DNA of 64,000 nucleotides. It comes from Cyanidioschyzon merolae (lineage: Eukaryota). How positions within the stretch are numbered: the first letter of the stretch is position 1; each line of letters starts with the position of its first letter. This document shows positions 1 through 64,000 of this stretch, piece by piece. Under the pieces are notes generated by a model. The model was given only the letters and a program-made list of their open reading frames with translations, searched no databases and had not been told where the DNA came from. Location of the stretch: NCBI GenBank assembly GCA_000091205.1, contig AP006496.2. The stretch is one strand, 5' to 3'. The translations under genes and the position numbers were made by a program.

Positions 1-216
1 GTCTTGAAACGCGATGCGAAAGCTTGCGAAGAGCGTTAGACCTCAAAGCTCCACAGCCGCGAGCGGGTGCCGTTCAGTTCGTGCCGCGGCAAACCCCGAA
101 GCCCGAGCCTCTTCTCTAGGTACACGTCTATCGTGCTCAGCTAAGAGCCGAAACAACCGCAAGGTGTTATCGGCGTATACGCGCTTCGAGTTCCGTCTGT
201 ACCACTAGAGTCTGAC

Positions 217-780
217 AAGAAGATTCAACCACCGAAAATGTTTCGCGATCATGTGGAAAATTATTGCCCACCAGCAGGGGCGCCACAGTCTTTTTCGACC
301 GGCCTACTGCTATCGGCTTGAGCTTCTCCTGCCACACCACGGGCATTAGAGGGTGTCCCACAAAGCTGGATCGCGTCAGCTCCTCGGTTCTTCTTCAGCA
401 TCGCACATCGTCTGATATTGGTGGCGACGCGAAAGTCTCGGTTCACGATTTTCTCGCGTGCATGAACGCCGGTTGAGCTCATCAATGGAAGGATTCTTCG
501 AACTCGTGCCCTCTGTGACACTCCAGTCTCGTCATCGACCGTCGGGGAAACAAATTTACTCGCCTATCATTAATCCTCTTCTTTTTCTTCGTCGTGTGCT
601 CTTCTTCGCTCGATGGTTGGCGAGAAGAGGATTCTTTGATTCTTTCCCGGACACGTCGAAGAGGGTCCTCCAGGATCCCAAAATCCCATGTCCGTGCCTT
701 GCTCTTCGATTTTTATCTTTGAAAATCGACGCATTTCGAACGCATCTGCTATGAATAGCGTAAAAGCATTTGATTCCGCT
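217..780 (+). repeat. Left long TIR of element 1 (family copy A). Homologous to copies at 26063-26660 (+), 40286-40899 (-), and more weakly to 17200-17480 and 23990-24410.
   Basis: Direct sequence alignment to the other copies. Shared blocks include gtctttttcgaccggcc, aagtctcggttcacga and agaggattctttt. Confidence 0.6.
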
Positions 781-959
781 CCGATGCAGTGCGGAGCAGG
801 CGATCGACATCACGATGCCATGTACCGTGTAGATCGTAGACGAGTTGAATGCAGGGTATGTGTTTGGTACGGAGCAGAGCAAGGAGGAGTGCATTCGTCT
901 TTCAGGTCAGTCATTTCACAGGATTCAGATGGTTGCGGAGCACTGAAAGATAGAGGTCC

Positions 960-1664
960 ATGCGCTCTGTGCCTAAAATCGATATCCCCAATGCGCGTCT
1001 ACTGCCAATGGTAGAAAGCGACCCAATGATCACCTCACGGGAAGCAAAAGCGACGATGGTAGACGCCACGGGCGTCTCTGGTTCTCAACAGGATGCGCAT
1101 GCGGTCCTGGAAACGCTGGGATACACCCGCAAGAAACGAGTCCAGGTTCACGCACCGCTGTTTTCCACCGATATTGCCCCAAGAGCGTTCCTGGCACGTC
1201 GCGATCGGTATGAAGCACCGGGATGTCGGTTTGTTTTTCCAGTCGGTGAGACTTGCTTCGGACGAAACGATCCGAACATAAAAGCGTCTTCGCGGAGCGG
1301 CGCGCCCGTTATATGTATGATCGAACTCGAAGAGAACGACGACGTCATCGTCTTGTCTAGATGCAGTGGACTCGCGTTTGGCGGCCTCAGATTCGCAAGC
1401 AGAGAAGGCTCATACAAGAGTATGAACCACTTTGTCGAATCATTGAAGACTTTTCTTCTGACGCCTGGCGACGTCGTTCTATTCGACAACGTGTTCGTTT
1501 ACCGTTCCCGTTGTGATCGAGCATTTGCCGATTCTATCGGGGTAGCTCTGCTCTTCATTCCTCCGTACGCTGCGTCGTTCAGCCTCATCGATGCAGTGTC
1601 TTGTATCGTGAAACGTAATCATCGCTTCGCTGAGCGAATCGCTGACGCGTCTAGAACATGTTGA
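960..1664 (+). CDS. Tc1/IS630-family transposase catalytic (DDE_3-like) domain, 234 aa, probably inactive.
   Basis: Motifs FVFPVGETCF (first acidic residue is G), VVLFDNVFVYRS (D present) and FIPPYAASFSLID (third acidic residue is D, mariner-like). The N-terminal HTH-like ORF 688-1014 is out of frame. A near-identical copy lies at 12928-13632 (-). Confidence 0.55.
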   Translation: MRSVPKIDIPNARLLPMVESDPMITSREAKATMVDATGVSGSQQDAHAVLETLGYTRKKRVQVHAPLFSTDIAPRAFLARRDRYEAPGCRFVFPVGETCFGRNDPNIKASSRSGAPVICMIELEENDDVIVLSRCSGLAFGGLRFASREGSYKSMNHFVESLKTFLLTPGDVVLFDNVFVYRSRCDRAFADSIGVALLFIPPYAASFSLIDAVSCIVKRNHRFAERIADASRTC

Positions 1665-2169
1665 CATCCGAGCGCATGTCGTGTTTCTCGTGCGAGTCGC
1701 TCCTGCTCTGGGGAGTTCCTTACCTAGGGGCATACAGAAATGTGTTCATTCCAAAAAATCTACGGGATGAGCTTGGGTGCACACTTGACAAGGTCGAAAT
1801 GGAGACAGGCCAGCGGAGCGCTTTGGCGATAGAGACGAATAGAGAGAGGAGAGAGCGCCAAATAGTGCAGAGAGCGCGAGTTCGAGGACTCCTTGCATTG
1901 ACGAGTTCAACCAGAGGCAATAAATGCATCGAGTTCGTGAACCGAGACTTGAACGCCGCCATCCATACCAGAAGATGTGCAGCGTTGAAGAAGGGACCTA
2001 GGCACGTGACGCGAGCCAGTTTCACGTGGCAGCATCTCAGGGTCGAAATGCACCACGAGGAGTTGAATGCGGGAGCAGGGAACCAGCTGAAAAAAAAACA
2101 CTGGAAGATGTCTGCGGGTGGGTACGTATATTTACCCTCCATCGTTGTAAAACGTTTTTTGTTTCATTG
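1640..2169 (-). repeat. Right long TIR of element 1 (family copy B1), inverted relative to 217-780.
   Basis: Its reverse complement aligns to 217-780, for example atggcggcgttcaagtctcggttcacgaactcgatgc against ggtggcgacgcgaaagtctcggttcacgattttctcgcg. Confidence 0.55.
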
Positions 2170-2647
2170 AACACTCCATAGCGACGCGCAGCTTCACATG
2201 CTATGCACGTGTTCATGCTTCGAGTAAACTGGGACACCTTGCATGCGTCCTAGCGCCCTGACGCGGATTACCCTGTTTCACTCATTGCTCTCGGATTCAA
2301 GAGATGCATGGCAAAGGTGGATCAAGCAATTTGTCCTCAAGCGACCATTGAAAACGTGTCCGCGAACAGCGTTCCAGCCGCCAGAGGTCGGTGAACTTTC
2401 ACAAAAACCGCGTGAGCACCGAATCTTCTCGGTAAAGACTGTGAAGCTGGTGCTCGCACAGGATAACGGTTCCAGAGCCATGCCGCTCGCGAGCGCAGCA
2501 CCTCGCTGAACGAAACTACATGCCTCCTGAGCTCTGGTTCCAGAGACTGGTGTGTTGACCCGCTTCCTCCAAAGGCTCAGAGAAACTGATCAAACATCCA
2601 CACACACACACACACCGGACCAGAGAGCCGCGGTCAAGTTGCGTTAC

Positions 2648-2956
2648 CTACGGTAGCTCACGCGACACGTCCGCCGCTCCTCGTTCGCGTACGGCCCTTG
2701 TCGTGGCCTCCACAACGTACGGAGGCGGCGGGTAGAGCTTGCTGATCGTGGTCTGTCTTCGCACCATTTCTAGGTCTTTTTGGGCCTTCTCGAGAAGCTG
2801 ATCGATTCGTTGGGGGTCCTGCAGGTTGCGGTTCTCTCGAAAGCCGGCTTGAACGCGGCGCTTGGCGTACGCACGAACGTTGGTGTCTGCGAAACCTTCA
2901 CACGCACGTAGAAGCGCTCGGTAGAGCTGCAAAACTTGGAAGCGTGTCTCCGGCAT
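2648..2956 (-). CDS. LYR-motif protein, LYRM4/ISD11-like (Fe-S cluster assembly accessory).
   Basis: VLQLYRALLRACEGFADTNVRAYAKRRVQAGFRENRNL...LEMVRRQ matches the ISD11 pattern VLDLYRAMLRESKHFPSKNRQYLLDKIRAEFRKNK...LEVIKRQ. Confidence 0.6.
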   Translation of the reverse strand: MPETRFQVLQLYRALLRACEGFADTNVRAYAKRRVQAGFRENRNLQDPQRIDQLLEKAQKDLEMVRRQTTISKLYPPPPYVVEATTRAVRERGAADVSRELP

Positions 2957-3207
2957 AGTAACGCAGTTGCAGAAATTGAGAAACCCCTTTCCAAACGACG
3001 GAACACGCGCCTGATAAGAAACGTCGTCGTTTCGCCTGGTGCAAGCGCAGAACCCTCAAACGCTGAACGCGCTCCCACGCGACCAGCTCCGCAAGAGTAG
3101 TGGACGCTGGCCGCAGCTGGATCACTCCTCGACGTAACGAAACAAGTAGGCAACTCGAACGGCTCACTCACAAGGAGGTACCTCCCTGAGGAACTTGTGC
3201 GGGCATC

Positions 3208-3350
3208 TTGAAAGTACCAATGAAGGGAAAAGTAGCCTTGGCTATATCGCTCGGGTTTGCCGCCGGCATCATCCTTTTCGTGCACGAGCGCCAACGCAGT
3301 CAGACAGCGCGGATGCGTGCGGGCATTATCCGTGAACTTCGTCTGGAGGC

Positions 3351-3393
<43 letters not shown>

Positions 3394-3426
3394 CACTCTG
3401 CCGTTGACTCAAATCCGAAGCACTAG
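3208..3426 (+). CDS. Possible small single-pass membrane protein ending in a polyQ tail (72 aa). Hypothetical.
   Basis: One predicted TM segment (VALAISLGFAAGIILFV). It is transcribed divergently from the LYRM4-like gene. It contains a (CAG)13 run. No confident homology. Confidence 0.25.
3352..3392 (+). repeat. (CAG)n microsatellite, ~13 units.
   Basis: Direct read: cagcagcag... Similar CAG/GCA/CTG runs occur at 18701-18732, 19951-19973, 21197-21256, 29888-29930, 46132-46166, 47863-47888 and 56436-56463 (CAC)n. Confidence 0.9.
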
Positions 3427-4165
3427 TCGAAACCCTGACGATAGCGGACTTGCATGCTCTGTTCTGAGGTATTCGTGATGGAATCGATGAGGAACCGTCA
3501 TGCATACCTGCTTCATGAGGTTTCCACGCCCTCAGAGCATGGTGATGATGACGACACCTAGACCGTGTCCGGCTATTCAGTGGCGCTGGTAGCGTCCAGA
3601 CTGAACTAAATAAATACGTCCAAAGTTGACAAGATCAATGCATTTATTTGCATCGGATGCAATCGTTGCGAACAAACCACCGATGGTGGGCATTCCATGA
3701 CGCTGTCGTACGCGCTGTGCACACGCACAGCAGCAGGTTATTCGCGCGGAGGTCCTTAACCTCGCCTAGAATCCGTGGTGCTTCCGCTGAGCCCTCGTGG
3801 ACGAAGAACGCGCCGATGCAGGTTCCGGATTCTAGTAGAAGAATCCCTCCCGTCAGAGCGCTCTTCGCACAGGCGCGTGTAGTCATCGCCGACCGCTCGC
3901 TACTGCGCGATGTCTCTCCATGGGTAGCACCCTTGCCCACGATACCGACACGCGCCCAACTCGAGGTTCGCGCACCAGGCCGCGATCATTGCGCTAGGCC
4001 GGGGCACACATCGCGCGCAAGCGCGATGCTATCTGGGATCATTTCGCACCGGAGGCCCGGACACGGCACGCATCGATACAGAGGACACGAATCTGTCACG
4101 GACGCGTTGCACTGCAAGGACACGTGTCGGACGCAGCGTGCGCCACGTGACAATCGATACACCGA

Positions 4166-5911
4166 GTGGCCGCAACGCGCGCGCCGCACGTTTGGGGACG
4201 CAAGTTCCGCAGTTCCGCCGCGCTGTCCGCCAAAGCTTGGCCGCCATCGATCGCGCTCCAGTACGCAGCGGCGTGCGTTTCGAGTCTCTGCCGTTGTGCA
4301 CGGCGCGTAAGAGCGTTTGGTGCTTCGGGCTGCGTACGAACGGTGTATGACTCAAGTTTGAGGCCAATGTTCAGCGTTCTCTCCAGGAACACGATGCACC
4401 TACCTGTTTTTGAAAATGCCCCAGGTGCTGGCCGGGCTCGTTTTCTGCGCAAGCGCCTGTACAAAGTGCGAAACGTTATTTGCACCCGTCGGTGGCCGCT
4501 ATGGCTTTGCTCGTTCCTGCTGATAGGTTTGGTATTTGTGCTGGCTCCTCGTGTCATTCGCTCGGGAGCGAGCCTATGGGAAGCCCCAAACCTGCTGCAC
4601 ACGACTGTTGGTTGCCCGTTTATGTTTCTCGAATCGAACTTGACGCTGACGCTGAATCAGAGTCTAAAGGCGCCAAACGTTTCCAAGACCATGTTCCTGG
4701 CCGCGATCGAGGTGCGTGAGCAGGATCAAGGATATATTGCCGGTATTTTTCGTGTTCGCCATCCGTTTGCGCCGCACCGTACTTACAATCCGAGCAAGGA
4801 CGATTGGGACATATCCATGGTGGCCAACTCGACGCTTGCAGCTGTGAATTTTACTGCTAATCGCCTGGACCAGATCCAGGGCGGCTCTGCGCGTCAGCTC
4901 AGGCTCGGTTCGGAGCAAATGCATGCTGTTTATTCATACGGGCCAGAGGATCCACGGATTATTCGCTGCGGCATGCGGACCTTGGCGCTTTTCCATCAGC
5001 CGGACATAAGGATGTTCGCACCAATGCACCAACGCTTCCAGTATATCTTGGATATTGAGCGCAATGAACTCTACTGGATCGATGAGCCGCGAGCGCTCAC
5101 GCATGCTGGGCGGGACTCACCTCTGGTTGACAAGAATTACGTTCCACTCTGCGTGAATGGGGACGATTTGTACATCGTCACGAGCTTTGAACCGCTGCGT
5201 GTGCTCGGGCCTTGCACATTGAGGAAAGATCAGGTCTTTGCGCAAGGAGTACACGCTATTGCACACAGGGCACACTGTCCCGAGGCATTCAACGCTTTCA
5301 ATTCGAGCAACACCTTCTTCAGAGATTCTCAAATATTTCGCGGCTCGACGCAGTTCGAAGAGATCATCCCGGGTCGTGCGTACGTGTCACTCGTCCACGC
5401 GCGTCGCTGTGGTATCTACGATCGATGCAGCTACCAGGCTGCAATTGCCGTGCTCGTTCATCTGAGCTCCAGAGAATGGAAAGCAGTTTATTATCCGTCG
5501 CTGCTGAAGCTCTATGTTCCAGGCGGGCGTGAGAAAGAGCGACCTCGCTCGGGACGCCGACGCGAACATCGCTGCTTATTAGAACAGAGTCGACATGCAC
5601 ATCAACCTTATCGGCTCCATGTGAACCTAGTAGAGAATCCCGTGTCCATTATTCGATTTGAGAAAGATGAAAGCGCGCTTGTCAGCCTGAATGTGAATGA
5701 TGAGGAAACGCTAATCGTGAGGGTACCCGAGCTGTATCGATACGCAAGCTCGCTCGCCAGATGCATCCTAGAGGAACGCGCCGAACCACTGCTTCCACGC
5801 ATCAGCACGCTGTGGAAATGCAGCAATGGCGCCGTCTATGCCACCCAGGAAAACGCTGTGAATTCTTGGCACAAAATAGATCCGAGCACGGTCGCTCGAT
5901 TTCAAGGCTAG
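4166..5911 (+). CDS. Hypothetical type-II membrane protein with a lumenal domain carrying several N-glycosylation sequons. The start may be the internal Met at 4367 or 4394.
   Basis: 581-aa uninterrupted ORF. N-proximal TM anchor WPLWLCSFLLIGLVFVLAPRVI. Sequons NLT, NQS, NVS, NST, NFT. No recognisable catalytic motif. Confidence 0.45.
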   Translation: MAATRAPHVWGRKFRSSAALSAKAWPPSIALQYAAACVSSLCRCARRVRAFGASGCVRTVYDSSLRPMFSVLSRNTMHLPVFENAPGAGRARFLRKRLYKVRNVICTRRWPLWLCSFLLIGLVFVLAPRVIRSGASLWEAPNLLHTTVGCPFMFLESNLTLTLNQSLKAPNVSKTMFLAAIEVREQDQGYIAGIFRVRHPFAPHRTYNPSKDDWDISMVANSTLAAVNFTANRLDQIQGGSARQLRLGSEQMHAVYSYGPEDPRIIRCGMRTLALFHQPDIRMFAPMHQRFQYILDIERNELYWIDEPRALTHAGRDSPLVDKNYVPLCVNGDDLYIVTSFEPLRVLGPCTLRKDQVFAQGVHAIAHRAHCPEAFNAFNSSNTFFRDSQIFRGSTQFEEIIPGRAYVSLVHARRCGIYDRCSYQAAIAVLVHLSSREWKAVYYPSLLKLYVPGGREKERPRSGRRREHRCLLEQSRHAHQPYRLHVNLVENPVSIIRFEKDESALVSLNVNDEETLIVRVPELYRYASSLARCILEERAEPLLPRISTLWKCSNGAVYATQENAVNSWHKIDPSTVARFQG

Positions 5912-6864
5912 ACCTGGCATCGACCGTAGTGATGTACACGCATCGAAAATCATCTTTGAGATGCTTCTGGAAGCTTTCACGCTTCCAGGGCGAAAGATTC
6001 CAGTCTGAGCACGTAGCGGTCACTCGGGAATTTCCCCGCACGCATCATGCATGCGATATGTTGCACGCATGCAGCCGAATCGGTGACGTGTCCTGGCGGA
6101 CTGGTAATGATAACGTGCGCGCTTCTGAGGCGAGTTTCGTAGAACACAAGCTTGGCGATTCTTCGACGAACATTTCCAACATGTACGGATTCGCTGACAC
6201 TGGCTGCTTGGCGAGCTGCAGCATAGCGTTCTGCACGCTTTCTCGTGTCCTGCCAGTGCATCGGTGGACGGCGGAACCGCACTGCAGCGCTCCCAGAGTG
6301 AGATACGCACTTGCCCCAGCTTCGATACCCTGATTGGGTGTATCGCTTGTTTGAGCGTGACAATGCTCGCGATTGAGCCTGATACGGCGGTTCTCCTTCT
6401 AGTCGCACACTTCAGGCTTTCGATCTGCACGCATGATCGGTAGAGCGGTGAAATGCTCCGGATATAAGTACCACGAACAGCAGTGCCATTAGCGCCCCAG
6501 CATTGTCTCTTACCGCATCAGAGCAGTGCTCCGGTGCCTGCAACCATTCGCTTTACATCACGAATAGAGGGATACGCGGACATCCATGCATCTCGTTTCG
6601 ACGAGCGCTTTCCTCCGAGGCACGCTTCAGAGTAATCCAAACGTCGTCGATTCGTTCGCTGGTCGAATATGGCTTGGTTGACGCGCACCCGCCCCGAGCT
6701 GACACGAACGACTTTTGACCCCGTCCCAGCGAGCGCATTGCCGTTTAGAGACTGTCGCAAGTTGACTAGGGCGAAGCGGTGTATCGGCCGCGTCACCGGC
6801 CACCACGGCAACGGCTGGCCTGGCGATAGCCGCTCGGCACCTGCTCCCGAGACTTCACTGGAGA

Positions 6865-8538
6865 TCAACTCGCAGCGGGAGCTGGATCATATGGAAACGA
6901 TCCGTACTCTGCATTCCAGCGCTCATAGGCACGAACTTCATCATCGCTGACGCTCCGCCGAACAACCGCTGCAGCCCGTTTAAAGTCGTCTTCGTGGATG
7001 GCTCGAACCTGCTCGACTGAGACGTTGGCGATATCAGCGCCGAGATCACGGACAGGACCAAGGGCTGCTTCTGCGCAGGCTGCATACACATCGCTTCCAG
7101 AGTAACCGTCCAGAAGGTCCACAATGCGCTCGAGTTCGGCTTCACCGAGCGCATGTTTCTGGTCGCGGAGTAGGCTCTGCAGCATGCCGCGTCGCGCTTG
7201 GCGATCCGGCAGCGGTATATAGAGTCGACGAGCCATGCGCCGACGCCATGCCTGGTCCAGCTCCTGAGGCCGATTGCTCGCTCCGATAACCAGGACTCGA
7301 TCATCGCGGTTGGTCGCTGCCCCGTCCATTTGCACCAGAAACTCCGTCTTGATACGACGTGAACTTTCCGCATCATTCTCGGAACGAGCGCTCAACATAG
7401 AATCCATCTCATCGATAAAAATGACGGAGGGTTGTAGAGCTCGCGCGACACCGAACAGCGCTCGCACCAGTTTTTCGCTTTCGCCTACCCATTTCGACAT
7501 GAGCGATGAGGCTGAAATGTTGAAGAAGCGAGCCCCAGAGAGCGAAGCAATCGCTCGACCGATCATCGTCTTGCCGGTGCCAGGTGGCCCGAAGAGCAAG
7601 ACGCCCCGTGGCGGACCCCGTATTCCTCGAAACAAGTCAGGGCGAACCATCGGCCAAACGACTGCTTCCATAACACAGCGTTTGGCATACTCTAGTCCAG
7701 CGATATCGTCCCAGTTGACGCCAGGCGACTGGTCGAGGATCTCTTGCATCACCGTCTCGACGAGGGCAGGCTCGACGTTCGGTACACTGGGCAGATTGGG
7801 GTCAGGTCGCTGGCCATCGGCAGCCGGTCCTTGTGATGACGGCTCTCGCGAACGCTTCGCACTCGGCGTCGGCTGGGCTGACTCCCCCAGCCTTCGCGGT
7901 ACGCTAAACCGACTGGGCGCCTTTTGGGCTGGCTGCTGCTCATCGAGCGCATTCCCGCTCGCGCTGCGGAACGCTGTTTTCTCGCTCGAGACTCGCTCAG
8001 GCGCAGTGCCCTTGGAGGCGACAGGTGCGTCTGTCGGGGTGCCAGCGTTGTCGCGGTGCCAGGTTCGCGCTCGCGTTTGGAGCGCTGCTGCAAACCCGTG
8101 TCGCAGTCTGGCGCTGGTGATCACCCCAGACTCTCCAGCACATCCATCGGTCCGGTCTTGCGTTGCCTCAACCGCGTTTGAAGGCAGCGAGAGCGCTTGC
8201 CATACACTGGCGTCGGACAGGAAAGCAACCAGCTCCGAGGTCGTCAGCACCTCAAGCCTCGTGCTCGATTCAGCGTCCGGCAATAGCGACCCGAGCAACG
8301 CCTCTACAAGACCAGTTGCGTGCCGAAGGACCGCTTGGCGACGTGCTCGTTCGCGTCTCGCAACTGCCCAGCAGGCGGCATCAGCGGGGAGGCGCTGAAG
8401 CGCCCAGCGCTCCAACTGCACGTGCTCTCCCTCAAGCTCCAGAAGCGCGCACTCCCAGACCTGTGGTTCGGTCACGGAGTCGGGTACGCTCTGCGGTTGC
8501 GATCGAGGCCAGGTTTCGCGCATGCGTCCTTGGTACAC
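6865..8538 (-). CDS. AAA ATPase of the meiotic clade (katanin p60 / fidgetin-like / spastin family).
   Basis: Walker A GPPGTGKT and Walker B IFIDEMD. The C-terminus YERWNAEYGSF matches katanin YEKWMVEFGSA. The long block VNWDDIAGLEYAKRCVMEAVVWPMVRPDLFRGIRGPPRGVLLFGPPGTGKTM is collinear with katanin p60. Confidence 0.85.
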   Translation of the reverse strand: MYQGRMRETWPRSQPQSVPDSVTEPQVWECALLELEGEHVQLERWALQRLPADAACWAVARRERARRQAVLRHATGLVEALLGSLLPDAESSTRLEVLTTSELVAFLSDASVWQALSLPSNAVEATQDRTDGCAGESGVITSARLRHGFAAALQTRARTWHRDNAGTPTDAPVASKGTAPERVSSEKTAFRSASGNALDEQQPAQKAPSRFSVPRRLGESAQPTPSAKRSREPSSQGPAADGQRPDPNLPSVPNVEPALVETVMQEILDQSPGVNWDDIAGLEYAKRCVMEAVVWPMVRPDLFRGIRGPPRGVLLFGPPGTGKTMIGRAIASLSGARFFNISASSLMSKWVGESEKLVRALFGVARALQPSVIFIDEMDSMLSARSENDAESSRRIKTEFLVQMDGAATNRDDRVLVIGASNRPQELDQAWRRRMARRLYIPLPDRQARRGMLQSLLRDQKHALGEAELERIVDLLDGYSGSDVYAACAEAALGPVRDLGADIANVSVEQVRAIHEDDFKRAAAVVRRSVSDDEVRAYERWNAEYGSFPYDPAPAAS

Positions 8539-11012
8539 GCCTCACCGGGGTGCTGCACCTGTCGCCCGCCAGGCCGCCCGGTGTCGAGCGCGACCGGGTT
8601 CGACGGTGTTTTCCGCGATCCAGTGTCTCGCAGTAGACAGTTCGAGAGAGACCAGTTCCGCACTCGGGTTTCAGGAGTGCAAGACCGCGGCACCAGCTGA
8701 CGGATCAGCCAGAAACCCGCCCAGCTATGGAGCGCGTCAAGCGTTCAGCGTTGCCTGCGGGCAGCTCCGAAGCGCGCGCTTCTTTGCGCGCGTACCGGGC
8801 GCGTTTCCCTTTCGGGCCGGGGCGGCGAACGTGCAAGGAATGTTTCGTAGACGAAGCTTGTTTTTTTCTTCTGAATGACAAGATACAGGTCATGAGAGAT
8901 CAACATAGACTATTGATTGCCTGCTTATGTTTCTGTATTTAGAATTTTTCCAGAGTTTTATGTAGATGTGCAGCCTCCAGGTTCAATGTGCAGCGATGAG
9001 GGCTCACGAGTCACGCATCGTTTCGGGAGACTTGGTCAGTGTTTCGGGGCTGGGCGGCGTCGCTCGACGCTTTTCCACTGGAATCCGTTCCGTCATTGTC
9101 ATCAAGATCATTCGCACCGCCCTTGAATAAGGCTTTTTGGAAGAACAGATACCACGATCTACTTCATTCGTACAAGCTGTCACGTATCGCAATCCCGTGC
9201 ATGGAGCACGCCCGAAGCACGCGTGCTTCACGTCCTTCATCTGTGTGCTCCAGGGAAACTCGTGGGTACAGCAGTTCGCGCCACTGGATTGATGAAAACG
9301 AAACCTCGACGTCCGTTCTTGACGACTTCATCTCCGTCGCGAGCGCATACTGAAAGCTCACTGAGCTCGTCACTTCAAAGAATTGGTTCTTGTCGAAAGG
9401 AAAATCCTCCTCTTTCTGTGGCTATCGACGAAATGGAACGTAACAGCAGCATCGTGTCTGTCACGGAATGTATGTCCCCAGAGGCTCTCGTCTCTTCTAG
9501 ATACATCAAAATGCGGCCTCAGCACGCACTTGAGCCATCGCAACGATCGCTTCCAGTAAAGGACAAATCACTGCGTTGAACGCCGGGTTCGCAGACCAGT
9601 AGAGGTGTCTCTAGCTCCTTTCGAGACTAGATTCTCCTTCCGCTACTTGTTTCATCATGAGTTGTATCGCGTTCCCCGTATCCTTCATCGATTAGAGCGG
9701 CACGCGGTGGCAGGTGCACCACACAGCGCGCACTTGTCGATGGGATCGCCCAGAAGACGCCTGTGATCACAGCGTACTGCACGGGCCGCGTAAACAGAGG
9801 AACGCTACGAGGAGCGTCCCCTGTACCCGTCATGAGCATGTAGAGCGTGCTGGAGGAAACATTCGCAGGCATCAAGGCGCGACTCGGATGGGACGCTGTA
9901 ACGTACACACGTGAACACCTGACTGTAGTCGACTGCAACCGCTGCGAAGGGCGCTGCCTGGCTGACTTCACACAAGATGAGCATGAATGGCAATCGAAGT
10001 GTAGATCGCAACTTTTGCAAGCGCATGCCGTGCGTGAACAGTGACTGGATGCGGCGAAATCGAGACTTTACCGCTACCAGCAGTATCCTCCGACTGCTGA
10101 TGTCAGAGCTGTAGGTTCAGAGGGGACCAGCGTATTGAAACCCTGAGATACGAGAAACAAGGGAGGCAATCACAGATACAGCTACCAAACGCTGGCGTCG
10201 GTCGCAGCGGGTAGAAATCAAAACTTTAGCGTGCACACCCGCGTTCGTTGACGCGTACCATTGCCTTCTAGCATGGGTACAGGTCATATGTGCGTCGATA
10301 CATTTCTTTTTCGGTACCAGATCTCGGCATTGAACCGCGTGGTACCGGGATCTGCAGGTGCTACCGGAGCATGAGGAGGAGGAAAATCCAATACACACCT
10401 GGATCGATTCAGATTCGCTTCTTCCTACGATGATGCCCAGCGCCCCATTTCTCGCAGGAACAGAAGCTGAATCTAGAGAACTTTTGAGTAGCAAGTTCCA
10501 CGATGGATTGTTATGTTATAGAATCTGTGAGCATGACCAAGGATTCCCCGCTCTACCATGAATGCTTGCGACGAGGACTCATGCACCACATTCTCGGTTG
10601 CTCTGCACAGAGACAGCACGTGTTGACGATACCTTGGCGAACGTCGGCTCGAAGATAGATTCGTTGCTGTTGGATATGGAGACGGGCACTCGTTCCTCGC
10701 CCGTGTGGAGCGTCTCGGACCGAAACGCACAAGTCGGCACACTGCCCAGCACTAGAGGCACCGCTGCGCCCCGCGAATCGCAGCAGCTGGACAAGTTCCA
10801 GGTAGCAGTCGCCGTGGAATGTTTGACTGGACCCGGTGCCTGCTCTAGTCAGGGCACCGTGAAGCAGCTGGGCCACTGCTGCAGCGAAACTCTGCGCGTC
10901 TTCAGACTGCGTCCGACGCTGGCGAGAACGACGCAGAGACCAGCCAAGACAGCGGTGGACGCGAGAGGGTCCCGTCTCGACGTGGCGCCTTCGGAAAAAG
11001 CAGCCCCTGGAC

Positions 11013-12002
11013 GTGATGCTTCAACCAGTGGAACGATATGAAAAGCAACGGGTTCTTGGGCAGGGTACCTACGGTGTGGTGTATCTGGCGATCGATCGCT
11101 GTACTGCGCAGCCTGTGGCACTCAAGAAAGTTCGCCTCGCGGACTACACAGCAGGTCTGTCGATGACAGCGTGGCGAGAGTTGCGCCTTCTACCAGAACT
11201 GGGTGGCCATCCGAACGTCATCGCGCTCCTGGACGTATTTAGCACCAAATCTTCGGAGCTGTACCTGGTCTACGAGTACTGCGAAACCGATCTGGAGCAT
11301 TTGATCACCGAGCGTAACCTCATGTTGAGTCAGGGCGACATCAAAAGCTGCCTCCGGCAGCTGCTGGAGGGCGTCGCGGCCTGCCACGAAAACTGGGTAT
11401 TGCACCGGGACCTCAAGCCGAGCAACGTACTGGTTACTACCGACGGGGTGCTGAAACTGGCTGATTTTGGACTCGCTCGCGTCTATGCTGAACCGGACCT
11501 CGGAACAGAGGGCGGGCGCCGAATGACCCATCAGGTGGTGACGCGATGGTACCGAGCACCAGAGTTGCTCTTCGGGGCGACCGCTTACGGGCCCGCGGTC
11601 GATATCTGGGCCGTTGGATGCATATTCGCGGAGCTCATGCGCCGTGTACCCTTTCTGCCTGGACAGAATGACCTTGACCAGCTGGGGAAGATCGCGGCAA
11701 CCTTGGGAGCGCCCACTCCGGACCAGTGGCCCGGAGTGGATGCCTTGCCCGCGTACCTTCCGTTCAAGTCGGTCCAGCGACAGCCGCTGGCGGACTTGTT
11801 TCGCGCAGCCCCGCCCTCAGCCATTGATCTGCTGTCGCGGATGCTTGCACTGAACCCCAACGAGCGTATTTCAGCGCGAGATGCGCTGGAACATGCATTC
11901 TTCCATACGGGTGCAGCGGAGAGCGACCCGCGCGAGCTTATGGTTCGATGGCGGAAAGCACAAGCCCATCGAAGAGCGGCGAAAACGGAGCGACACTCCT
12001 AG
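11013..12002 (+). CDS. Cyclin-dependent kinase 7-like (CDK-activating kinase catalytic subunit).
   Basis: GQGTYGVVY, HRDLKPSNVL, DFGLAR, and the T-loop block THQVVTRWYRAPELLFGATAYG with VDIWAVGCIFAELMRRVPFLPGQNDLDQL, collinear with human CDK7. Confidence 0.85.
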   Translation: MMLQPVERYEKQRVLGQGTYGVVYLAIDRCTAQPVALKKVRLADYTAGLSMTAWRELRLLPELGGHPNVIALLDVFSTKSSELYLVYEYCETDLEHLITERNLMLSQGDIKSCLRQLLEGVAACHENWVLHRDLKPSNVLVTTDGVLKLADFGLARVYAEPDLGTEGGRRMTHQVVTRWYRAPELLFGATAYGPAVDIWAVGCIFAELMRRVPFLPGQNDLDQLGKIAATLGAPTPDQWPGVDALPAYLPFKSVQRQPLADLFRAAPPSAIDLLSRMLALNPNERISARDALEHAFFHTGAAESDPRELMVRWRKAQAHRRAAKTERHS

Positions 12003-12430
12003 TAGAACACATACGATCCGGACAGCGGTTCGATCTTGCTGTGAACTGCACAACTTTGTCGCTCCGAGTCGCAGCATCGGTGCGATCATGCCTACCTGTT
12101 CGTGCATGATCGGCGGCATAGGCAGGAATTGTGGTCTGCCTCGTCGCTGTGGAAGCGTTCGGGTCTCCCGTTTCGATCCGACGGGCTCGCCCTGCGTACC
12201 ACAACGCACTGATGATGGATACCTTGGAACGCGCGTGTCCCTAACTTGCCAGTTAGGAATCATCGGGCAAGTTCTGGATGTCAGGGCGTACCCATTGTGT
12301 TGTCGAGAGCAATGGAAGAAAGCGCAAGCGTTCATCGACGAGGACGCGATGAACGCCGCTGCTTGTCTAGATTCCCTTGATCACGGGCGCATCCATACGA
12401 TGCAAGTTTGATTCTTGAACATTTCAGTGA

Positions 12431-13811
12431 AACCGAAATGTTTTACAACGATGGAGGGTAAATATACGTACCCACCCGCAGACATCTTCCAGTGTTTTTT
12501 TTCAGCTGGTTCCCTGCTCCCGCATTCAACTCCTCGTGGTGCATTTCGACCCTGAGATGCTGCCCCGTGAAACTGGCTCGCGTCACGTGCCTAGGTCCCT
12601 TCTTCAACGCTGCACATCTTCTGGTATGGATGGCGGCGTTCAAGTCTCGGTTCACGAACTCGATGCATTTATTGCCTCTGGTTGAACTCGTCAATGCAAG
12701 GAGTCCTCGAACTCGCGCTCTCTGCACTATTTGGCGCTCTCTCCTCTCTCTGTTCGTCTCTATCGCCAAAGCGCTCCGCTGGCCTGTCTCCATTTCGACC
12801 TTGTCAAGTGTGCACCCAAGCTCATCCCGTAGATTTTTTGGAATGAACACATTTCTGTATGCCCCTAGGTAAGGAATTCCCCAGAGCAGGAGCGACTCGC
12901 ACGAGAAACACGACATGCGCTCGGATGTCAACATGTTCTAAACGCGTCAGCGATTCGCTCAGCGAAGCGATGATTACGTTTCACGGTACAAGACACTGCA
13001 TCGATGAGGCTGAACGACGCAGCGTACGGAGGAATGAAGAGCAGAGCTACCGCGATAGAATCGGCAAATGCTCGATCACAACGGGAACGGTAAACGAACA
13101 CGTTGTCGAACAGAACGACGTCGCCAGGCGTCAGAAGAAAAGTCTTCAATGATTCGACAAAGTGGTTCATACTCTTGTATGAGCCTTCTCTGCTTGCGAA
13201 TCTGAGGCCGCCAAACGCGAGTCCACTGCATCTAGACAAGACGATGACGTCGTCGTTCTCTTCGAGTTCGATCATACATATAACGGGCGCGCCGCTCCGC
13301 GAAGACGCTTTTATGTTCGGATCGTTTCGTCCGAAGCAAGTCTCACCGACTGGAAAAACAAACCGACATCCCGGTGCTTCATACCGATCGCGACGTGCCA
13401 GGAACGCTCTTGGGGCAATATCGGTGGAAAACAGCGGTGCGTGAACCTGGACTCGTTTCTTGCGGGTGTATCCCAGCGTTTCCAGGACCGCATGCGCATC
13501 CTGTTGAGAACCAGAGACGCCCGTGGCGTCTACCATCGTCGCTTTTGCTTCCCGTGAGGTGATCATTGGGTCGCTTTCTACCATTGGCAGTAGACGCGCA
13601 TTGGGGATATCGATTTTAGGCACAGAGCGCATGGACCTCTATCTTTCAGTGTTCCGCAACCATCTGAATCCTGTGAAATGACTGACATGAAAGACGAATG
13701 CACTCCTCCTTGCTCTGTTCCGTACCAAACCCATACCCTGCATTCAACTCGTCTACGATCTACACGGTACATGACATCGTGATGTCGATCGCCTGCTCCG
13801 CACTGCATCGG
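12431..13811 (-). mobile_element. Second, truncated copy of the Tc1/IS630-like element (right TIR plus transposase region), inverted relative to copy 1 and ~98% identical.
   Basis: ORFs 12443-12934(-), 12928-13632(-) and part of 13578-14045(-) are near-identical to 1658-2170(+), 960-1664(+) and 688-1014(+). Its terminus is tcagtgaaaccg at 12430-12441. Homology stops at 13811, which corresponds to position 781 of copy 1; the left TIR is absent. Confidence 0.65.
12928..13632 (-). CDS. Tc1/IS630-family transposase DDE-like domain, copy 2 (234 aa, 3 substitutions versus copy 1).
   Basis: Protein identical to the 960-1664 ORF except SIAVALL, SCTVKRNH and ADAFRTC. Confidence 0.55.
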   Translation of the reverse strand: MRSVPKIDIPNARLLPMVESDPMITSREAKATMVDATGVSGSQQDAHAVLETLGYTRKKRVQVHAPLFSTDIAPRAFLARRDRYEAPGCRFVFPVGETCFGRNDPNIKASSRSGAPVICMIELEENDDVIVLSRCSGLAFGGLRFASREGSYKSMNHFVESLKTFLLTPGDVVLFDNVFVYRSRCDRAFADSIAVALLFIPPYAASFSLIDAVSCTVKRNHRFAERIADAFRTC

Positions 13812-14543
13812 CCCTGTGCAACAAAATTGAGTTGAAAGCCTGTCAAGGCACTCCGCGCAGCTCGTGATGCACGCATCAGGCCGGGACAGCGCATACATAC
13901 ATGCATGCATACATACATGCATGACACGAATATGCATGCATGCAACAAACATCACGATAAGGCGGTGAGCAATTCCATGCACTGGGGTAGCACGCTCTTT
14001 CTGCTGCAGAACACGTGTCCGCAAAAGATCTAGCACGATCCACACCGCTGTCTGTTGACTTGAATCGACAGCAGTTCAGCTTGCAGACAAGGATTTATCT
14101 TGTGCATCTTGTGAGGCCTGCGTGCAGGCGACCACTTACCATGGTCGCAACGAATCTCCAGCGAGGCGGTATTTGATCGAGCCGCTCCCGAGAATGCACC
14201 GGCCGGACGGTTGATTGAGTGCCCACAGGTTTCCGCTCAGAGAATCCAGTCGACGCGTTTCTGTTTCGGGAATCGTACAAACTAGTGCAAATCCTGGATG
14301 ACATGCCAACGCTCGCATTCGAACTGCTCTACATGCACAGCGCCCGCTCCATGAACGCTTGCCTCGTTGGCACCCCGCAACGTCTCTGGAGTTCTCCGCG
14401 TGCGCGTCCGCGCTGGCATTGATCATTCGACTGGGCGCGAAAGCGCCGTGCGCTGTCCAATCGTGCCAGCAATCTGCCTTCCAAAGCGTTACACCATTGA
14501 AAACAGATTCCGAGCACCGTGCATTCATGGTGACTTGTAGTTC

Positions 14544-16850
14544 TCATTCAGGATGATGTTTGGGTGCGCGGTTTGGCGATGCTGCTGAAGCATGGGAAGC
14601 AGGTGGCACCTGTAGGACACCCCAGTCCCCGGGTGCACCCATTTCTCGCAATGAATGTATCGTTGCTGCAAGCAGACGTCCGGTCGCGACTCGGGCCAGT
14701 CGTCGCGCTGGCACCAACAACCCGAGTCGTCCCAGTGTCACGACAACGCCCAGCACGATGAGCACTGACAGCAGTAAAAACGGTCGTTGTAGGACCGCTA
14801 CGAATTCATTCCAGCCGAGCAGCACCAGAAGCACCAGCATCCATGCGGGAACCTGACGGTGCACGCGAGCGGCCTGTTGTGCTCGAACCGCCTCTGAGTA
14901 GGCCATCGCAGCGCGTTCCTCGAGGCCCTGACGAAGCAGCTTGACTTCGGCTTCGCCCAGTAGGCAGGACTCGTTGCCATTGAGATGGACGTGCTGCAGT
15001 AACACAACGAGAAACATAGCGTGTTGGAGCGCATCCAGCCAAATCTTGCGCAGATCATCACTCGCTTGCCAGACTCGCGGAATGCGGTGCGCACTGGACT
15101 CGAATCGAAACGCGTCCTCGAATCTTTTCATCAGGTGAAGCTGTAACGCCGAAGGTGAGTGCGCCTGGTTTCGCAGGAACCTCCAAACACATTCCATGGT
15201 CTGCGCTCGGTGCAGCTTCAGCAGGTTCGAGGCCAGCGCATCGTCCCCGCATGCAGACTGTGTCTGTCCGCCCGGCTGCTGATGATGCTCCTGCTCAGGC
15301 GCTGTGATCCCAGTCGAGATCAGCGCTCTGTGCAGATGCTGCGCTGACTCGTCTCGAACACGCTCAACAACCTCTTGTTCCACTCGGTTCCAGAAAACTT
15401 CTGGTTCTTGCTCGGCGGAGGCCCGATCGAGTACCTCCCATAGCGGCTCCTGGAGGCGATGCGAGAATAAAACGGCTGCCTCCTCGAGCAACAACGTTGC
15501 CAAACGGTGCTCAGCTGCCTCGCTGATTGCGTCCAGGCGATCTCTGTAGATTTGGCTGAGCTCGGCAAGCAGCTCGCTCCAGCATTCGTCCTCAACGAAA
15601 CATTGGGGAATCACAGCGACATCCTTCCAGGCAGTCTCTAGCTCGCTCCGTTGCCTCTGGAGGCGATCCATGAATCCTTTCCACGCGCTGCGCTCAGGCG
15701 CGGCAGTTTTTACTGCCAGCTGATCGTTCACGAAATGATCGAACCGCTCAGCCAGTGTTTCCAGGTGGCGCTGCAGACGACGGCGATAGGCTTCGCGAGC
15801 GCGCAACGAGAGCACATCGTGCAGCTGCTTTCGTTTTGCTGCAGCAACTACGGGCACGTAGCGCGCGGAGCGCTCCTGATAGTGCATCATCACTCGCTCG
15901 TATGCTGCTGACAAGTCCGCAGCATCCGCATCGAATGTACTTGCCGCCTCTTGGGCGATCTCCTCGCAGCGAATCCTAGCTAGAGCCTCCTTTTCGGTCG
16001 GGATATCGAGCTCGCGGTTTTCGCGAACGACTTGCCAGATCTGTTGACAGAAGACAGCGAACCCGTCAGCCGCGATTCCCCGATGATAACTTTCGTGGAA
16101 GATACCAGAGGCTCCCTTATAGAACCGGTCTCGGAGGTCGGCTGCAGCCTGCTCGAAAGCTCCGGAAGCGAGTTCCTTGTGTGGCAGGCTCGTGCACTCC
16201 ACGTCGAAAAAAGTCGATAACGACGCGCCCTCAACCGATGACGGTTTGTTGATGCTATCCCAGATGCGCTCGAGATCTTCGAGAAGCGTCTTCTCTAATA
16301 GGGCGAGCGGTGTGTTCACGTGGTCGCGGAGCACAAAGAGCAGCCGCGTTCGGTGCGCTTCGCGATGAAAAAGCGCCACGTCCTGTTCGAAGACCGTACG
16401 CAACAGCGCTAGGTTCGCTGCATTATACCGACCAATATCCTGCGCCCAAACATTGATGATGAGGACTTGCGCAAGCGCAAGCGCAAAGAGCGCCGCTTTC
16501 CGCTCAAACGATGCAGCGCCCTCGCCCCGTTCCCGCGAGTCCGTGCCTTCAAGGTCGAGGACCAGGATCTCGCCGCTGCGTGCATCAACCCCCAGCCAAA
16601 TGCCTCTCGTGACCTGATACCGTCCGATACTGGCGTCCATGGTCGGAAAGTTAGTCCCAAAGAGACAGTTCAGAAGCGTTGACTTGCCCGAAGACTGACA
16701 CCCCAGCACTGCAACCGTGTGGTACTGGAGACCGCGCTCATGCAGGCGATGCTCGTGCAAAAACCGGAGTAAATCCTCTCGGTGGAACTCTTCGGTGTAC
16801 GAGATGATTTCCACCAGCCCAGAAGAACTCCTGTTCTGGTTACTGTCCAT
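14544..16850 (-). CDS. RHD3/Sey1-type dynamin-like GTPase (atlastin functional analogue; ER membrane fusion).
   Basis: GCQSSGKSTLLNCLFGTNF, LDLEGTDSRERGE and IWDS are collinear with Arabidopsis RHD3. Two C-terminal TM segments: VPAWMLVLLVLLGWNEF and LLLSVLIVLGVVVTLG. Confidence 0.85.
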   Translation of the reverse strand: MDSNQNRSSSGLVEIISYTEEFHREDLLRFLHEHRLHERGLQYHTVAVLGCQSSGKSTLLNCLFGTNFPTMDASIGRYQVTRGIWLGVDARSGEILVLDLEGTDSRERGEGAASFERKAALFALALAQVLIINVWAQDIGRYNAANLALLRTVFEQDVALFHREAHRTRLLFVLRDHVNTPLALLEKTLLEDLERIWDSINKPSSVEGASLSTFFDVECTSLPHKELASGAFEQAAADLRDRFYKGASGIFHESYHRGIAADGFAVFCQQIWQVVRENRELDIPTEKEALARIRCEEIAQEAASTFDADAADLSAAYERVMMHYQERSARYVPVVAAAKRKQLHDVLSLRAREAYRRRLQRHLETLAERFDHFVNDQLAVKTAAPERSAWKGFMDRLQRQRSELETAWKDVAVIPQCFVEDECWSELLAELSQIYRDRLDAISEAAEHRLATLLLEEAAVLFSHRLQEPLWEVLDRASAEQEPEVFWNRVEQEVVERVRDESAQHLHRALISTGITAPEQEHHQQPGGQTQSACGDDALASNLLKLHRAQTMECVWRFLRNQAHSPSALQLHLMKRFEDAFRFESSAHRIPRVWQASDDLRKIWLDALQHAMFLVVLLQHVHLNGNESCLLGEAEVKLLRQGLEERAAMAYSEAVRAQQAARVHRQVPAWMLVLLVLLGWNEFVAVLQRPFLLLSVLIVLGVVVTLGRLGLLVPARRLARVATGRLLAATIHSLREMGAPGDWGVLQVPPASHASAASPNRAPKHHPE

Positions 16851-17199
16851 GGCAACGGGTCGGGCACTCGAACCAGTCGCGCAACACCCAAAAGAGGCGT
16901 TGCGTACTTGCTGCGACGTTGCCGCCTTGCTGTCGACTGCGCAGCAGCCTCACATCTCCATTCCGACGATTTCCGCGGCTTCATGCCGGGTTGCGAACCC
17001 GAGACCCATGTAACCATAAAATGGAACACGTTCACGAACACAGGCATACACGTTCAAGTATGGCGCTCTTCACACAGTCATCAACACCTGCATATACGGG
17101 TTCTGTCGATGACTGCTTCCGTTGCCCCCTCTTTCATCTGCGGATGTAAACACACCAGTCCCTCGTGTGCGTCCAGCTCCATTGTCAGCAGTCAAAGAA

Positions 17200-17480
17200 C
17201 GTTGAGAGCAGCGTTCAAGTTCTGATTACGCAGCTTGCGGTTGTTGTAGATGCGTTTGGTACACAGACGAAAGTTGCGATCTACACCTCGTTTGCAATTT
17301 TCATCTTCTTTGGATACAGCCTCTGCGCACCCTTCGTCGCAATGCCATTTGCCTGTGGTCAGGTGTTCCCGAATATCAACCACGTCTCCTTTGCCGATCA
17401 CCGCACTGTGGATCGTGAACGCCTGCCTCATCGTTCGATGCCTGCACTTGACGAGAACAGCGAGCTTCCCTGGTACGCCT
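17200..17480 (+). repeat. Diverged fragment (X) of the TIR repeat family.
   Basis: Aligns to the reverse complement of 23995-24300 (cggttgttgt.gac.ca.tt..tgg.acag.cg.aagttgcg...gcctgcctcatcg). The 23990-24410 copy in turn aligns to the TIR core (atggcggc.tt.aagtc.gg.tc.cg). Confidence 0.45.
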
Positions 17481-18439
17481 CGCCGGTTTCCGTGCCGAGT
17501 TCCGTACCCTACGATCACGTCGGGGAATACTCCGTCCGCTGTATGCGGAAGCGCATACTGTTTCATTGAACAGAGGATTCGTGGAGCGCGATGCTGTCCA
17601 TGATGGAACTAGTACCGAAAGAAGAATCGATGCTTTAGAACAAGTTGAGAGTTTTCGGTCCGTCAACGCACCCATCGTGCAACAGAGGGATGAAGATTTC
17701 TCTCTGGAACGAAATCGATTATCTAGCTTCTCAAGCTCAGTGATCTTTCGGCATGAGCTCGTGTACGAGCCGACAAGTGACGGTGTCGAGTGTGTTTCGT
17801 CGTCGGCAATCCAGCGATGCTAATTGCAGCGCTCACGAATCTCCCTGAAACGGAAGTATCGGAAACGAGAAGACTGCGGGATTTGAGGATACTGCACGTA
17901 AGGAAATAAGAAGCGCGGCAGCTCTTAGGCACGCATTGCACCATGATACTGGTTATTTTACGAATCCTTGTTCGAAAGCGTCGCAAATCATTTTGATCGC
18001 GGTCACTTACCGGACCACTGAGAAAACACGATCGAGCTTCCAAAACCTACGTGTGATTTCGCAAGCCCCTACTGCTGGACTTGGAATGTCGAGGATTTGC
18101 ATTAAATGAAAAAATTTCCGGAAAAATCGCAAGGCGTCGACAGAAAGACCACTTCCATGTCCCTGTTCCATCTGACACGGGTGAAGGAAGCGACAGCATT
18201 CACAGGACGTGAGGAGTTCCGTTCGGCTGACGGATCCTATGTACACAACACGAGGAGCGGGATGTTGACGAGCGGCCGGTCTGACGTTCACACTTCTCTG
18301 AGGCTACTGGTCTGGCTGCCAGCGGGCAGGTGCACTCCTTTTCCAAGGAGCTGCTGCAATCGCGTGGGGGTTGCAACCTCGCAGGAGGTAGCAGGCAGAA
18401 ACTTGACACTGTATGGTGCGTTGCGGCAACCGAAGAGGC

Positions 18440-18665
18440 TGCTCGCGAGAAACACCACCCCATGAGACCGGTGAACGCCTGTCCGAGGCTCACGCGGCAT
18501 ACTAGAAACACAGCGCTAGTTCGAAACAGCCTCCGTTGAGGTCTGGGACAGCTCACCATCCCATAAGACCGGTGAACGCCTGTCCGAGGCTCAAGCAGCA
18601 TACTAGAAACACAGCGCTAGTTCGAAACAGCCTCCGTTGAGGTCTGGAACAAGTCACCATAGGCC
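18440..18665 (+). repeat. Tandem duplication, 101-bp unit x ~2.2.
   Basis: ccggtgaacgcctgtccgaggctca at 18468 recurs at 18569 with ~95% identity across the unit. Confidence 0.8.
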
Positions 18666-19191
18666 TCCTTGCTTGGCATAGGATCACAGACTTGTTCATA
18701 GAACGCGCAGCAGCAGCAGCAGCAGCAGCCTGTGCCACTGCCTTCAAGTATCCCGCTGTTTCCAAGAAGCATCGGACGCGTAGTCAGATCGTAAGCAGAT
18801 ATTCGTTTTGTCAACCACTATTTCCGTGCCTGCACCTTATAAAAGTCCGGTCATTCGCTAAACTTGCACTCGAATATTGTAGCGGTATGCTGCGGCAACG
18901 ATCACGGCACGATAGACCGTTGAACTGGGACGGGAACGCGCCCACGCTCGAGTCTGTTCTCGAAGATGCATTGTCGTGGCCAAGAACGCTGTTGAACTGC
19001 GTCTTTCGGGTGCAATACGCCACCTTTCTTGCTGTAGTAAGCTGTGCTGCGCTACGCTGTACCCTACTGACTTGCGTTGTGCAGAACTTGCGTTGAACGC
19101 TCGCACGAGCGTCTGTGACTGAGCGGGCCCCGCAGCGTACCCCTGGGGTCTCCGTGAGCGTTGCGAGCGTTTCTTCATCGCCCCGGTAACT

Positions 19192-20304
19192 GTGGTTCAT
19201 CGTGTGCAGAGCTCTCCCATGGGTTTCCTAGCGCTTCAGGACAGGACAGAGGAGTTGCGCTCTGTCGCGCGACTGTTCGAGAGAGACTCGGCAGCGGGTA
19301 CCAGTGGAGCCACCGCTGCAGCACGTCCGGGGGACGCTGGGGCGGCGGCCCCGCAGACCTCGCTCACTCCCGAACGAACTGCAGAGCTGGCCGTAAAACA
19401 CTCACCCGGCTGGCAACGTAGCAACTTTGCCGTCTGTGCAGCGCAGATTGGCGGAAGGATTCACGAAACGTCCGCAAAACTCGCTCAACTGACTCGACTG
19501 GCGCGGCAGCGCTCTCTGTTCGATGACCATAGCGAGGAGATCGACCGATTAACCAGCCAAATCAAAAGCGATATCGGATATATTAATCATCAGCTCGACG
19601 AACTGCAACAGTTGGCTCGCAGAACTGCGGACCCGGGGAGCAACGGCGAACGACGCACAGGCGACAAGCGGACAGATGCTACTACTACTACTACAGGCAG
19701 CAACGCCCTAGCTCAACAGCATACTCGAATTATTGTGGATTCGTTGCGAGCGCGGCTTTTGAATGCGACGCAAACGTTTCAGTCAGTGCTGCAGGAGCGG
19801 TCAGCGACCTTACGTGTTCGCCCGGAACACAAGGCAGCAACACAGAAACTTCCCAGTGTGTCACACTCGATCTTCGATCTGAAGCCGAACGAGCTAGAGC
19901 GCGGCTCCAGCTTTCTAGATTTGGGTAGTGGCTCCCTCGGCGCATCCCAGCAGCAGCAGCAGCAGCAGCAGCTATGGTACCAGCCTCAGGAGCAACAGCT
20001 GGTGCATGCGCCACCAGCAGCATCTCTACGATACTACCAGCAACGAACAGATGCAGTTCAACGCGTGGAGGCAACGATTGTAGAGCTGGGCCAGATCTTC
20101 CACCAGCTGTCGCGAATGGTAGCCGAGCAAGGCGAGCTTGTTCAGCGCATCGACGTGAACATTGAGGACTCCCTGGCACACGTAGAAGGTGCGCATGGTC
20201 AACTGCTGCGTTATTTTGAGAGCCTGCGCTCGAATCGCGGTCTTATCCTCAAACTGTTCGGCGTTTTAAGTCTCTTTATTGTGCTGTGGGTATTGATTCT
20301 CTGA
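19192..20304 (+). CDS. Syntaxin-5 / Sed5-type Qa-SNARE (ER-Golgi t-SNARE). The start is possibly Met at 19219.
   Basis: N-terminal DRTxEL Sly1-binding-like motif (LQDRTEELRSV). SNARE motif IVELGQIFHQLSRMVAEQGELVQRIDVNIED...LLRYF matches Sed5 ITELGSIFQQLATMVQEQGEVIQRIDANVDD...LLKYF. C-terminal TM LFGVLSLFIVLWVLIL. Internal polyQ. Confidence 0.85.
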   Translation: MVHRVQSSPMGFLALQDRTEELRSVARLFERDSAAGTSGATAAARPGDAGAAAPQTSLTPERTAELAVKHSPGWQRSNFAVCAAQIGGRIHETSAKLAQLTRLARQRSLFDDHSEEIDRLTSQIKSDIGYINHQLDELQQLARRTADPGSNGERRTGDKRTDATTTTTGSNALAQQHTRIIVDSLRARLLNATQTFQSVLQERSATLRVRPEHKAATQKLPSVSHSIFDLKPNELERGSSFLDLGSGSLGASQQQQQQQQLWYQPQEQQLVHAPPAASLRYYQQRTDAVQRVEATIVELGQIFHQLSRMVAEQGELVQRIDVNIEDSLAHVEGAHGQLLRYFESLRSNRGLILKLFGVLSLFIVLWVLIL

Positions 20305-21973
20305 GCGCGCGCATGCAGCAGCATTCACCACTTCCAAGGGCATGCGAGAGCTTCTCGGAAGCGCTCTGCGACTCTATCCGCTTCCATGAATACGAATCAT
20401 CAAACGCAATCGTATGTGTTTCCAGAAGGATCGACGTAGCGCACGCGGTTATCTAGCAGTCGCCAACGCGAGTGTACGCACGGCATCGAGTGGTGTTTAG
20501 GGCGCTCCTAGGCAGCAGCGCGGTCGACGGGATCTATTCGCTCCCTGTATGACCGTTCTGCTATCAACCTGCTTCCGTTCTCGCAGCGGTGCAACAAAGG
20601 TGCATCGAGTTCAGGGTCCGGCTGACGTGCCAGCGATGCTTCGCACCGTATGCAGGCCTCGGTGAGATCGTGCAGCTTTCCCGCTGGCGCACTTCTGTTT
20701 TGGTTTCCTTGCAGCCACGTATTGCGCCTTGACGGAATACGAGCCTTTTCCGATGTCAAGGCGCGGTCAGGGCGAGGTTCGCACCCGGGCATCCTGCGCG
20801 TTCCCGGCATTCCGTGTTTCATGTCTCGCAACCGGCAGTTCGAGAACGAAATGCTGGTGTAGCACCCGAAACCTTTCCGTTCATCTGCAGAACATGGCCG
20901 TGCATGAGGCGGTCTCCTGTGAGCGCGAGATTCAGCTGCAATATCGAGCGTCTCGCTGGTCGCTATCGTGACTCGGCGATATCGACCTCCTCATTCGACA
21001 TGCGGCGCCTACGCACGATGCACTCAGTGCAGCATGCTGCAGCGATTTCTTTCGAGTCGTTTACTTTGCCGCCACGACGAGCGCTAGCGCACGACACCGA
21101 CGATGGTCAACGCTATACGCCCAGGCGCGAGATCGCGCAGGTAGCGAGCTGTCTGCACCGTGCTACCCGATACTCGCACTGGAGCTCATTGAAGTCGTAG
21201 GTGCTGCTGCTGCTGCTGCTGCGCGAGAGAGCCGAACGCCTCGCAGCAGCAGCAGCATCTGCGGAAAACCGCTCGTTGCACTCGAGCGCTGTTTGTGTGC
21301 GCATGACCTCTGGTCACGTTGTGGACCCAAGCGCTGCGCGCTTCATCCGTATGCAGTGGCACGCCACAGCGCAGCGTTGCGAGGATGCAAGTACCCTATC
21401 GCCTCGTAAAAGCAGGTCGTGCGTCGTGCTTTACATACAGTGGTCGTGTACCGAATTATCGCGCTAAACGCTGTTGGTGCACCTTTTTGTGATCTAGGAT
21501 TCATGCATCTAGTCAGAATCACTCGAGTTGTGCAAGCTGCCGATAGCCAGGGAAGAGACCGCAGCTCCTCGACAGACGCGGGCATCTGCCGGTACCTCCA
21601 AAATACTGTTCACCAGGGGATAGAGGCTTCCGCTAGTCACCCCGTGATGTTTCCTTGGAGGGTCGCTATCGACCCAGGGCCCCGCACCGCTGGTTGTGTA
21701 AAAAGTATCCGCAGGAGAGCCTCCCACGACACCAGCTGGAATGCCAGTCTACACGGCTCCGTATCGCTCACCACAGAATGACCTTGCGCTTCGGAAACGC
21801 TTTCAGCCGATCTCAGTAAGGGAACAAGTGAGGTTGTGAACATTACATGCTGTTTACTACACTCGACGCAATACATGCTGCTTGCTGTCGAATCCGAACG
21901 CTATCGACATATTCCGGTCTTTCCATATACGAGCCAATGAACACACTGGAGTGCTGCTCCTCGACGTGCGTGC

Positions 21974-22633
21974 TTAGGTGATCGTCACTGGTGTCTCGAC
22001 GACGTTGTTCGCATAGGTCGTTTCCTTGAAAATGTGATACGCGTTGCATTCAAGACGCAGCGTGTAGTGACCTGAAGGAACGCCCGTGATGTCAATCCAC
22101 TGGCACGGCAGCGAGTCATCGTAGATATCGCACCAGCCGACGCTGATACCCTGGAATGTGCAGGTATGGACAGGCTCCGCAGGCACGAGCGCTGGGTTTC
22201 CAGTGTACTCAGGGAAACGAGCCAGATCCTCCATGCAGAAGCTCTCCTTCTTGCCACTCCGCACAAGGTTCCCTGCCGAATCCCAGATGGAATAGTTCAG
22301 CATGGGTTTGCGCGTAATGAACTGACCAGTGCACGTATCCCAGGTGTAAATATTGGGATGATCCGCCGGGTTGCCGACCACAAAATCATCGGGGCCGTTG
22401 TTACCGATCGCACCTGCAAGCTTCAGCAGCTTTCTCGGGCCAGTTCCAAGAACGCAGCCCATTTCAAACGCACAGTCATGTGGCGTGAATGACTCCGTCT
22501 TGATCATCAGACTACCTTGGAGAATCTTTAGGGAAGGCTCCAGGTCGAACTTCGCCTGAGCTCGCACCGAAGACGCCACCGCTGCAAGGCAGACAAGGCA
22601 TAGAGCAAAGAGCGTGCTAATACGTTTGTACAT
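21974..22633 (-). CDS. Secreted lysyl-oxidase-like (LOX catalytic-fold) protein that lacks the copper-binding His triad (219 aa).
   Basis: Signal peptide MYKRISTLFALCLVCLAAVASSVRA. CQWIDITGVPSGHYTLRL...TYANNVV matches LOX CQWIDITDVKPGNYILKV...DYTNNVV, and KKESFCMEDL matches HKASFCLEDT. The LOX WEWHSCHQHYH position is YTWDTCTGQFI, so all three His are lost. The start was chosen at the internal Met of ORF 21974-23254. Confidence 0.7.
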   Translation of the reverse strand: MYKRISTLFALCLVCLAAVASSVRAQAKFDLEPSLKILQGSLMIKTESFTPHDCAFEMGCVLGTGPRKLLKLAGAIGNNGPDDFVVGNPADHPNIYTWDTCTGQFITRKPMLNYSIWDSAGNLVRSGKKESFCMEDLARFPEYTGNPALVPAEPVHTCTFQGISVGWCDIYDDSLPCQWIDITGVPSGHYTLRLECNAYHIFKETTYANNVVETPVTIT

Positions 22634-23989
22634 GGCTAGTGGACCTATTCCGCTATTAAGGGTAAATGCCCACAATCGCTGCTTTCGTGAAACCACCAAT
22701 TGCGATTGACATGATGTCGAAGATGAAAATCCGCTGCGATGCCATGGCGCACCGATCGAGCGATGGCAGAATCGGCACTTCGAGCCGACGCGCGCAGGGC
22801 CACCCGCGGGCCACATCCAAATTTGGGCATCGTCGGCGCTGTGCGCGCACACGCATGCATCTCGCGCTACCAAATTGGTATTTGCGTTGCGAGCGCGTCG
22901 ACACGCAGACCTGCGATCCTCGATGGCGCGCGCCTGCTGCGCGGCAGTCGCCAATTGGACGGGGCGTGCAGGCCTGCGATCGCCTGGCGACGGCCGCTCG
23001 CCGCGCCGCAATCCCGTCAGCTGGTGAACGGAGCTGCGCTGGTGGCGGCGCGTCGCGTGCATTCGACGCCCCGGCACCAGTCGCTGCAGGGCCGCTTCCA
23101 AATGTGGTGGGCACGTCGTCGTCGATCTGCGCTGTGTGGTGGATAGATTTGGAAGGTGAGCGTGTGGCATCAAAACCTGTAGGTACTGTTCTTGAATTGC
23201 GCTCTTTTTTTCCGAACCTTTTTTAGATGTACCGCTTACATGTTTGAAGTGCATCAGTACTGGCTTGGGGATTCATACATAGCTTGAAGACGCTCCGAAG
23301 GGTTTTCGGTGTTGCTCGTTCGACGCGTTGGCGCTTGAGCTCGATACCGCATCGGACTGAAGATGATTCGCGACGTATTCGAAAAATGCTTCGTAAAATA
23401 TCGGATATCGTGATCAAATTCGTACGTATAAGTTTCCGTTCTTTTCCTTTACTTGCGAGTGGCATGCTTAAATCACGCGTTCTTGAAGCAATCGATCTCT
23501 CTGTTCGATGGGCGTCGTATTTCCGGAGCGATTTGCGCAGCAGGATTGACACGAGGGGAGAAATTTTTTACGTCCTTCGTTGAAGACGAGTTCACGAGCG
23601 CATGACGAAAAGGCGAGTGAACTCGCCACCTCAAATAATGGATTCCGTTCGATAGCCAAATCGTCTTTCTTTAAGGCTACCGACGAAATGGAGCTCCTCA
23701 CCAGCAGCATGATAGCTCTCCCGGGCAATGCGCTCAGCAGATTCTTTCTCCTCTGTTTGCGTAGGAGAGATTCTTGGACTCGAGTCAAGCCAGCGATCGC
23801 GCCCACTGGGGAGCGCGTTACTGCTTTTCACGAAGCGAGCGTACAGGGATCAAGAGATCTCGACTTGTTTCGCAGCCTTGAATTCCCATGCAGTGCAAAA
23901 GTTCATCATGAATAGCATCGCGTTCCACAAGACTCCGAGCGAATGGGAAAGCGTGCGCTTCCACTTCCAGCGTACAGCGTAATCGTCGA

Positions 23990-24410
23990 GTCGATCGCCT
24001 ACAAGACGCCAATGATTCTAAGGTACCGCGACGCGTACACAACACGACAAGTGCATCCAGCGGTGCATGCGGTACCCGCCGAGCGCATGTACCGAGCGAT
24101 GAGGCAGGCCTTCACGCACCACAAGATAGCCCTTGAGGAATGAGGTGTGTTGGGCTTATAGAAACACCTTATTCCATCCAGCTCGCACCGCGGCGAAAGG
24201 CGCACTGACGCTGTGTGCAAAATAGATGAAAACGGCAACCTGAGCATGGAGCGCAACTTCCGCCTGTCCATGAAATGTGTCGACAACAACCGGAAGCGAC
24301 GAGATCCGGACTTCAATGCCGCCATGAACACCCTTTGGGCGTTGTAAGCGGAGATGGAGGCACGCGAGATACCAGCGTATTTTAAAGCCGAAGATACGAG
24401 ACATGAAAGA
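23990..24410 (-). repeat. Diverged fragment (Y) of the TIR repeat family, inside a GC-poor island.
   Basis: The reverse complement atggcggcattgaagtccggatctcg aligns to the TIR core atggcggcgttcaagtctcggttcacg. It also aligns along its length to 17200-17480. Confidence 0.45.
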
Positions 24411-25685
24411 AGCAGTGAAAGAAAAAGCCCGGATAGGTCAGTATTCCAGACACTGAAACGAGATCCAATCGATAAATTGTATGCCCGCGTTACTGGACCC
24501 TTTCCGACGCAGTCTGAATTCGGTGCCTTAATCGCTGGTTATCGTGCCACTGCGTATACGTTTCGACGAAGAAGAGGCTCCCCTGCGGAGAATTGAGCAA
24601 GGGTCCATGTTCGGCGCAGCGCAGTGCTCGATATGGCAGACCGCGGATTACCAGGGCGCATCGTCCGCGTCAGACACACTAGACACGAGTCGGTGCGCAC
24701 AGCATCCATTGTCAGTCTGCGAACACACGCAAAACCAGGTGCTTGGTCGGTGTCTGAGCACCCGCATTCGTGGTAGCGAGAAACCGATTGCCTGCGAGGT
24801 GCCTCGTATTCGATAACATGATGGTCGCTAGAATAGCCGCAGATTTGATGGTGCTTGTGTACGGGCCACCAGCGGCAAGTATCAACAACCTTACGAATGC
24901 GGTACTCCGTCGACAGTGCACACCAAGAGGACTCAGGCGCGGCGACCAGTGCATGCCGCGCTCAGGACCCGACGCTGGCGCACCACGAACCGGTCGGATG
25001 TGCGTCTATGCTTCAAGCGGCAACGGCACCTGCTCTGTCCATGCTTCGTACTGTACCATCCAATAGAGCAAAGGAGCGCCCTACCCGAAACGAAGCACGC
25101 TCGAGTCCCCGTTCATTGATGGCAAGCACTCGAGCGTGCTCCGCTTTCGCGAGCGAACCATAAAGCGCATTCTCGCCGTTTCGCCACTGGTCGTCTGCGG
25201 AACATAGCGCCGAGGTTTGTGACAGCGGGTATGTCGTGCAACCGTGGCCTCTCATCGAGCTCCAATGCCGGATCGGGTGCACTGAACGCTGCGTCACATC
25301 TGACGAGCCAATGCCGCAGCGATGCAGCACTAGAGGCCTTACGAGGCCGGCACTGTACCTCGACTCACATATGAGGATACACTTGCGGCCCGGGAAGCAA
25401 GGATCCGAGCGTATTCCTCCTGAATCAACGCTGTGTTCCCCGCGAACGCTCTTACGGAAGCCGCTCTACGAGGACACTGAGCCCGCGTTCTCGTGGGTAC
25501 GCGAAGCGCACCAGGGAAGTGCTTTGCTCACAGGCGCCGGTTACAGTGCAGTCGTGCGGCACGCCCCGACATCGCCATATACTGGCCTCACTGGAGTACG
25601 CCAGGAACGCGTGTGCAAGCCGCGGTTCTCGGAAAAACCCCAGCCGGACGCTCCCACAGCACTTGCCGTGGTGCTCCGGCAACTT

Positions 25686-25937
25686 TCACCCCGAGTCTCG
25701 AAAAACCGCGACTCTTTTGATCTCGTTGCGGAGCACGTGCTCGGCCTCTTGGACTTGGGCCAGTGCCTCCGCTGCTTCCAGCGGCTGCTGAACTCGGGGT
25801 CTGGTCTCAAACTCGTGACGAACAAGTCTCGCAGCTGCACGCAACGTGCGCCTGTCGTCACCAAAGGCAACTCGACAAGCACGCAGCAAGCGTCGGTACG
25901 CAGTGGGTGCACTCCATTCGCTCAGAGCGCCAGCCAT
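25686..25937 (-). CDS. LYR-motif (Complex1_LYR family) small protein, 83 aa.
   Basis: AYRRLLRACRVAFGDDRRTLRAAARLVRHEF fits the L-Y-R...F...R..F signature of LYRM proteins (SDHAF1/LYRM7-like). Confidence 0.4.
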   Translation of the reverse strand: MAGALSEWSAPTAYRRLLRACRVAFGDDRRTLRAAARLVRHEFETRPRVQQPLEAAEALAQVQEAEHVLRNEIKRVAVFRDSG

Positions 25938-26062
25938 GGTTACGCCCCAGTCCGCTCGGGTACGTCGACTGTTGAAGAAGGTTCACTGAGGCGCTCGCGT
26001 ATGCTGCGCGTTGTGTCAGAGTTCCCAGCTGCACTGGCGTACGGGGTGTTTGCCCAGACCGT

Positions 26063-26660
26063 CAGTGAAACAGCAAGGTTTCGCAGCTGTAGGGTAATTT
26101 AATACCCACTCGCAGACGCTTCTCAGTCTTTTTCGACCGGCCTACCGCTATTGGGTTCAGCTTCTGCTTGCACACGACGGGCACGACAGCGTGCGCCACA
26201 CAGTTGGACCGTGTGAGCTCCGCGGGGCTCGGCTTCGGCACTAGCCATCTTCTGATAATCATGGCGATGTTCAAGTCTCGGTTTACGAACTCCATGCGTT
26301 TCTTGAGGCTGGTTGATCTCACCAATGCATGTAGTCGTCTATTTCGCACCCTCTATGCCACTTCAGTCGCGTCAGCGTCCCGTCGGGTAAACACCTTTTC
26401 TCGCCTGTCTCTCCTCATCTTCGTGGTCACTAGCTCTTCTTCGCTTGATGGTCAGCGAGCAGAGGATTCTTTTTCGTTTTGTTTTGAGGCACCCGCTGAT
26501 CAGCGTCCCCCAGGATTCCCGACTTGCACATCGATACCTAGCCATCAAATTTTGGATTCCTTCAGATGAACGCACCTCGGGCGCGTCGTCTATAAACCGC
26601 GAAGAAGCATTTGAAGACATGCATCCACATATGAAATACCATTGAGGTGAAAGATGACAA
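26063..26660 (+). repeat. Solo TIR-like copy (C) of the transposon family. The terminus begins cagtgaaac.
   Basis: Aligns at ~75% to 217-780 throughout. Begins gtCAGTGAAACagc at 26061. Confidence 0.6.
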
Positions 26661-27910
26661 GCTGGCGAGCGCACATCGACACGATCACCCGAGTCCATGC
26701 AGAGGCACAGCATGCGAATTTCGCGACCAGCATCATCTCCATATCTTATGCTGCTGCATCTGTAAACACATTAGGCCTGGAAAACGTGCACAGCCGCGGC
26801 AGCAGCACAACCTGATCGGTGAGCCGCCAAACCTAGCGAAATGCAGCACAAGGCCTTTTCGGAAACGGACTGGCGTCGAGCGGGTGGACAAGGTATTCGC
26901 TTTCAGTACTCCAGGTCAGCGGTATGCACGTCGCTCATCTAGGCAGCACCGTACGATGCAGTGTCCAGGTCGGCCGCGAGTCCACTGCAGCGTGCCGCTA
27001 CCCAGGAGCAAGCGTATCTCGCGTTTACGGCAGCAAGGAAACCAGCCCTAGAGCGCTGTATGCCGCGGGCTGTCGTCAGAATGCCCAACAAGGGCAAGCT
27101 GCAGTCGGCTATCGCGGGCTAACGGTGCTACTGCTGGCTAGGATAGTAGCTGCAACGCACCACAGAATGCAGCGATATCTAGTCTGATTGAAGAACCCTG
27201 GTGCCGACCTGATGCCGACCAGTGCTTCCAATGAGCGCCCACCGCTGTGATTGCGTCATCAACGCTTGATCACGTGGTGCTTCATTGAGAGCAGCGGAGC
27301 GTTAGGGTTTGCAGCGAACGAGGCGCCGCCTCCCGCTGATACTCCCCGTCGAGCTGCAGCGCACCGGGATCCGATCGGCGAGAAGTGTGCGCCCTTCTCG
27401 GCCAGGTGGTTACGCGTTCAGTCGGTGCATGCTGGACGCCCGCAAAGCCTTGCTCCTCGATCAATATTCCCGTCTTTGACTCGTAATCAGCTGCAACACT
27501 TGACGCGCTGCAGAGCACGCTCTGCCTGAACACCGTTCACTTCATTCTTACGATTGCCGCAAGCAGCGTACCTTACATTGATCTTGTGCGATCAGCGCTG
27601 CATGGCACGCAGGTCTCTTGCTCTGCAACATGAAGCCCATATCCGATTCAACTGGACCGTATGCGGGTGCCAAGTTCGTGTGCTTCGCACAGGGAATGCG
27701 TCCAAGATCATTGCGCACGAGCAATGCAACCAGCGAATCAGCACGTGACTGCACCTGAGGCCGACCAGCATCATCCAAAGCTCGCATCTGTCTCGTACGT
27801 AGATACCAGTCAACAATTCACGACCGATTCAGTCCGTTGCCAAGCGTTCCTTGACGCCAAGCACTGGGACAAGGCATTCGCTCTCCGGCGATAGGAGCGG
27901 AGGCTCACGT

Positions 27911-28960
27911 TCAGCGCTCATCACTGGTCGCCGCTGCGCTTGGCGCTTGCCCCATGGACGTATGTGCAGCGTGCTGGTGCCGAGATCCCCGAACAGATGC
28001 AATCGCTCGCTCCCCGTAGAAAGCCTCGAGATGAGGAATGATCGCGTCAACACCACCAGTCAGGGCGAAACGATGCAATCGGCCGGTCGTATCGTAGTAG
28101 TGTTCGACGCTTGCCCCTTGCGACTCGTAGACCTCTAGGCGATGCCTGACAACTGCCAGTCGATCATCGTCGCGACAGTGCAAACGTCCAGAACACGCAG
28201 TTCCTCGTTCACAGCCCTTTGGCAACGCTTCGCAGAGCAGCGGCACCCCGTTCTCCGTATCGTCTCGCGGACACGTGCAGACCGTTGTGTCGGGTGAAAC
28301 GCAAGGCGCCCAGCGACACCCAGGTGGTAGCAGCGGTGGCATTCGCATGCCCGCCTCGTTAATATACATAAAGTTGTAGGTCTTGCCACACGTTACGCAG
28401 ACTCGTCGCCCAGCCAACTTGGCGATCAGAACCTCGCGCGGTAAGGTCAGCAGTAGAGCGCCCTGCACTGGGAATACGCCGTCCAACCAGCGAGCTTGTG
28501 CTGCCGTTCGCGGAAAACCGTCTAAAATCCATCCTTGTTGCGCGGAAGACCGTCTTTCAAGATCAGACAGCAGATCCTTGACCAGAGGTTCAACGAACGA
28601 GTCTGGTAGGAGGTCGCCCTGCTGCTGAAGGACGCGCATAGCCTCCGCAGCCGCTGTCGCTCCGCGCCCGTTGAGCTGCGACTCTCGGAGGTACTCTCCA
28701 AAGTTGATATGCTTCAGACCAAACTTGCGAGCAAGGCGGGATGCGTATGTCCCTTTACCTACTCCTGGTGCTCCTAGAATAACCCAGCGAAGGACAGAGA
28801 CACTCATAGGAGCGTGAACACCGGATAGAAACGCCAGCGATACCCACCTGAACCGCATTTTCGATGCAATCGCGAGCGAGCCAGGCAGCTGCCTGTCTAT
28901 CATATGCCGCGCGATGCGCTCGCGTTCTGAGAAACCATGACTGCAGATGAGCGCTCCCAA
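27911..28960 (-). CDS. Adenylate kinase with an unusually long Cys-rich LID insertion. An N-terminal extension or later start (Met at 28858) is possible.
   Basis: P-loop ILGAPGVGKGT, NMP-binding GFPRT, and the LID region CVTCGKTYN...C..C...C (10 Cys over ~75 aa). Confidence 0.8.
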   Translation of the reverse strand: MGALICSHGFSERERIARHMIDRQLPGSLAIASKMRFRWVSLAFLSGVHAPMSVSVLRWVILGAPGVGKGTYASRLARKFGLKHINFGEYLRESQLNGRGATAAAEAMRVLQQQGDLLPDSFVEPLVKDLLSDLERRSSAQQGWILDGFPRTAAQARWLDGVFPVQGALLLTLPREVLIAKLAGRRVCVTCGKTYNFMYINEAGMRMPPLLPPGCRWAPCVSPDTTVCTCPRDDTENGVPLLCEALPKGCERGTACSGRLHCRDDDRLAVVRHRLEVYESQGASVEHYYDTTGRLHRFALTGGVDAIIPHLEAFYGERAIASVRGSRHQHAAHTSMGQAPSAAATSDER

Positions 28961-29018
28961 AACAACCCAAACTCACTGCATTGCCTCGCAGAATCGCAAA
29001 AGCCAACAAGTGGGCCCT

Positions 29019-29893
29019 TCAAACCGACACCGAGTCGACAACCAGTGCCAACTGGATCGCTCGTGCACCGCACTGCGTCCGGTCGAGGCGTACCAGACGG
29101 AACGCACGGCGTTCGCCAATACGAAGGCGCTGACTGCGCTCTAGGGTCACCGTCGCCTCCATTTGATCATCCTCCAGAATGATGAGCGCCGTTCGCCCAT
29201 TCGACGACACGGATGCAACCAAGCCGTTCAAAACAAGTTCCCCCGGACCGAGACGCTGCACTTGTGACTGCCGCTCAGCAAGTACATCCAGCATGAGCGA
29301 TTGCCGAGATGCCACCACTTTCTGCATCCCCGCAGACGCATTTCGCTGAACTTGCGCAGCAATGCGTGCTACCTGTGCTCTGGTCAGCAGCGGCGCCTCT
29401 GCCCCATACTCAAGATAGAGCGAGATCTGACGCAGTGTCATGAGGTCCAGGTATCGACGGAGAGGTGCAGTGCCGAAACGCTGCGGCCGATACGCCTGCA
29501 CTGCGTTTGGTTCACTGGCGGTTACCTTTTGCGCCGCCAGCGTCCCCAGCTCCGTGTTCTGGACTCGTGTCCATCTAGTGACGGGTACAGGGATCTTGTG
29601 CTGTGCAGCAAATCGAATAAGTGCCTCACTAGCGGCAGCGAGTAGCGCATCCACGAGGCAGTATCCCGGAGAGAGTGCAAATTCCGCTACAGCCAGGCTG
29701 CCGTCGCGTCGATGCGCCACCCGCGCAATGCGCCCGGCGTTGCGGCGTTGACGCGCATGCATGCGTGCACGCATGCGCTGCTCCAGCGCTGCTGAATTCA
29801 GCGCTTTCTGTAATATTGTCAACGGGTTCGACGCTCTCTGCAGCAGTGTTTCGGTGCTGGTGTCTGTAGGTGACGATGCAGATGCAGATGCAG

Positions 29894-29938
<45 letters not shown>

Positions 29939-31805
29939 ATGCCCGCACGCGTCGATTACTCAGGATCAGACGATCGAGCTCCTCGTATGATATGCGCTGC
30001 ACAGGCGGTATCACACTTCGACGTACCGTGAACCATTCGATGGCGCCGAGGTCGTCGGACCCGGTATGCTGGTCGTTGCTGCGCTCACGGAAGCGCAGTG
30101 ATACGGTGATCGCGTCAGTCGCCAGATGCTCTGAGAAAGAGGCCGCGTTTGCCAACGGTGGCGGCAACAGGTGCAGAGGTCGCCCCGGCAGATACAGTGA
30201 CTGTGCTCGCTGGCAGGCAATCTGGTCTACTGGGTGGCCTGCAGGTAGCCAGCGCCCAATATCCACGATATGGACGTGCCAGGTCACCTGCAAGTCGCCC
30301 GGGCGATGACCCGATGCCCCCGACGACGGGTCGCAGCGCTGCTCGATCTCAACGGAGAAAGCATCGTCCAGAATTCGCGCTGATGAGGAATCCACACAGA
30401 ACGCGAACTGGTGACTCCAGACGCTTCGCTGATTTCGCGTACGCCCGCTCAGGATCCGGCTACGTAGTGCCCGAGCCGCAGTCATCACTGCGTCAGGAAA
30501 AGCAGCGATGATCTTTTGTCCGATCTTGGGCTCGGGGCATACGTTCGGTCGGCGCTTCAGTGTCGCGGGCGGCGTGCTGGCGCTTTCCTTGGACGTCTCC
30601 GAGAGGGTCCACTGACCGAGCTTCACCAAAATAGAGATAGCCGTGTTCGGTGAGACCTCCGAAGCGACCCGACGACAAACTGCAGCCGCCAAAGGATAGA
30701 GGCGCTCCAGTCGTGTCGACGGCGCCGACATTCCCTGCCGTTTCGTGCGAAGCGACGGCTCGAGGTTGCGGCGATGCTCGGAGCGAGAGGCCGCCAACAT
30801 TTCCAGCTCGCGTAAAACTGCGAGATGCTCCGGATGCCATGTCCGATCCAGTGACTGCCTCGTTGCATGTACACGTTCACAGAAAGACTCTACGATACGT
30901 GCGCGTACCATCGGCTCAGGTAGCGCTCGCCAGCCGCCACCGTACCGGGGAACCCGTCGGAAGCGAAAATTGTCGGACCCGAGCGTTATCGCTGCGAGTA
31001 TTCGCAATACGAACGGATCACACAGCGACTTGGCTACCGGTGAAGTGGTCTCATCCGCGGGCCAAAGTCGACGACGAAAACGCTCTCGCAAACGCAACTG
31101 GTATCGAGCTGCCAACTCGACAGCGGATGTGAATGGACCGCCGCGGCGAGCGCCTCGACAACTCACCTCCTGATGGAGCTCATACAGCCCCTCTGACAAC
31201 AACGCCAGGATTCCGAGACGGTCCGCAGACTGGAGTGCGAGCCATGACTCCGTCGAGTGCGGTTGCAGCCAGAGTCGGGCGGTATCCCAGGCGTGCTGCA
31301 GACGCGTCTGCGAGAAACGCACTGGAGGTAGCCACGCTTCAGGCTGCTCACCAGCAGTGCTGAGCTCCTCGAACAGCAACGGCGGTACCAGAGTTTCACT
31401 CCAGTTCGCAATGACTTGGTCGGGGGCGACACTTACCTCCTGGTTATCGGCGCTAACCAGGTGAACTCGAAAGCTCGTTGCGCACGCTGCCTCAGCTGGT
31501 GTCGTGCGCAACACACCAATGTGCACCGCTCGGTCGTGAAAAACCTCCACAACACTACAAGCCTCCGCACGTTCAAACTCGGAGTCCTGGACAGTACCCG
31601 GAAGCGGAGCAGCGTGCGCATCAGGAGCTGCTGCTGTCTCTGCTGTTGCTACCAGTCGGGCGCGCGGCTTCCGCCTCGACCGCCCCAGCGGTACCGAACA
31701 CCAGGTCGACGCACTTACTCGAGGTGTGCGTGCTTTTGATGTCCAGCCACAAGTCGGTACCGTGACAAAGCTAACACGCGTATGAGTCGCAAGACTGACC
31801 CACAT
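29019..31805 (-). CDS. RNase II/RNB-family 3'-5' exoribonuclease (organellar DSS1/RNR1-like), 928 aa, with a polyAla tract.
   Basis: RNB signature FGTAPLRRYLDLMTLRQI (~HFTSPIRRYADL). DDAFSVE acidic motif. N-terminal presequence-like region rich in R/S/T. Confidence 0.75.
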
Positions 31806-32130
31806 TTCGTTTAAAGAACAAGGTCCCTAACGCGCTGAAGCGCTGCCCAAAACTGCAGCACCCCACAGCGTCTGCCCGTGGACGCCGCCGGGACGCCGCT
31901 GCCGCTGCACTGCGCCCTGTGTTCGGCGCTACGACTTGTTCTCTTTTTGTGCTTGTTGCGCTCGCTGTAGCAGCATTTGTTGCCACTTTTGTTGCTCCTA
32001 CTGCTACTTTGGTTATTGCTCTTGTTGCTTTTTGTTGCAGCAGCGTTTGTTGTCACTTTTGTTCCTGCTTTTTGTTGCTGCGTATGACGTGCTCGTCGAG
32101 CTTGTAGCGTTCCTGGTAGCACAGTTGCGC

Positions 32131-32895
32131 ATGAGGTCCCCGTCGAGCGCCCCTGTGACCTGGGACATGACAGTGCCCTCTGTCGAGGAGGTCGCTCAGT
32201 TACTGGAGGAAGCGGAATCGCAGTTGAAGCGGTTTGACAGTGTGAGCGAGGCCTTGGAACGCGACGTTCACGCGTTACGGGCACTCGTCGAGCAGGTGCC
32301 TGCTGCAGCGCACCTGGAGCGAACGTCAGAGACGTCGACAGGCCAACCGCTCGTGTTCCAGTGGAACCAGCAGCATAGTGCACACCTCGACCGGCTTGTC
32401 ACCCAGGAACGAGCGACCGAGGCGTCCGACATGAGCGTCTGGAGACGTGTTGCAGATGCACTGAAACCAGCACTGCCCCTCGTTAGAGAGGCGTTCGCCC
32501 CGGAGTCTCTCGCTGAGGCGTGCCGCACGCGCTACCTGGCTGTAGAGGCGTATCGAAAACGCGCAGACTGGGCTGACGAGCAGCTGACAACGATGCTTCT
32601 GGGCCTGGACGCTGTGCCTGGGGTTTCGCGACAAGCGCTGCTGCTCGCGCACCAGTTACGGCGGCCTGCGCAGGCAAAACAGATCAGTGCGCTCATCGGG
32701 CGTCGAAAGAAACTCATTGATCGATGCCTAGCGATCGAGGCTGAGCTTGAACAGCAGCGAGTGCAACTGGGACTGCTCCCAACCGACAAGAACGGTGCGG
32801 AGCCGATGCGCTCCGCTGCCGAGTCTACCACCAGCAGTAGCACCAGCACCAGCGCTGCATCGTCGCATACCGCGCTCGAGCCGGATCCGGACTGA
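32131..32895 (+). CDS. Hypothetical protein (254 aa) with coiled-coil-like segments. The longer ORF from 31936 adds a Cys/Phe-rich low-complexity N-terminus that is probably not coding.
   Basis: Uninterrupted ORF divergent from the RNase II gene. No recognisable domain. Confidence 0.4.
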   Translation: MRSPSSAPVTWDMTVPSVEEVAQLLEEAESQLKRFDSVSEALERDVHALRALVEQVPAAAHLERTSETSTGQPLVFQWNQQHSAHLDRLVTQERATEASDMSVWRRVADALKPALPLVREAFAPESLAEACRTRYLAVEAYRKRADWADEQLTTMLLGLDAVPGVSRQALLLAHQLRRPAQAKQISALIGRRKKLIDRCLAIEAELEQQRVQLGLLPTDKNGAEPMRSAAESTTSSSTSTSAASSHTALEPDPD

Positions 32896-33999
32896 GGTAG
32901 ATTGCAGCTTTTACAAAAATATGCGGACGTTTCCAGGCGGCTCTGCAAGCTATCCGAGTACCCAGCAGACTGCGTACTCGTCGCGTCGTGAGGCTGCTGG
33001 TAAAAAGCGTAGACCCGCGTCTCCGGTGGTGCTGCCACCCGGACTGGCCCAAGCACAGCGAGCCAACGACGCACAGCGTCTACCTGCTTAACTGCCACGG
33101 ACGGTAGGCGCCTCAGACAACACGCCCTAAACGTTCTGGTCGGACGATTTGCGCCTCACGAGTCATAACGCTGGTTGAAACGTCCAACAAGGCGGCGGTT
33201 GCAGGTCAGCGCTTGAAAGGCAACGCCGCAGCGGGCGCGCGTTCCGAGCCGCACTGCTCGAGCCGTTTCCCCAGCCGCTGCTGTGCTCACAAGTCTGGGA
33301 ACATGTGGATAGTTCGCCTGGCTCGATCAGGCAAAGATTGGTTTCGAATAGGTTTGTGCTCGCTGATCTTGCTCCTTGTGCTCTTGTCGTCAAAGTCAGG
33401 TTCAGCGCGGCTGACAGGAGCCCGAGCGTGCCGACGCCTCTTCAGTGGACGCTTGAACTGGTCCGTGTTAGGGCGTTTTTCGCAGCGCTTGGTACCAGCG
33501 CAACTGGAGCTGAACCATGCCCTCGGTGTTTGCGAGAATCGGACGCATTGCTTTTGCGGCACGCAGCGAGTGCGTATGCTGAGCCTCTACCCGGACGCGC
33601 GACGAGTACGGAGTCTTGTTTCGCACAACGGAGGTGTGTCGTGTGCGCTGCGCCCTCGGGGTGCGCGCTTGTCCTACCGCTGCTCCTGCGAAGGGCTGAG
33701 CGTGTGTCGAAAAGTTGGTAAGAGGACCTCGACGCAGCCGTTGACGTTGTCTGCCGATACTGTCGACCGAGAGGTGCTCACGCAGCGCTTTGGCTATTGG
33801 GAAGTTCCCTGTGAACGGCGCGAGAGCGAGGCACTCGAACTCGTCTGCCGCTGATACACTAGCAATTGGTGCCTGCCGTCGCGTCTTTGAGGCGGGACTG
33901 TATTTGAAATGCACCCGACTGGCATGCACAGACTACCTTGTAAGCGCCAGGAATGCTGAGAGTGAGTCAGGGACCTCGCGGCGATGCAGCAGAATGCGC

Positions 34000-34215
34000 T
34001 CAACCTACTCTCGATGCGCTCAGTGTGTACACGACGAAAACATCACTGGCAATTTTACTGGGTGCTGTATTGTCGGGCTACTCTCGATGCGCTCAGTGTA
34101 CACGACTAGAACATTACTGGTAATTTTACTGGGTGCTGTATTGTCGGTCTACCCTCGATGCGCTCAGTGTACACGAATAGAATATTACTGGCAAGTTCAC
34201 TGGGCGCTTTGCCGA
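34000..34215 (+). repeat. Tandem repeat, ~65-79-bp unit x3 (ctctcgatgcgctcagtgtacacga...ttactgggtgctgtattgtcgg).
   Basis: Direct read; three consecutive copies with small indels. Confidence 0.8.
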
Positions 34216-35847
34216 GGGCCTTACTGCCGAGCACCTCGGTCGCATCGTGGATTCCTCGTGGACTCATCGAGTGTGTGGCGAAGCGGTCGAGTCTCTCAAG
34301 GCCTAGATAGCGCTTGTCTGGGTGTGTGGGTGTGTATATGTATGTGGCAGATTGCTAGCTAACGTGCTACCGGGATGCATCAAGTGCAGGACGCTACGAG
34401 CAGGTGCTGATGTCTGCGTCTGCAGAGCGCTCTACGACGCTTGCGATCGCTATGGATATTGGTGGACTCTGCGATGGAGCGTGATGCTGCTCTTGTCGCT
34501 GCAGCACGTTGTCTCGAGAGCCATTGCTCGGATATACGGCACTACGAAGAGTAGTCGCTCGTGCAAGAGGTATCTGCAAGGGCTTCCGAAGCAGCAGTAG
34601 GTACAAGAACGGTCGTGGGCCGCTCATATCACGCGAGCAGCGAGAACAATCATGCTCCAACAAGACGGCTTCTACAGCACTGAACTTGAAAGCCGCGCGG
34701 GTGCCGGAAGCAGTTACCAGTATCCGAGAGGACGACCTGTGCAGCGAGCCGAGGCTGCCACTATGCTTACCCTGGCGTCTCTGTGGAGAAACGCTTCTCA
34801 CGCGTTTCCCAACAAGTGTGGTAGAGCAAGCGCGTTTCCAGTAGCATCTTTGCGGAGGAACGCTTTTGTTTGGACGTGCACCCGGGGGCGGCGGCATTCG
34901 CGCTGCAACCGGTTTGCGTGGACGCTCGGTGTCATGCATGTATCCTGACCTATCCACAATAGAAATGCAACGTACGGCCTGGCCGGGTGTTTCTCTTTAG
35001 CGGTCCGCCAGAGAAACGTTCTCGGTGCCTGTGAGGACGATCAAGTTTCAGGGCGTGCAACGCAACTAGAACCGCAGCTCGATACAACGCGCTTCACCTC
35101 GGCGTCATGCAGCGCTGCAGCGCTTCCCAGTGCGACCACAAAAGACACCATGAGGCACCTCTCTGCGACGTTCTCCATTTGTTCCGCCAGCCGAGTGGCA
35201 GCTGCGACAGATACCAGGCACTGAGCGCTCGGCACTGTACCCGAGTCTTCTGCGCGACAAGCTCGCTATACCTGTTACTGGACATGCTGCAAGTAAATGC
35301 CCCTGTTTGGCTGCGCTTCCCCCGGGGCAACGACCTTGTCTGCACCGCACACAAGCAATACTTCGGGTACTGCGCGCTGGACTTCCATCCTAACGCAGAA
35401 AAAGTCTCTACGGGAGCACAGCGCCCCTGGAGGACGCGTAACAGCGCGCACGCTGAAAGCCCCTCGAAGCGAGCACACTCATCGGAGCCTCAACGACTCC
35501 GTGCTTCTCACGGAATTCACGCGGTCCACTCGTTGTTGATGCCATAAACTGCAGCTTCCCCTCAAAGCGTGAACAAAGGAGCCAGCGCAACACACCCCAG
35601 CACCAGCGTCAACGAACACACCGCAGAGACAACGATGTAGTTTGCTGGTTTTCAATCTATAGCACCATACGAATCGTGAGATACCCCCGATACAGATGCA
35701 TCAGATTGTCGAGTTCCTTTTTTACCCCGTCGTATCCATGGATCTACGCAGATTCCCCCAGTCCTGGTGCATAACGTCCACAGTTCCCGATAGTCGCAGC
35801 ACGTTCGCACCATCAGCGTTGCCCGATTCCATGCAGAAGCGTTAGCG

Positions 35848-36882
35848 TTGCAGCGCGCTGTTGCCATCCTAGGTACGCGTCTTTCAAACGAGTTCATGTC
35901 GTCCCTGGGAACGACTGCTACTACCATGAAAAATCGTCAAGTACAGCTGATTGCTCTGCAGATGTCCATGGTGCCAAACGAGCCTGCGAAGAACGTGGCT
36001 CGGGCAGTGCAAACGTTGCAAAGCTCGTTGACCGAGGCTGGTGCCGCACCAGCTGGTGTGCAACGGATAGCCCTTCTGCCGGAACTCTTTGCCGCGCAGT
36101 ACTTTCCTGTAGACGGCGGGGAACCGCGTCACTACAGTCTGGCAGTGCCGTCGCCGTTTACCGAGCCTGAACACTGGTTCTGGCGCGAGATGGCGAGTCT
36201 CTGTCGACAGACTGAGGTCGTGTTGGCAGTGTCGTTCTTCGAGCAGGCCGGGGGCTGGACGTTTTTCAACTCGCTGGCGGTGCTGGACCCGGGCGCTGCT
36301 GACCTCTTCGTTCAGCCTGTTTACAGAAAACTTCACATCCCGCACTCGCCGGGCTACCACGAAAAGTTTTACTTTTCGCCTGGCGATACCCCGCCCACGG
36401 TGTACCAGACAAGTCGGGGCATTCGCATTGGCGTCGGTATCTGCTGGGATCAGTGGTTCCCCGAGCTCGCACGATGCCTTGCGCTGAACGGTGCAGAAGT
36501 GCTACTTTACCCGACCGCTATTGGGAGCGAGCCCCAGGATCCGACGTTGGACTCGCGGGAGCACTGGCGTCGCACCCAGCAGGGTCATGCTGCTGCGAAC
36601 CTGATGCCGCTTATGGCTGCGAACCGTACCGGAATAGAGCTTGCCCAGGACGGCTCAATGCAGATTCGTTTCTACGGCTCCTCGTTCATCACCGACAATA
36701 CGGGTGCTATCGTGGCAGAGGCATCGCGAGACGCTGACCCGGTGGTGCTCTTCAGCCCCGTTATGGACCTGGACGCGTATCGGGAAGCGCGACTCGCCTG
36801 GGGCGTGTTTCGAGATCGTCGGCCCGATATGTATGGGTCGCTGCTGGCCTTGGACGGTGTAGCGAAGCGCGCGCCTGTGTGA
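35848..36882 (+). CDS. N-carbamoylputrescine amidohydrolase (carbon-nitrogen hydrolase family; polyamine biosynthesis). Likely true start at Met 35926 (MKNRQVQLIALQ).
   Basis: GICWDQWFPELARCLALNGAEVLLYPTAIGSEPQDPTLDSREHWRRTQQGHAAANLMPLMAANRTG is nearly collinear with plant NLP1 (AICWDQWFPEAARAMALQGAEVLFYPTAIGSEPQDDGLDSRDHWRRVMQGHAGANVVPLVASNRIG). Catalytic Cys in ICWDQ. Confidence 0.9.
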   Translation: MQRAVAILGTRLSNEFMSSLGTTATTMKNRQVQLIALQMSMVPNEPAKNVARAVQTLQSSLTEAGAAPAGVQRIALLPELFAAQYFPVDGGEPRHYSLAVPSPFTEPEHWFWREMASLCRQTEVVLAVSFFEQAGGWTFFNSLAVLDPGAADLFVQPVYRKLHIPHSPGYHEKFYFSPGDTPPTVYQTSRGIRIGVGICWDQWFPELARCLALNGAEVLLYPTAIGSEPQDPTLDSREHWRRTQQGHAAANLMPLMAANRTGIELAQDGSMQIRFYGSSFITDNTGAIVAEASRDADPVVLFSPVMDLDAYREARLAWGVFRDRRPDMYGSLLALDGVAKRAPV

Positions 36883-37164
36883 ACGCGAACAAAGAAAGCA
36901 TGAGTAGCGGAAAAAGCTGCCCGTCAGTACCGCGTAAGCATGCTCATCTCGGGACTTGGGCACGCTATTCGAGTGGAGCGCGAAAACGACGACACTGGTA
37001 GCGCTACGACACTGGACCTGTTGCCGGCTCGCTGCAACCGGATTGTCAAGGCCGCTCTCGGAAGTGTAGCGCAGCAGTCCATCGCGTGATACCACAGAAT
37101 CCAAGCGGTTTGTTCTTTCGATAGACACATCGAGCAGACTGACCAGGAATCCTCGATCGTGCAC

Positions 37165-37612
37165 GCGATATGGTACCGCTATGATCCAGGAAAGCGTGTA
37201 TCATGCTTTACCGGACCTCTTTTTTTCCATGATCCATTCTTGGTGTCGGCGATAATCCAGGAAAGCGTGTATCATGCTTTACCGGACCTCTTTTTTTCCA
37301 TGATCCATTCTTGGTGTCGGCGATAATCCAGGAAAGCGTGTATCATGCTTTACCGGACCTCTTTTTTTCCATGATCCATTCTTGGTGTCGGCGATAATCC
37401 GGGAAAGCGTGTATCATGCTTTACCGGACCTCTTTTTTTCCATGATCCATTCTTGGTGTCGGCGATAATCCAGGAAAGCGTGTATCATGCTTTACCGGAC
37501 CTCTTTTTTTCCATGATCCATTCTTGGTGTCGGCGATAATCCGGGAAAGCGTGTATCATGCTTTACCGGACCTCTTTTTTTCCATGATCCATTCTTGGTG
37601 TCGGCGACAATC
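37165..37612 (+). repeat. Minisatellite, 71-bp unit x ~6.3, near-identical copies.
   Basis: The unit ccaggaaagcgtgtatcatgctttaccggacctctttttttccatgatccattcttggtgtcggcgataat recurs at 37186, 37257, 37328, 37399, 37470 and 37541. Confidence 0.9.
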
Positions 37613-38279
37613 CGGTCATTTCGTATGCTCCACCGTACGCCGAGTCTGTTGTGAACGCCCGCAACAGCGCCTCTAGCGATACTCCAGACGCTGCATGGCG
37701 AACGAACGACTTTGCCGCTTGTCAGAGGGCTTCGGCTCATCGACTAGAACACCCCGTGGCTAGCGTGCACACCTGATTCATCGCATCGCTATCGATCCTG
37801 GGACGGAGAAATGTCATTGAAACTAAACATGGACTTGCCATCGCGAGACAGGGATCGCTTACCCCGTCAACTTGCCGTCTGTACGCACCGGAGTGGACGA
37901 GTTCCACTACGCTTCAATCCGCATTGCTTCTCGAGTCATGATGCGTCCATCGGATTGTCTGGATGCGAACCTACTGTGAGCGCTCGCTCACGCGCCCAGG
38001 CATTGCCACACGAAGGCGACAAATTGTTGTCGTAGCGCCATGCGGGTGTCACCGCTCGAATGCCTCCACTGATGCGCTGTCGCCGCAGCGGAGCGGCAGC
38101 CTGGCGGCACCAGTCGCTGATCAGCACCAAGTCAATGTCGTGGCTCGCGCGCTGCCAGGGCGCCCCAAGCAGTAGGTGCTCCACAGCTAGCGCCGAGCCC
38201 TGGTCGAATCGAACCCAACAACATAAAGTTTACACGGATAAAAATCCGAACTAGACCCGATGAAACTGTTACTCTACGA

Positions 38280-40112
38280 TTATGCGTTCAGAACGTTGCA
38301 AACAGACACTGCAGGAACCGGCCAGGCTTTCCGACGACTCTTGCGGACGCCCGAGAGACGCAACAAGCGAGTCTCGAAATTCAAGTTAGGATCGCATCCA
38401 TCCATAGCGAGGAGCGAAGCGTCGCCACCAGTACGCCGGTCGTCTGCTGCGTGTGCCGGGTTCGCGCCACAGCCGCCAGTCCAGGTGTCGCTGCCACTTG
38501 CACTCCGCCAAGGCCAATGAAACACACCGAACACGCTGCCTGGAGAGTATTGCGGGAGCCAGTTGCGCTCGGCGCTCGTGGAACCTGACTTGGTACAGCA
38601 GGATACCGAAAGCTCGTGCCCGTCACCTGCATCCCGCCCGCAACCCCTCGAACTGCTGCCTATCCACACTGTACCACCGGGCGTGCCACTAGTCCTGTCT
38701 TGGACGCGTTTCGATCCCCGGCCATTGGCGACGCGTTTGGCGAGAGACTTGATCGCGCGTCCCGTTGCCACTGAACGCGGTGGACGCATACGCCGACCTC
38801 TCGCCGAATGATGCTCCGTTGACTGAGATGTTGTGCCGCTATCCCGCATACCAGGTGCATCCTGAAACGCGCGCTCATACATCACTTGGTGCTGGACATT
38901 GCCAGGCTTCACGTGGCGCAGGCGACCCTCGCGCTTTGCCCGTGCACAAAACTCGCTGAGCGTCTCGCGGCGAAATGACGGATTCAGGTCGAAGCGTTTG
39001 CGCGAATCATCTGGCTGGGTCACCAGACAAAAAATGGAGCAAAACGCGTAATCCTTTTGAAGAGGGCGCCAGCACGTTCGACAGCGACTAGCGCTGCTCG
39101 ATGCCCCCTGCCACGAAGTTGGAACGTGGGCGGCGCCAGTGTCCGAGCCCGATCCACGAACTAGATACATGACTCGCTGCCCATTGTTCAAATAGCTCTG
39201 GACCTGACTCACGTCCATCTCTTTGCAGATGTCCTTGGCGAGCACCACGTCGTGATACATGTATCTACAAATGCCAATGTGTGGATGCGAGGCGTGTGGT
39301 GCATCACCGAATTCCAACTGGCGCTGTCGGTCGACGCAGAGCCGGCAGACCGCTTCGCAGCAGTGCAGACAAAACACGGTGCGCTCAATCCAGCGTTGGT
39401 TAACTTTCCGAGAATCGTGTCCCGCGCTCTTATGCACGCCGCAGATGCTGTAGAATGAGGTGCGGAAGAGCTTCGGCAGCCAATCGGCCATCGCAGCCAA
39501 TGGATCGCTACCGCCTTTCATGGGTGCCGAGTCCGTGTGCGTATAGCGACGGACGACGGAAGTCGGACCGCTGGTGAGCGCAACGCCCCGCTCGCCGCCC
39601 TCCGAGTCAGACGATATGGGCGTTGTTGGCAAGCGATCGTCTGCTGGCGCGCTGTGCGGCTGTGGTGCCGTCACACATAAAGTTCCATATTCGTTGATTC
39701 TCGAGTTCTCGCAACCCCCCCACAGCTTAGTGTATCCATCTGATGTCCATTCATTCAAGCTAGCTGTTTCCGAAGTGCTCGCGCAGTGCACGAGACTCTG
39801 TTCCGGCACTGCGGGAATGGTCGAGGTCTCGCAGGCGTCACGCACGCTGCTCACAACGCCAACGCCGAGAAAAGCGTCTCTGACGTGAAAAGCGTACGCT
39901 CCCCCAGGCCCGGAGGCCGAGCTGTTCAAACGCCCGGTCTGGGACGAGTCCATAGGGTCCAACGACACAACCCAGTATGCGAATGGACGTGTACACGGTT
40001 CAACTGCCGTGTAGTCGCTTAGAGAGAGCGTCTGTTCCATCCAAAATTTTGCCGCGCAGCAGAAATATCTACGATCGGGCAGATATGGCTGTCGGTGGCG
40101 TGCTGGCACCAT
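38280..40112 (-). CDS. PLATZ-domain zinc-binding protein. The start is probably downstream of 40112 (for example MEQTLSL).
   Basis: FCLHCCEAVCRLC...YHDVVLAKDICKEMDVSQVQSYLNNGQRVMYL...CRTCWRPLQKDYAFCSIFCLV follows the PLATZ pattern FC.DC....C..C...H..H..LQIRRSSYHDVV...IQK..DISGVQTY.IN...V.FL...C..C.R.L.D.FRFCSL.CK. Confidence 0.7.
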   Translation of the reverse strand: MVPARHRQPYLPDRRYFCCAAKFWMEQTLSLSDYTAVEPCTRPFAYWVVSLDPMDSSQTGRLNSSASGPGGAYAFHVRDAFLGVGVVSSVRDACETSTIPAVPEQSLVHCASTSETASLNEWTSDGYTKLWGGCENSRINEYGTLCVTAPQPHSAPADDRLPTTPISSDSEGGERGVALTSGPTSVVRRYTHTDSAPMKGGSDPLAAMADWLPKLFRTSFYSICGVHKSAGHDSRKVNQRWIERTVFCLHCCEAVCRLCVDRQRQLEFGDAPHASHPHIGICRYMYHDVVLAKDICKEMDVSQVQSYLNNGQRVMYLVRGSGSDTGAAHVPTSWQGASSSASRCRTCWRPLQKDYAFCSIFCLVTQPDDSRKRFDLNPSFRRETLSEFCARAKREGRLRHVKPGNVQHQVMYERAFQDAPGMRDSGTTSQSTEHHSARGRRMRPPRSVATGRAIKSLAKRVANGRGSKRVQDRTSGTPGGTVWIGSSSRGCGRDAGDGHELSVSCCTKSGSTSAERNWLPQYSPGSVFGVFHWPWRSASGSDTWTGGCGANPAHAADDRRTGGDASLLAMDGCDPNLNFETRLLRLSGVRKSRRKAWPVPAVSVCNVLNA

Positions 40113-40285
40113 TGAGCTGAAATGAACAAGTTTAGATCACTTTGATCCAAGTTGGGCTGCTGCTGAACGGACAGCGCACGGATAGCTGTCGGTGGTGTGC
40201 TGGCACCTTTGATCTTAAATGAACAATTTATATCACTTTGATCCAAGTTGCGCCGCTGCTGAACGGATGGCGCACGGAAGGCGTT
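40087..40285 (+). repeat. Tandem duplication, ~97-bp unit x2, directly abutting TIR fragment D and the PLATZ 5' region.
   Basis: gctgtcggtgg.gtgctggcacc.ttga.ct.aaatgaacaa.ttta.atcactttgatccaagttg.gc.gctgctgaacgga occurs twice. Confidence 0.8.
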
Positions 40286-40899
40286 GCGCTATGCGGGTAC
40301 CTCTCTGTGGTGCAGCATTTCCAATGGCATGCCATTGGGTACTTTTTCGCGGTCAAAAGCAGAAGCGTTCAAAGTGCGATCACTTGGTGATATAAAAAGA
40401 CCAATAGAAAGGTATGGACATGGAAGACGGGCATCCTTGAGGGCCTGGTGCCGCCGGATTCCAGAAAAAAAAAACGAGAAAAAGAGTCCTCGTCTCGCTG
40501 CCCATCGATTGTAGAAGAGCACGTGTCGAAGAAGAAGAAGAAGAGCGGTGATAGGCGAGACAAGGTGTTTGCCTGACGGGACAATGACGAGACTATTATG
40601 GCACAATGAGTGCGCGTTCGAAAAATCATCGTACTGATGAGTTCAACCGGATGCAATAAACGCATCTAGTTCGAGAACCGAGAACGGAACACCGCCATGA
40701 ATATCAGACGCTGTGTAGCGCTGAAGTCTAGACCCAGGGAGCTGACACCAGCCAACTTTGTGGGGCAGCCTCTCAGGCTATAAGTGTTCAACGAGAAACT
40801 GAGACCGATAGCAGGCGGCCGGTCAAAAAAGATTGGCAGACGCCTGTGAATAGGTACATATTTACCCTCCATGGTCGTGAAACGATGTTCGTTTTGCTG
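40286..40899 (-). repeat. Solo TIR-like copy (D) of the transposon family, minus orientation.
   Basis: The reverse complement aligns to 217-780 (for example agtctcgtcat.g.cccgtc.gg.aaaca...ctcgcctatca). The outer terminus is cagcaaaac. Confidence 0.6.
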
Positions 40900-42705
40900 A
40901 CGTGTATAGACATTACTACCGTTCCATAAATGCTACATTATATGTCCGATACAGGTATTCGGGCAAGCGTCTATCATTCCTCACCCTACCTCCAATTTTC
41001 ATGATCCATGCATCCTCATCGAGATACTAGTCGATTTCGAACGTTCCACAGTGCGTCGAGCCTGACCTGAACGTCCGCAGCAATGCTTGTAGCGCCAGTG
41101 CGAATGGAGCACGTTGAACAAAACGGCTTCGCCATACCACGGAAGGCATCGGCTCGAGGCACGATTCATTGGTCACAGAGTCGGGACGCATCATCATTCC
41201 GGAATCCTGCAAGCTGCGTAGACATACCCGCTGCTTGCGACTACGCGAAGCGATGTGCTACGTGACCACAGCGACCAGGGCAACGCCCGGATGCTGACCT
41301 CTCACATCTCGTCGCGGAAGCGAGTCTGTCGCGGACGAGGTGCTCGGGCTTCGCCACAGCACCCGGCACTGGAGCGAGCGTCACACACCAGCTTGGTAGA
41401 AGCGTCGGGGTCAGGGGACCGGACCTCATGTCTCAAAGGTAAACTTCCGAATGCACGGAAAGCTGCTAATTCTTACATCCCATCCCGTCGACAGGAATTA
41501 CCCAGTCAAATCACTGCTATTTCGTGATTCGTTTTCTTCCTTGTCCGTGGCAGCAGCTGTCCTATGGCTAGTTCCTCTCCACTTGGACACGTTGGCCAGC
41601 GGGTCCGCCCTAGCCTCGTTTCCGACGGGATCAAGCCCCTATTCCAGACACGAGCGCTCCTGCAGAACGGATGAAGCATGCACGGGTCTATGGAGAGCCC
41701 GCGGCCCTCGCCCTTGATTCCCTGCACATGATACGCGACAGGACGCTGCGCTTTGGCACTTGCAGGCCGAGTACCCCATCTCCGCCGCTGCACCCTATAC
41801 CAGTGTGCGGGGTCGTATCAGCGAGAAGCCAGTCGACGCTGCCTGCAGAGCGATCACGCTCTCATCCGGCAGAGGCGGGCTCTACAGGTTCGCTTGACTG
41901 CGAGCTCCCATTGACGCAAAACAAACGAGCCACCGATCCTGTCATATTCGGAAACGTCTACAGGCGTGCTGAGGAAGCTCGATCGTACAGTCACTCTCCA
42001 GCTGAGGATCAGGGCACCTGATGCGTCCGATGCTGCCTCGTCGCCGAACAAAGCACCCGCGCTCTCTTCCACGAAGTGGTTGTGCGTCTGGTTAGGATCC
42101 GTACTAACGCGTATCGCAAGCTGGCTGCATTTCAATGCCCGAATACCGTCGCCCTGCCAGTGTACTTTGCTGCGTACACCAGACGAGGAGGCGGTGCTCC
42201 GCAGCCAGCACCCGCCCCTCTCGACGGAATACATGTCGCTTGGCTCGGACATTCCAGTGCCTGAACGAGACCCGTTCAGCGCTGCGGTCGGCGCTGCACG
42301 CCATCAGTGTCTCCCCACACTTGTCTATGTTCAGACGGGAGCCACTCGCTGGCAATAGCCGAAGGCAGCGGACGTCCACCGTGGGGAGCTTCCACATGCG
42401 CTTTTCCGAGTCACGATCAGAGTACGGGTTCACCGCTCACGTTCGCAACGTTCACGCAACCTCATGTGAGGAATCAGCACGTTTCGAAACAGATGCATGG
42501 ATGAAGACCATGTTTACCGGCACTAAGGTCACGTAGATTCGCAGCAGTCACTGTATGGCACTGTATGAAGCAATGCTCTGAAGCATTGCCTATGTCGATG
42601 TGGCTCGTTTGTCGTCTCCGCGCGTCGCAGCCGGCATTTGGAAACCAGCGCTCAGATGCCACCTTGCCCGCGAGGGAACAAAATGCGTCGCTGCTTCACA
42701 TCGAG

Positions 42706-44529
42706 CTACCGCCACATCCATGTGTCGATGCCGGCGTCCAGTGGAGGTGCCCACTGGTCAAAGTCCATGGCGGGTACCATACTCGGCCAGTAGCCGGCGT
42801 GGTGGACAGATCCTCGTCGCGACCAGAGCGGCTCCGAGTCGGAATTCGTCGGACTCCATAACAAGCGCTCCGGCTGACGACGACTATACCCGCAGTCGTG
42901 AAGGAGGATGTCTTCCAGCTCCGAAGCCATCAGCGTTGGGCGCAGCGTGTACGACACGCTCGTAGCGTACTCGTACTCCAGCCAGTCGACCTCGGCGAAG
43001 AGGTGCCACGGGTCCGCGTCAAGCGATCCCGACAGCGACGCAGCCGGACGCGTTTCGCCAAGCGCTGTTGAGCCGTGAAACGCACCCAGACCGACCTCGT
43101 GAGCGCCACGCATGCGCCAAAGCGCGCCCACATGCGGCAGACACCGACAAACGTAACATGCTTCGGCCCCGAGAACGGATCCGTCTCGGATTCGCCGCAA
43201 GACGTCGGGAAGCGGCAGCTTCGGCTCGCCCAGTTGCTGTCGTGCCAGCTGGACGTGGGCGCTAGCCTCGAGAGCAGCCTCTTCGTGGGTAGCGAGCCGC
43301 GTACGTCTCACGTCCGTAAGACGTGCAAGGTCAAGAAAGCAATTAAACAGCACGACAGGTACGCCGACCGCTCGACAAGCATCCACAATGCGCAGCACGG
43401 ACCCCAGATGCCTCGACGCAACCGCATTTGTAATGACAACCACATCCGGCAGTGCTGCAAGCAAGTCGTCGCCGTAATCTCCGTCGAATGCCTGCGCGAC
43501 ATGGGTGCATCCTGCATCGGCTAAGAGCGCGTTTCGCACAGCAAATAGCGTCCGTAGTCGGCAACGTCGATCACGAGGCACCAGCATCCAGGGGCTGGTA
43601 CTCCCGGCCGCCACCGCTGCCTCTGGATGCGTATCCAACGCAGTAAGTCCAAGGAGGTTGCGTTCCGGGTCTGCAGCCGCGTCGGCAATACCAATCACAT
43701 CCAGAAAGGATGCATCGTCGGCGGTATGGCTCGCCTCCAGCACGTTGCGGGCCGAGTCGAACACAGCGCGCATGAGGCAACGTGCTATTTCCTCATTGGG
43801 ATCTATGTCTTCGTAATAGGTTAGCAACTTGGGCGCTGAGCCCCGAAGCGAGTCGGCATCACGTGTGCCGGGCGAGTCCGCTGCAACACCGTGACGAGCT
43901 TGTGTCCCTCGCCACCGCCGCAGGGGCATGAGCGCTCCACCCCCAAGCTGCCGAGCTGTGGCGTCCAGAGGCGCCACACAAACACACACCCGCGCTCCGC
44001 GTTGCTGCGTGAACACTTCCACATAGTCATGAAAGAGATCACGAGAGTAGCGACGCAGTTCGTTTGCCGGGACGGCATGGTACCACTTGTCTTTGGTGCG
44101 CCCCATGGGCAGCTCTATGGACCAGACCCCCCAGTCGGGGACCTTGCGCAAGACGTGCAGCGTCGCATACTGCGCCTGCAGGATAGAGAACTCCACGGTC
44201 TGGGGCAGGCACGGCGGCAGTGAACTGGTATCCGCGTACACTGTGCGTAGGGACTCCGTGAGCGCTTCAAAGTTGCATGTCGCATCTGGTACAGCAGACC
44301 ACGACGCGATGCGCTCAAGTCGCTGGCGCTGCGCTTTCGTTATCGCTGGTTCCGAGTTCACACCGACGAGCAGTGCGCGCTGTGTCCCTAGTCGTTTCCG
44401 CAAGCTTGAGCGGCAACCTCGCGACACCAAAGGCACAACGAAACAGCGCTGTGAGCGAGCGCTGCTGCTGGGAAAGCCTGCCACAAACGCGCTTTTTCGC
44501 TCACAAGCACTGCAGTGAAGCCTCCGCAT
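42706..44529 (-). CDS. Conserved-looking hypothetical protein, 607 aa. Function not recognised.
   Basis: Long uninterrupted ORF with non-repetitive composition and a Rossmann-like segment DVVVITNAVASRHLGSVLRIVDACRAVGVPVVLFNC. No diagnostic motif identified. Confidence 0.45.
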   Translation of the reverse strand: MRRLHCSACERKSAFVAGFPSSSARSQRCFVVPLVSRGCRSSLRKRLGTQRALLVGVNSEPAITKAQRQRLERIASWSAVPDATCNFEALTESLRTVYADTSSLPPCLPQTVEFSILQAQYATLHVLRKVPDWGVWSIELPMGRTKDKWYHAVPANELRRYSRDLFHDYVEVFTQQRGARVCVCVAPLDATARQLGGGALMPLRRWRGTQARHGVAADSPGTRDADSLRGSAPKLLTYYEDIDPNEEIARCLMRAVFDSARNVLEASHTADDASFLDVIGIADAAADPERNLLGLTALDTHPEAAVAAGSTSPWMLVPRDRRCRLRTLFAVRNALLADAGCTHVAQAFDGDYGDDLLAALPDVVVITNAVASRHLGSVLRIVDACRAVGVPVVLFNCFLDLARLTDVRRTRLATHEEAALEASAHVQLARQQLGEPKLPLPDVLRRIRDGSVLGAEACYVCRCLPHVGALWRMRGAHEVGLGAFHGSTALGETRPAASLSGSLDADPWHLFAEVDWLEYEYATSVSYTLRPTLMASELEDILLHDCGYSRRQPERLLWSPTNSDSEPLWSRRGSVHHAGYWPSMVPAMDFDQWAPPLDAGIDTWMWR

Positions 44530-44851
44530 GGAACCTGTGCGGGTAGGTTACCACCAGCACCAGCACCAGCACCAGCACCACTACCAGAGACGCTGTGTGG
44601 CAGCGTGAGCGCTTTTCAGGTGTCGCCCCTCCCGCTACGTCACCTGTCGACGGAGCTGGTGGCGTTTGGGGCCCGCCTGCCGCAGTGCAGCGCTCGCGCA
44701 GGATTCTCGACGCATCGCGGCAGCATCAGGGCAGCGATATACCTCACGGAGCACTGAAAAACACACACACACACAAAAAAAGTAAGAAAAGAAAAATGCG
44801 CATAATCGGAGAACGCTTGCCTAGGTAAACGTTTTGTCAATGAAAAAAATC

Positions 44852-45697
44852 AGGGCATCGTTGAGCCGTTGTTGATGCACCAGATTCCCCGATTCTCACC
44901 CGAGACGCATGGAGTTGCACTTGGTATCGGCAATTCGGGAAGCAATGCTCTCAATGAGCCGGTGTTGGTGCACCAGATTCCCCGATTCTCACCCGAGACG
45001 CATGGAGTTGCACTTGGTATCGGCAATTCGGGAAGCAATGCTCTCAATGAGCCGGTGTTGGTGCACCAGATTCCCCGATTCTCACCCGAGACGCATGGAG
45101 TTGCACTTGGTATCGGCAATTCGGGAAGCAATGCTCTCAATGAGCCGGTGTTGGTGCACCAGATTCCCCGATTCTCACCCGAGACGCATGGAGTTGCACT
45201 TGGTATCGGCAATTCGGGAAGCAATGCTCTCAATGAGCCGGTGTTGGTGCACCAGATTCCCCGATTCTCACCCGAGACGAATGGAGTTGCACTTGGTATC
45301 GGCAATTCGGGAAGCAATGCTCTCAATGAGCCGGTGTTGGTGCACCAGATTCCCCGATTCTCACCCGAGACGCATGGAGTTGCACTTGGTATCGGCAATT
45401 CGGGAAGCAATGCTCTCAATGAGCCGGTGTTGGTGCACCAGATTCCCCGATTCTCACCCGAGACGAATGGAGTTGCACTTGGTATCGGCAATTCGGGAAG
45501 CAATGCTCTCAATGAGCCGGTGTTGGTGCACCAGATTCCCCGATTCTCACCCGAGACGCATGGAGTTGCACTTGGTATCGGCAATTCGGGAAGCAATGCT
45601 CTCAATGAGCCGGTGTTGGTGCACCAGATTCCCCGATTCTCACCCGAGACGAATGGAGTTGCACTTGGTATCGGCAATTCGGGAAGCAATGCTCTCG
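44852..45697 (+). repeat. Minisatellite, 93-bp unit x ~9, >97% identical copies, open in three reading frames.
   Basis: The unit caccagattccccgattctcacccgagacgcatggagttgcacttggtatcggcaattcgggaagcaatgctctcaatgagccggtgttggtg recurs with period 93 (44881, 44974, ...). The variant gacgaatgg occurs in units 5, 7 and 9. Confidence 0.9.
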
Positions 45698-47135
45698 CGT
45701 ATGACACGCTCCAGGTTCCACTAGGAACACACGTCATACGCGGCTTTCGGCATGATGTTTCGTTCACGAGGTTCTCCTGGTGCCTTCCCTACCTCGAGAA
45801 CGCTATCTGCGGCCTCTGAAGCGTCGCTGCGGACGTCGTAGGAAGAGGATACGGCTTTTTTTCAAACCTGTGCGGGCACCAGCACGAGAAACCTCTGGTC
45901 CTCAACGCGGAGACTGGTCAGACAACTGTTCGACGTCCTGGCGTCTGCATGGGGCGCAGAGGCCTCTGCCGCGAGTGCCGTCGGCACCCAAGTATACGAA
46001 GAACCCAGCTCCACGTATCGATCCTGTACCATAAACAAAATCGGCATGAGGGTTGCGCTTGCCGAGCGCTGCACGTCAGCGATAGGCCCGCAGTCGCCTG
46101 ATCCTGTCGGTGTATCGGCAAGCGAGGTTCTAGCACCAGCAACAGCAGCAGCAGCAGCAGCAGCAGCATCTGGACCCCAGTGCGTAGACCGCTGGCTACG
46201 ACGCAACCTTTATCGGCGATGGTGCTTGCACGTACGCTGAGCGAGACGTGCCCGCAGCGGTGAGCGTCTAGGTGCAGCGCAGGGACACAAAGTTGCGGCC
46301 GCTTGCTCGATGCTGGCTCAGCGTCGTCGTGTATCGGCTCGTTTCGAACCGGGTTACATGGTATCTGGAATCATGGTGCTTAGCATTCTTTACTCGTTTT
46401 CGCTTCTCAGTGCCATTGAGCAACGCAGTGAGGTTGATCGACCTTGTGCGGACGCGCGCCCTTGCCGTTCTCTGTCCCGCGTTTCGACGTGCTATTTCGA
46501 GGCAGTTTCCCGCAGCCAGTGATCACGGAACCCAGGTGCGCGAACAGGGGGCCCAAGTCGAGCGCTGGCGACCGGGTTCCCGCTCATCACGATGTCAGCG
46601 AGTGCGCTCGAAATGGATCATGTGCCTGCAGAGGGCGTCTGAGCCCAGTCTAGTGGTACCGCCTGTAGCCAGTGAACTGCGAACATCGGAACTCGGGGCC
46701 ATTGCGGTAGTCAACCATGGCATTCTACGATCGAACAATTGTGAGTCTGCGGCTAGACGCTCGTCGCCCGACGACACACATCACCAATGCGCTTGCCCGT
46801 AACTGCTCCAGCAAGGTACAGCAGCCGTGCATCCTTGCCCATTCACCGGACGCAAAGGACTTGCTCCCATCGACGAAAGTTCGTTTGTGGAGCATCCAGC
46901 AGGCGCAACGAAGGCGACACGATCCGCAGGCTCGTGAGCACAGGCGGCGGGATGTCCGCTCCATGACCACGTTCCTCAACACCAAAGCATCACACGCATG
47001 ATACCAATCGTTGTAAAGAATCCATGTCTCTCGTGCACGCTCTTCGGACGACCACACGAGCTTCGCCAAACGTCAACAGCAGACTTGAACCCAAAACCGC
47101 ACCAACGGAACGCCGTGCAGCTGCCGTGCGAACCT

Positions 47136-47684
47136 TTAGCGACCGCCGGCCAAGTCACGTCGGCGCGATAGCGCCGTATCGCCACGGCGAACGCGAATGT
47201 TCAGAGCCTTGACCAGCCGGTCGAAACGCTCCAGATCCTGAGACTGCAGATACCGGAGCAAACGCCGCCGCCGTGAGTTCAGCAACTGAAGCCCTCGCGT
47301 CGAAGACAAGTCTTTCGGGTGCTCTTTCAGGTGCTCCGTGATAATGTTAACACGTTCTGTAAGCGCCGCAATTTGGTACTCCGGGGACCCCGTGTCCCGC
47401 TCGTGCACTCGGAACCGCGCGCTGGCCGCCCGCACCCGCTGGAGGTTCAGCCACGTCTTATTGCCGCCTCCTTCGGGAAGATCAGAACCATCCATGGGCA
47501 GCAGGCTCTCCGTAGTGCGCTCGGACTTGCCGAGGAAAAAGTCGAAAGTATCTTCTCCGGTCTGGAGACGCAACCCGGCCAGCGCACAGACTCGAGCACG
47601 CCGTGTTGCGCACTGCGGCGACGTCACACGCTTCGACCCCAACACAGAAAACGCACTGCACGTGCTCGGTAGTATGAACGCCAT
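47136..47684 (-). CDS. Organelle-targeted ribosomal protein S15 (bacterial-type uS15), nuclear-encoded, with an N-terminal presequence.
   Basis: GSPEYQIAALTERVNIITEHLKEHPKDLSSTRGLQLLNSRRRRLLRYLQSQDLERFDRLVKALNIR matches bacterial S15 [66 protein letters not shown]. Confidence 0.8.
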   Translation of the reverse strand: MAFILPSTCSAFSVLGSKRVTSPQCATRRARVCALAGLRLQTGEDTFDFFLGKSERTTESLLPMDGSDLPEGGGNKTWLNLQRVRAASARFRVHERDTGSPEYQIAALTERVNIITEHLKEHPKDLSSTRGLQLLNSRRRRLLRYLQSQDLERFDRLVKALNIRVRRGDTALSRRRDLAGGR

Positions 47685-49123
47685 TTCGATTACAAAGCTA
47701 TCAGAGAAGTAATAGACGATCTAAACGCGCAGTTCGCTCCTACACAAGTTGCAGCACGGTCCACTGCGACTTGTGTGTGTTCCAACAAAGCCAAGTGCCC
47801 TGTGTGACTTTTCAAGGCGACGCTTCGAGCGTGCGCGTGCGCCGAGGGCAGCGATCACCGCGCCGCTGCTGCTGCTGCTGCTGCTGCTCTCGCCAAGATC
47901 CGAGAAGCGCAATGTCGAGCGCAGCGCATGCACGCACGCACGACGATGCGCGGTGGTAGATCGTGTATATTTATGAACCAAACGGTACAGTAAGCTTCGT
48001 GCGCACGAAGGTGCATCAGTGCCTTCTGACACACCCTATACATTTACGTACAATGAAGTACAGGAGCTTCGTTGGTATGCACGCGTACCCGTGCCGCGCC
48101 AGCCCGCCCGTCCGCCGGTGCTGTACCTGTACCAGAATCGAGTGGAAACAGATGCAACGGACAAACTCGGACGTGCACTCTGAATGTTGCGTTTCTTCGC
48201 ATGCTCATCGACACTGGCTTTTATGGGCAATATTTGTGACTGCAGCTTTTCCTCTATCTTATTCGGAGCCTCAAATACGCAGGTCTCTTCTCTGTATCCA
48301 GTTCCGAGGCCAAAAGTCGAAGGATGTAGACAGCAGTCTCGAAATCTCGAGTCCTGTGCTTGCGCGTGTTGTTCACGCGCTACATGCGCAGGTGAACATT
48401 GCGATCTAGGTTCGATTGCAATTTTCATTTTGTCTGTATAGAGTCTCGGTGCGCTCTTCGCAGCGCTGATGCTTGGCTTTGGCCATAGATTCCCACATGT
48501 CCAACTGATATATTCCCCAGAGGGCAACTTCATGGCCCCAGAAGGCTTGCTTCGTCGCTCGATACGTATCCTTGGCAGGTACACAAGGCTCGCTTCGATG
48601 CCCTGCCCTGTTTAAGAGCTTGTCCCAGTATCGACAACCGGGAATCCTGAACCTCCGTATATCTCCGCAAGCGCTTATCACTGCGTATGGAACATCAAGG
48701 CTGTGTATCTAAGAAGGGTTCGGAAATACCTGGAAAATCAGGGACAGGACGAAGATTTCCGTGCCCTAATTTCATCTGACGCGGGTGCAGGCATAGACGC
48801 TTACGAAATGCATGTATCGTGAAGCATCCACGAACTGCTTCTTCGTACTCCACAGAGCCGGAAGGCGTTTCACGTCACAGGCGACGCGGCGCACGCTGCG
48901 GCTTCGTGATCGCTGGTAGCCCGCGTGCCGTACGTGTACAACGACAGCAATACCAACAACGCTTTCTGGGAAGTATTCGCAAACGCTTCGTGACTTGAGA
49001 GCGCGACAGCGAGCACAGTGTTGGTAAACCAGTGCAGTGAACCAGAGTGGCCAACGCGACCTCTTTTTTACTCGGGATATGGTAGAGCGACAGTAACAGC
49101 GTTGGTCGTGCTCTGGGCGTCGT

Positions 49124-50794
49124 GTGTTTGGAGGAGGGCTCTTTCCGCGAACGTCTAACGACAAGGGGGTCGCGAGCTTCTCGGCTGCGAACATCTCGCT
49201 GGTGCTCGCGACACATCTTTCGCGAGACGAGCGCTCTATCGACGTTCCTGAAGTGCACGGGCAGCGAGAGCTCAAATTCATGTTTGAGGTGAGGCAGCAG
49301 ACGCGTCCGCTGACGCGCTTTACGGGCAAGCCCCCGGAGTCGCGAATGCCTTGGGACGTACGTTTTAGACTCTGGCGCCGGTCAACTGAGTTCTGGTGGC
49401 GTGCCGGTTCCATATACTGTTCTTACAAGTGGTCTCAGTTTTTCATTGGTGCTCTCGGGCGCTTGGGAGCGCTGAATCGTGACGCGGCCTGGTCCTCACA
49501 ACACGAACGAGCATCGAAAGCAATGTACAACATGTGCAGCGAAATGCGTGGTTTCCTGATCAAAGCTGGACAGTTCCTGGCAACACGAGCCGACTTTTTG
49601 CCCGAACCGTTTATTCGGCGATTATCCAAGCTACACGACGATGTGGAGCCGATCACCGCAGCTGCTGCGCAGCGAGTCGTTGCGAGCGAGCTCGGTATTC
49701 AGCACTTGGACGACATATTCGAGTGCTTCGAGTCGGATCCGCTTGGTGCGGCATCGATATCGCAAGTGCACCGTGCAAAGCTGCGAAAGAGCATTGCCAG
49801 CGCGGCGCTCGGGAAGCGTCATCGCGACACCTGGGTCGCCGTCAAAGTCCAATACCCGGACGCTGAAAACATGATGCTGAACGACCTCGCATCGCTGCTC
49901 ATTCTGGCGCGGTTCCTGCAGCGCTACGAACTAAAGTTCGACTTGGAGTCTCCAGTTTTGGAACTGCAAAGTCAGATCCGCCAAGAGTTCGATTTCATTC
50001 GCGAGGCAGCGAACACGGAGCGCATCCGCTCACTTGTGCTTGGAAGCCGCAAACTGCGAGCCCGCATCCAGGTGCCGCGGATTTATCATGCGACGAAGCG
50101 CCTCATCATCATGGAGTACTTGGATGGAGTGCCGATCCCGCAGCTGGAGGAGGAACTACGACGCCGACGTGTCCGAATACCCGCCCGACTGGAGCGAATG
50201 CTGGAACGGAACCTGATGGATTCGATTGCGCTCGTGTATGGCAAGATGCTTCTCGGGAAGGGTTTCTTCCAGGCGGATCCCCATCCGGGAAATATGCTCG
50301 TCCTCCAGAGGAATTGGAGCGGAAATCGATCTTTTTTTAAGGGTACACTGGCTTATCTCGGCCTCGTTGAGCCGACAATCCAGCTAGGCCTCTTGGATTT
50401 TGGCCAGTGCAAGCAGCTGACTCCAGAGCGACTGCGTCAGCTGCGCGCGCTCATGCGGGCGATGTACAGAGGGCACCACGTTGCAGCCGCTTTTTTCGAT
50501 CTGGGTATCGCACTGGAGCGGGAGCCCGAATTCTACGACCCGAATGACGTTGCCATTCTAGCGTATTCTATGTTTGATACGCGGCCGCTGCCTGCGGGCC
50601 GGAGCATTTCGCCGTTCGATCCGAACTGCCCGCTGAAGCAGACGCCTGTGCGGCATCTTCCCGGTGATTTATTCTTCGTACTGCGCACGATTCAGATCCT
50701 GCGCGGTCTCCAGAGCCGCATGCAGAGCCGGCAGTGTCTGAACACTTCGCTGGCAAAGGAATGGTGCGGTCGCTGGGGCCTTTGCGCGGACTAG
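49124..50794 (+). CDS. ABC1/ADCK (UbiB-family) atypical protein kinase.
   Basis: LIKAGQFLATRADFLPEPFIRRLSKLHDDVEP, AASISQVHRAKL, WVAVKVQYPDAE, IIMEYLDGVPI and FFQADPHPGNMLV are canonical ABC1 motifs. Confidence 0.85.
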   Translation: MFGGGLFPRTSNDKGVASFSAANISLVLATHLSRDERSIDVPEVHGQRELKFMFEVRQQTRPLTRFTGKPPESRMPWDVRFRLWRRSTEFWWRAGSIYCSYKWSQFFIGALGRLGALNRDAAWSSQHERASKAMYNMCSEMRGFLIKAGQFLATRADFLPEPFIRRLSKLHDDVEPITAAAAQRVVASELGIQHLDDIFECFESDPLGAASISQVHRAKLRKSIASAALGKRHRDTWVAVKVQYPDAENMMLNDLASLLILARFLQRYELKFDLESPVLELQSQIRQEFDFIREAANTERIRSLVLGSRKLRARIQVPRIYHATKRLIIMEYLDGVPIPQLEEELRRRRVRIPARLERMLERNLMDSIALVYGKMLLGKGFFQADPHPGNMLVLQRNWSGNRSFFKGTLAYLGLVEPTIQLGLLDFGQCKQLTPERLRQLRALMRAMYRGHHVAAAFFDLGIALEREPEFYDPNDVAILAYSMFDTRPLPAGRSISPFDPNCPLKQTPVRHLPGDLFFVLRTIQILRGLQSRMQSRQCLNTSLAKEWCGRWGLCAD

Positions 50795-51889
50795 CAGCCG
50801 TGCTGCGCCACCTCTGTGGCCGAGGTATTTCGACTGGCAGCAATTTGCACTTTTGTAGCGATACCAGAGCAAGCGCGGAAGCCACAGTAGCGTCGAGGAA
50901 CTGAGCGACAATCTAGGACGTGGCGTGTGGAGCACCTTGGCCGGCATCGAGCGTGTCAGTTGCCCGGATTCAGCAAGCCGCTATGAAAACAATCGTAAAT
51001 TGCTCCTCTTATGGTCATGACTAGAGGCATTGGAGGATGCATGGAAGCATTCGGAAAACTGGAAAGACGTTCAGACTTGCGAACTGCGTCAGGGTTGGCG
51101 GCGAGCTTGTGGTGTTCGTCTGGAGCGCGACCCCAAACGTATCCCACAAGGCATGAACCTTGTCGCCGCGGACGCTCGGGAGGCACGATATCGGCGCCGG
51201 CTCGAGCAGGCCATCCGTTGGGGCGTGGAGCATCCGCACCTCGTCCAGCTCCGGCTGACGCGCGTGCATACACCTCGAACCGTGCCGTCTCAGCCCGCTC
51301 ATGAGGATCACGTGGTGGTGCGGCACGCCGTGGAACACCTGTCGCTGGAGGAGGCTCTGTGCAGTACCACGAGCTTCAACGTCTTGTCGCAGCGGTGAAC
51401 TTTCCTGTGTGGTAAACCCGAACAAAGCCTATTCGGATTTCGATTGCAGAAACGAGCATATTACGGGAGCAATCGCCAGGATCACTCAGGACTCGGATGG
51501 TACGCCGGCGCTCGCGTCTAGGCGTCTTCGAGCTGACCCACACAACGGCGCTTCGCAGCTGTTCTGTCTTTGGCCGGCGACCACGGCAGCGACGCATCCA
51601 GCATAGCAGGGAGCGTCTGAAGCAGACGCGGCATCCGGAGCGTCTCTGTATCAATCTATCCTCAATGCACGACGAAAGGATTGATCCGGGAGTAGTGCAA
51701 CTCAGAAGCATCCAGACACGAGGTGTCGCCTCTTTTCGAGTGCCCTGCACCAACCGCGCATCCAGCGGACGCTAACTCGATGCATCGATCGGACGCTATT
51801 CGAGAACACCATTGTCTCCGCGCCGAAGTAGTACGTTCCCTCCTCTCCCAGCGCACTGCGTGATCAGAGCGACGTTCTTTTATGTAGCC

Positions 51890-52125
51890 CTCTGTTCCCA
51901 GGTGTACCTTGCGACAAATGGGACGTTCTCCTATACACCTTTCCTTACGTCGGTGTATCGCACGACAAATGCAACGTTCTCGAATGTACCGCTAGGTTTC
52001 GAAGCACATTGTGTGACAATTGCTATGTTCTCCTACATACCCCTCCTTACTTTAGTATATCGCATGAAAATTGCGACGTTCTCCAAGATACCCCAATTTT
52101 CCTCAGTATACCGCGTGACAGGCGT
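51890..52125 (+). repeat. Degenerate tandem repeat, ~57-60-bp unit x ~4, upstream of the 52277 gene.
   Basis: Units gacaaatg..acgttctc...ta.ac....cct.....gt.tatcgca repeat at 51905, 51962, 52019 and 52076. This makes an internally repetitive ORF 51812-52174. Confidence 0.7.
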
Positions 52126-52276
52126 TGCGGATGCGCCGTCCCCGGGAACGTGCCGCGCTGCCCGTCGAATTTGAAACGCCACAACGCCGCGGCTCCAACG
52201 GGTGTTCGCAACGCAACCGCTACTGTTCATCGTGTACGGATACTTTCTCCGGAAATAAGGACCTCCGAGAAGAGAC

Positions 52277-53311
52277 ATGTTGTACTGGGTTGGCGTCTTC
52301 CGGCCGTCAAGGTTTCTCGTCAGTGTCTGTGCCTTCATAGGACTTGTGGCAGCTATCCTGATCCATCTGGAAGTGCTCGCGTCTCCGCTGGAGGCAGTGA
52401 TCGTCGCTTTACTCCTCGGTTTCGGGGTGGTAACCTTCCGTGCGTTCTGGGATCACGTCACCGAGGATTGCTTCGAGCAAAACGGCCAAAATGAAAGCGT
52501 CGTCGAATTCATGTCGTTCTCGCATCTAGCGGTGTCCGTGGTGCTCAACGTCCTCTGCGTCGCGCTCGTCGCTGCCCGGGGCCGTGCCGACCACCACTGG
52601 GCCCAGGTTAGCACCATCGTATGCCTACTCTCAATGCTGTACATGGCCTGTGCGGGTGGTCACATCTATGACGCACTCGTGCATCATAACTATGAGCAAG
52701 AGAACGCAGCTGTCGAACTTGTCATCATCTACGACACGTGGTTCCCGTTAGCAATGAACCTGCTGCTTCTCGCTCGTTTGGCTGGCGCCCAGGCCTTTTT
52801 CTTGCAGCGAATCGTCTGGGAACCCTTCGCGTTCGCTGAAAGGGTGCTCGAATGGACTACACTTTTGACGCAAAGGCAGTTACAGTTTCAGCTGGGGCGT
52901 AATTTCTTCCTCCGGCTTCTGCAGCAATCCGCGCACGCATCCAGTCAACAGATCATGCGTGCGCTCGAAGTTGTCATGCGTGCTGCGCGCCAAGGCGACT
53001 TTCACCTCGCCCTCCATGTAGGGTGTATCGTTGCCGGGTTCCTGCTTACGTCCGTTTACATCGTGGCGGTGTTGCCGGTGCTTGCCCGCTGCCACGGCAA
53101 GTTCGCAGCAGCGTCCGCAGAGGAGGCACGGCTCGCTGGTGCTTTGAAGACGCCTGCTGGGGCGTTGACACCAGCCAAGGCGGCATCTACAGCGCGCACA
53201 CCAGCAACGACAACGACGGCGCGTAAGAGTCGTCCGCGAGTGCCGACTCCGATGACGCTGCGACGCAAGAACCTTCGTTCCCAGAGCGTGCGGCGAGGCC
53301 TCCAGTTCTAG
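52277..53311 (+). CDS. Hypothetical polytopic membrane protein (about 6-7 TM segments) with an Ala/Thr-rich basic C-terminal tail.
   Basis: Hydrophobic segments FLVSVCAFIGLVAAILI, VIVALLLGFGVVTF, LAVSVVLNVLCVALVAA, IVCLLSMLYMACAGG, WFPLAMNLLLLARLAGAQAFFL and VGCIVAGFLLTSVYIVAVLPVLA. Confidence 0.5.
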   Translation: MLYWVGVFRPSRFLVSVCAFIGLVAAILIHLEVLASPLEAVIVALLLGFGVVTFRAFWDHVTEDCFEQNGQNESVVEFMSFSHLAVSVVLNVLCVALVAARGRADHHWAQVSTIVCLLSMLYMACAGGHIYDALVHHNYEQENAAVELVIIYDTWFPLAMNLLLLARLAGAQAFFLQRIVWEPFAFAERVLEWTTLLTQRQLQFQLGRNFFLRLLQQSAHASSQQIMRALEVVMRAARQGDFHLALHVGCIVAGFLLTSVYIVAVLPVLARCHGKFAAASAEEARLAGALKTPAGALTPAKAASTARTPATTTTARKSRPRVPTPMTLRRKNLRSQSVRRGLQF

Positions 53312-53609
53312 CTTGTCTGGCGAGCGTCGCCGCTTAAGTGCATCATGACATTGTGTCTATCAGGAATAGCGTAAACGCGGTATTCGATGGTGCCCTGTTC
53401 GGGTGAGCGCTCTCTGTCTATAAGATGCCGCGCACCTGGGGCGCGGTTGCGGTATATCTCTGCGCGTCTGCGTATCGCACGATGGCAGTATTTGCGATTC
53501 GCTGGAAGGCACCGGCGCACAGTGCAAATCGGCTGGAGCAGTCCTGCGTCCTCGTACCAATGAGCTGTTCATGTACACGGCAAGCAAGCGAGTCGTCAGG
53601 AGTGCCCAG

Positions 53610-55886
53610 TCACGCAGCAGCTCCGTCGGGTACGCTCAGCGGTCGACTCGGATCGTACCACCAGAGGCGCGCGTCCCCGTCATTACCGCAACTGGCCAGC
53701 AGACTCTGCTGCTGGGACCAGACTGCACTGAAGACAGGCCCCCGTCGACACGCCGTAAGGCGCTGGATGAGCGTAGCGCTCTCAACGTCCCAGATACAAA
53801 TTTGGCCGTCCTCGCTGCCACCAACCACAAGTAGCTCGTTCGGGCCAAAACAGGCCCGGATGAAATTCTTGCTCGTGTTCTGGTGGCCCTTGAAGCGTCG
53901 GATCGGCCGTGATGCCCGCAAATCCCACAACCGATTCGAGTTGTCTTTGCTCGAACTCAAGAGCAGCGTCCCCGTCGAGTTGAGCTCAACGCTGGTCACC
54001 TCGCCAAAATGGAAGCTGAACGTCCGAACGCATACGCCGCTGATGATATCCCAGAACTTGATGGTGGAGTCCTTGCTCCCGCTCACAATCAGGTTGCCAT
54101 GCGGGTTGAACACTGCTCGCGTAACCGCAGCCTGGTGACCAACGAAACTGCGCACAATCTGACCCGTGCGGATGTCGTGCAGTCGCAACGTCTTATCGTA
54201 GCCGCCACTGAGCACGTGCGTTTCCGCCGGATGCACGCAGACCGTATACACATCGCCACCAGTGGTTGGAAGCTTGGTCAGCGCATGGCCGGGTCCAGCT
54301 CCTGAGAGCCCGCCTCCAGGGCGAACACTGGTGCTGTTGCCGATACTGCCGATACTGCTGATGCTGCTGCCTTGCATCGCTGCGCTTGTCGCTACCGAGC
54401 CGTGCCCCACGGCCGGATGGTGTGCGAGCATCGCTCCGAGTCGAAAGCCCGGCGCATGCGCTTCGCTTACCCAGAGGCCAATGCGCCCGTCCGCCGAGCC
54501 CGACGCAAGGACGCGGCCCGAGGGCGAAGCACTCACATCCCAGACCCGCGACGAATGCCCGCTCAGCATACCGAGCAGCGCCCCGGAGTCGGTATCCCAG
54601 AGGCCTACACGGCGATCGCTGGAACCCGTCGCCAGCATGAGACCCTCCTTGCCGACAAAAGTGACACACTTGATGTTCGCCTCGTGGCCGCAGAGTCGTG
54701 GCGGGCGCTCCGCATTCGGAATCGCGAAACAGTGGTAGTCTTCCAGGAGCGTCCGAATCCGGGGCAGGACGAGCGGGTGATATCGAGCGAACTCTATTTG
54801 ATAGGCATAGGCCTGCTGCACCAGTTGCTCGAGTCGATGGGGCGGCACCTCTCTGCGTTGTGGCGACGTGCCCTGGGGATCGCCGAAAACGCATTCTGCC
54901 TCTTGCTCCATGTCGAGTAGGCGCGTCAGCTGCTCCGCCAGAAGCTCACGGCCCGCTTGGGAGCCACCCCAGTCCAGAGAGAGCGGGATGGACGCCGCGT
55001 GCGCCTCATGGACAGACTTGCAGGTCAGCAGGTAGCAGAGGTCTCGAAACTCGGCGGGGCCTCGTGGCGCGTGTCCCTCCAGCGGCTTGAGACGTTTCAT
55101 GAGCACCGCATAAGCTTTCTCTGTCTCATGGCGCTCAATGAGCTCCAGGAACTGCTGTCTATAGAGGGCGTAGAGAAACACTTTCAGATTCTTCAGCGGG
55201 GTCTTCTGACAGAGCCGCTCTACCTCGGACCAGTCACCAGTGAGAATTGCACTGCGGATTCGACGTGCCTGCCACTGCTGGCTACGTGCCTCGCGTTCCA
55301 TTAGGTTCGCCTCGTCGTTGACCACCATACTGGACAACACGTAGCCATGGTCCTCGAGATACTGGCGAATCATGCGCAGCATGTCGCGCTGGATGCACGG
55401 GTCCTCGGGGTCGAAGACTAGCCCCAAACGTGGAGCACCCTCGCGAACGAGCGGCCTGGTATTGTTGCCGACGTGCACCCCCGCGAGTGCCGGGCCCTGC
55501 GGCACACCACTCCATAGCGCACGTGAGCCCGTCGCAGACTCGGTAGCGTCTGTCCAGTGCATCCGCGACGGAGAGATCATTTGCTCGCCTGCATCGAGTC
55601 GACGCCCGGGTGGTGCAGTGAACCCAGCTTGGGTCGGCAACGAGAGCCGACGAGCTCCCAGCAACTCCAGTGCATCCCGGAGACCGCGAGTGTACCGCGG
55701 CCCGTGATCAATCAACACAGACTCTGTAGCAACAACGCTCAGAGGTCGTTGAGGTTGCGGTTGAGGTTGAGACTCAGGCTGGAGTGCACCAAACGCTGTT
55801 GTCTGTGTGGCAGGCTCGAGGCCGTCAGCGTGGGCGGCTTGCTCGTTCGCAGCTTGCTGCATCCACTTTCGTACCCCAGCAAACAC
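53610..55886 (-). CDS. WD40-repeat protein with LisH and CTLH domains (WDR26/GID7-like, CTLH-complex type).
   Basis: LisH MLRMIRQYLEDHGY. CTLH RRIRSAILTGDWSEVERLCQ...VFLYALYRQQFLELIE. RLEQLVQQAYAYQ ~ WDR26 RLQTLLRQAVELQ. Multiple WD repeats: GHSSRVWDVS, SGSADGRIGLW, SGSKDSTIKFWD. Confidence 0.75.
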   Translation of the reverse strand: MFAGVRKWMQQAANEQAAHADGLEPATQTTAFGALQPESQPQPQPQRPLSVVATESVLIDHGPRYTRGLRDALELLGARRLSLPTQAGFTAPPGRRLDAGEQMISPSRMHWTDATESATGSRALWSGVPQGPALAGVHVGNNTRPLVREGAPRLGLVFDPEDPCIQRDMLRMIRQYLEDHGYVLSSMVVNDEANLMEREARSQQWQARRIRSAILTGDWSEVERLCQKTPLKNLKVFLYALYRQQFLELIERHETEKAYAVLMKRLKPLEGHAPRGPAEFRDLCYLLTCKSVHEAHAASIPLSLDWGGSQAGRELLAEQLTRLLDMEQEAECVFGDPQGTSPQRREVPPHRLEQLVQQAYAYQIEFARYHPLVLPRIRTLLEDYHCFAIPNAERPPRLCGHEANIKCVTFVGKEGLMLATGSSDRRVGLWDTDSGALLGMLSGHSSRVWDVSASPSGRVLASGSADGRIGLWVSEAHAPGFRLGAMLAHHPAVGHGSVATSAAMQGSSISSIGSIGNSTSVRPGGGLSGAGPGHALTKLPTTGGDVYTVCVHPAETHVLSGGYDKTLRLHDIRTGQIVRSFVGHQAAVTRAVFNPHGNLIVSGSKDSTIKFWDIISGVCVRTFSFHFGEVTSVELNSTGTLLLSSSKDNSNRLWDLRASRPIRRFKGHQNTSKNFIRACFGPNELLVVGGSEDGQICIWDVESATLIQRLTACRRGPVFSAVWSQQQSLLASCGNDGDARLWWYDPSRPLSVPDGAAA

Positions 55887-56113
55887 GCTAACGCTGCAAC
55901 GGTCGGCTTTTCTGGGCGAACACCCTCGGGGAACGCTGTGCTCGCTAGTTTCGCGAGCTGGCCTGCTTTTCGCAGTCCAAGCTCCAAGTGTGCAGTGCAG
56001 CTCGTCTTAACACGTAAACGCCACCGGTAATCAGAGACGAGTGACTTGCCCCAAGCGACTCCAAAACCCTTTCGTGGGACGTTGTTCAGTCAAGCTGTGC
56101 TTCCGCGGTAAAC

Positions 56114-56400
56114 GATCAGGCGACTCCGTACCCGAATACTCCAAGGTCCGGGATCGGTGTGTCTGAGCAGCTGCTCCCCTGAGAAAAGAACGCTACCGGG
56201 CACTTCGGTCGATCAGGTGACTCCGTACCCGAACACTCCAAGGTCCGGGATCGGTGTGTCTAAGCAGCTGCTCCCCTGAGAAAAGAACGCTACCGGGCAC
56301 TTTGGTCGATCAGGTGACTCCGTACCCGAACACTCCAAGGTCCGGGATCGTTGTGTCTAAGCAGCTGGCCCCCTGAGAAAAGAACGCTACCGGGTCGTAA
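56114..56400 (+). repeat. Tandem repeat, 97-bp unit x3, in the bidirectional intergenic region between 55886(-) and 56475(+).
   Basis: gatcagg.gactccgtacccgaa.actccaaggtccgggatcg.tgtgtct.agcagctg..cccctgagaaaagaacgctaccggg occurs at 56114, 56211 and 56308. Confidence 0.9.
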
Positions 56401-56474
56401 CGTTTGCGACCCAGTACCTCAGCGCGTGCGTACAGGAGTTACACCACCACCACCACCACCACCACGAAACCTTC

Positions 56475-58466
56475 TTGCGCTCCTTTGCTACGACGTCCAC
56501 GACTAGTGCTTCTGTTGCTCCTGCTGGGACGGTGCGGTGTGCAGGCCTCAGCACCAAACTGCAACAGCGTCCTGTCATTCACAGTAGCCAGGCAATGGCA
56601 CAAGTCTTGGCTTTGAGCGATAGGTGCTGCGGCTGCCTCGAGAGGCGATCGCTTCTACTTTACAGCCTCGTTTTAGGGAGCGAGATCAACGAAGGTTTCC
56701 AGGAGCGACCTCTCAGCGTGCGTACTGGTGATGCCTTCCGAGTTCACTGTGATTCTCATATGAACCCGACGACCTTGTTTGTTCTGCACGCCGGTGCCGA
56801 TGCCGGTGCTAGCGTTCAGGTGTTGGGCAGCAGTTTCTCGGCATCGAGAAAGCACCCGAGGTGCCTTGTACGCAAACGGCAACCGGAGCGACGAGGGCGT
56901 CTACAGCGTTTCTCATCACCAGCGTGGAGGCAACGTCTTCGTCGGCAGGTGCTCCAGGCACAAGTCGAGCTGCCGCAGGTGCGCATCGTCGGGGCCGGCC
57001 TTGCCGGACTCACCACCGCCATTGCACTCATCGAGGAGTACGGTTGGGATCCAGCCAGCGTGTCCATCTTCGAAGCATCGGACACTGTTGGCGGGAGGGT
57101 TCGCACGGACCGCCTCCCTGAGGGCTACCTTCTCGACCGCGGTTTCCAGGTGGTGCTCGAGGCATACCCCGAGCAGAAACGGCTCTTTCGGGTGACGGGA
57201 GCAGCATATCCCGACGAACTGAAACTGCGGCGCTTTCTGCCCGGTGCTACGGTACGTCTTCCGAACGGTACCTGGGCCTATGTGGGAGACCCGTTGCGCA
57301 GCGACCTCGGGGATGTCTGGACAACGCTGCTAGCGCCTCTGGGAACCATCCAAGACAAGGCACGAGTCGGTTGGATGCGTCTTCAGACGCAGTTGCGATA
57401 CACTTCGAACCCGAACAGCATTCTGGAGCAAGTCAACATGAACGGCAACCGGGAGGAGACGGCAGAGGAGGCGCTCGCCGCACTGACACCTGGCTTGCGG
57501 CAATCGTTCTTCTCCCCGTTCTATCGAGGCATCTTCTTGGATGAACTGTACAACATCTCGTCTCGTCTCTTTCGCTACGTTTACCACATGCTTGCGGTCG
57601 GGTATGCATCGCTACCCGATAATGGTCACGGTATCGGGGCACTGCCGCGTTTCCTCGCCCAGCGGCTGCGAGACGAGCACGGCCTGACGATTCACTATGG
57701 CCAGCGAGTGACCGACTTGTCGACGCTGGCGGACAGAGCTGTGCTTGTTCTGGCAGCCGACGTTGCCTCGACAAAGAAACTCTTGGAGCAGGCGAGCGTC
57801 GCGAACCGTTTCTCGCCGAAAGCGCAGGCAGATATACGGAAGTTGCTGTGTGGCTGGCTCGCTGCCGGTGCCGACGGTGTCCATGAGACGCTGCAGCGCG
57901 TCTCAACGTGCCTCTACTTTGGAGGAGAGGGCGCTGAGCCACCAGAAGCGCTCATAACCCGACCGAGATCCCTGGTGCTCGCGGCAGACGCCCCGAGTCC
58001 TTCGGGGATGCCACGTCGCCCGCTCGTCAACAACTTGTGCTTCCCGTCGGCGGTTGCTCGTTCGTATGCTCCATCGAACAAGTACCTAGTGAGCTGCACA
58101 GTCGTGGAGACAGCGCTTCACCAGCAACTCGATCCAAAAGACAATGACCTGCTTCCAGGCGGTGAGCTGGAAGCGCTCGTGCGTACCCAGCTCTACAAAT
58201 GGTATCCTAGTCAACGACACCTTCTCGATGACTGGAGCTTCCTTCGAGGATATCGTGTGCGCGGCGCTCAGCCGCGACAGCGTCTCAACGGGGAGCGTTT
58301 TGTGATGCCCAACGAGGACGGCTGTTTGGACGCTGGTCGACTCTACGTCTGTGGCGACTGGTGCGATACCCCGACTGCGAACGGAGCGATCCACTCGGGT
58401 TATCGTGTTGCTGGCGGTATTGCCAAGGCGTTTGGCGTCCACTCGAGAAGCACCTCCAGCCGCTAG
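56475..58466 (+). CDS. FAD-dependent amine-oxidase-family oxidoreductase (PPOX/PDS/CRTISO-like fold) with a presequence-like N-terminus.
   Basis: Dinucleotide-binding VRIVGAGLAGLTTAIAL...FEASDTVGGRVRT. C-terminal FAD motif LYVCGDWCDTPTANGAIHSGYRVAGGIA. Confidence 0.65.
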   Translation: MRSFATTSTTSASVAPAGTVRCAGLSTKLQQRPVIHSSQAMAQVLALSDRCCGCLERRSLLLYSLVLGSEINEGFQERPLSVRTGDAFRVHCDSHMNPTTLFVLHAGADAGASVQVLGSSFSASRKHPRCLVRKRQPERRGRLQRFSSPAWRQRLRRQVLQAQVELPQVRIVGAGLAGLTTAIALIEEYGWDPASVSIFEASDTVGGRVRTDRLPEGYLLDRGFQVVLEAYPEQKRLFRVTGAAYPDELKLRRFLPGATVRLPNGTWAYVGDPLRSDLGDVWTTLLAPLGTIQDKARVGWMRLQTQLRYTSNPNSILEQVNMNGNREETAEEALAALTPGLRQSFFSPFYRGIFLDELYNISSRLFRYVYHMLAVGYASLPDNGHGIGALPRFLAQRLRDEHGLTIHYGQRVTDLSTLADRAVLVLAADVASTKKLLEQASVANRFSPKAQADIRKLLCGWLAAGADGVHETLQRVSTCLYFGGEGAEPPEALITRPRSLVLAADAPSPSGMPRRPLVNNLCFPSAVARSYAPSNKYLVSCTVVETALHQQLDPKDNDLLPGGELEALVRTQLYKWYPSQRHLLDDWSFLRGYRVRGAQPRQRLNGERFVMPNEDGCLDAGRLYVCGDWCDTPTANGAIHSGYRVAGGIAKAFGVHSRSTSSR

Positions 58467-58706
58467 GCCAGTGGTGTCGGCAATGCACTGAGCGTGGAAC
58501 GTGAGCTGCACCAGAATGCCGGTCTCTTGCGCCCAAGGTTGCCTGCGTATCCGGGCTGCTCCACAGGAGCGACACGATCCAAGGCATTCCCGGGATCATT
58601 GCTGCTTTCCCCGCACGCTCTACGTGAGAGCTGGGAGCGGAGCGAAACCTACAGCAACGCCTTCACATCCATTTCTAGACAGTGTCATAAACAGGGTTAT
58701 GCAAGC

Positions 58707-60359
58707 CTAGGGTGGCGCTACCTGCTCACCACGCAGGGATCGCAGGAGCAGTTGACGATAGAGATCACGTTGTTTCACGACAGCGTTCACCACCGCTTCA
58801 AACTCCTGGCGTTGTCGGCGTATGTGTTCGAGTTCGGCTTCGAGCTGGGCAAGCTGGTGCGCTGGTACCGTCATCGACGCAGTGGCGCCTGTCGATGCTT
58901 CTGTGGACGCTACAAGACCCTCCAGCTCTTGGATGCGTTGTTTTTGGTGCTCAAAAGCGTCTTTGTACTGCTGAAGCTGCTCGTTGAGCTGCGCTTGCTC
59001 GCGCTCGACAGTGGCGGCTCGTTGTTTCCAGTGCTCTGTTGCAAGCTCCGACTCCTGCAGTGCCCGATGCATCCGATCGAACTGTGCGATGACAAACTGA
59101 AACCGACGCTTCTGCTCCTCTAACAGCGGCAGACGCGCTTCAAGTTCGCCCAATAGCGAGCGCATGTAGGAGAGGTGACGGCCCTCGCGGGCGAGCCGCT
59201 CCCAGGATGCCTCCGACGGAATAGCCGCCACCGTCGCCGGTGTGGCCTTGTCCGCCGCTGCACCTGCAATGCCGTCTTCAGCAAAGACGTAAGAAACGGG
59301 CGAGCGAAGCGTCGGCGTCTGCAGCAGGCGCCTCTGGACGGAGCCAAAGAAAGGCGACGGGCGTCCGCTCCGGGGATCCCTCGTCTCCACCGGGACCCGT
59401 TGTGCGGGTGATGCCAGCAAGGAGCGTCGAGGCCGCTTCCCCAGTGGCGACATGGTCGCAGGTCCCGTTGTGGGGCCAGCGTCAGCACCAGCATTCATCG
59501 TCGTCGAAGATGAAGACGCTTTCTCGAACGCTAGCACGCGAGCATGCAAGGCGTCCCGCTCTTTCTCCAGCGCTGCACACGTATCCTTCCACACGCAGAC
59601 TTCCTCACCTGCCTTGCTGAGCACATCTTCGAGCTGAGCTCGAGCAGCAGCGACTTCGCCCTCGAGCCGCACGCGCTCTCGCTCAAGCTCCTGTTGCTCC
59701 TCGCGTGCGATACGGACTCGAGAGCGCTCCTCTGCAAGACGTGCTTCCAGCTGTTCACACGTCGACTCGAGCGTGTGGATCTGTGCCTCCGTATCCGCCG
59801 TGCTCCGTATATGCGCTTTTCGGACTTCAGCAAGTTCACGCGTCCGCTCGGTGAGCGCACGCTGCAGCTGCTCGATTTCGCGTTCAGCTGCAGCGAGTCG
59901 ACTTGTAACCTCAGAGTGCACGTCCAGCTCCGAGGTGCGCGCCAACAAAGTTGCCTCTCGCCGTTTGAGGTCTTCCAGGGCAGACTCTTGTTCCGCAAGA
60001 AGTTTTTCCAGCTCGCTGGCACGCGATGAAGCCTCTGCGGCAGATGTCTCGGCATTCAGCCAGGCTCCTTCAAGACGTGCGTACTCCTCCTCCAGGCGAA
60101 GCAGACTTTGTTCGAGCGCGCGCTCACGTTCCTGCTTCGCCCGAAGCGTATCCATGATTGCACGCTTCTGGTCGCGTTCTTTTGTGAGGCACTGCTGGCA
60201 GCTATCCAGAGCATGCTCTAGTGCACGGAAAAAGTCCTCCCAGTCCGCACTGGGGTTTCGGTGCTCGCCAGCCCGAAGCTGCCGCTCGTCACTGTCCATG
60301 CGTTTAACGGACCCTCGAAACACGCTTGCAGAGGTCGTGAATACTGTCCCAGAAAACAC
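58707..60359 (-). CDS. Long coiled-coil protein (550 aa), E/R/L/A-rich heptad-like repeats. Function unknown.
   Basis: Continuous ORF. Segments such as LEQSLLRLEEEYARLEGAWLNAE and ELERERVRLEGEVAAARAQLEDV are typical of coiled coils. Confidence 0.5.
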   Translation of the reverse strand: MFSGTVFTTSASVFRGSVKRMDSDERQLRAGEHRNPSADWEDFFRALEHALDSCQQCLTKERDQKRAIMDTLRAKQERERALEQSLLRLEEEYARLEGAWLNAETSAAEASSRASELEKLLAEQESALEDLKRREATLLARTSELDVHSEVTSRLAAAEREIEQLQRALTERTRELAEVRKAHIRSTADTEAQIHTLESTCEQLEARLAEERSRVRIAREEQQELERERVRLEGEVAAARAQLEDVLSKAGEEVCVWKDTCAALEKERDALHARVLAFEKASSSSTTMNAGADAGPTTGPATMSPLGKRPRRSLLASPAQRVPVETRDPRSGRPSPFFGSVQRRLLQTPTLRSPVSYVFAEDGIAGAAADKATPATVAAIPSEASWERLAREGRHLSYMRSLLGELEARLPLLEEQKRRFQFVIAQFDRMHRALQESELATEHWKQRAATVEREQAQLNEQLQQYKDAFEHQKQRIQELEGLVASTEASTGATASMTVPAHQLAQLEAELEHIRRQRQEFEAVVNAVVKQRDLYRQLLLRSLRGEQVAPP

Positions 60360-60701
60360 GCTCTAGCGAAGCACACCCACTGGTAAAGCTCTCTTTCCGG
60401 GTGCGATCGAGCACGCGACCGAGTCGAGCAGCCAGACGCGCTTCACCGGGCGCCGGAGCACGACGCCAGCGATACCCGACCCTAGGTTCCAGTCTAGCGA
60501 ACTCTCTTCCTAAATCCACTCCAGTGAATGCACAGTCCGTCAACTAGAGGCAAATCCAAGCACGTCACTCGCCTTGCGGGACGCTGATGAAGTCTCTACG
60601 GCAGTAACAACCTTCCGCTGAACGCCGTGGGCGCACCCGGTGTCAGCCGCACACTTGTGTTCACGCGTTCCCGCTGCCTCCTTCGCATACCCTAGCGCAC
60701 A

Positions 60702-61829
60702 GTGTTCATTCCTGTGTTCCTGGTGGCGCTCATTGAAGGCGCTGGGTCTTTCCGAGCGTGTACTGTCGTTAAGCTGAAACGAGTGAGGTGTTGTGAGGGC
60801 TCTGAGTGGAGACGAGCGACTCAGAGTGGCTGGTCAACAGGTTCCTTGAATAAGAGGCATCCCAGTGGTACCACGTCGGCGCAGGTAAAGGGGATGCGCT
60901 TCGACTGGAGCGTCACTGTCGCTATGGAAAAGCGTCTGAACAAATTGGCTTCTCAAATGTCAGGCGATAACTTGGAGCGAACACTGAGGACACTTGGGAC
61001 TCCTGAATGCACCAGAGAGCCGGCCTTTGTTTGCGGAGCAGCGCGTCCGACGCGGCAGGTCTGGTTGCCGAACGCTGGACTCCTTTGCGAGCGCTCGCGG
61101 CGAACAGGTCGATCGACCTTCGAGAGACAGGGGCGTGTCACGGTTGGAGCGTTTCGCTGCTGGTGCCAACAGGAACCGACTGCGGGCGAGGAGCGTTCGC
61201 CAGCGACAAACCGTCCTGGTGGGAAAGTAGAAACCGCCGCTGTCGGTGCCGGTGCCGCTTCCCTGGTGAAGGTTCGTTTCATCAACACACCTGGCGGTCT
61301 TGAGCTTGAGACCATGGCACCCCCAGGCAGTATTGTGCTCGCGGTAGCGGATGAGCTCGGTCTGCGGATACCGCGCGGATGCACTTCCGGGGTGTGTGGA
61401 GCGTGCACCTGCGACATGGTTCATCCATCACTCCCTGGGGGACGGCAAACGGTCCGCGTCTGTAGCACGAAGGTAGCGACTTTTCCCGGTATTGATGAGA
61501 TCGTGATCGATGTGTATCGAATGAAGGAGAGCGCTACCAGAGATGCGTATCAGAGCTCGACGCTGAGGGCCTTGAATCGCTTCGACAATATCGACTTTGA
61601 GTACAAGGCGGGCGCCCAGCCGCGGGCTATCATGAACCCGGCAAACCCGTTTGCACGACCACGCACGGTTCGATGTGAGAAATGCAAAGGAACCGGGAAA
61701 CACGTTTGCGAGGCATGTGAAGGCACAGGAAAATCGACCGCGACCCTGATGTGTTATGTATGTGTGGGATTACGGCGAACACGGTGTGCAGAATGCCAGG
61801 GCACTGGATCGCGAACACTGCGACGGTGA
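60702..61829 (+). CDS. Plant-type 2Fe-2S ferredoxin-like domain fused to a C-terminal DnaJ-type CxxCxGxG zinc finger. The start is probably an internal Met (for example 60924).
   Basis: Fd-like RGCTSGVCGACTC...RVCST. Zinc-finger repeats CEKCKGTGK, CEACEGTGK and CAECQGTGS. Confidence 0.6.
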   Translation: MFIPVFLVALIEGAGSFRACTVVKLKRVRCCEGSEWRRATQSGWSTGSLNKRHPSGTTSAQVKGMRFDWSVTVAMEKRLNKLASQMSGDNLERTLRTLGTPECTREPAFVCGAARPTRQVWLPNAGLLCERSRRTGRSTFERQGRVTVGAFRCWCQQEPTAGEERSPATNRPGGKVETAAVGAGAASLVKVRFINTPGGLELETMAPPGSIVLAVADELGLRIPRGCTSGVCGACTCDMVHPSLPGGRQTVRVCSTKVATFPGIDEIVIDVYRMKESATRDAYQSSTLRALNRFDNIDFEYKAGAQPRAIMNPANPFARPRTVRCEKCKGTGKHVCEACEGTGKSTATLMCYVCVGLRRTRCAECQGTGSRTLRR

Positions 61830-63494
61830 GCGGTTCGGTGTCTCGAACACGATGCCAACACATGGGCTTTTGCTTTGCGCTGGAGCTGGATGCCATTGCG
61901 CTATCGTGTGTAATAAACTGAATCGATAAACCTGTCTGGCGGAGCGAGCGCCTCAGTGTTTGCCAGGGTATGGCGCTTGGTCGAGTTCGCAGGCTTGACG
62001 ACCGTCGGTGAGTGAACCTTTGAGCATCACCGTCGTGCGATGCAGCGTGAGGAATACTTGAGGGTGCGGGCAAGGTTATGCTCCGGAATCCATAAACAAG
62101 TGCTGGGGAACGATATCGCTCTTGGAGCTTGCAGTGACATTTATATGGAGGCGCGTAGACCAGCCCAGACAGGAGTCTCGGGAGGCGATTCCCGCCCTGA
62201 ACCGCGACGATGCTCGAGTGTGTTCTGTTCGTGGATGTGCATCACGTCAGTAACGCACTCACTGACGCAGTTGGGGTGCGGTTCACGTATTGGAACAAGG
62301 ATTACAAAATCCGGTGTTTGGGTGTTGTTACCGGCCGGAAAAATAGCGAGAACAAAGCAGTTAAGCGATGATGTATGCGAAGACAGCATCATCGAACTTG
62401 GCATGACCAGGAATACATGCTTATTCGCTGCAAGCGAGGAATATCCATGATGGATGACAAGGGGCTTCAGCAGGCATCGCTCAGCGTTTTGTTTTGTTTG
62501 CCACAAGTCGTCCCTGCTACTCTTCAGCACTGACGTCACTAGTGCGGGATGCGACCTGTCGGTGAGCGTCGGTGCTGGAGCGTGCTCTTTCGCAGGCGTA
62601 GCTCGTCGTGAAACAGGGAGCTCAGGCGCTTATCCCGTGTCTCGTTTCGAGAATCTGCCGCTGTACTTGAGCAAAAGCCGGTGCACCTGGCATCTTCCGC
62701 GACACCCTGCCCAGCGACCCCGAGCAGCAGTGCTTGCGCACTACAGCTCTACAGCGGGAAACCGGTACTCGGCAGCTGCGTTTGCACGATATTTTAGAGA
62801 CCAGAGCGACAGCTTCTTCCACAAGACTGAGTGCACAGAGACGCGTACTTCCGTTCCTCCATTCCGACAGAGGGCGCTTTGAAGCGCCTCGCCGTGTACA
62901 AGCACCGGAAGCTCCGTTTCCTATGTGGATTGCCAGACGCACGGCAGCGACGCACTTCACGGACGTAGATGTAGATGGATACAGGCCTGTTTAGCGGGCA
63001 AAGTGTGAAAAAGACGCAATGTATGTCGGTTCATATAGACGCGTGCAGCGTCCGGGACTCCAAGGGATGTTCCTGCAGTGCAATGATTGCAAATAGCAGT
63101 CGACATTTACGATACGAATCAGTGGACAAGCGCAAGGCAAGCCGCCGAGTGCGCAGAGTCGTGACCTACCACACAGCGGTGGTGCGCTTACACAAACATA
63201 AACACTTGTCGAGGTTTACAAGTCCGCCCAAATAGACGCCCCTGGGCGCGTTCCACGTAGACGACGGGCGCGTCAGCCGCGCACCAGTACCGCAGGCGGA
63301 CCCAGGCGCCTCCAAAGTCACACATATGCGCTCGGGTGTGTAGCGTGTCAAGAGCGACGCAAGCTTTACGGAGAGAGTTGATGCAGTGCTCGCACACTGC
63401 AGGCGAGGCCGCGAGCGCCAACGAGCGCGACGCTCGGCGGCACCCACAGGACGCTGCACCCGCTCGGCGGCACCAGTTGTGAGCAAGCACCGCC

Positions 63495-63998
<504 letters not shown>

Positions 63999-64000
63999 GG

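Follow-up and report, generated by a model that had tools for sequence, protein, structure and literature searches.

Results

An inverted repeat around a decayed transposase gene

Positions 217 to 2169 of a 64-kb stretch (64,000 nucleotides, hereafter the window) of the nuclear genome of Cyanidioschyzon merolae 10D contain a decayed transposase gene flanked by two inverted arms. Is this arrangement one transposon, or does it have another origin? A first-pass annotation, made from the sequence alone, had taken it for a structurally complete Tc1/IS630-like element with long terminal inverted repeats (TIRs). The window has a G+C content of 57% and contains several minisatellites. A gene for an LYR-motif protein at 2648–2956 on the minus strand matches an annotated C. 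merolae 10D protein exactly, and an adenylate kinase ORF in the window was matched as a cluster member from C. merolae 10D.

The sequence searched comprised the 64-kb window, which holds two copies of the repeat unit described below, and approximately 0.3 Mb of related contigs, compared with a genome of 16.5 Mb. The consensus DNA of the CMe-1A repeat and the 734-aa CMe-1 protein were taken from the supplementary files of PMC3627910. A word-indexed protein search returned a single near-identical metagenome ORF, and the intact relatives of the transposase were reached by a full HMMER scan. This exhaustive scan yielded 166 transposase relatives, which were mostly fragments but included several intact proteins of approximately 300 aa. 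Orthologues of the two loci carrying the unit (A and B) were present in metagenome contigs, together with three further paralogue lineages (L004/5, L006-8, and L009-11/14/15), each with 68–70% DNA identity to the unit.

The arms match the 3'-coding region of a Fanzor1 family

The inverted arms exist, but they are shorter than the annotated length of approximately 560 bp. Without gaps, 390–515 and 1868–1993 are 74% complementary over 126 nt, and blastn aligned 363–515 with 2022–1868 at 74.2% over 159 nt (E = 2e-19). The repeat thus amounts to 74% over approximately 155 nt, and a gapped alignment of the two arms spans approximately 330 columns. Over the 401 positions that could be aligned, the left and right arms show 55% identity, and this homology is confined to a module of approximately 410 nt that represents the 3' part of a Fanzor gene. 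Nothing in the right arm corresponds to the inner approximately 230 nt of the left arm.

Pfam assigned no domain to the ORFs of the arms, and the homology to Fanzor surfaced only in comparison with the published CMe-1 protein. The string EFVNRDLNAAI in the translated arms is reminiscent of the RuvC motif in the C-terminal part of TnpB/Fanzor nucleases. In blastn, both arms matched the CMe-1A consensus with 72–75% identity over 171–236 nt. The left arm shows 68–71% identity to two solo short copies in the window (C and D, see below) and to paralogue L009, and the right arm is nearest to the CMe-1A consensus (67%). Judged by these alignments, the arms are 3'-coding modules of the Fanzor1 family CMe-1, derived from two different subfamilies and not a matched pair. 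The CAGTG-like outer ends that had been noted for family copies were confirmed: the outer ends of copy B (at 12423) and copy C (at 26062) both read TCAGTGAAAC, and the family 3' terminus is ...CACTGA. The termini of the window copy are degenerate (left, TCAACCACC; right, TCAATGAAAC).

The transposase gene lies in a repeat unit of its own

The transposase pseudogene and the right arm together form a 1.39-kb repeat unit (copy A, or relic 2) at 781–2171 on the plus strand, delimited by a twin copy, by contig L001, and by the family profile. The twin, copy B, occupies 12423–13850 on the minus strand; the comparison with 13811–12423 gave 98.7% identity and covered 781–2171 only. Position 781 is also precisely where metagenome contig L001, which comes from a related strain, starts. 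Copy B retains the family 5' end in full and is not accompanied by an inverted arm; its neighbors are a protein-kinase gene on one side and a large GTPase-like gene on the other. Copy A is without the first approximately 38 nt of the family 5' end, which are present in copy B and the paralogues; correspondingly, the alignment to the family profile begins at model position 27 in A and at position 3 in B. Paralogues L004, L007, and L009/L015 have the same 5' and 3' limits as the unit and no left arm. Across copy B and three to four paralogue lineages, the start of the unit falls at approximately 743 to 781, and none of them has the left arm. The unit paralogues and the short elements share a common 3' end, ...GTTTCACTGA.

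Copy A is made up, in order, of the transposase pseudogene, a spacer, a Fanzor ATG, the last approximately 120 Fanzor codons, and the 3' terminus. In both A and B, the Fanzor 5'UTR leads to an ATG that is joined directly to codon 612, codons 2–611 being deleted; from the junction sequence, this loss is a deletion at ATG microhomology. The right arm (1766–2170, plus strand) is a remnant of the Fanzor1 C-terminus that covers CMe-1 residues 612 to approximately 730. In tblastn, residues 612–730 matched 1769–2095 with 54% identity over 110 aa (E = 6.5e-26), and the CMe-1 protein matched copy B with an E-value of 9e-28. The remnant extends from ELGCTL to NRDLNAA (1940–1960, plus strand), and its TGA stop codon (2168–2170) lies inside the element terminus ...GTTTCATTGA. 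Since only these last approximately 120 codons are left, the RuvC-I and RuvC-II motifs are deleted, and the unit remnant does not contain the full Fanzor1 motif set (D...[TS][TS]xx-zinc finger-...RD). An intact Fanzor was found neither within the window nor beside the Cyanidioschyzon transposase copies in the loci examined. The family profile matched CMe-1A at 2737–3092 in nhmmer (E = 1.2e-68), whereas the final approximately 70 nt of the unit are unlike the CMe-1A consensus, which suggests that the unit belongs to a sister subfamily.

The left arm is a separate Fanzor-only relic

The left arm (relic 1) is an internal-deletion derivative of the CMe-1 family that contains Fanzor sequence only and measures approximately 555 bp (224–778, minus strand). 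Its outer (3') end is at 224 and its inner (5') end at approximately 775–780, with 769–780 being ambiguous. It consists of the Fanzor 5'UTR and the first approximately 50 codons, joined to the last approximately 110 codons and the 3' terminus. Over its whole length of approximately 555 bp, it aligned end to end with copies C (26062–26630, minus strand) and D (40325–40899, plus strand), which are solo short Fanzor-only deletion derivatives. An nhmmer profile of the 3' module matched relic 1 at 635–228 (E = 6e-110), copy C (E = 5.5e-112), and copy D (E = 5.1e-115), and the CMe-1 protein also matched copies C and D in tblastn. Relic 1 contains a frameshifted remnant of the Fanzor1 C-terminus at 287–530 on the minus strand (CMe-1 residues 640–722), which was detected by tblastn as two HSPs in different frames with 50–53% identity to CMe-1 (E = 2e-12); within it lies a RuvC-III-like NRDFRVA (443–423, minus strand).

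In blastn, relic 1 matched positions 2840–3010 of the CMe-1A consensus, and its orthologue on contig L012 added 832–937. The CMe-1A region 827–969, which corresponds to the Fanzor 5'UTR and first codons, was matched by copies C and D and by the L012 orthologue. The left arm, C, and D are thus Fanzor-only elements with an internal deletion, each approximately 555 bp long. Relics 1 and 2 both end in the 3' module and point away from each other, and for this reason the pair resembles an element with a long terminal inverted repeat. Two scenarios for how the pair arose were tried and rejected. A two-armed ancestor was sought through a remnant of the unit 5' end beside C or D, and the family profile found none. 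A simple insertion of relic 1 that displaced the first 38 nt of unit A was sought at 186–223, where there was no convincing match.

Termini and target sites of the unit

Local alignment of the unit 5' end with the reverse-complemented 3' end in copy B, L004, L007, and L009 gave scores equal to the shuffled mean. By eye, the 5' end (TACAGTC..TCAA..CA.TTT.G) resembles both the 3' end of the family and the TIR of the intact relatives, but in shuffle tests nearly every comparison was no better than chance, and a TIR linking the two ends of the unit was therefore discarded. At the 3' junctions, ...CTGA precedes A, C, or T; the 5' junctions have the form (T/G/C)A|(C/T)AG. The window and paralogue copies are old, and in their flanks no dinucleotide is matched on both sides.

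The transposase pseudogene is of the IS630/Tc1-mariner type

Profiles, a family consensus, and intact relatives identify 820–1664 on the plus strand as a pseudogene of an IS630/Tc1-mariner-type DD34E transposase, in agreement with the annotation of a decayed IS630/Tc1-type transposase that keeps the motif order, which the consensus profiles bore out. The ancestral start is the ATG at 820 (MYRVDRRRV), which matches the N-terminus of the intact relatives. A frameshift at approximately 860–880 and an in-frame TGA at 951–953 interrupt the gene, which is then open for 234 codons (960–1664). The annotation had placed a helix-turn-helix (HTH) region in a separate N-terminal ORF at 688–1014. Its codons from ATG 820 are indeed the N-terminus of the transposase, but 688–780 belong to the neighboring element; moreover, the helix VSHFTGFRWL is not in another frame but in that of the main ORF, from which it is cut off by the TGA at 951–953.

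At the catalytic positions, copies A and B have G at the first (GGT, 1245–1247), as had been reported, a retained D at the second (1485–1487), and D in place of E at the third (1590–1592). The first catalytic residue is D in the family consensus and in the intact relatives. With a G-D-D triad, a frameshift, and a TGA, the copy is non-autonomous, as the annotation had stated.

The proposed profile search gave a divided answer. The window ORF alone stayed below threshold with both profiles: DDE_3 gave 20.2 bits, short of its cut-off of 28.6, and IS630 an E-value of 1e-4. A majority consensus of four lineages, projected on the reading frame of the window, recovered VDETCF, LLDNV, and PPYAPWFNPIEG (NPIEG), that is, D-D-34-E. 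With DDE_3, this consensus exceeded the cut-off (55.2 bits, E = 9e-15), and the IS630 model gave it 84.4 bits (E = 9e-24, profile positions 14–278 of 299); weak HTH_Tnp_Tc3_2 and HTH_33 signals were also present. The consensus shows 35–40% identity to intact IS630-family transposases of approximately 300 aa, with E-values down to 6e-60. By transposase type, the unit is therefore assigned, on its predicted protein, to the IS630-Tc1-mariner superfamily.

All the paralogue transposases contain stops and frameshifts, and no intact family transposase was found in the Cyanidioschyzon-like contigs or protein clusters searched. A copy with an intact D-D-E/D triad, which the annotation had suggested looking for, was likewise absent from the Cyanidioschyzon-like sequence searched, and the claim that the element can be mobilized in trans is thus unsupported. 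Nozaki et al. described eight transposase-related class II relics in C. merolae, which are most like bacterial transposases, and 3.2-kb repeats that make up approximately 5% of the genome (PMC1955436). The transposase relics analyzed here are probably among these "eight class II elements" of 2007.

Intact relatives indicate a two-gene ancestor

An intact relative of the transposase, P0172, occurs at five independent loci (L016-L020) in an element of approximately 2.99 kb, in which the transposase gene is followed, after 61 nt, by a Fanzor1 gene. This Fanzor1 has 592 aa and shows 32% identity to CMe-1 (E = 1e-89). The elements have imperfect TIRs of approximately 30–40 bp, and TA is present at both junctions in L017-L020. 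A second relative, on the P0170 contig, has the same order of transposase and Fanzor1. Several of the intact relatives of approximately 300 aa exceed the IS630 family cut-off. A scan of viral contigs for the intact relative found nothing.

The Cyanidioschyzon copies preserve traces of the same order. In L009 and L007, approximately 50 N-terminal Fanzor codons are kept directly after the transposase, which shows that the two-gene order was once present in Cyanidioschyzon. In the window, the transposase stop (1664) is followed by the remnant of the Fanzor 5'UTR and ATG and by the Fanzor C-terminus from 1766. The gene order in the relatives, the codons kept in L009 and L007, and the junction in copies A and B together suggest that the family descends from a two-gene transposon encoding an IS630-like transposase and Fanzor1. 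Bao & Jurka described CMe-1A as a repeat of approximately 150 copies with approximately 80% identity to a 3,169-bp consensus, without TIRs and not assigned to a class, some copies of which have an intact Fanzor (PMC3627910).

Discussion

Two head-to-head relics as the probable origin of the inverted repeat

In our assessment, 217–2169 is very probably not one transposon but two adjoining, dead derivatives of a single two-gene transposon family that lie head to head. The ancestor would have had, in order, a 5' end, an IS630/Tc1-mariner-type DD34E transposase gene, a short spacer, a Fanzor1 gene, and a 3' end. Relic 1 (224–778, minus strand) would derive from it by an internal deletion that left the Fanzor 5'UTR, approximately 50 N-terminal and approximately 110 C-terminal codons, and the 3' terminus, and relic 2 (781–2171, plus strand) by the loss of Fanzor codons 2–611 with retention of the transposase pseudogene. 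The intact relatives appear to move by cut-and-paste, by means of their own transposase and of short TIRs, and the ancestor may have done the same. The RNA-guided nuclease of the element, the TnpB-like Fanzor1, may have aided its persistence with the help of a guide RNA encoded in the 3' module, as the parallel with TnpB suggests. We infer that both relics are inert today because there is no intact transposase in the Cyanidioschyzon-like sequence searched and no intact Fanzor in the window.

The 98.7% identical twin 10 kb away would be explained by duplication at the DNA level, by gene conversion, or by both, and not by recent trans-mobilization of a long-TIR element. The differences between A and B cluster at the ends of the unit, and 959–1480 are identical, a pattern that may reflect gene conversion between the inverted copies. 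Loci A and B both exist in other strains, and one metagenome contig joins the 5' flank of B to the 3' flank of A. Either an inversion of the intervening 10 kb or a mis-assembly would fit this junction, and natural populations may be polymorphic for a 10-kb inversion that arose through the inverted pair A/B.

The 3' module as a candidate guide-RNA gene

A different role for the arms has to be weighed, in which the 3' modules are functional omega RNA genes and an intact Fanzor1 elsewhere drives RNA-guided cutting and homing with no transposase. We regard this as unlikely. It draws on the approximately 410-nt 3' module, which is kept with a sharp end in every derivative, on two small recurring hairpins (CCGGTC-N6-GACTGG and GGGTA-N-TACCC), and on published work in which the guide RNA of Fanzor maps to the 3' end of the nuclease gene and extends into flanking DNA (PMC13565253). 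The approximately 150 TIR-less CMe-1A copies, some with an intact Fanzor (PMC3627910), also speak for it. However, no covariation or thermodynamic signal of a conserved fold was obtained: RNAalifold on eight diverged copies of the 3' module gave −12 kcal/mol with a covariation term of −0.05, and the folding z-scores of the module ranged from −2.1 to +1.8, mostly near 0. An Rfam search of the 3' module gave no match, the window is without an intact Fanzor, and the conservation of the module is explicable by a cis-acting transposase-binding sequence or by recent common descent.

Taken further, the proposal would be that the 3' module is a working guide-RNA gene and that the TIR-less Fanzor-only elements multiply, transposase-free, by Fanzor1-guided cutting and homology-directed copying, for which we see only a slim chance. 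Were it true, the IS630-like transposase relics would be fossils of the original vehicle, and C. merolae would harbor a eukaryotic RNA-guided nuclease element that outlived its transposase and went on spreading.

Improbable alternatives: one element with long or composite termini

That 217–2169 is a single non-autonomous Tc1/IS630-like transposon with TIRs of approximately 560 bp, mobilized in trans by an intact family member, now appears highly improbable, even though an inverted repeat brackets the transposase relic and the outer ends of the family, TCAGTGAAAC, recall the CAGTG termini of Tc1. The annotated structural completeness fails because copy B and three to four paralogue lineages are missing the left arm and the ends of the unit share no TIR. 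The arms are Fanzor coding remnants of different subfamilies, with 55% identity to each other against 68–71% for the left arm compared with C, D, and L009. In addition, the TIRs of the intact relatives measure approximately 30–40 bp, the sequence searched yielded no intact transposase, and the flanks show no TA duplication. An accidental composite, a MITE-like element with two right ends in which a transposase binding the 3' terminus would move the 1.95-kb block, fits the geometry of two outward-facing 3' termini, but we give it hardly any weight, as there is no second copy in the window or the related contigs, the left outer terminus has degenerated (TCAACCACC where family copies read TCAGTGAAAC), and this lineage is not known to have an active transposase.

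Two facing relics, our preferred reading, thus mimic a long-TIR transposon, and the structural call that they correct was plausible but wrong. This reading also ties the CMe-1 Fanzor1 repeats, which were "unclassified, TIR-less" and amount to approximately 5% of a transposon-poor genome, to a two-gene ancestor of the IS630/Tc1-mariner type. It should help in understanding Fanzor evolution and in annotating a model alga, although oomycetes, giant viruses, and green algae are already known to carry this architecture.

Comparison with known systems

True long-TIR Tc1-like elements, for example those of the IR/DR type, have non-coding arms that evolve together within each copy and that no copy lacks. 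The likeness of the window locus to these elements, with arms of several hundred bp around a Tc1-like transposase and CAGTG-like ends, is superficial: the window arms are Fanzor coding remnants that are no closer to each other than to random family members, and the two-armed arrangement is missing from all the other copies examined. With bacterial IS630 (NCBIfam NF033545), the transposase consensus shares the DD34E alignment, but it reaches 84 bits against a curated equivalog cut-off of 100 bits. The Cyanidioschyzon family also differs from bacterial IS630 in having a eukaryotic host and a Fanzor1 partner, and in that neither TIRs nor TA duplications could be detected in the window copies.

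Further parallels come from two-gene elements with Fanzor1. In the Fanzor A-C families of the endogenous giant virus of Chlamydomonas reinhardtii, full-length elements combine an IS630-Tc1-mariner transposase with Fanzor1 (bioRxiv 10.1101/2024.09.03.611062). These viral families show the same range of derivatives, namely Fanzor-only copies with the right end and gutted non-autonomous copies. However, the viral copies are >99% identical and expressed, whereas the Cyanidioschyzon copies are approximately 30% diverged and decayed, with no virus link here. The mariner/Tc1-type Fanzor1 elements PUl-1, PUl-2, and PGv-1 (PMC3627910) have the same order on the same strand, a DDE transposase followed by Fanzor1, and the intact relatives L016-L020 likewise have short TIRs and TA junctions. 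The window copies depart from the mariner/Tc1-type Fanzor1 elements in that they are without most of Fanzor, detectable TIRs, and the catalytic triad. The PUl-1 transposase is 25% identical to the Cyanidioschyzon consensus (E = 1e-6), which points to a different transposase clade. A further parallel is CMe-1A itself, also listed as TE-N2_CMe (PMC3627910) and corresponding to the 3.2-kb repeats of PMC1955436, with the arms and copies C and D being homologous to its 3' end (approximately 2737–3092) and start region (approximately 827–969). CMe-1A was described without a transposase, whereas the unit analyzed here has an IS630-like transposase pseudogene directly upstream of the Fanzor start.

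Sequence relationships between the two inverted units

The central 520 bp of copies A (781-2171, plus strand) and B (12423-13850, minus strand), two units carrying a transposase pseudogene and a Fanzor1 C-terminal remnant, was the same in both (959-1480 versus 13633-13112), and the B-specific differences were all close to the unit ends. L001, a metagenome contig carrying the orthologue of copy A from another strain, differed from both A and B at nine sites in this central region. This pattern of differences suggests that the inverted copies may have undergone concerted evolution by gene conversion.

In a second metagenome contig, L002 (Ga0080006_1155376), the 5' flank of copy B led into a unit that was followed by the 3' flank of copy A: L002 positions 1-11212 corresponded to window 23598-12423 and positions 9822-20699 to window 781-11656. 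Beyond the unit, the order in L002 was inverted relative to the window for approximately 9.5 kb. This arrangement is the expected product of recombination between inverted units A and B, and the junction may therefore represent a 10-kb inversion polymorphism between them, or L002 could be an assembly chimera built through the repeat.

Neighboring repeats and a divergent Fanzor1-like region

Two window fragments, 40948-41464 and 37542-37738, resembled the 5' part (TE-N2_CMe-like region) of CMe-1A, the C. merolae Fanzor1 family consensus, at positions ~48-557 and 60-252, respectively (67-72% identity). The former lay only ~50 bp past the 3' terminus of D (40325-40899, plus strand), a short Fanzor-only deletion derivative, and contig L009 had a similar TE-N2-like copy ~200 bp upstream of its transposase unit. 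Repeats of these kinds appear clustered.

On L012, a contig orthologous to locus A, Fanzor1-like coding sequence was present at positions 3213-4371, which corresponds to ~5-6 kb upstream of the start of the window. It was only distantly related, at 22-29% identity, to residues 125-544 of the Fanzor1 protein CMe-1, and so represents a second, divergent Fanzor lineage close to locus A.

Six minisatellite-like tandem arrays (89-99% identity) were also present, at 44862-45696 (period ~93 bp), 37178-37615 (~71 bp), 56113-56394 (~97 bp), 18453-18660 (~101 bp), 34005-34208 (~73 bp), and 40085-40278 (~97 bp); some may lie inside coding sequence.

Intact relatives

Loci L016-L020 (NCBI GCA_031546785.1 and related assemblies, JGI 3300008116, and ENA ERZ27247984), from a host with 37% G+C, carried a ~2.99-kb element with an IS630-like transposase followed by Fanzor1, in copies more than 99.8% identical at no fewer than five different insertion sites. 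This element is apparently active and, as a relative of the C. merolae family, could supply both genes, Fanzor1 and transposase, intact.

Follow-up and report, generated by a model that had tools for sequence, protein, structure and literature searches.

Fanzor1 proteins are eukaryotic homologues of TnpB and function as RNA-guided nucleases. The Fanzor1 element closest to the repeats analysed here is CMe-1A of Cyanidioschyzon merolae, for which Bao and Jurka (2013, Mobile DNA 4:12; PMC3627910) gave ~150 copies, each ~80% identical to the consensus, with no TIRs and with target-site duplications that could not be determined. They equated its 5′ part with TE-N2_CMe (Repbase; 635 bp, 70 copies in C. 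merolae). CMe-1A, ~3.2 kb long, is probably the 'novel interspersed repetitive element' or WSV repeat described by Nozaki et al. (2007); a 3.2-kb repeat in 253 copies, ~5% of the genome, has been reported for this alga (PMC1955436). Elsewhere Fanzor1 genes are known as Mariner passengers (PMC3627910), as in PUl-1 of Pythium ultimum, and Chlamydomonas reinhardtii carries 20 extra stand-alone fRNA copies (Jiang et al. 2023, Sci Adv; PMC10530073).

The stretch analysed is a window of 64,000 nucleotides of C. merolae 10D nuclear DNA, its Sey1 ORF being 100% identical to the protein of that strain. It contains real repeats, but these are dead, shortened relics, and their parent transposon family has already been described in the red alga. 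An earlier note had read them as MITE-like solo TIR fragments of transposase-bearing copies. Instead, they are very probably the decayed relics of two old Fanzor1 transposon families, the short copies stemming from one deletion derivative that spread. Family 1 being already known, the finding is largely ordinary; the minor new details are the deletion subfamily, a second Fanzor1-like family and the juxtaposition of a transposase with a Fanzor tail.

Family 1 and its relation to CMe-1A

We compared the window with the CMe-1A consensus and the CMe-1 protein taken from Additional files 2 and 3 of PMC3627910. All five family-1 copies (A_left, C, D and units A and B; Table 1) matched the consensus in blastn (E 1e-15 to 5e-40; segments 225-780, 1767-1999, 12593-12825, 26112-26619 and 40343-40846) and residues 612-729 of the protein in tblastn (50-55% identity, E 2e-12 to 9e-28). 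The shared sequence consists of the Fanzor1 3′ coding end, which includes the RuvC-III 'NRDFNAA' motif, and the CMe-1A 5′ leader. The motif NRDFNAAINIRRC is common to CMe-1A and the window copies, reading VNRDLNAA in four family-1 copies, while copy D has the degraded form ENRERNTA. Family-1 copies retain only the part of Fanzor from ~aa 612 or 640 onwards, the remainder being deleted, and the full Fanzor/TnpB signature D-X(125,275)-[TS][TS]-X-X-[C4 zinc finger]-X(5,50)-RD is absent from them in any one frame. Individual window peptides found no Fanzor/TnpB match in Pfam or PDB sequence searches. What assigns the copies to Fanzor is the published CMe-1 sequences, together with the reconstructed consensus sequences. 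Decay is similar in degree to that of CMe-1A, although at 69-75% DNA identity to the published consensus the window copies are more diverged than the metagenome-locus copies (84-90%).

Table 1. Repeat copies and neighbouring features of the window
Feature	Position	Strand	Remarks
Delta-CMe-1 short copy A_left	225..780	(-)	CMe-1A blastn/tblastn, local and multiple alignments; CMe-1A ~825-1062 joined to ~2840-3084 plus 3′ terminus
A unit	781..2170	(+)	1391 bp; 98.7% identical to B unit
Copy G	9337..10111	(+)	Family 2; outside the earlier note's list
B unit	12424..13811	(-)	Inverted duplicate of A unit
Copy E	17162..17994	(-)	Family 2; 17200-17480 in the earlier note
Tandem duplication	18453..18654		2 x 101 nt, 93%; ~460 nt past detected end of copy E
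Copy F	23360..24368	(+)	Family 2; 23990-24410 in the earlier note
Delta-CMe-1 short copy C	26062..26653	(-)	26063-26660 in the earlier note; Fanzor sense strand is minus
Weak CMe-1A relic	37542..37738	(+)	Consensus 60-252, 66.8%, blastn E 2e-6; borders 71-nt tandem array
PLATZ-domain gene	38280..40112	(-)	Pfam PF04640, E 3.4e-17; neighbour, not part of repeat
Tandem duplication	40085..40278		2 x ~97 nt, 89%; between PLATZ and copy D
Delta-CMe-1 short copy D	40297..40900	(+)	40286-40899 in the earlier note
CMe-1A 5′-region relic	40958..41464	(+)	Consensus 58-557, 71.8%, blastn E 1e-67; begins ~58 nt past copy D 3′ end
Copy H	48257..48460	(-)	Family 2

Copies C and D lie almost exactly where the earlier note had placed them, and together with A_left they co-align over ~550 nt (MAFFT). 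Self-BLASTN of the window paired 255-637 with 26093-26472 (72.9%, E 5e-55), 286-637 with 40835-40481 (70.7%, E 7e-41) and 26088-26539 with 40871-40410 (69.8%, E 5e-49). Two of the three blocks said to be shared do recur in family 1: gtctttttcgaccggcc at 288, 26126 and 40817 (3 matches against 0.16 expected in the window), and aagtctcggttcacga, the antisense of FVNRDLN, at 433, 1935, 12642 and 26273. The third, ctcgcctatca, has just two occurrences in the window (559 and 40549), no more than expected by chance.

Unlike CMe-1A the window copies are not full length. The short copies measure 556-604 bp and hold no transposase gene, only relic Fanzor codons; they lack consensus positions 1 to ~770, and their 3′ terminus has ~35 nt absent from the published consensus while missing its last ~55 nt. 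Their 5′ ends are ragged (~CMe-1A 775-840), and they may be 5′-truncated or may be complete transposable units. In length they resemble TE-N2_CMe, a short non-coding relative, and a relic of the TE-N2_CMe region lies directly past copy D. However, TE-N2_CMe covers CMe-1A 1-635, whereas the short copies match ~825-1062 and ~2810-3084, and they are therefore a distinct derivative.

Transposase pseudogene units and a second Fanzor1-like family

In the A unit an IS630/Tc1-mariner-type transposase pseudogene (ORF 960-1664) is directly followed by a Fanzor1 C-terminal segment (aa 612-721; nt 1767-2095) and by the family 3′ terminus, which ends ...GTTTCATTGA. The 234-aa ORF had 166 homologues at E<=1e-3, of which those of ~300 aa carry Pfam DDE_3 (1e-22 to 1e-26) and HTH_Tnp_Tc3_2; its own DDE_3 match fell below threshold (E 5.7e-4, 20.2 bits versus 28.6), and ~50-65 N-terminal residues are missing. 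On reading the sequence, the catalytic motifs look degenerate. A same-strand transposase frame preceding Fanzor1 is likewise found in the Mariner-Fanzor1 composites of the PUl-1 type (Bao and Jurka 2013). In contrast to these, the transposase of units A and B lacks its N-terminus and has no detectable similarity to that of PUl-1, only Fanzor aa 612-729 are present, and there are no TIRs or TA duplications.

The 1391-bp segment was duplicated recently. A_left abuts the A unit head-to-head, whereas the B unit has no adjoining short copy, and its left arm is missing. Identity is 74% between the arms of copy A (363-515 and 2022-1868), as against 98.7% between the units. We found no TIRs between 775-850 and either 1660-1790 or 2095-2175 (scores reached by 422 and 950 of 1000 shuffles), and past the 3′ ends of the two units the sequence reads ACAC and AATG, with no TA duplication. 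The two copies that the earlier note called transposase-bearing are this duplicated segment. The juxtaposition of transposase and Fanzor tail could be secondary.

The remaining fragments that the earlier note had assigned to the same family, 17200-17480 and 23990-24410, belong elsewhere. None of the three blocks, said to be common to all copies, occurs in them at <=3 mismatches (<=1 for the 11-mer), and BLASTN gave no similarity between either of them and copies A, C and D. Within them 17162-17461 aligned with 24368-24069 at 65% (BLASTN), and both also matched copies G and H. We searched the four-copy consensus peptide with a Fanzor1 C-terminal HMM for which only Chlamydomonas, Chlorella and Pythium had supplied sequences; it scored 30.9 bits (E 1.8e-8), whereas the best shuffle reached 8.2 bits. 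Against Pfam PF07282 the peptide reached E 1.1e-5 and 25.9 bits, 0.4 bits under the gathering score of 26.3, and it displays ..EHLTT..C..C....C..C...NRD. Every individual copy is interrupted. The ORF of copy E (17192-17566) ends ...NRKLRNQNLNAALNVL at its stop codon, and the copy H peptide RDFETAVYILRLLASELDTEKRPAYLR matched the Fanzor1 C-terminal HMM, built without C. merolae sequences, at E 0.0019. These four copies of the window make up family 2, which is Fanzor1-like, older than family 1 and unrelated to it by DNA.

Origin and fate of the short copies

In all three short copies of the window CMe-1A position ~1062 is joined to ~2810-2837, an in-frame deletion of ~1.77 kb. The same junction was present in four further copies at other C. 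merolae loci (L009, L019, L027 and L036), and in a multiple alignment these seven copies at seven loci share the junction within unrelated flanks. Because this one internal deletion is common to the three window copies and the four others, we infer that the short copies descend from a single deletion derivative that spread. A dispersed, short, non-autonomous family in a repeat-poor genome was rightly perceived, and it does extend beyond the window, the literature giving ~150-253 copies for the parent family (PMC3627910, PMC1955436). The seven-copy consensus restored one ORF of ~160 aa. The copies are 76-84% identical to this consensus, against 61-71% pairwise. Substitutions are spread evenly over codon positions (202/185/227, p 0.11; seven copies), six of the seven copies contain in-frame stops and all seven indels: the short copies have since decayed neutrally.

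The derivative retained nothing of CMe-1A but the 5′ leader with the first ~52 codons and, joined to these without a shift of frame, the last ~105 codons (RuvC-III motif and tail) with the 3′ terminus. At least seven loci received a copy, presumably in trans through whichever machinery moved CMe-1, and neutral decay of the copies followed. The retained 3′ end may once have encoded a guide-RNA scaffold, as in characterised Fanzors.

That full-length CMe-1A instead decayed or was deleted independently at each site, or that segmental duplication multiplied the copies, is scarcely credible. Internal deletions are common in old TE copies, and a short microhomology (ATGG..AAAG) at the junction might give rise to the same join again. 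But the junction is the same in 7/7 copies within alignment resolution, the ~35 nt at the 3′ end missing from the CMe-1A consensus are common to all seven, and the flanks are unrelated. We also regard as very unlikely a MITE-like origin, in which solo TIRs of a Tc1/mariner-like element were mobilised by its transposase via shared TIRs. Like Stowaway- or Tourist-type MITEs, the copies are short (~0.6 kb, thus <~800 bp), transposase-free, amplified internal-deletion derivatives of a larger element, often near genes; the Fanzor-tail segment is inverted on both sides of the DDE_3-type pseudogene in copy A, Fanzor1 genes do ride on Mariner elements, and the 3′ terminus of some copies is weakly inverted-similar to the CMe-1A 5′ terminus (score reached by 23 and 43 of 2000 shuffles). 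However, copy B lacks the left arm despite its near-identity to A over the whole unit, and no TIR bounds either unit. The short-copy consensus has no significant TIR (5′ 60 nt versus the reverse complement of the 3′ 70 nt, score 8, reached by 525/5000 shuffles), and no common flanking dinucleotide or direct repeat, TA or other, is visible at the 3′ ends, the 5′ ends being too ragged to place. None of 52 other CMe-1-bearing loci carries a further copy of the DDE_3 segment, and P-MITE lists zero MITEs in C. merolae (PMC3964958). Unlike MITEs, the short copies are few (seven seen), very diverged, retain coding remnants in one frame and derive from an element with no known transposase. As a TIR the shared sequence is rejected; tblastn identifies it as Fanzor1 C-terminal coding region.

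Retention for function appears extremely improbable, whether as stand-alone guide-RNA (omegaRNA/fRNA) genes or decoys for a Fanzor expressed from another place, or as cis-regulatory modules, for instance within the PLATZ promoter. The short copies keep exactly the leader/start region and the 3′ end of the element, the latter being retained in all family-1 copies, and it is the 3′ region, next to the right end, that supplies the guide RNA of characterised Fanzors (PMC10530073). The Chlamydomonas fRNA copies are likewise extra Fanzor 3′ parts without a nuclease gene, and WSV repeats were reported as transcribed (PMC1955436). As the earlier note observed, copy D is next to the PLATZ gene start (head-to-head, ~185 nt from the ATG) and tandem duplications lie near two copies, the one at 40085-40278 having no homology to the repeat family. 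In contrast to the highly conserved Chlamydomonas copies, however, the low mutual identity and even codon-position substitutions of the short copies are what neutral decay predicts. They have no Rfam match, and their 3′ structure has no covariation support even in the younger CMe-1A copies (8 independent 3′ ends). About half of C. merolae repeats are marked by repressive H3K27me3 and show poor expression (PMC5405695), and of the 11 long CMe-1A copies inspected at the sampled loci none preserves an intact Fanzor ORF. The small-RNA test proposed earlier would be of little use, because C. merolae is without RNAi machinery (PMC11376382). No copy in the window appears functional today.

A bolder reading than that of decayed relics from one spread derivative, and one we think unlikely, would make the ~0.6-kb copies fossils of a once-active 'mini-Fanzor' satellite that parasitised full-length CMe-1, and give the main C. 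merolae repeat class a Mariner-borne Fanzor origin. Such a mini-Fanzor, an in-frame deletion derivative, could have been left with no more than ~52 basic N-terminal residues, ~105 C-terminal ones and the guide-RNA/right-end region at the 3′ side; the Mariner-borne origin could be read from the Fanzor1 tail beside the transposase pseudogene and from the second, older Fanzor1 lineage. If true, such an origin would supply the classification that was still given as unknown in 2013.

The main value of the analysis is a correction: apparent MITE-type TIR fragments belong to the principal known class of repeats in C. merolae, the WSV repeat/CMe-1A, which is now understood to stem from an element encoding the RNA-guided nuclease Fanzor1. 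TE annotators, and those seeking Fanzor biology among red algae, may find a use for three small additions: a deletion subfamily whose copies, at no fewer than seven loci, share one in-frame junction; a second, older Fanzor1-like family in a genome for which Bao and Jurka gave only one; and an IS630/Tc1-mariner-type transposase pseudogene with a Fanzor tail fused behind it.

Identity of the dispersed repeat

Self-comparison of the window by BLASTN matched the three short copies of one repeat family (family 1) to each other: 255-637 aligned with 26093-26472 at 72.9% identity (E 5e-55) and, inverted, with 40835-40481 at 70.7% (E 7e-41), and 26088-26539 aligned with 40871-40410 at 69.8% (E 5e-49). 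The dispersed repeat proposed in the earlier note is thus real, and its limits for copies C and D were correct within about 10 nt. Two of the three sequence blocks that it took as shared are far more frequent than chance and lie within family-1 copies; the third, an 11-mer, is no commoner than chance. Read on the opposite strand, the best-conserved block, aagtctcggttcacga, encodes ...FVNRDLNAA..., which we take to resemble the RuvC-III motif of TnpB/Fanzor. Single relic peptides gave no Fanzor/TnpB match in Pfam and PDB sequences.

The window was then compared with the consensus of the Fanzor1 element CMe-1A and its 734-aa protein CMe-1, both from the Additional files of PMC3627910. The consensus matched all family-1 copies in blastn, and CMe-1 residues 612-729 aligned at 50-55% identity in tblastn (E 2e-12 to 9e-28). 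What had looked 'TIR-like' is therefore Fanzor1 coding sequence, from the 3' end of the gene. When the 170-aa ORF at 1658-2170 and a peptide from copy E (family 2, below) were used as queries in a word-indexed search of proteins, the same loci only came back, from metagenomes; L001 and L002 among them proved to be the window's own loci and do not count as independent copies.

Bao & Jurka (2013) describe one Fanzor1 family for C. merolae, CMe-1A, with a 3169-bp consensus and ~150 copies, each ~80% identical to it, and report that intact copies of the CMe-1 Fanzor1 exist; the family was reported without TIRs, with target-site duplications undeterminable and classification unknown, and the shorter TE-N2_CMe (~70 copies) corresponds to its 5' 635 bp (PMC3627910). 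Nozaki et al. (2007) described, besides eight 'class II' elements, a 3.2-kb interspersed repeat of 253 copies, ~5% of the C. merolae genome, whose truncated ORF is similar to WSV486 of white spot syndrome virus (PMC1955436). Because Bao & Jurka count a white spot syndrome virus protein among Fanzor1 (PMC3627910), we take these to be the same repeat class, an equation made here and in neither paper. Family 1 is accordingly a real, dispersed and already known repeat. Relics of both families and two CMe-1A 5'-region fragments occupy ~6.2 kb, or 9.6%, of the window. About 1.0-1.4 kb to the left of window position 1, a further Fanzor1 C-terminal relic (L001:887-1348; CMe-1A 2737-2972, 75%) carries a called 153-aa ORF.

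Positions of repeat copies, genes and tandem arrays in the window
Feature	Position	Strand	Description
Short copy A_left	225-780	-	Two CMe-1A segments and 3' terminus (alignments)
Short copy C	26062-26653	-	Two CMe-1A segments and 3' terminus (alignments)
Short copy D	40297-40900	+	Two CMe-1A segments and 3' terminus (alignments)
Transposase pseudogene ORF	960-1664	+	234 aa; Pfam DDE_3 match below threshold
Family 2, copy E	17162-17994
Family 2, copy F	23360-24368
Family 2, copy G	9337-10111
Family 2, copy H	48257-48460
PLATZ gene	38280-40112	-	Pfam E 3e-17
Sey1/RHD3 ORF	14544-16850		768 aa; 100% identical to C. merolae 10D protein
Tandem array	44769-45812		93 nt x ~11, 99%; within long ORFs of both strands
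Tandem array	37107-37674		71 nt x ~8, 98-99%; adjoins weak CMe-1A 5'-region relic 37542-37738
Tandem array	56113-56403		97 nt x 3, high identity
Tandem array	34025-34237		71 nt x 3, high identity

Origin and decay of the short copies

The first segment of each short copy (CMe-1A ~825-1062) comprises the leader and, from the ATG at 906, ~52 codons; it directly abuts the second (~2810/2837-3084), the last ~105 codons, and the 3' terminus of ~60 nt ends ...GTTT(C/T)(A/G)(C/T)TGA, unlike the end of the published consensus. Among JGI metagenome contigs, a pattern scan picked out 52 loci. Since metagenome loci overlapping the window are 99.2-99.6% identical to it, the 52 represent C. merolae-like strains, and they carry many CMe-1A copies, 84-90% identical to the consensus. 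The environmental contigs match the window at this level over up to 15 kb; L003-L054 lie on JGI contigs Ga0078972, Ga0080006, Ga0123519, Ga0209012, Ga0207433 and JGI24721J44947. The sampled metagenomes therefore contain strains very near to C. merolae 10D, and their contigs can serve as a proxy for the remainder of the genome.

Four further short copies were found at other loci (L009, L019, L027 and L036). One junction is common to all seven copies and their flanks are unrelated; they are therefore the offspring of a single deletion derivative copied round the genome. Their majority consensus restores one ORF of ~160 aa (MDMEVGDPGG...KKKKK...DDDETVVAQRARVRGILALMSSTSGNKRMEFVNRDFNAAMNIRRC...), indicating an in-frame deletion. 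Fanzors are RNA-guided DNA endonucleases whose guide RNA derives from the 3' part of the transposon, next to its right end (PMC10530073). The derivative would have retained the leader together with the 3' end, and may have been spread in trans by whatever machinery mobilised CMe-1.

The copies are 76-84% identical to their own consensus and 61-71% pairwise. Substitutions are even across codon positions (202/185/227; chi-square p 0.11), a neutral pattern, and in-frame stops occur in six of the seven and indels in all, as would be expected of neutral decay following insertion. Scanned at the gathering thresholds, Rfam had no match anywhere in the window. For eight independent CMe-1A 3' ends, RNAalifold penalised covariation (term +2.03), which leaves a conserved structure unsupported; by Rfam, covariation and codon positions we found no signs of present function in the relics. 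Repressive H3K27me3 marks about half of C. merolae repeats (PMC5405695). C. merolae lacks RNAi machinery (PMC11376382), and the small-RNA test suggested earlier would therefore be uninformative in the usual sense. Many younger CMe-1A copies carry two to four tandem ~78-nt units (consensus 2117-2196) within the Fanzor ORF, as at L046:926-1155, L016:878-954, L018:3404-3483 and L048:1160-1313.

Termini and the transposase-bearing units

The earlier note had read the short copies as MITE-like solo TIRs. A terminal inverted repeat in their consensus was not significant, the observed score being reached in 525 of 5,000 shuffles, and neither was one round the A or B unit, the two transposase-bearing duplicates. 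Compared with the inverted CMe-1A 5' terminus, the 3' termini of D and of A_right, the Fanzor-tail arm of the A unit, gave marginal similarity that we do not rely on (43 and 23 of 2,000 shuffles, respectively; p about 0.01-0.02), and those of C and A_left gave none. No flanking duplication shared among copies was visible, and P-MITE records no MITEs in C. merolae (PMC3964958). With no significant TIR, and with a Fanzor1 coding end as the shared sequence, family 1 is neither a MITE nor a solo-TIR family.

The CMe-1A consensus, a family described without TIRs, contains an imperfect ~20-nt inverted repeat between 5-24 and 3086-3106 (GACAAAACGT...TGAC; 8 of 2,000 shuffles), and its last ~55 nt contain a GC-rich hairpin with a T-run after it. 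Independent CMe-1A/TE-N2 5' ends have a T-rich motif, TTTTGTTT(T)C, just before them (L008:4765-4810, L012:6084-6129, L019:1977-2022), and TTTG or TTGT follows many 3' ends (L005, L012, L018, L024). The 5' flank was weighed as a target motif or target-site duplication, with only two complete CMe-1A copies; for both flanks, either the published consensus stops a few nucleotides early or certain target sites are preferred.

Units A (781-2170) and B (12424-13811) are inverted duplicates of 1391 nt with 98.7% identity, 10.3 kb apart. As 781-2171 and 12423-13811 they flank a 10.3-kb gene-bearing segment, and the pair could allow inversion via homologous recombination. HMMER, run in full against 1.84 billion representatives, gave 166 homologues for the 234-aa ORF; those of ~300 aa are clear DDE_3/HTH_Tnp_Tc3_2 proteins, which identifies the ORF as an IS630/Tc1-mariner-type transposase pseudogene without ~50-65 N-terminal residues. 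Fanzor residue 612 starts ~100 nt past its stop codon on the same strand. The left arm of A is short copy A_left, head-to-head with the unit; B has no left arm, and the two arms of A are 74% identical, against 98.7% for the units. As there is also no unit TIR, the earlier model, in which an autonomous element is bounded by TIRs and solo TIRs lie at other sites, fails. A transposase next to a Fanzor tail is reminiscent of the Mariner-Fanzor1 composites of Bao & Jurka. The Fanzor-associated mariner transposase of Pythium PUl-1 showed no similarity to the window by tblastn, and the DDE_3 part had no further copy in the 52 metagenome loci; we regard the link as a lead.

A second family and the surrounding sequence

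The ORFs at 4166-5911 (+), 42706-44529 (-) and 58707-60359 (-), of 550-607 aa, lack any Pfam domain at E<=1e-3 and show no Fanzor likeness by tblastn or motif search. Both strands carry long ORFs free of introns, which, like a G+C of 52-62%, fit the 16.5-Mb C. merolae 10D genome. The Sey1/RHD3 ORF had no entry in an exact-sequence look-up. The PLATZ gene and both tandem duplications are as previously described. CAG/CTG runs, tracts of polyglutamine/alanine type, lie in or beside long ORFs at 3335-3404, 18700-18751, 19937-20006, 29870-29954 and 46114-46183.

The fragments at 17200-17480 and 23990-24410, taken earlier for diverged copies of the same repeat, carry none of the quoted blocks and have no BLASTN match to family 1; two families had been joined as one. 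The E and F fragments align with each other over 300 nt at 65%, as well as with copies G and H, and all four are colinear across ~0.85-1 kb at 65-76% identity. Their consensus peptide (...VLDIWEHLTTANWHRCEG...NCNRSVDRNFRLCMKCVNNNRKRRNRDFNAAINIL.LLTSELEAQEGPAYLK) scored 30.9 bits (E 1.8e-8) against a C-terminal Fanzor1 HMM whose only source sequences were Chlamydomonas, Chlorella and Pythium proteins, the best of 1,000 shuffles reaching 8.2. It also matched Pfam PF07282 (Cas12f1-like TNB, formerly OrfB_Zn_ribbon; E 1.1e-5), falling 0.4 bits short of the gathering score. These scores, with only NRDFNAAINI in common with CMe-1, indicate that family 2 is a separate, older Fanzor1-like family. Further copies are present among other metagenome loci. 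Bao & Jurka list one Fanzor family for C. merolae (PMC3627910). Beyond the known repeat, three minor points are new: the deletion subfamily with its one shared junction, a second family of Fanzor1-like type, and the juxtaposition of transposase and Fanzor sequences.

Follow-up and report, generated by a model that had tools for sequence, protein, structure and literature searches.

A lysyl oxidase-like protein of Cyanidioschyzon merolae with a predicted signal peptide and without the copper-binding histidines

The CMN144C gene and its product

We analyzed a 64-kb stretch of DNA from Cyanidioschyzon merolae 10D (the window). We found that positions 21974-22633, on the minus strand, belong to the gene CMN144C. 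This region is a complete, intron-less coding sequence (CDS) for a lysyl oxidase (LOX)-like protein, with 219 codons and a stop at 21974-21976, and makes up the 3' part of CMN144C as annotated. The long open reading frame (ORF) that includes it matches the public protein BAM81252.1/XP_005537288.1 at 426 of 426 residues. A preliminary description, made from the letters alone, had pointed to the 219-codon ORF and to an alga-like genome. We recovered the same translation, and the genome is that of a red alga. We found no second copy of LOX within the window, and LOX is published as single-copy in Cz. merolae. As a single-copy gene, CMN144C is orthologous to the gene for the 'lysyl oxidase-like protein' (LOXL) of cyanidiophycean red algae. 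The orthologue from strain RK-1 (formerly 'Cyanidium caldarium RK-1', now Cyanidiococcus yangmingshanensis RK-1; BBC44082.1/LC314427) is defined by cDNA and also has 219 amino acids. The two proteins are identical at 206 of 219 residues (94%), with 6 differences in the 194-residue mature part.

The public gene model has 426 codons, that is, an in-frame upstream extension of 207 codons (22634-23254, minus strand) that is most likely 5' UTR or promoter. We conclude that this model is over-extended at its 5' end and that the start at 22633 is better supported than the annotated upstream ATG. It is very improbable that the true product is the annotated 426-residue protein, in which the N-terminal extension would bury the hydrophobic segment and which would thus be something other than a simple secreted LOX domain. 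The 207 upstream codons are open in frame, a comparably long extension (204 codons) is open in Cc. yangmingshanensis, and both are in public annotations. However, we detected no similarity between the two extensions in either DNA or protein, despite the 94% identity of the CDS. A Pfam search of the 207-codon extension gave no matches, and the region is 60% GC and poor in stop codons in several frames. There is no extension in the Cyanidium caldarium models (223 and 227 amino acids), in a second Cc. yangmingshanensis model (KAK4531532.1, 219 amino acids), or in the RK-1 cDNA, where the RACE product and an N-terminal peptide starting with pyroglutamate 26 define a 219-residue precursor. We flag both public models as over-extended.

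The nearest non-algal relatives of the protein are bacterial-type metagenomic single-domain LOX proteins, but the notion that the gene is a bacterial contaminant or an assembly artefact has a negligible probability and is refuted by its position among eukaryotic genes in an order conserved in three cyanidiophycean genomes (Pkinase, RHD3, SNARE, LOX, ADK, RNB, CN_hydrolase, an order shared with Cd. caldarium), with a GC content similar to that of its surroundings and spliceosomal introns at the sister locus (below).

Residues 1-25 (MYKRISTLFALCLVCLAAVASSVRA; 22559-22633, minus strand) have the features of a signal peptide, as the preliminary description had stated. The n-, h-, and c-regions are readable in the sequence: MYKR, a hydrophobic core of 16 residues, and SSVRA, with predicted cleavage before Gln26. 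In the AlphaFold2 (AF2) model this segment is a low-confidence helix (residues 8-22). LC-MS/MS of the RK-1 orthologue placed the cleavage between Ala25 and Gln26, with pyroglutamate at the new N terminus (Tomo et al. 2018, PMC6508830), and the stretch around the cleavage site, SSVRAQAKFDLEPS, is identical in the two proteins. The N-glycosylation sequon Asn113-Tyr-Ser (22289-22297, minus strand) is within a peptide, PMLNYSIWDSAGNLVRSGK, that is also identical in RK-1, where MS/MS identified a high-mannose N-glycan on Asn113 (PMC6508830). The sequon is retained as NFS in both Cd. caldarium copies. Because the relevant sequences are identical to those of a characterized, 94%-identical orthologue, the Cz. 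merolae product is probably a 219-residue secretory precursor that would be cut between Ala25 and Gln26 and carry a high-mannose glycan on Asn113; the processing and the glycan themselves were established in RK-1, not in Cz. merolae.

According to a 2026 Plant Cell paper, Cz. merolae, Cc. yangmingshanensis, and Cd. caldarium express LOX mainly as walled diploids, with proteome support in Cc. yangmingshanensis. The haploid strain 10D has no cell wall (PMC6508830).

Lysyl oxidase fold and the missing copper site

The protein belongs to the LOX family. It matched the Pfam family PF01186 (Lysyl_oxidase) with an E-value of 9e-25 and a score of 87.9 bits, compared to a gathering cutoff of 20.4; the match spans residues 65-215 of the protein and positions 50-191 of the 204 in the profile. 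Among solved structures, human LOXL2 was the best match by sequence (5ze3; E 6e-17 with HMMER). An exhaustive search gave 3320 homologues at E<=1e-3, and the top-scoring non-algal match was the first domain of a bacterial two-domain protein (P0010).

The mature domain (residues 26-219, 194 amino acids; 21977-22558, minus strand) is modeled by AF2 with high confidence (pLDDT 92.2 and pTM 0.84 overall; pLDDT of at least 95 over residues 30-219). The top Foldseek matches of the model were chains A and B of 5ze3, the LOXL2 catalytic domain, with E-values from 6e-13 to ~1e-12 and TM-scores of 0.68-0.71. All subsequent matches had E-values of at least 3e-3. Cys54, Cys60, Cys101, Cys133, Cys158, and Cys177 are conserved and by alignment correspond to three LOXL2 bridges, so that the bonds are predicted; Tomo et al. 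counted 6 of the 10 animal cysteines in RK-1 LOXL (PMC6508830). From the Ca2+ site of LOXL2 (Asp549, Leu550, Glu722, Asp724, Asn727, Asn728), the protein retains Glu204, Asn209, and Asn210, and Asp30-Leu31 are part of an N-terminal DL motif. The equivalent of Asp724 is Thr206, or Asn in one Cyanidium copy. Based on the model, the mature protein is probably a single compact, disulfide-stabilized LOX beta-sandwich of the bacterial single-domain type. The assignment to the LOX family and fold made in the preliminary description is thus borne out by both profile and structure prediction.

We found that every histidine of the copper site is replaced, as the preliminary description had claimed. The residues of LOXL2 that bind zinc or copper are His626, His628, His630, and Tyr689 (PMC5899467). 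The remnant of the histidine motif is YTWDTCTGQFI (residues 96-106; 22316-22348, minus strand, checked by hand on the reverse complement). Aligned to 5ze3 with HMMER, the LOXL2 residues W-H-D-C-H626-R-H628-Y-H630 fall opposite W98-D-T-C101-T102-G-Q104-F-I106. That is, Thr102, Gln104, and Ile106 occupy the three ligand positions and Cys101 is kept. Our own family HMM gave the same register. The only ambiguity is an indel of one residue after the motif, which puts either Ile106 or Thr107 opposite the third histidine. There is no H-x-H-x-H anywhere in the protein. The mature part has five histidines (52, 92, 156, 189, 199), and a different register that would restore the triad is impossible, with only one histidine between residues 53 and 155. 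Contrary to the preliminary description, the alignment contains gaps: there are small ones relative to LOXL2, and relative to bacterial-type homologues there is a one-residue insertion just past the motif and a short insertion at ~149-156.

In contrast to the histidines, the two precursors of the lysine tyrosylquinone (LTQ) cofactor are at their expected places in the alignments, again in agreement with the preliminary description. Lys129 (in GKKESFC; 22247-22249, minus strand) corresponds to Lys653 of LOXL2 and is kept in all cyanidiophycean sequences. Tyr171 (in CDIYDD; 22121-22123, minus strand) corresponds to Tyr689, which is both LTQ precursor and metal ligand.

Histidine is found at the three ligand columns in at least 90% of 63 family sequences (alignment A2). 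At 42 positions conserved in at least 75% of the family, 32 residues are identical in all four cyanidialean sequences, and all of the positions conserved in at least 95% are kept except the three histidines, the 242 non-algal canonical domains having been selected by these three columns together with the Lys and Tyr columns. There are only four distinct cyanidialean sequences and most columns are invariant, so that conservation of the two specific residues is not statistically significant alone. Candidate ligands for a possible alternative metal site near Tyr171 are Asp99, Gln104, Asp169, and the clade-conserved His92 and His156.

The absence of the histidines had been noted in print. Grau-Bové et al. 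2015 wrote that the C. merolae LOX "lacks the histidine core" (PMC4448552), and Tomo et al. 2018 noted the missing copper site in the purified, secreted, N-glycosylated orthologue (PMC6508830). Thus, the novelty implied by the preliminary description does not hold: the gene, its LOX homology, secretion of the orthologue, and the missing histidines were published in 2015, 2018, and 2026, and a horizontal origin of LOX has also been discussed. What we add is the dN/dS estimate, the retention of positions conserved in at least 95% of the family, the 5' over-extension of the gene models, a syntenic locus of mixed histidine content, and the recurrence of His-less LOX domains that retain Lys and Tyr.

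Selection and the history of histidine loss

CMN144C is under very strong purifying selection and is functional, not decaying. Between Cz. merolae and Cc. yangmingshanensis, pS is 0.71 (saturated) and pN is 0.040, giving dN/dS of ~0.02; compared to the Cd. caldarium copies, dN/dS is 0.11-0.15. With the catalytic metal site gone and the haploid 10D without a cell wall, the gene might be taken for a relic, that is, a horizontally acquired gene with no current function that has been decaying since it lost the catalytic site. This is extremely unlikely. The dN/dS of ~0.02 with saturated synonymous sites, together with the diploid-preferential expression and its proteome support, effectively refutes it. 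In addition, four lineages have an intact ORF, with a duplication in Cyanidium, and the orthologous protein has been detected as secreted.

We compared homologues in neighbor-joining (NJ) trees with Kimura-corrected distances, which give the deep branches and the number of independent losses only approximately. The cyanidialean sequences formed a clade in 200 of 200 bootstraps. Their sister (171/200) was a trio of eukaryotic sequences from one syntenic locus, L004 (Logan SRR31152685), where three tandem LOX paralogues of a GC-rich eukaryote adjoin the orthologous syntaxin gene. Like the CMN144C protein, to which they are ~40-45% identical, all three have a signal peptide; two of the L004 genes have an intron. 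Unlike the CMN144C protein, paralogues A and B keep the triad (CHGH[YI]H). Paralogue C has lost all three histidines (CLNRYT) and kept Lys and Tyr, as has the CMN144C protein, but with different replacements (Leu, Arg, Thr). Because C pairs with the His-bearing A (183/200), its loss would be independent of that in the algae. An early-diverging cyanidiophyte, such as one of the Cavernulicolales, would fit the position of L004 and the similarity of its syntaxin.

The algal state does not appear to have been received from a bacterial donor that already lacked the histidines. No His-less bacterial lineage was sister to the algal clade; the sister was the L004 trio, with its two His-bearing members. 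We infer a single loss of the triad, in descent from a His-bearing ancestor of the bacterial type, before Cyanidium split from Cyanidioschyzon/Cyanidiococcus, which a review places at ~500 Ma.

The same combination, histidines lost and Lys and Tyr kept, arises about 10-13 times among bacterial and metagenomic homologues in the NJ tree. It is conceivable that such domains form a functional class that recurs, is maintained by selection, and has a role independent of copper, although we think this broader proposal rather unlikely. Two mechanisms would fit such a class: formation of the quinone without a protein-bound copper site, or reuse of the active-site surface as a module that binds lysine or protein. 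In acidophilic algae, loss of the histidines may have been adaptive because the pH outside the cell is 1-3, at which a His3 site cannot hold copper. If so, His-bearing copies are expected to be kept in a relative living at neutral pH.

Possible functions and relation to known LOX proteins

The protein is most likely wall-associated and incapable of canonical copper-dependent LOX chemistry. Copper-site mutants of LOXL2 show no quinone staining, cannot be activated, and do not form LTQ (PMC5899467), and because of this we infer that the algal protein has no canonical copper/LTQ chemistry. Binding of copper at the canonical site is very probably impossible, as is formation of LTQ by canonical self-processing, which would set the protein apart from conventional copper amine oxidases. 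The function retained under constraint would most likely be non-canonical and lie in the protein-rich wall that surrounds the diploid stage. The preliminary description suggested a binding or structural module instead of an enzyme, which is plausible and is the reading we favor; such a wall component could still use the old substrate-facing surface around Lys129 and Tyr171. Taken as a whole, the explanation that combines orthology to LOXL, a secreted LOX protein without the histidines, a non-copper mechanism, a role in the wall, and a single ancestral loss has in our estimate a probability of roughly 0.55.

Some points speak against this reading. There may be an alternative metal site near Tyr171. 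Lys129, Tyr171, Asp169, Gln178, and their flanking motifs have been kept for ~500 My, which would also be expected if quinone chemistry were still in use. The alternative, doubtful in our view but to be taken seriously, is that the protein is a quinone-dependent lysyl or amine oxidase that cross-links wall proteins, as proposed by Tomo et al., who assumed that LTQ is present (PMC6508830). LTQ would then be made from Lys129 and Tyr171 non-canonically, by a different or transient metal site or by free Cu or Fe, which is abundant in acidic hot-spring water or the secretory pathway, and catalysis would take place without bound copper. Tang and Klinman, writing in J Biol Chem in 2001, reportedly found that mature bovine LOX is still catalytically active after depletion of copper. 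In that case, copper would be required only for biogenesis of the cofactor.

Several findings are in line with such an oxidase: the retention of the two precursors and of all other near-invariant residues of the active-site region, the strong purifying selection, and the independent recurrence of the same state in L004 paralogue C and in bacterial and metagenomic homologues. By contrast, N-terminal LOX-like domains that are clearly degenerate have lost His, Lys, and Tyr together. The wall, which is 50-55% protein, needs cross-linking, and the RK-1 protein runs at 34 kDa, compared to a calculated 21.5 kDa, a shift that Tomo et al. attribute partly to a cross-link (PMC6508830). However, the N-glycan explains the shift at least in part. 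The inactivity of the LOXL2 mutants argues against an oxidase, Thr, Gln, and Ile are poor copper ligands, and the other replacements in the independent loss make no new common site evident. Outside the cell, at pH 1-3, the amines of lysine are fully protonated and Schiff-base chemistry is strongly disfavored. In the literature on cyanidiophycean LOXL, we found no report of metal content, a quinone cofactor, or amine oxidase activity.

The question raised is what role a strongly conserved LOX fold has without its metal site. Canonical biogenesis of LTQ depends on copper, so finding a quinone or activity would mean a new route to this cofactor. If both were absent, the protein would be a LOX pseudoenzyme that has a role in an algal wall rich in protein. 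Diploid walled stages and gene targeting are available in both Cz. merolae and Cc. yangmingshanensis, which makes the system tractable, and the sister locus with His-bearing and His-less paralogues, the recurrent loss, and the dN/dS of ~0.02 are handles for comparison.

The closest known system is RK-1 LOXL. It does not differ from the CMN144C protein in the cleavage region, the Asn113 sequon peptide, TWDTCTGQFI, Lys129, or Tyr171, and the two genes have the same genomic neighborhood. The organisms differ in that RK-1 cells are walled and release the protein only at pH 6, whereas Cz. merolae 10D is a wall-less haploid of a species that expresses the gene mainly as a walled diploid.

The CMN144C protein shares with human LOXL2 (5ZE3) the Pfam family, a beta-sandwich with the ES2 hairpin, the Lys and Tyr precursors of LTQ, the cysteines corresponding to the bridges Cys573-Cys625, Cys579-Cys695, and Cys657-Cys673, and the C-terminal E-x-x-x-x-N-N part of the Ca2+ site. 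In contrast, identity is only ~26%, His626/628/630 are Thr/Gln/Ile, the equivalent of Asp724 is Thr or Asn, there are no SRCR domains and no propeptide, and two of the five disulfides of the animal proteins are missing.

Outside the algae, the closest sequences (35-45% identity) are the single-domain LOX proteins of bacteria and archaea (myxobacterial, Kofleriaceae, and others, and HTU-LOX of Haloterrigena turkmenica, described as a lysyl oxidase; PMC6452851). These have the same layout, a signal peptide and one LOX domain of ~190 amino acids, and already lack the first histidine of the animal motif (WxWH; PMC4448552). Unlike the CMN144C protein, they keep C-H-x-H-x-H, which is present in at least 90% of alignment A2 and in 239 of 319 LOX-like domains that we surveyed, a sample of best matches to a His-less query and not an unbiased measure of how frequent His-less domains are.

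Some bacterial two-domain proteins (e.g., P0010 to P0020) begin with a LOX-like domain that, as in CMN144C, has a LOX fold without the triad. In these degenerate domains Lys, Tyr, and most of GWxDxY are lost as well, whereas the CMN144C protein keeps everything but the histidines. Each of them also shares its protein with a canonical LOX domain, whereas the algal protein stands alone.

The LOX gene and its product

The coding sequence at 21974-22633 (-) has an ORF translation of 219 aa (MYKRISTLFALCLVCLAAVASSVRAQAKFDLEPS...NNVVETPVTIT). We found that this product is a genuine LOX-fold domain, in agreement with the family assignment in the preliminary description. It matches Pfam PF01186 (Lysyl_oxidase) with an E of 9e-25 (87.9 bits against a cutoff of 20.4), and the sole solved structure similar to it by sequence is human LOXL2 (5ZE3, E 6e-17, HMMER). 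An AlphaFold2 model, made from a 63-sequence alignment, had a mean pLDDT of 92.2 and a pTM of 0.84, with a pLDDT of at least 95 from residue 30 on. The only strong Foldseek matches to this model in the PDB were the two chains of 5ZE3 (E ~1e-12, TM 0.68-0.71).

LOX genes have been surveyed across life (Grau-Bové et al. 2015, PMC4448552). There is one copy in Cz. merolae, one in Cc. yangmingshanensis and a tandem pair in Cd. caldarium; LOX is absent from Galdieria, and horizontal acquisition has been suggested (2026 Plant Cell paper). The window contains a single copy, in the order Pkinase, RHD3 GTPase, SNARE, LOX, adenylate kinase, RNB, CN_hydrolase. The neighbour order is the same at the tandem LOX pair of Cyanidium caldarium and at the LOX gene of Cyanidiococcus yangmingshanensis. 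The gene is resident in the nuclear genome of a cyanidiophycean red alga; contamination was rejected as its source because the gene order is common to cyanidiophycean genomes. The adjoining gene at 19192-20304 (+) encodes a syntaxin-type SNARE with a poly-Gln tract. Its N-terminal half diverges fast between genera (43-65% identity); its C-terminal part, with the SNARE and transmembrane segments, is highly conserved, so the gene is usable as a synteny anchor. The LOX and adenylate kinase genes are ~5 kb apart, compared to only ~1.1 kb in Cyanidium caldarium, and between them lies a 288-aa ORF without a Pfam match, at 25236-26102 (+).

An orthologue has been purified. At pH 6, 'Cyanidium caldarium RK-1' (present-day Cc. 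yangmingshanensis RK-1) secretes a 34-kDa protein, which was described by Tomo et al. 2018 (PMC6508830). Its cDNA, cloned by RACE, encodes 219 aa; the protein is cut at Ala25|Gln26, has pyroglutamate at the N-terminus, and carries a high-mannose glycan at Asn113 of PMLNYSIWDSAGNLVRSGK (PMC6508830). This protein (BBC44082.1) is identical to the window protein at 206 of 219 positions; six of the differences fall in the mature protein, and the cleavage region and glycopeptide are identical. By this identity, the secretion, cleavage position and N-glycosylation demonstrated in the orthologue probably apply to the window protein as well.

The public gene model is longer. An ORF of 426 aa (21974-23254) that includes the 219-aa ORF is 100% identical to BAM81252.1/XP_005537288.1 from Cyanidioschyzon merolae 10D, annotated as 'similar to lysyl oxidase'; Tomo et al. 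(PMC6508830) named the gene CMN144C. The 5' extension, 22634-23254 (-), comprises 207 codons, is 60% GC, and is open in several frames. It had no match in a Pfam search. One Cc. yangmingshanensis model has an extension of 204 codons that is unrelated in sequence; we found neither DNA nor protein similarity between the two. A start at 22633 is consistent with the cDNA and MS data from the orthologue. Based on the unrelated extensions, the lack of a Pfam match, the stop-poor 60%-GC stretch and the start of the orthologue, we rejected the 426-aa product. In both public models, CMN144C and Cc. yangmingshanensis F1559_003043 (423 aa), the annotated start lies ~205 codons too far upstream.

Missing histidines in a strongly constrained protein

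Alignment to LOXL2 with HMMER and a family HMM built here gave the same register. LOXL2 W-H-D-C-H626-R-H628-Y-H630 corresponds to W98-D-T-C101-T102-G-Q104-F-I106, Lys653 (GHKASFC) to Lys129 (GKKESFC), and Tyr689 to Tyr171 (CDIYDD). The early proposal that the His triad is replaced with Lys and Tyr kept was therefore borne out; its description of the alignment as gap-free was a slight overstatement. The algal proteins have one residue more than bacterial-type homologues directly after the motif, so the third His position can be read as Ile106 or Thr107. Neither reading yields a His: the only ones in the mature protein are His52, 92, 156, 189 and 199.

The gene is strongly constrained. In the comparison of Cz. 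merolae with Cc. yangmingshanensis, pS was 0.71 (saturated), pN 0.040 and dN/dS ~0.02; dN/dS was 0.11-0.15 against the Cd. caldarium copies. The Cyanidiales/Cyanidioschyzonales split is dated to ~500 Ma (review), and therefore the His-less protein has long been kept under strong selection. This purifying selection led us to reject the reading of the gene as a relic. The tandem Cyanidium caldarium paralogues (JANCYW010000016, 10001-11932) are more relaxed (mutual dN/dS ~0.33, dS 0.65) than pairs from different genera, which is expected of duplicates; both have TGQFI, Lys and Tyr.

We compared four distinct cyanidialean sequences to 242 domains from outside the algae in which the triad, Lys and Tyr are present. 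At 32 of the 42 positions conserved in at least 75% of these domains, all four are identical to the reference. The differences other than His are mostly conservative (L/M, F/L, F/Y, Y/F, L/I), with the exceptions of Glu to Met or Phe, and Leu to Ala in one Cyanidium copy. Among positions conserved in at least 95%, only the three His have changed. Judged by this pattern, the loss was surgical.

Other losses of the triad

The best single-domain relative (P0025) is 43% identical to the window protein. It is encoded on a 6-kb, 65%-GC eukaryotic contig (L004, 1-6048; Logan, SRA run SRR31152685) with three tandem signal-peptide LOX genes. Copies A (311-577 plus 739-1146) and B (2567-3175) keep CHGH[YI]H. 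Copy C, at 4427 to 3516 (-), has CLNRYT; the triad is lost and Lys and Tyr are kept. Copies A and C are interrupted at the same position by a GTAAGT...CAG intron. The syntaxin gene at 5239-5988 (-) is orthologous to the one flanking LOX in the window (protein identity 45% with Cz. merolae and 56% with Cd. caldarium). A candidate source that would fit the placement of this contig is an early-diverging cyanidiophyte without a published genome. In a neighbor-joining (NJ) tree (256 domains, 181 columns, 200 bootstrap replicates), the cyanidialean clade was recovered in 200/200 replicates, the trio in 191/200, the two together in 171/200, and copies A and C in 183/200. Since copies A and B keep the triad, these groupings point to a triad-bearing ancestor at the locus and to two independent losses of the triad, one in the cyanidialean stem and one in copy C.

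The triad, Lys and Tyr are all present in 228 of 319 LOX-like domains and all lost in 31, mostly the N-terminal member of the pair in bacterial two-domain proteins. Loss of His with Lys and Tyr kept was seen in about 15 domains from outside the algae. With the five diagnostic columns excluded, this state required ~13 changes on the NJ tree, an approximate count because the sample is biased toward matches to a His-less query and only an NJ tree was used. Many metagenomic, mostly bacterial-type proteins (P0010-P0035 and others) have two tandem LOX-like domains, the N-terminal one without the His triad, LTQ Lys and Tyr, and the C-terminal one canonical. The former looks like a degenerate partner domain; we found no description of such a domain in the literature. 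In a clade of bacterial single-domain proteins (P0083, P0085, P0140, P0168, P0187; one from a Nannocystaceae MAG) the triad is gone, Lys and Tyr are kept, and the conserved Cys of the K-x-x-F-C motif is also replaced (GHKSAFA).

A proposed role in the cell wall

The metal ligands in LOXL2 are His626, His628, His630 and Tyr689 (PMC5899467). Without the triad, copper binding by the window protein at the canonical site is not expected, nor is canonical conversion of Tyr171 to LTQ. For these reasons we favor, at a probability of roughly 0.55, a non-canonical function, probably other than that of an oxidase, in the protein-rich wall of diploid cells. Such a function may employ the conserved surface that surrounds Lys129 and Tyr171.

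The main rival reading, which we consider less likely, follows Tomo et al. in assuming that quinone chemistry persists, by an alternative cofactor route. The conservation pattern, with its surgical loss, is in line with this, but retention of Lys and Tyr alone is not significant with four sequences. The recurrent loss of His with Lys and Tyr kept also speaks for it. In addition, mature bovine LOX reportedly remained active after copper depletion (Tang and Klinman, 2001). However, the two independent algal losses have no common replacement ligand, and lysine protonation is unfavorable at an external pH of 1-3. LOXL2 copper-site mutants also lacked quinone staining and could not be activated (PMC5899467).

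We found no published metal content, cofactor or activity for a cyanidiophycean LOXL. The missing copper site is correct but already known, because it is in print; added here are the constraint, the surgical loss, the gene model, the sister locus and the recurrence. The remaining interest lies in these comparative observations and in the biochemistry of the window protein, now experimentally accessible. Homology and fold place the protein in the LOX family, as a member that lacks the His triad, a defining feature of the functional class of copper/LTQ lysyl oxidases.
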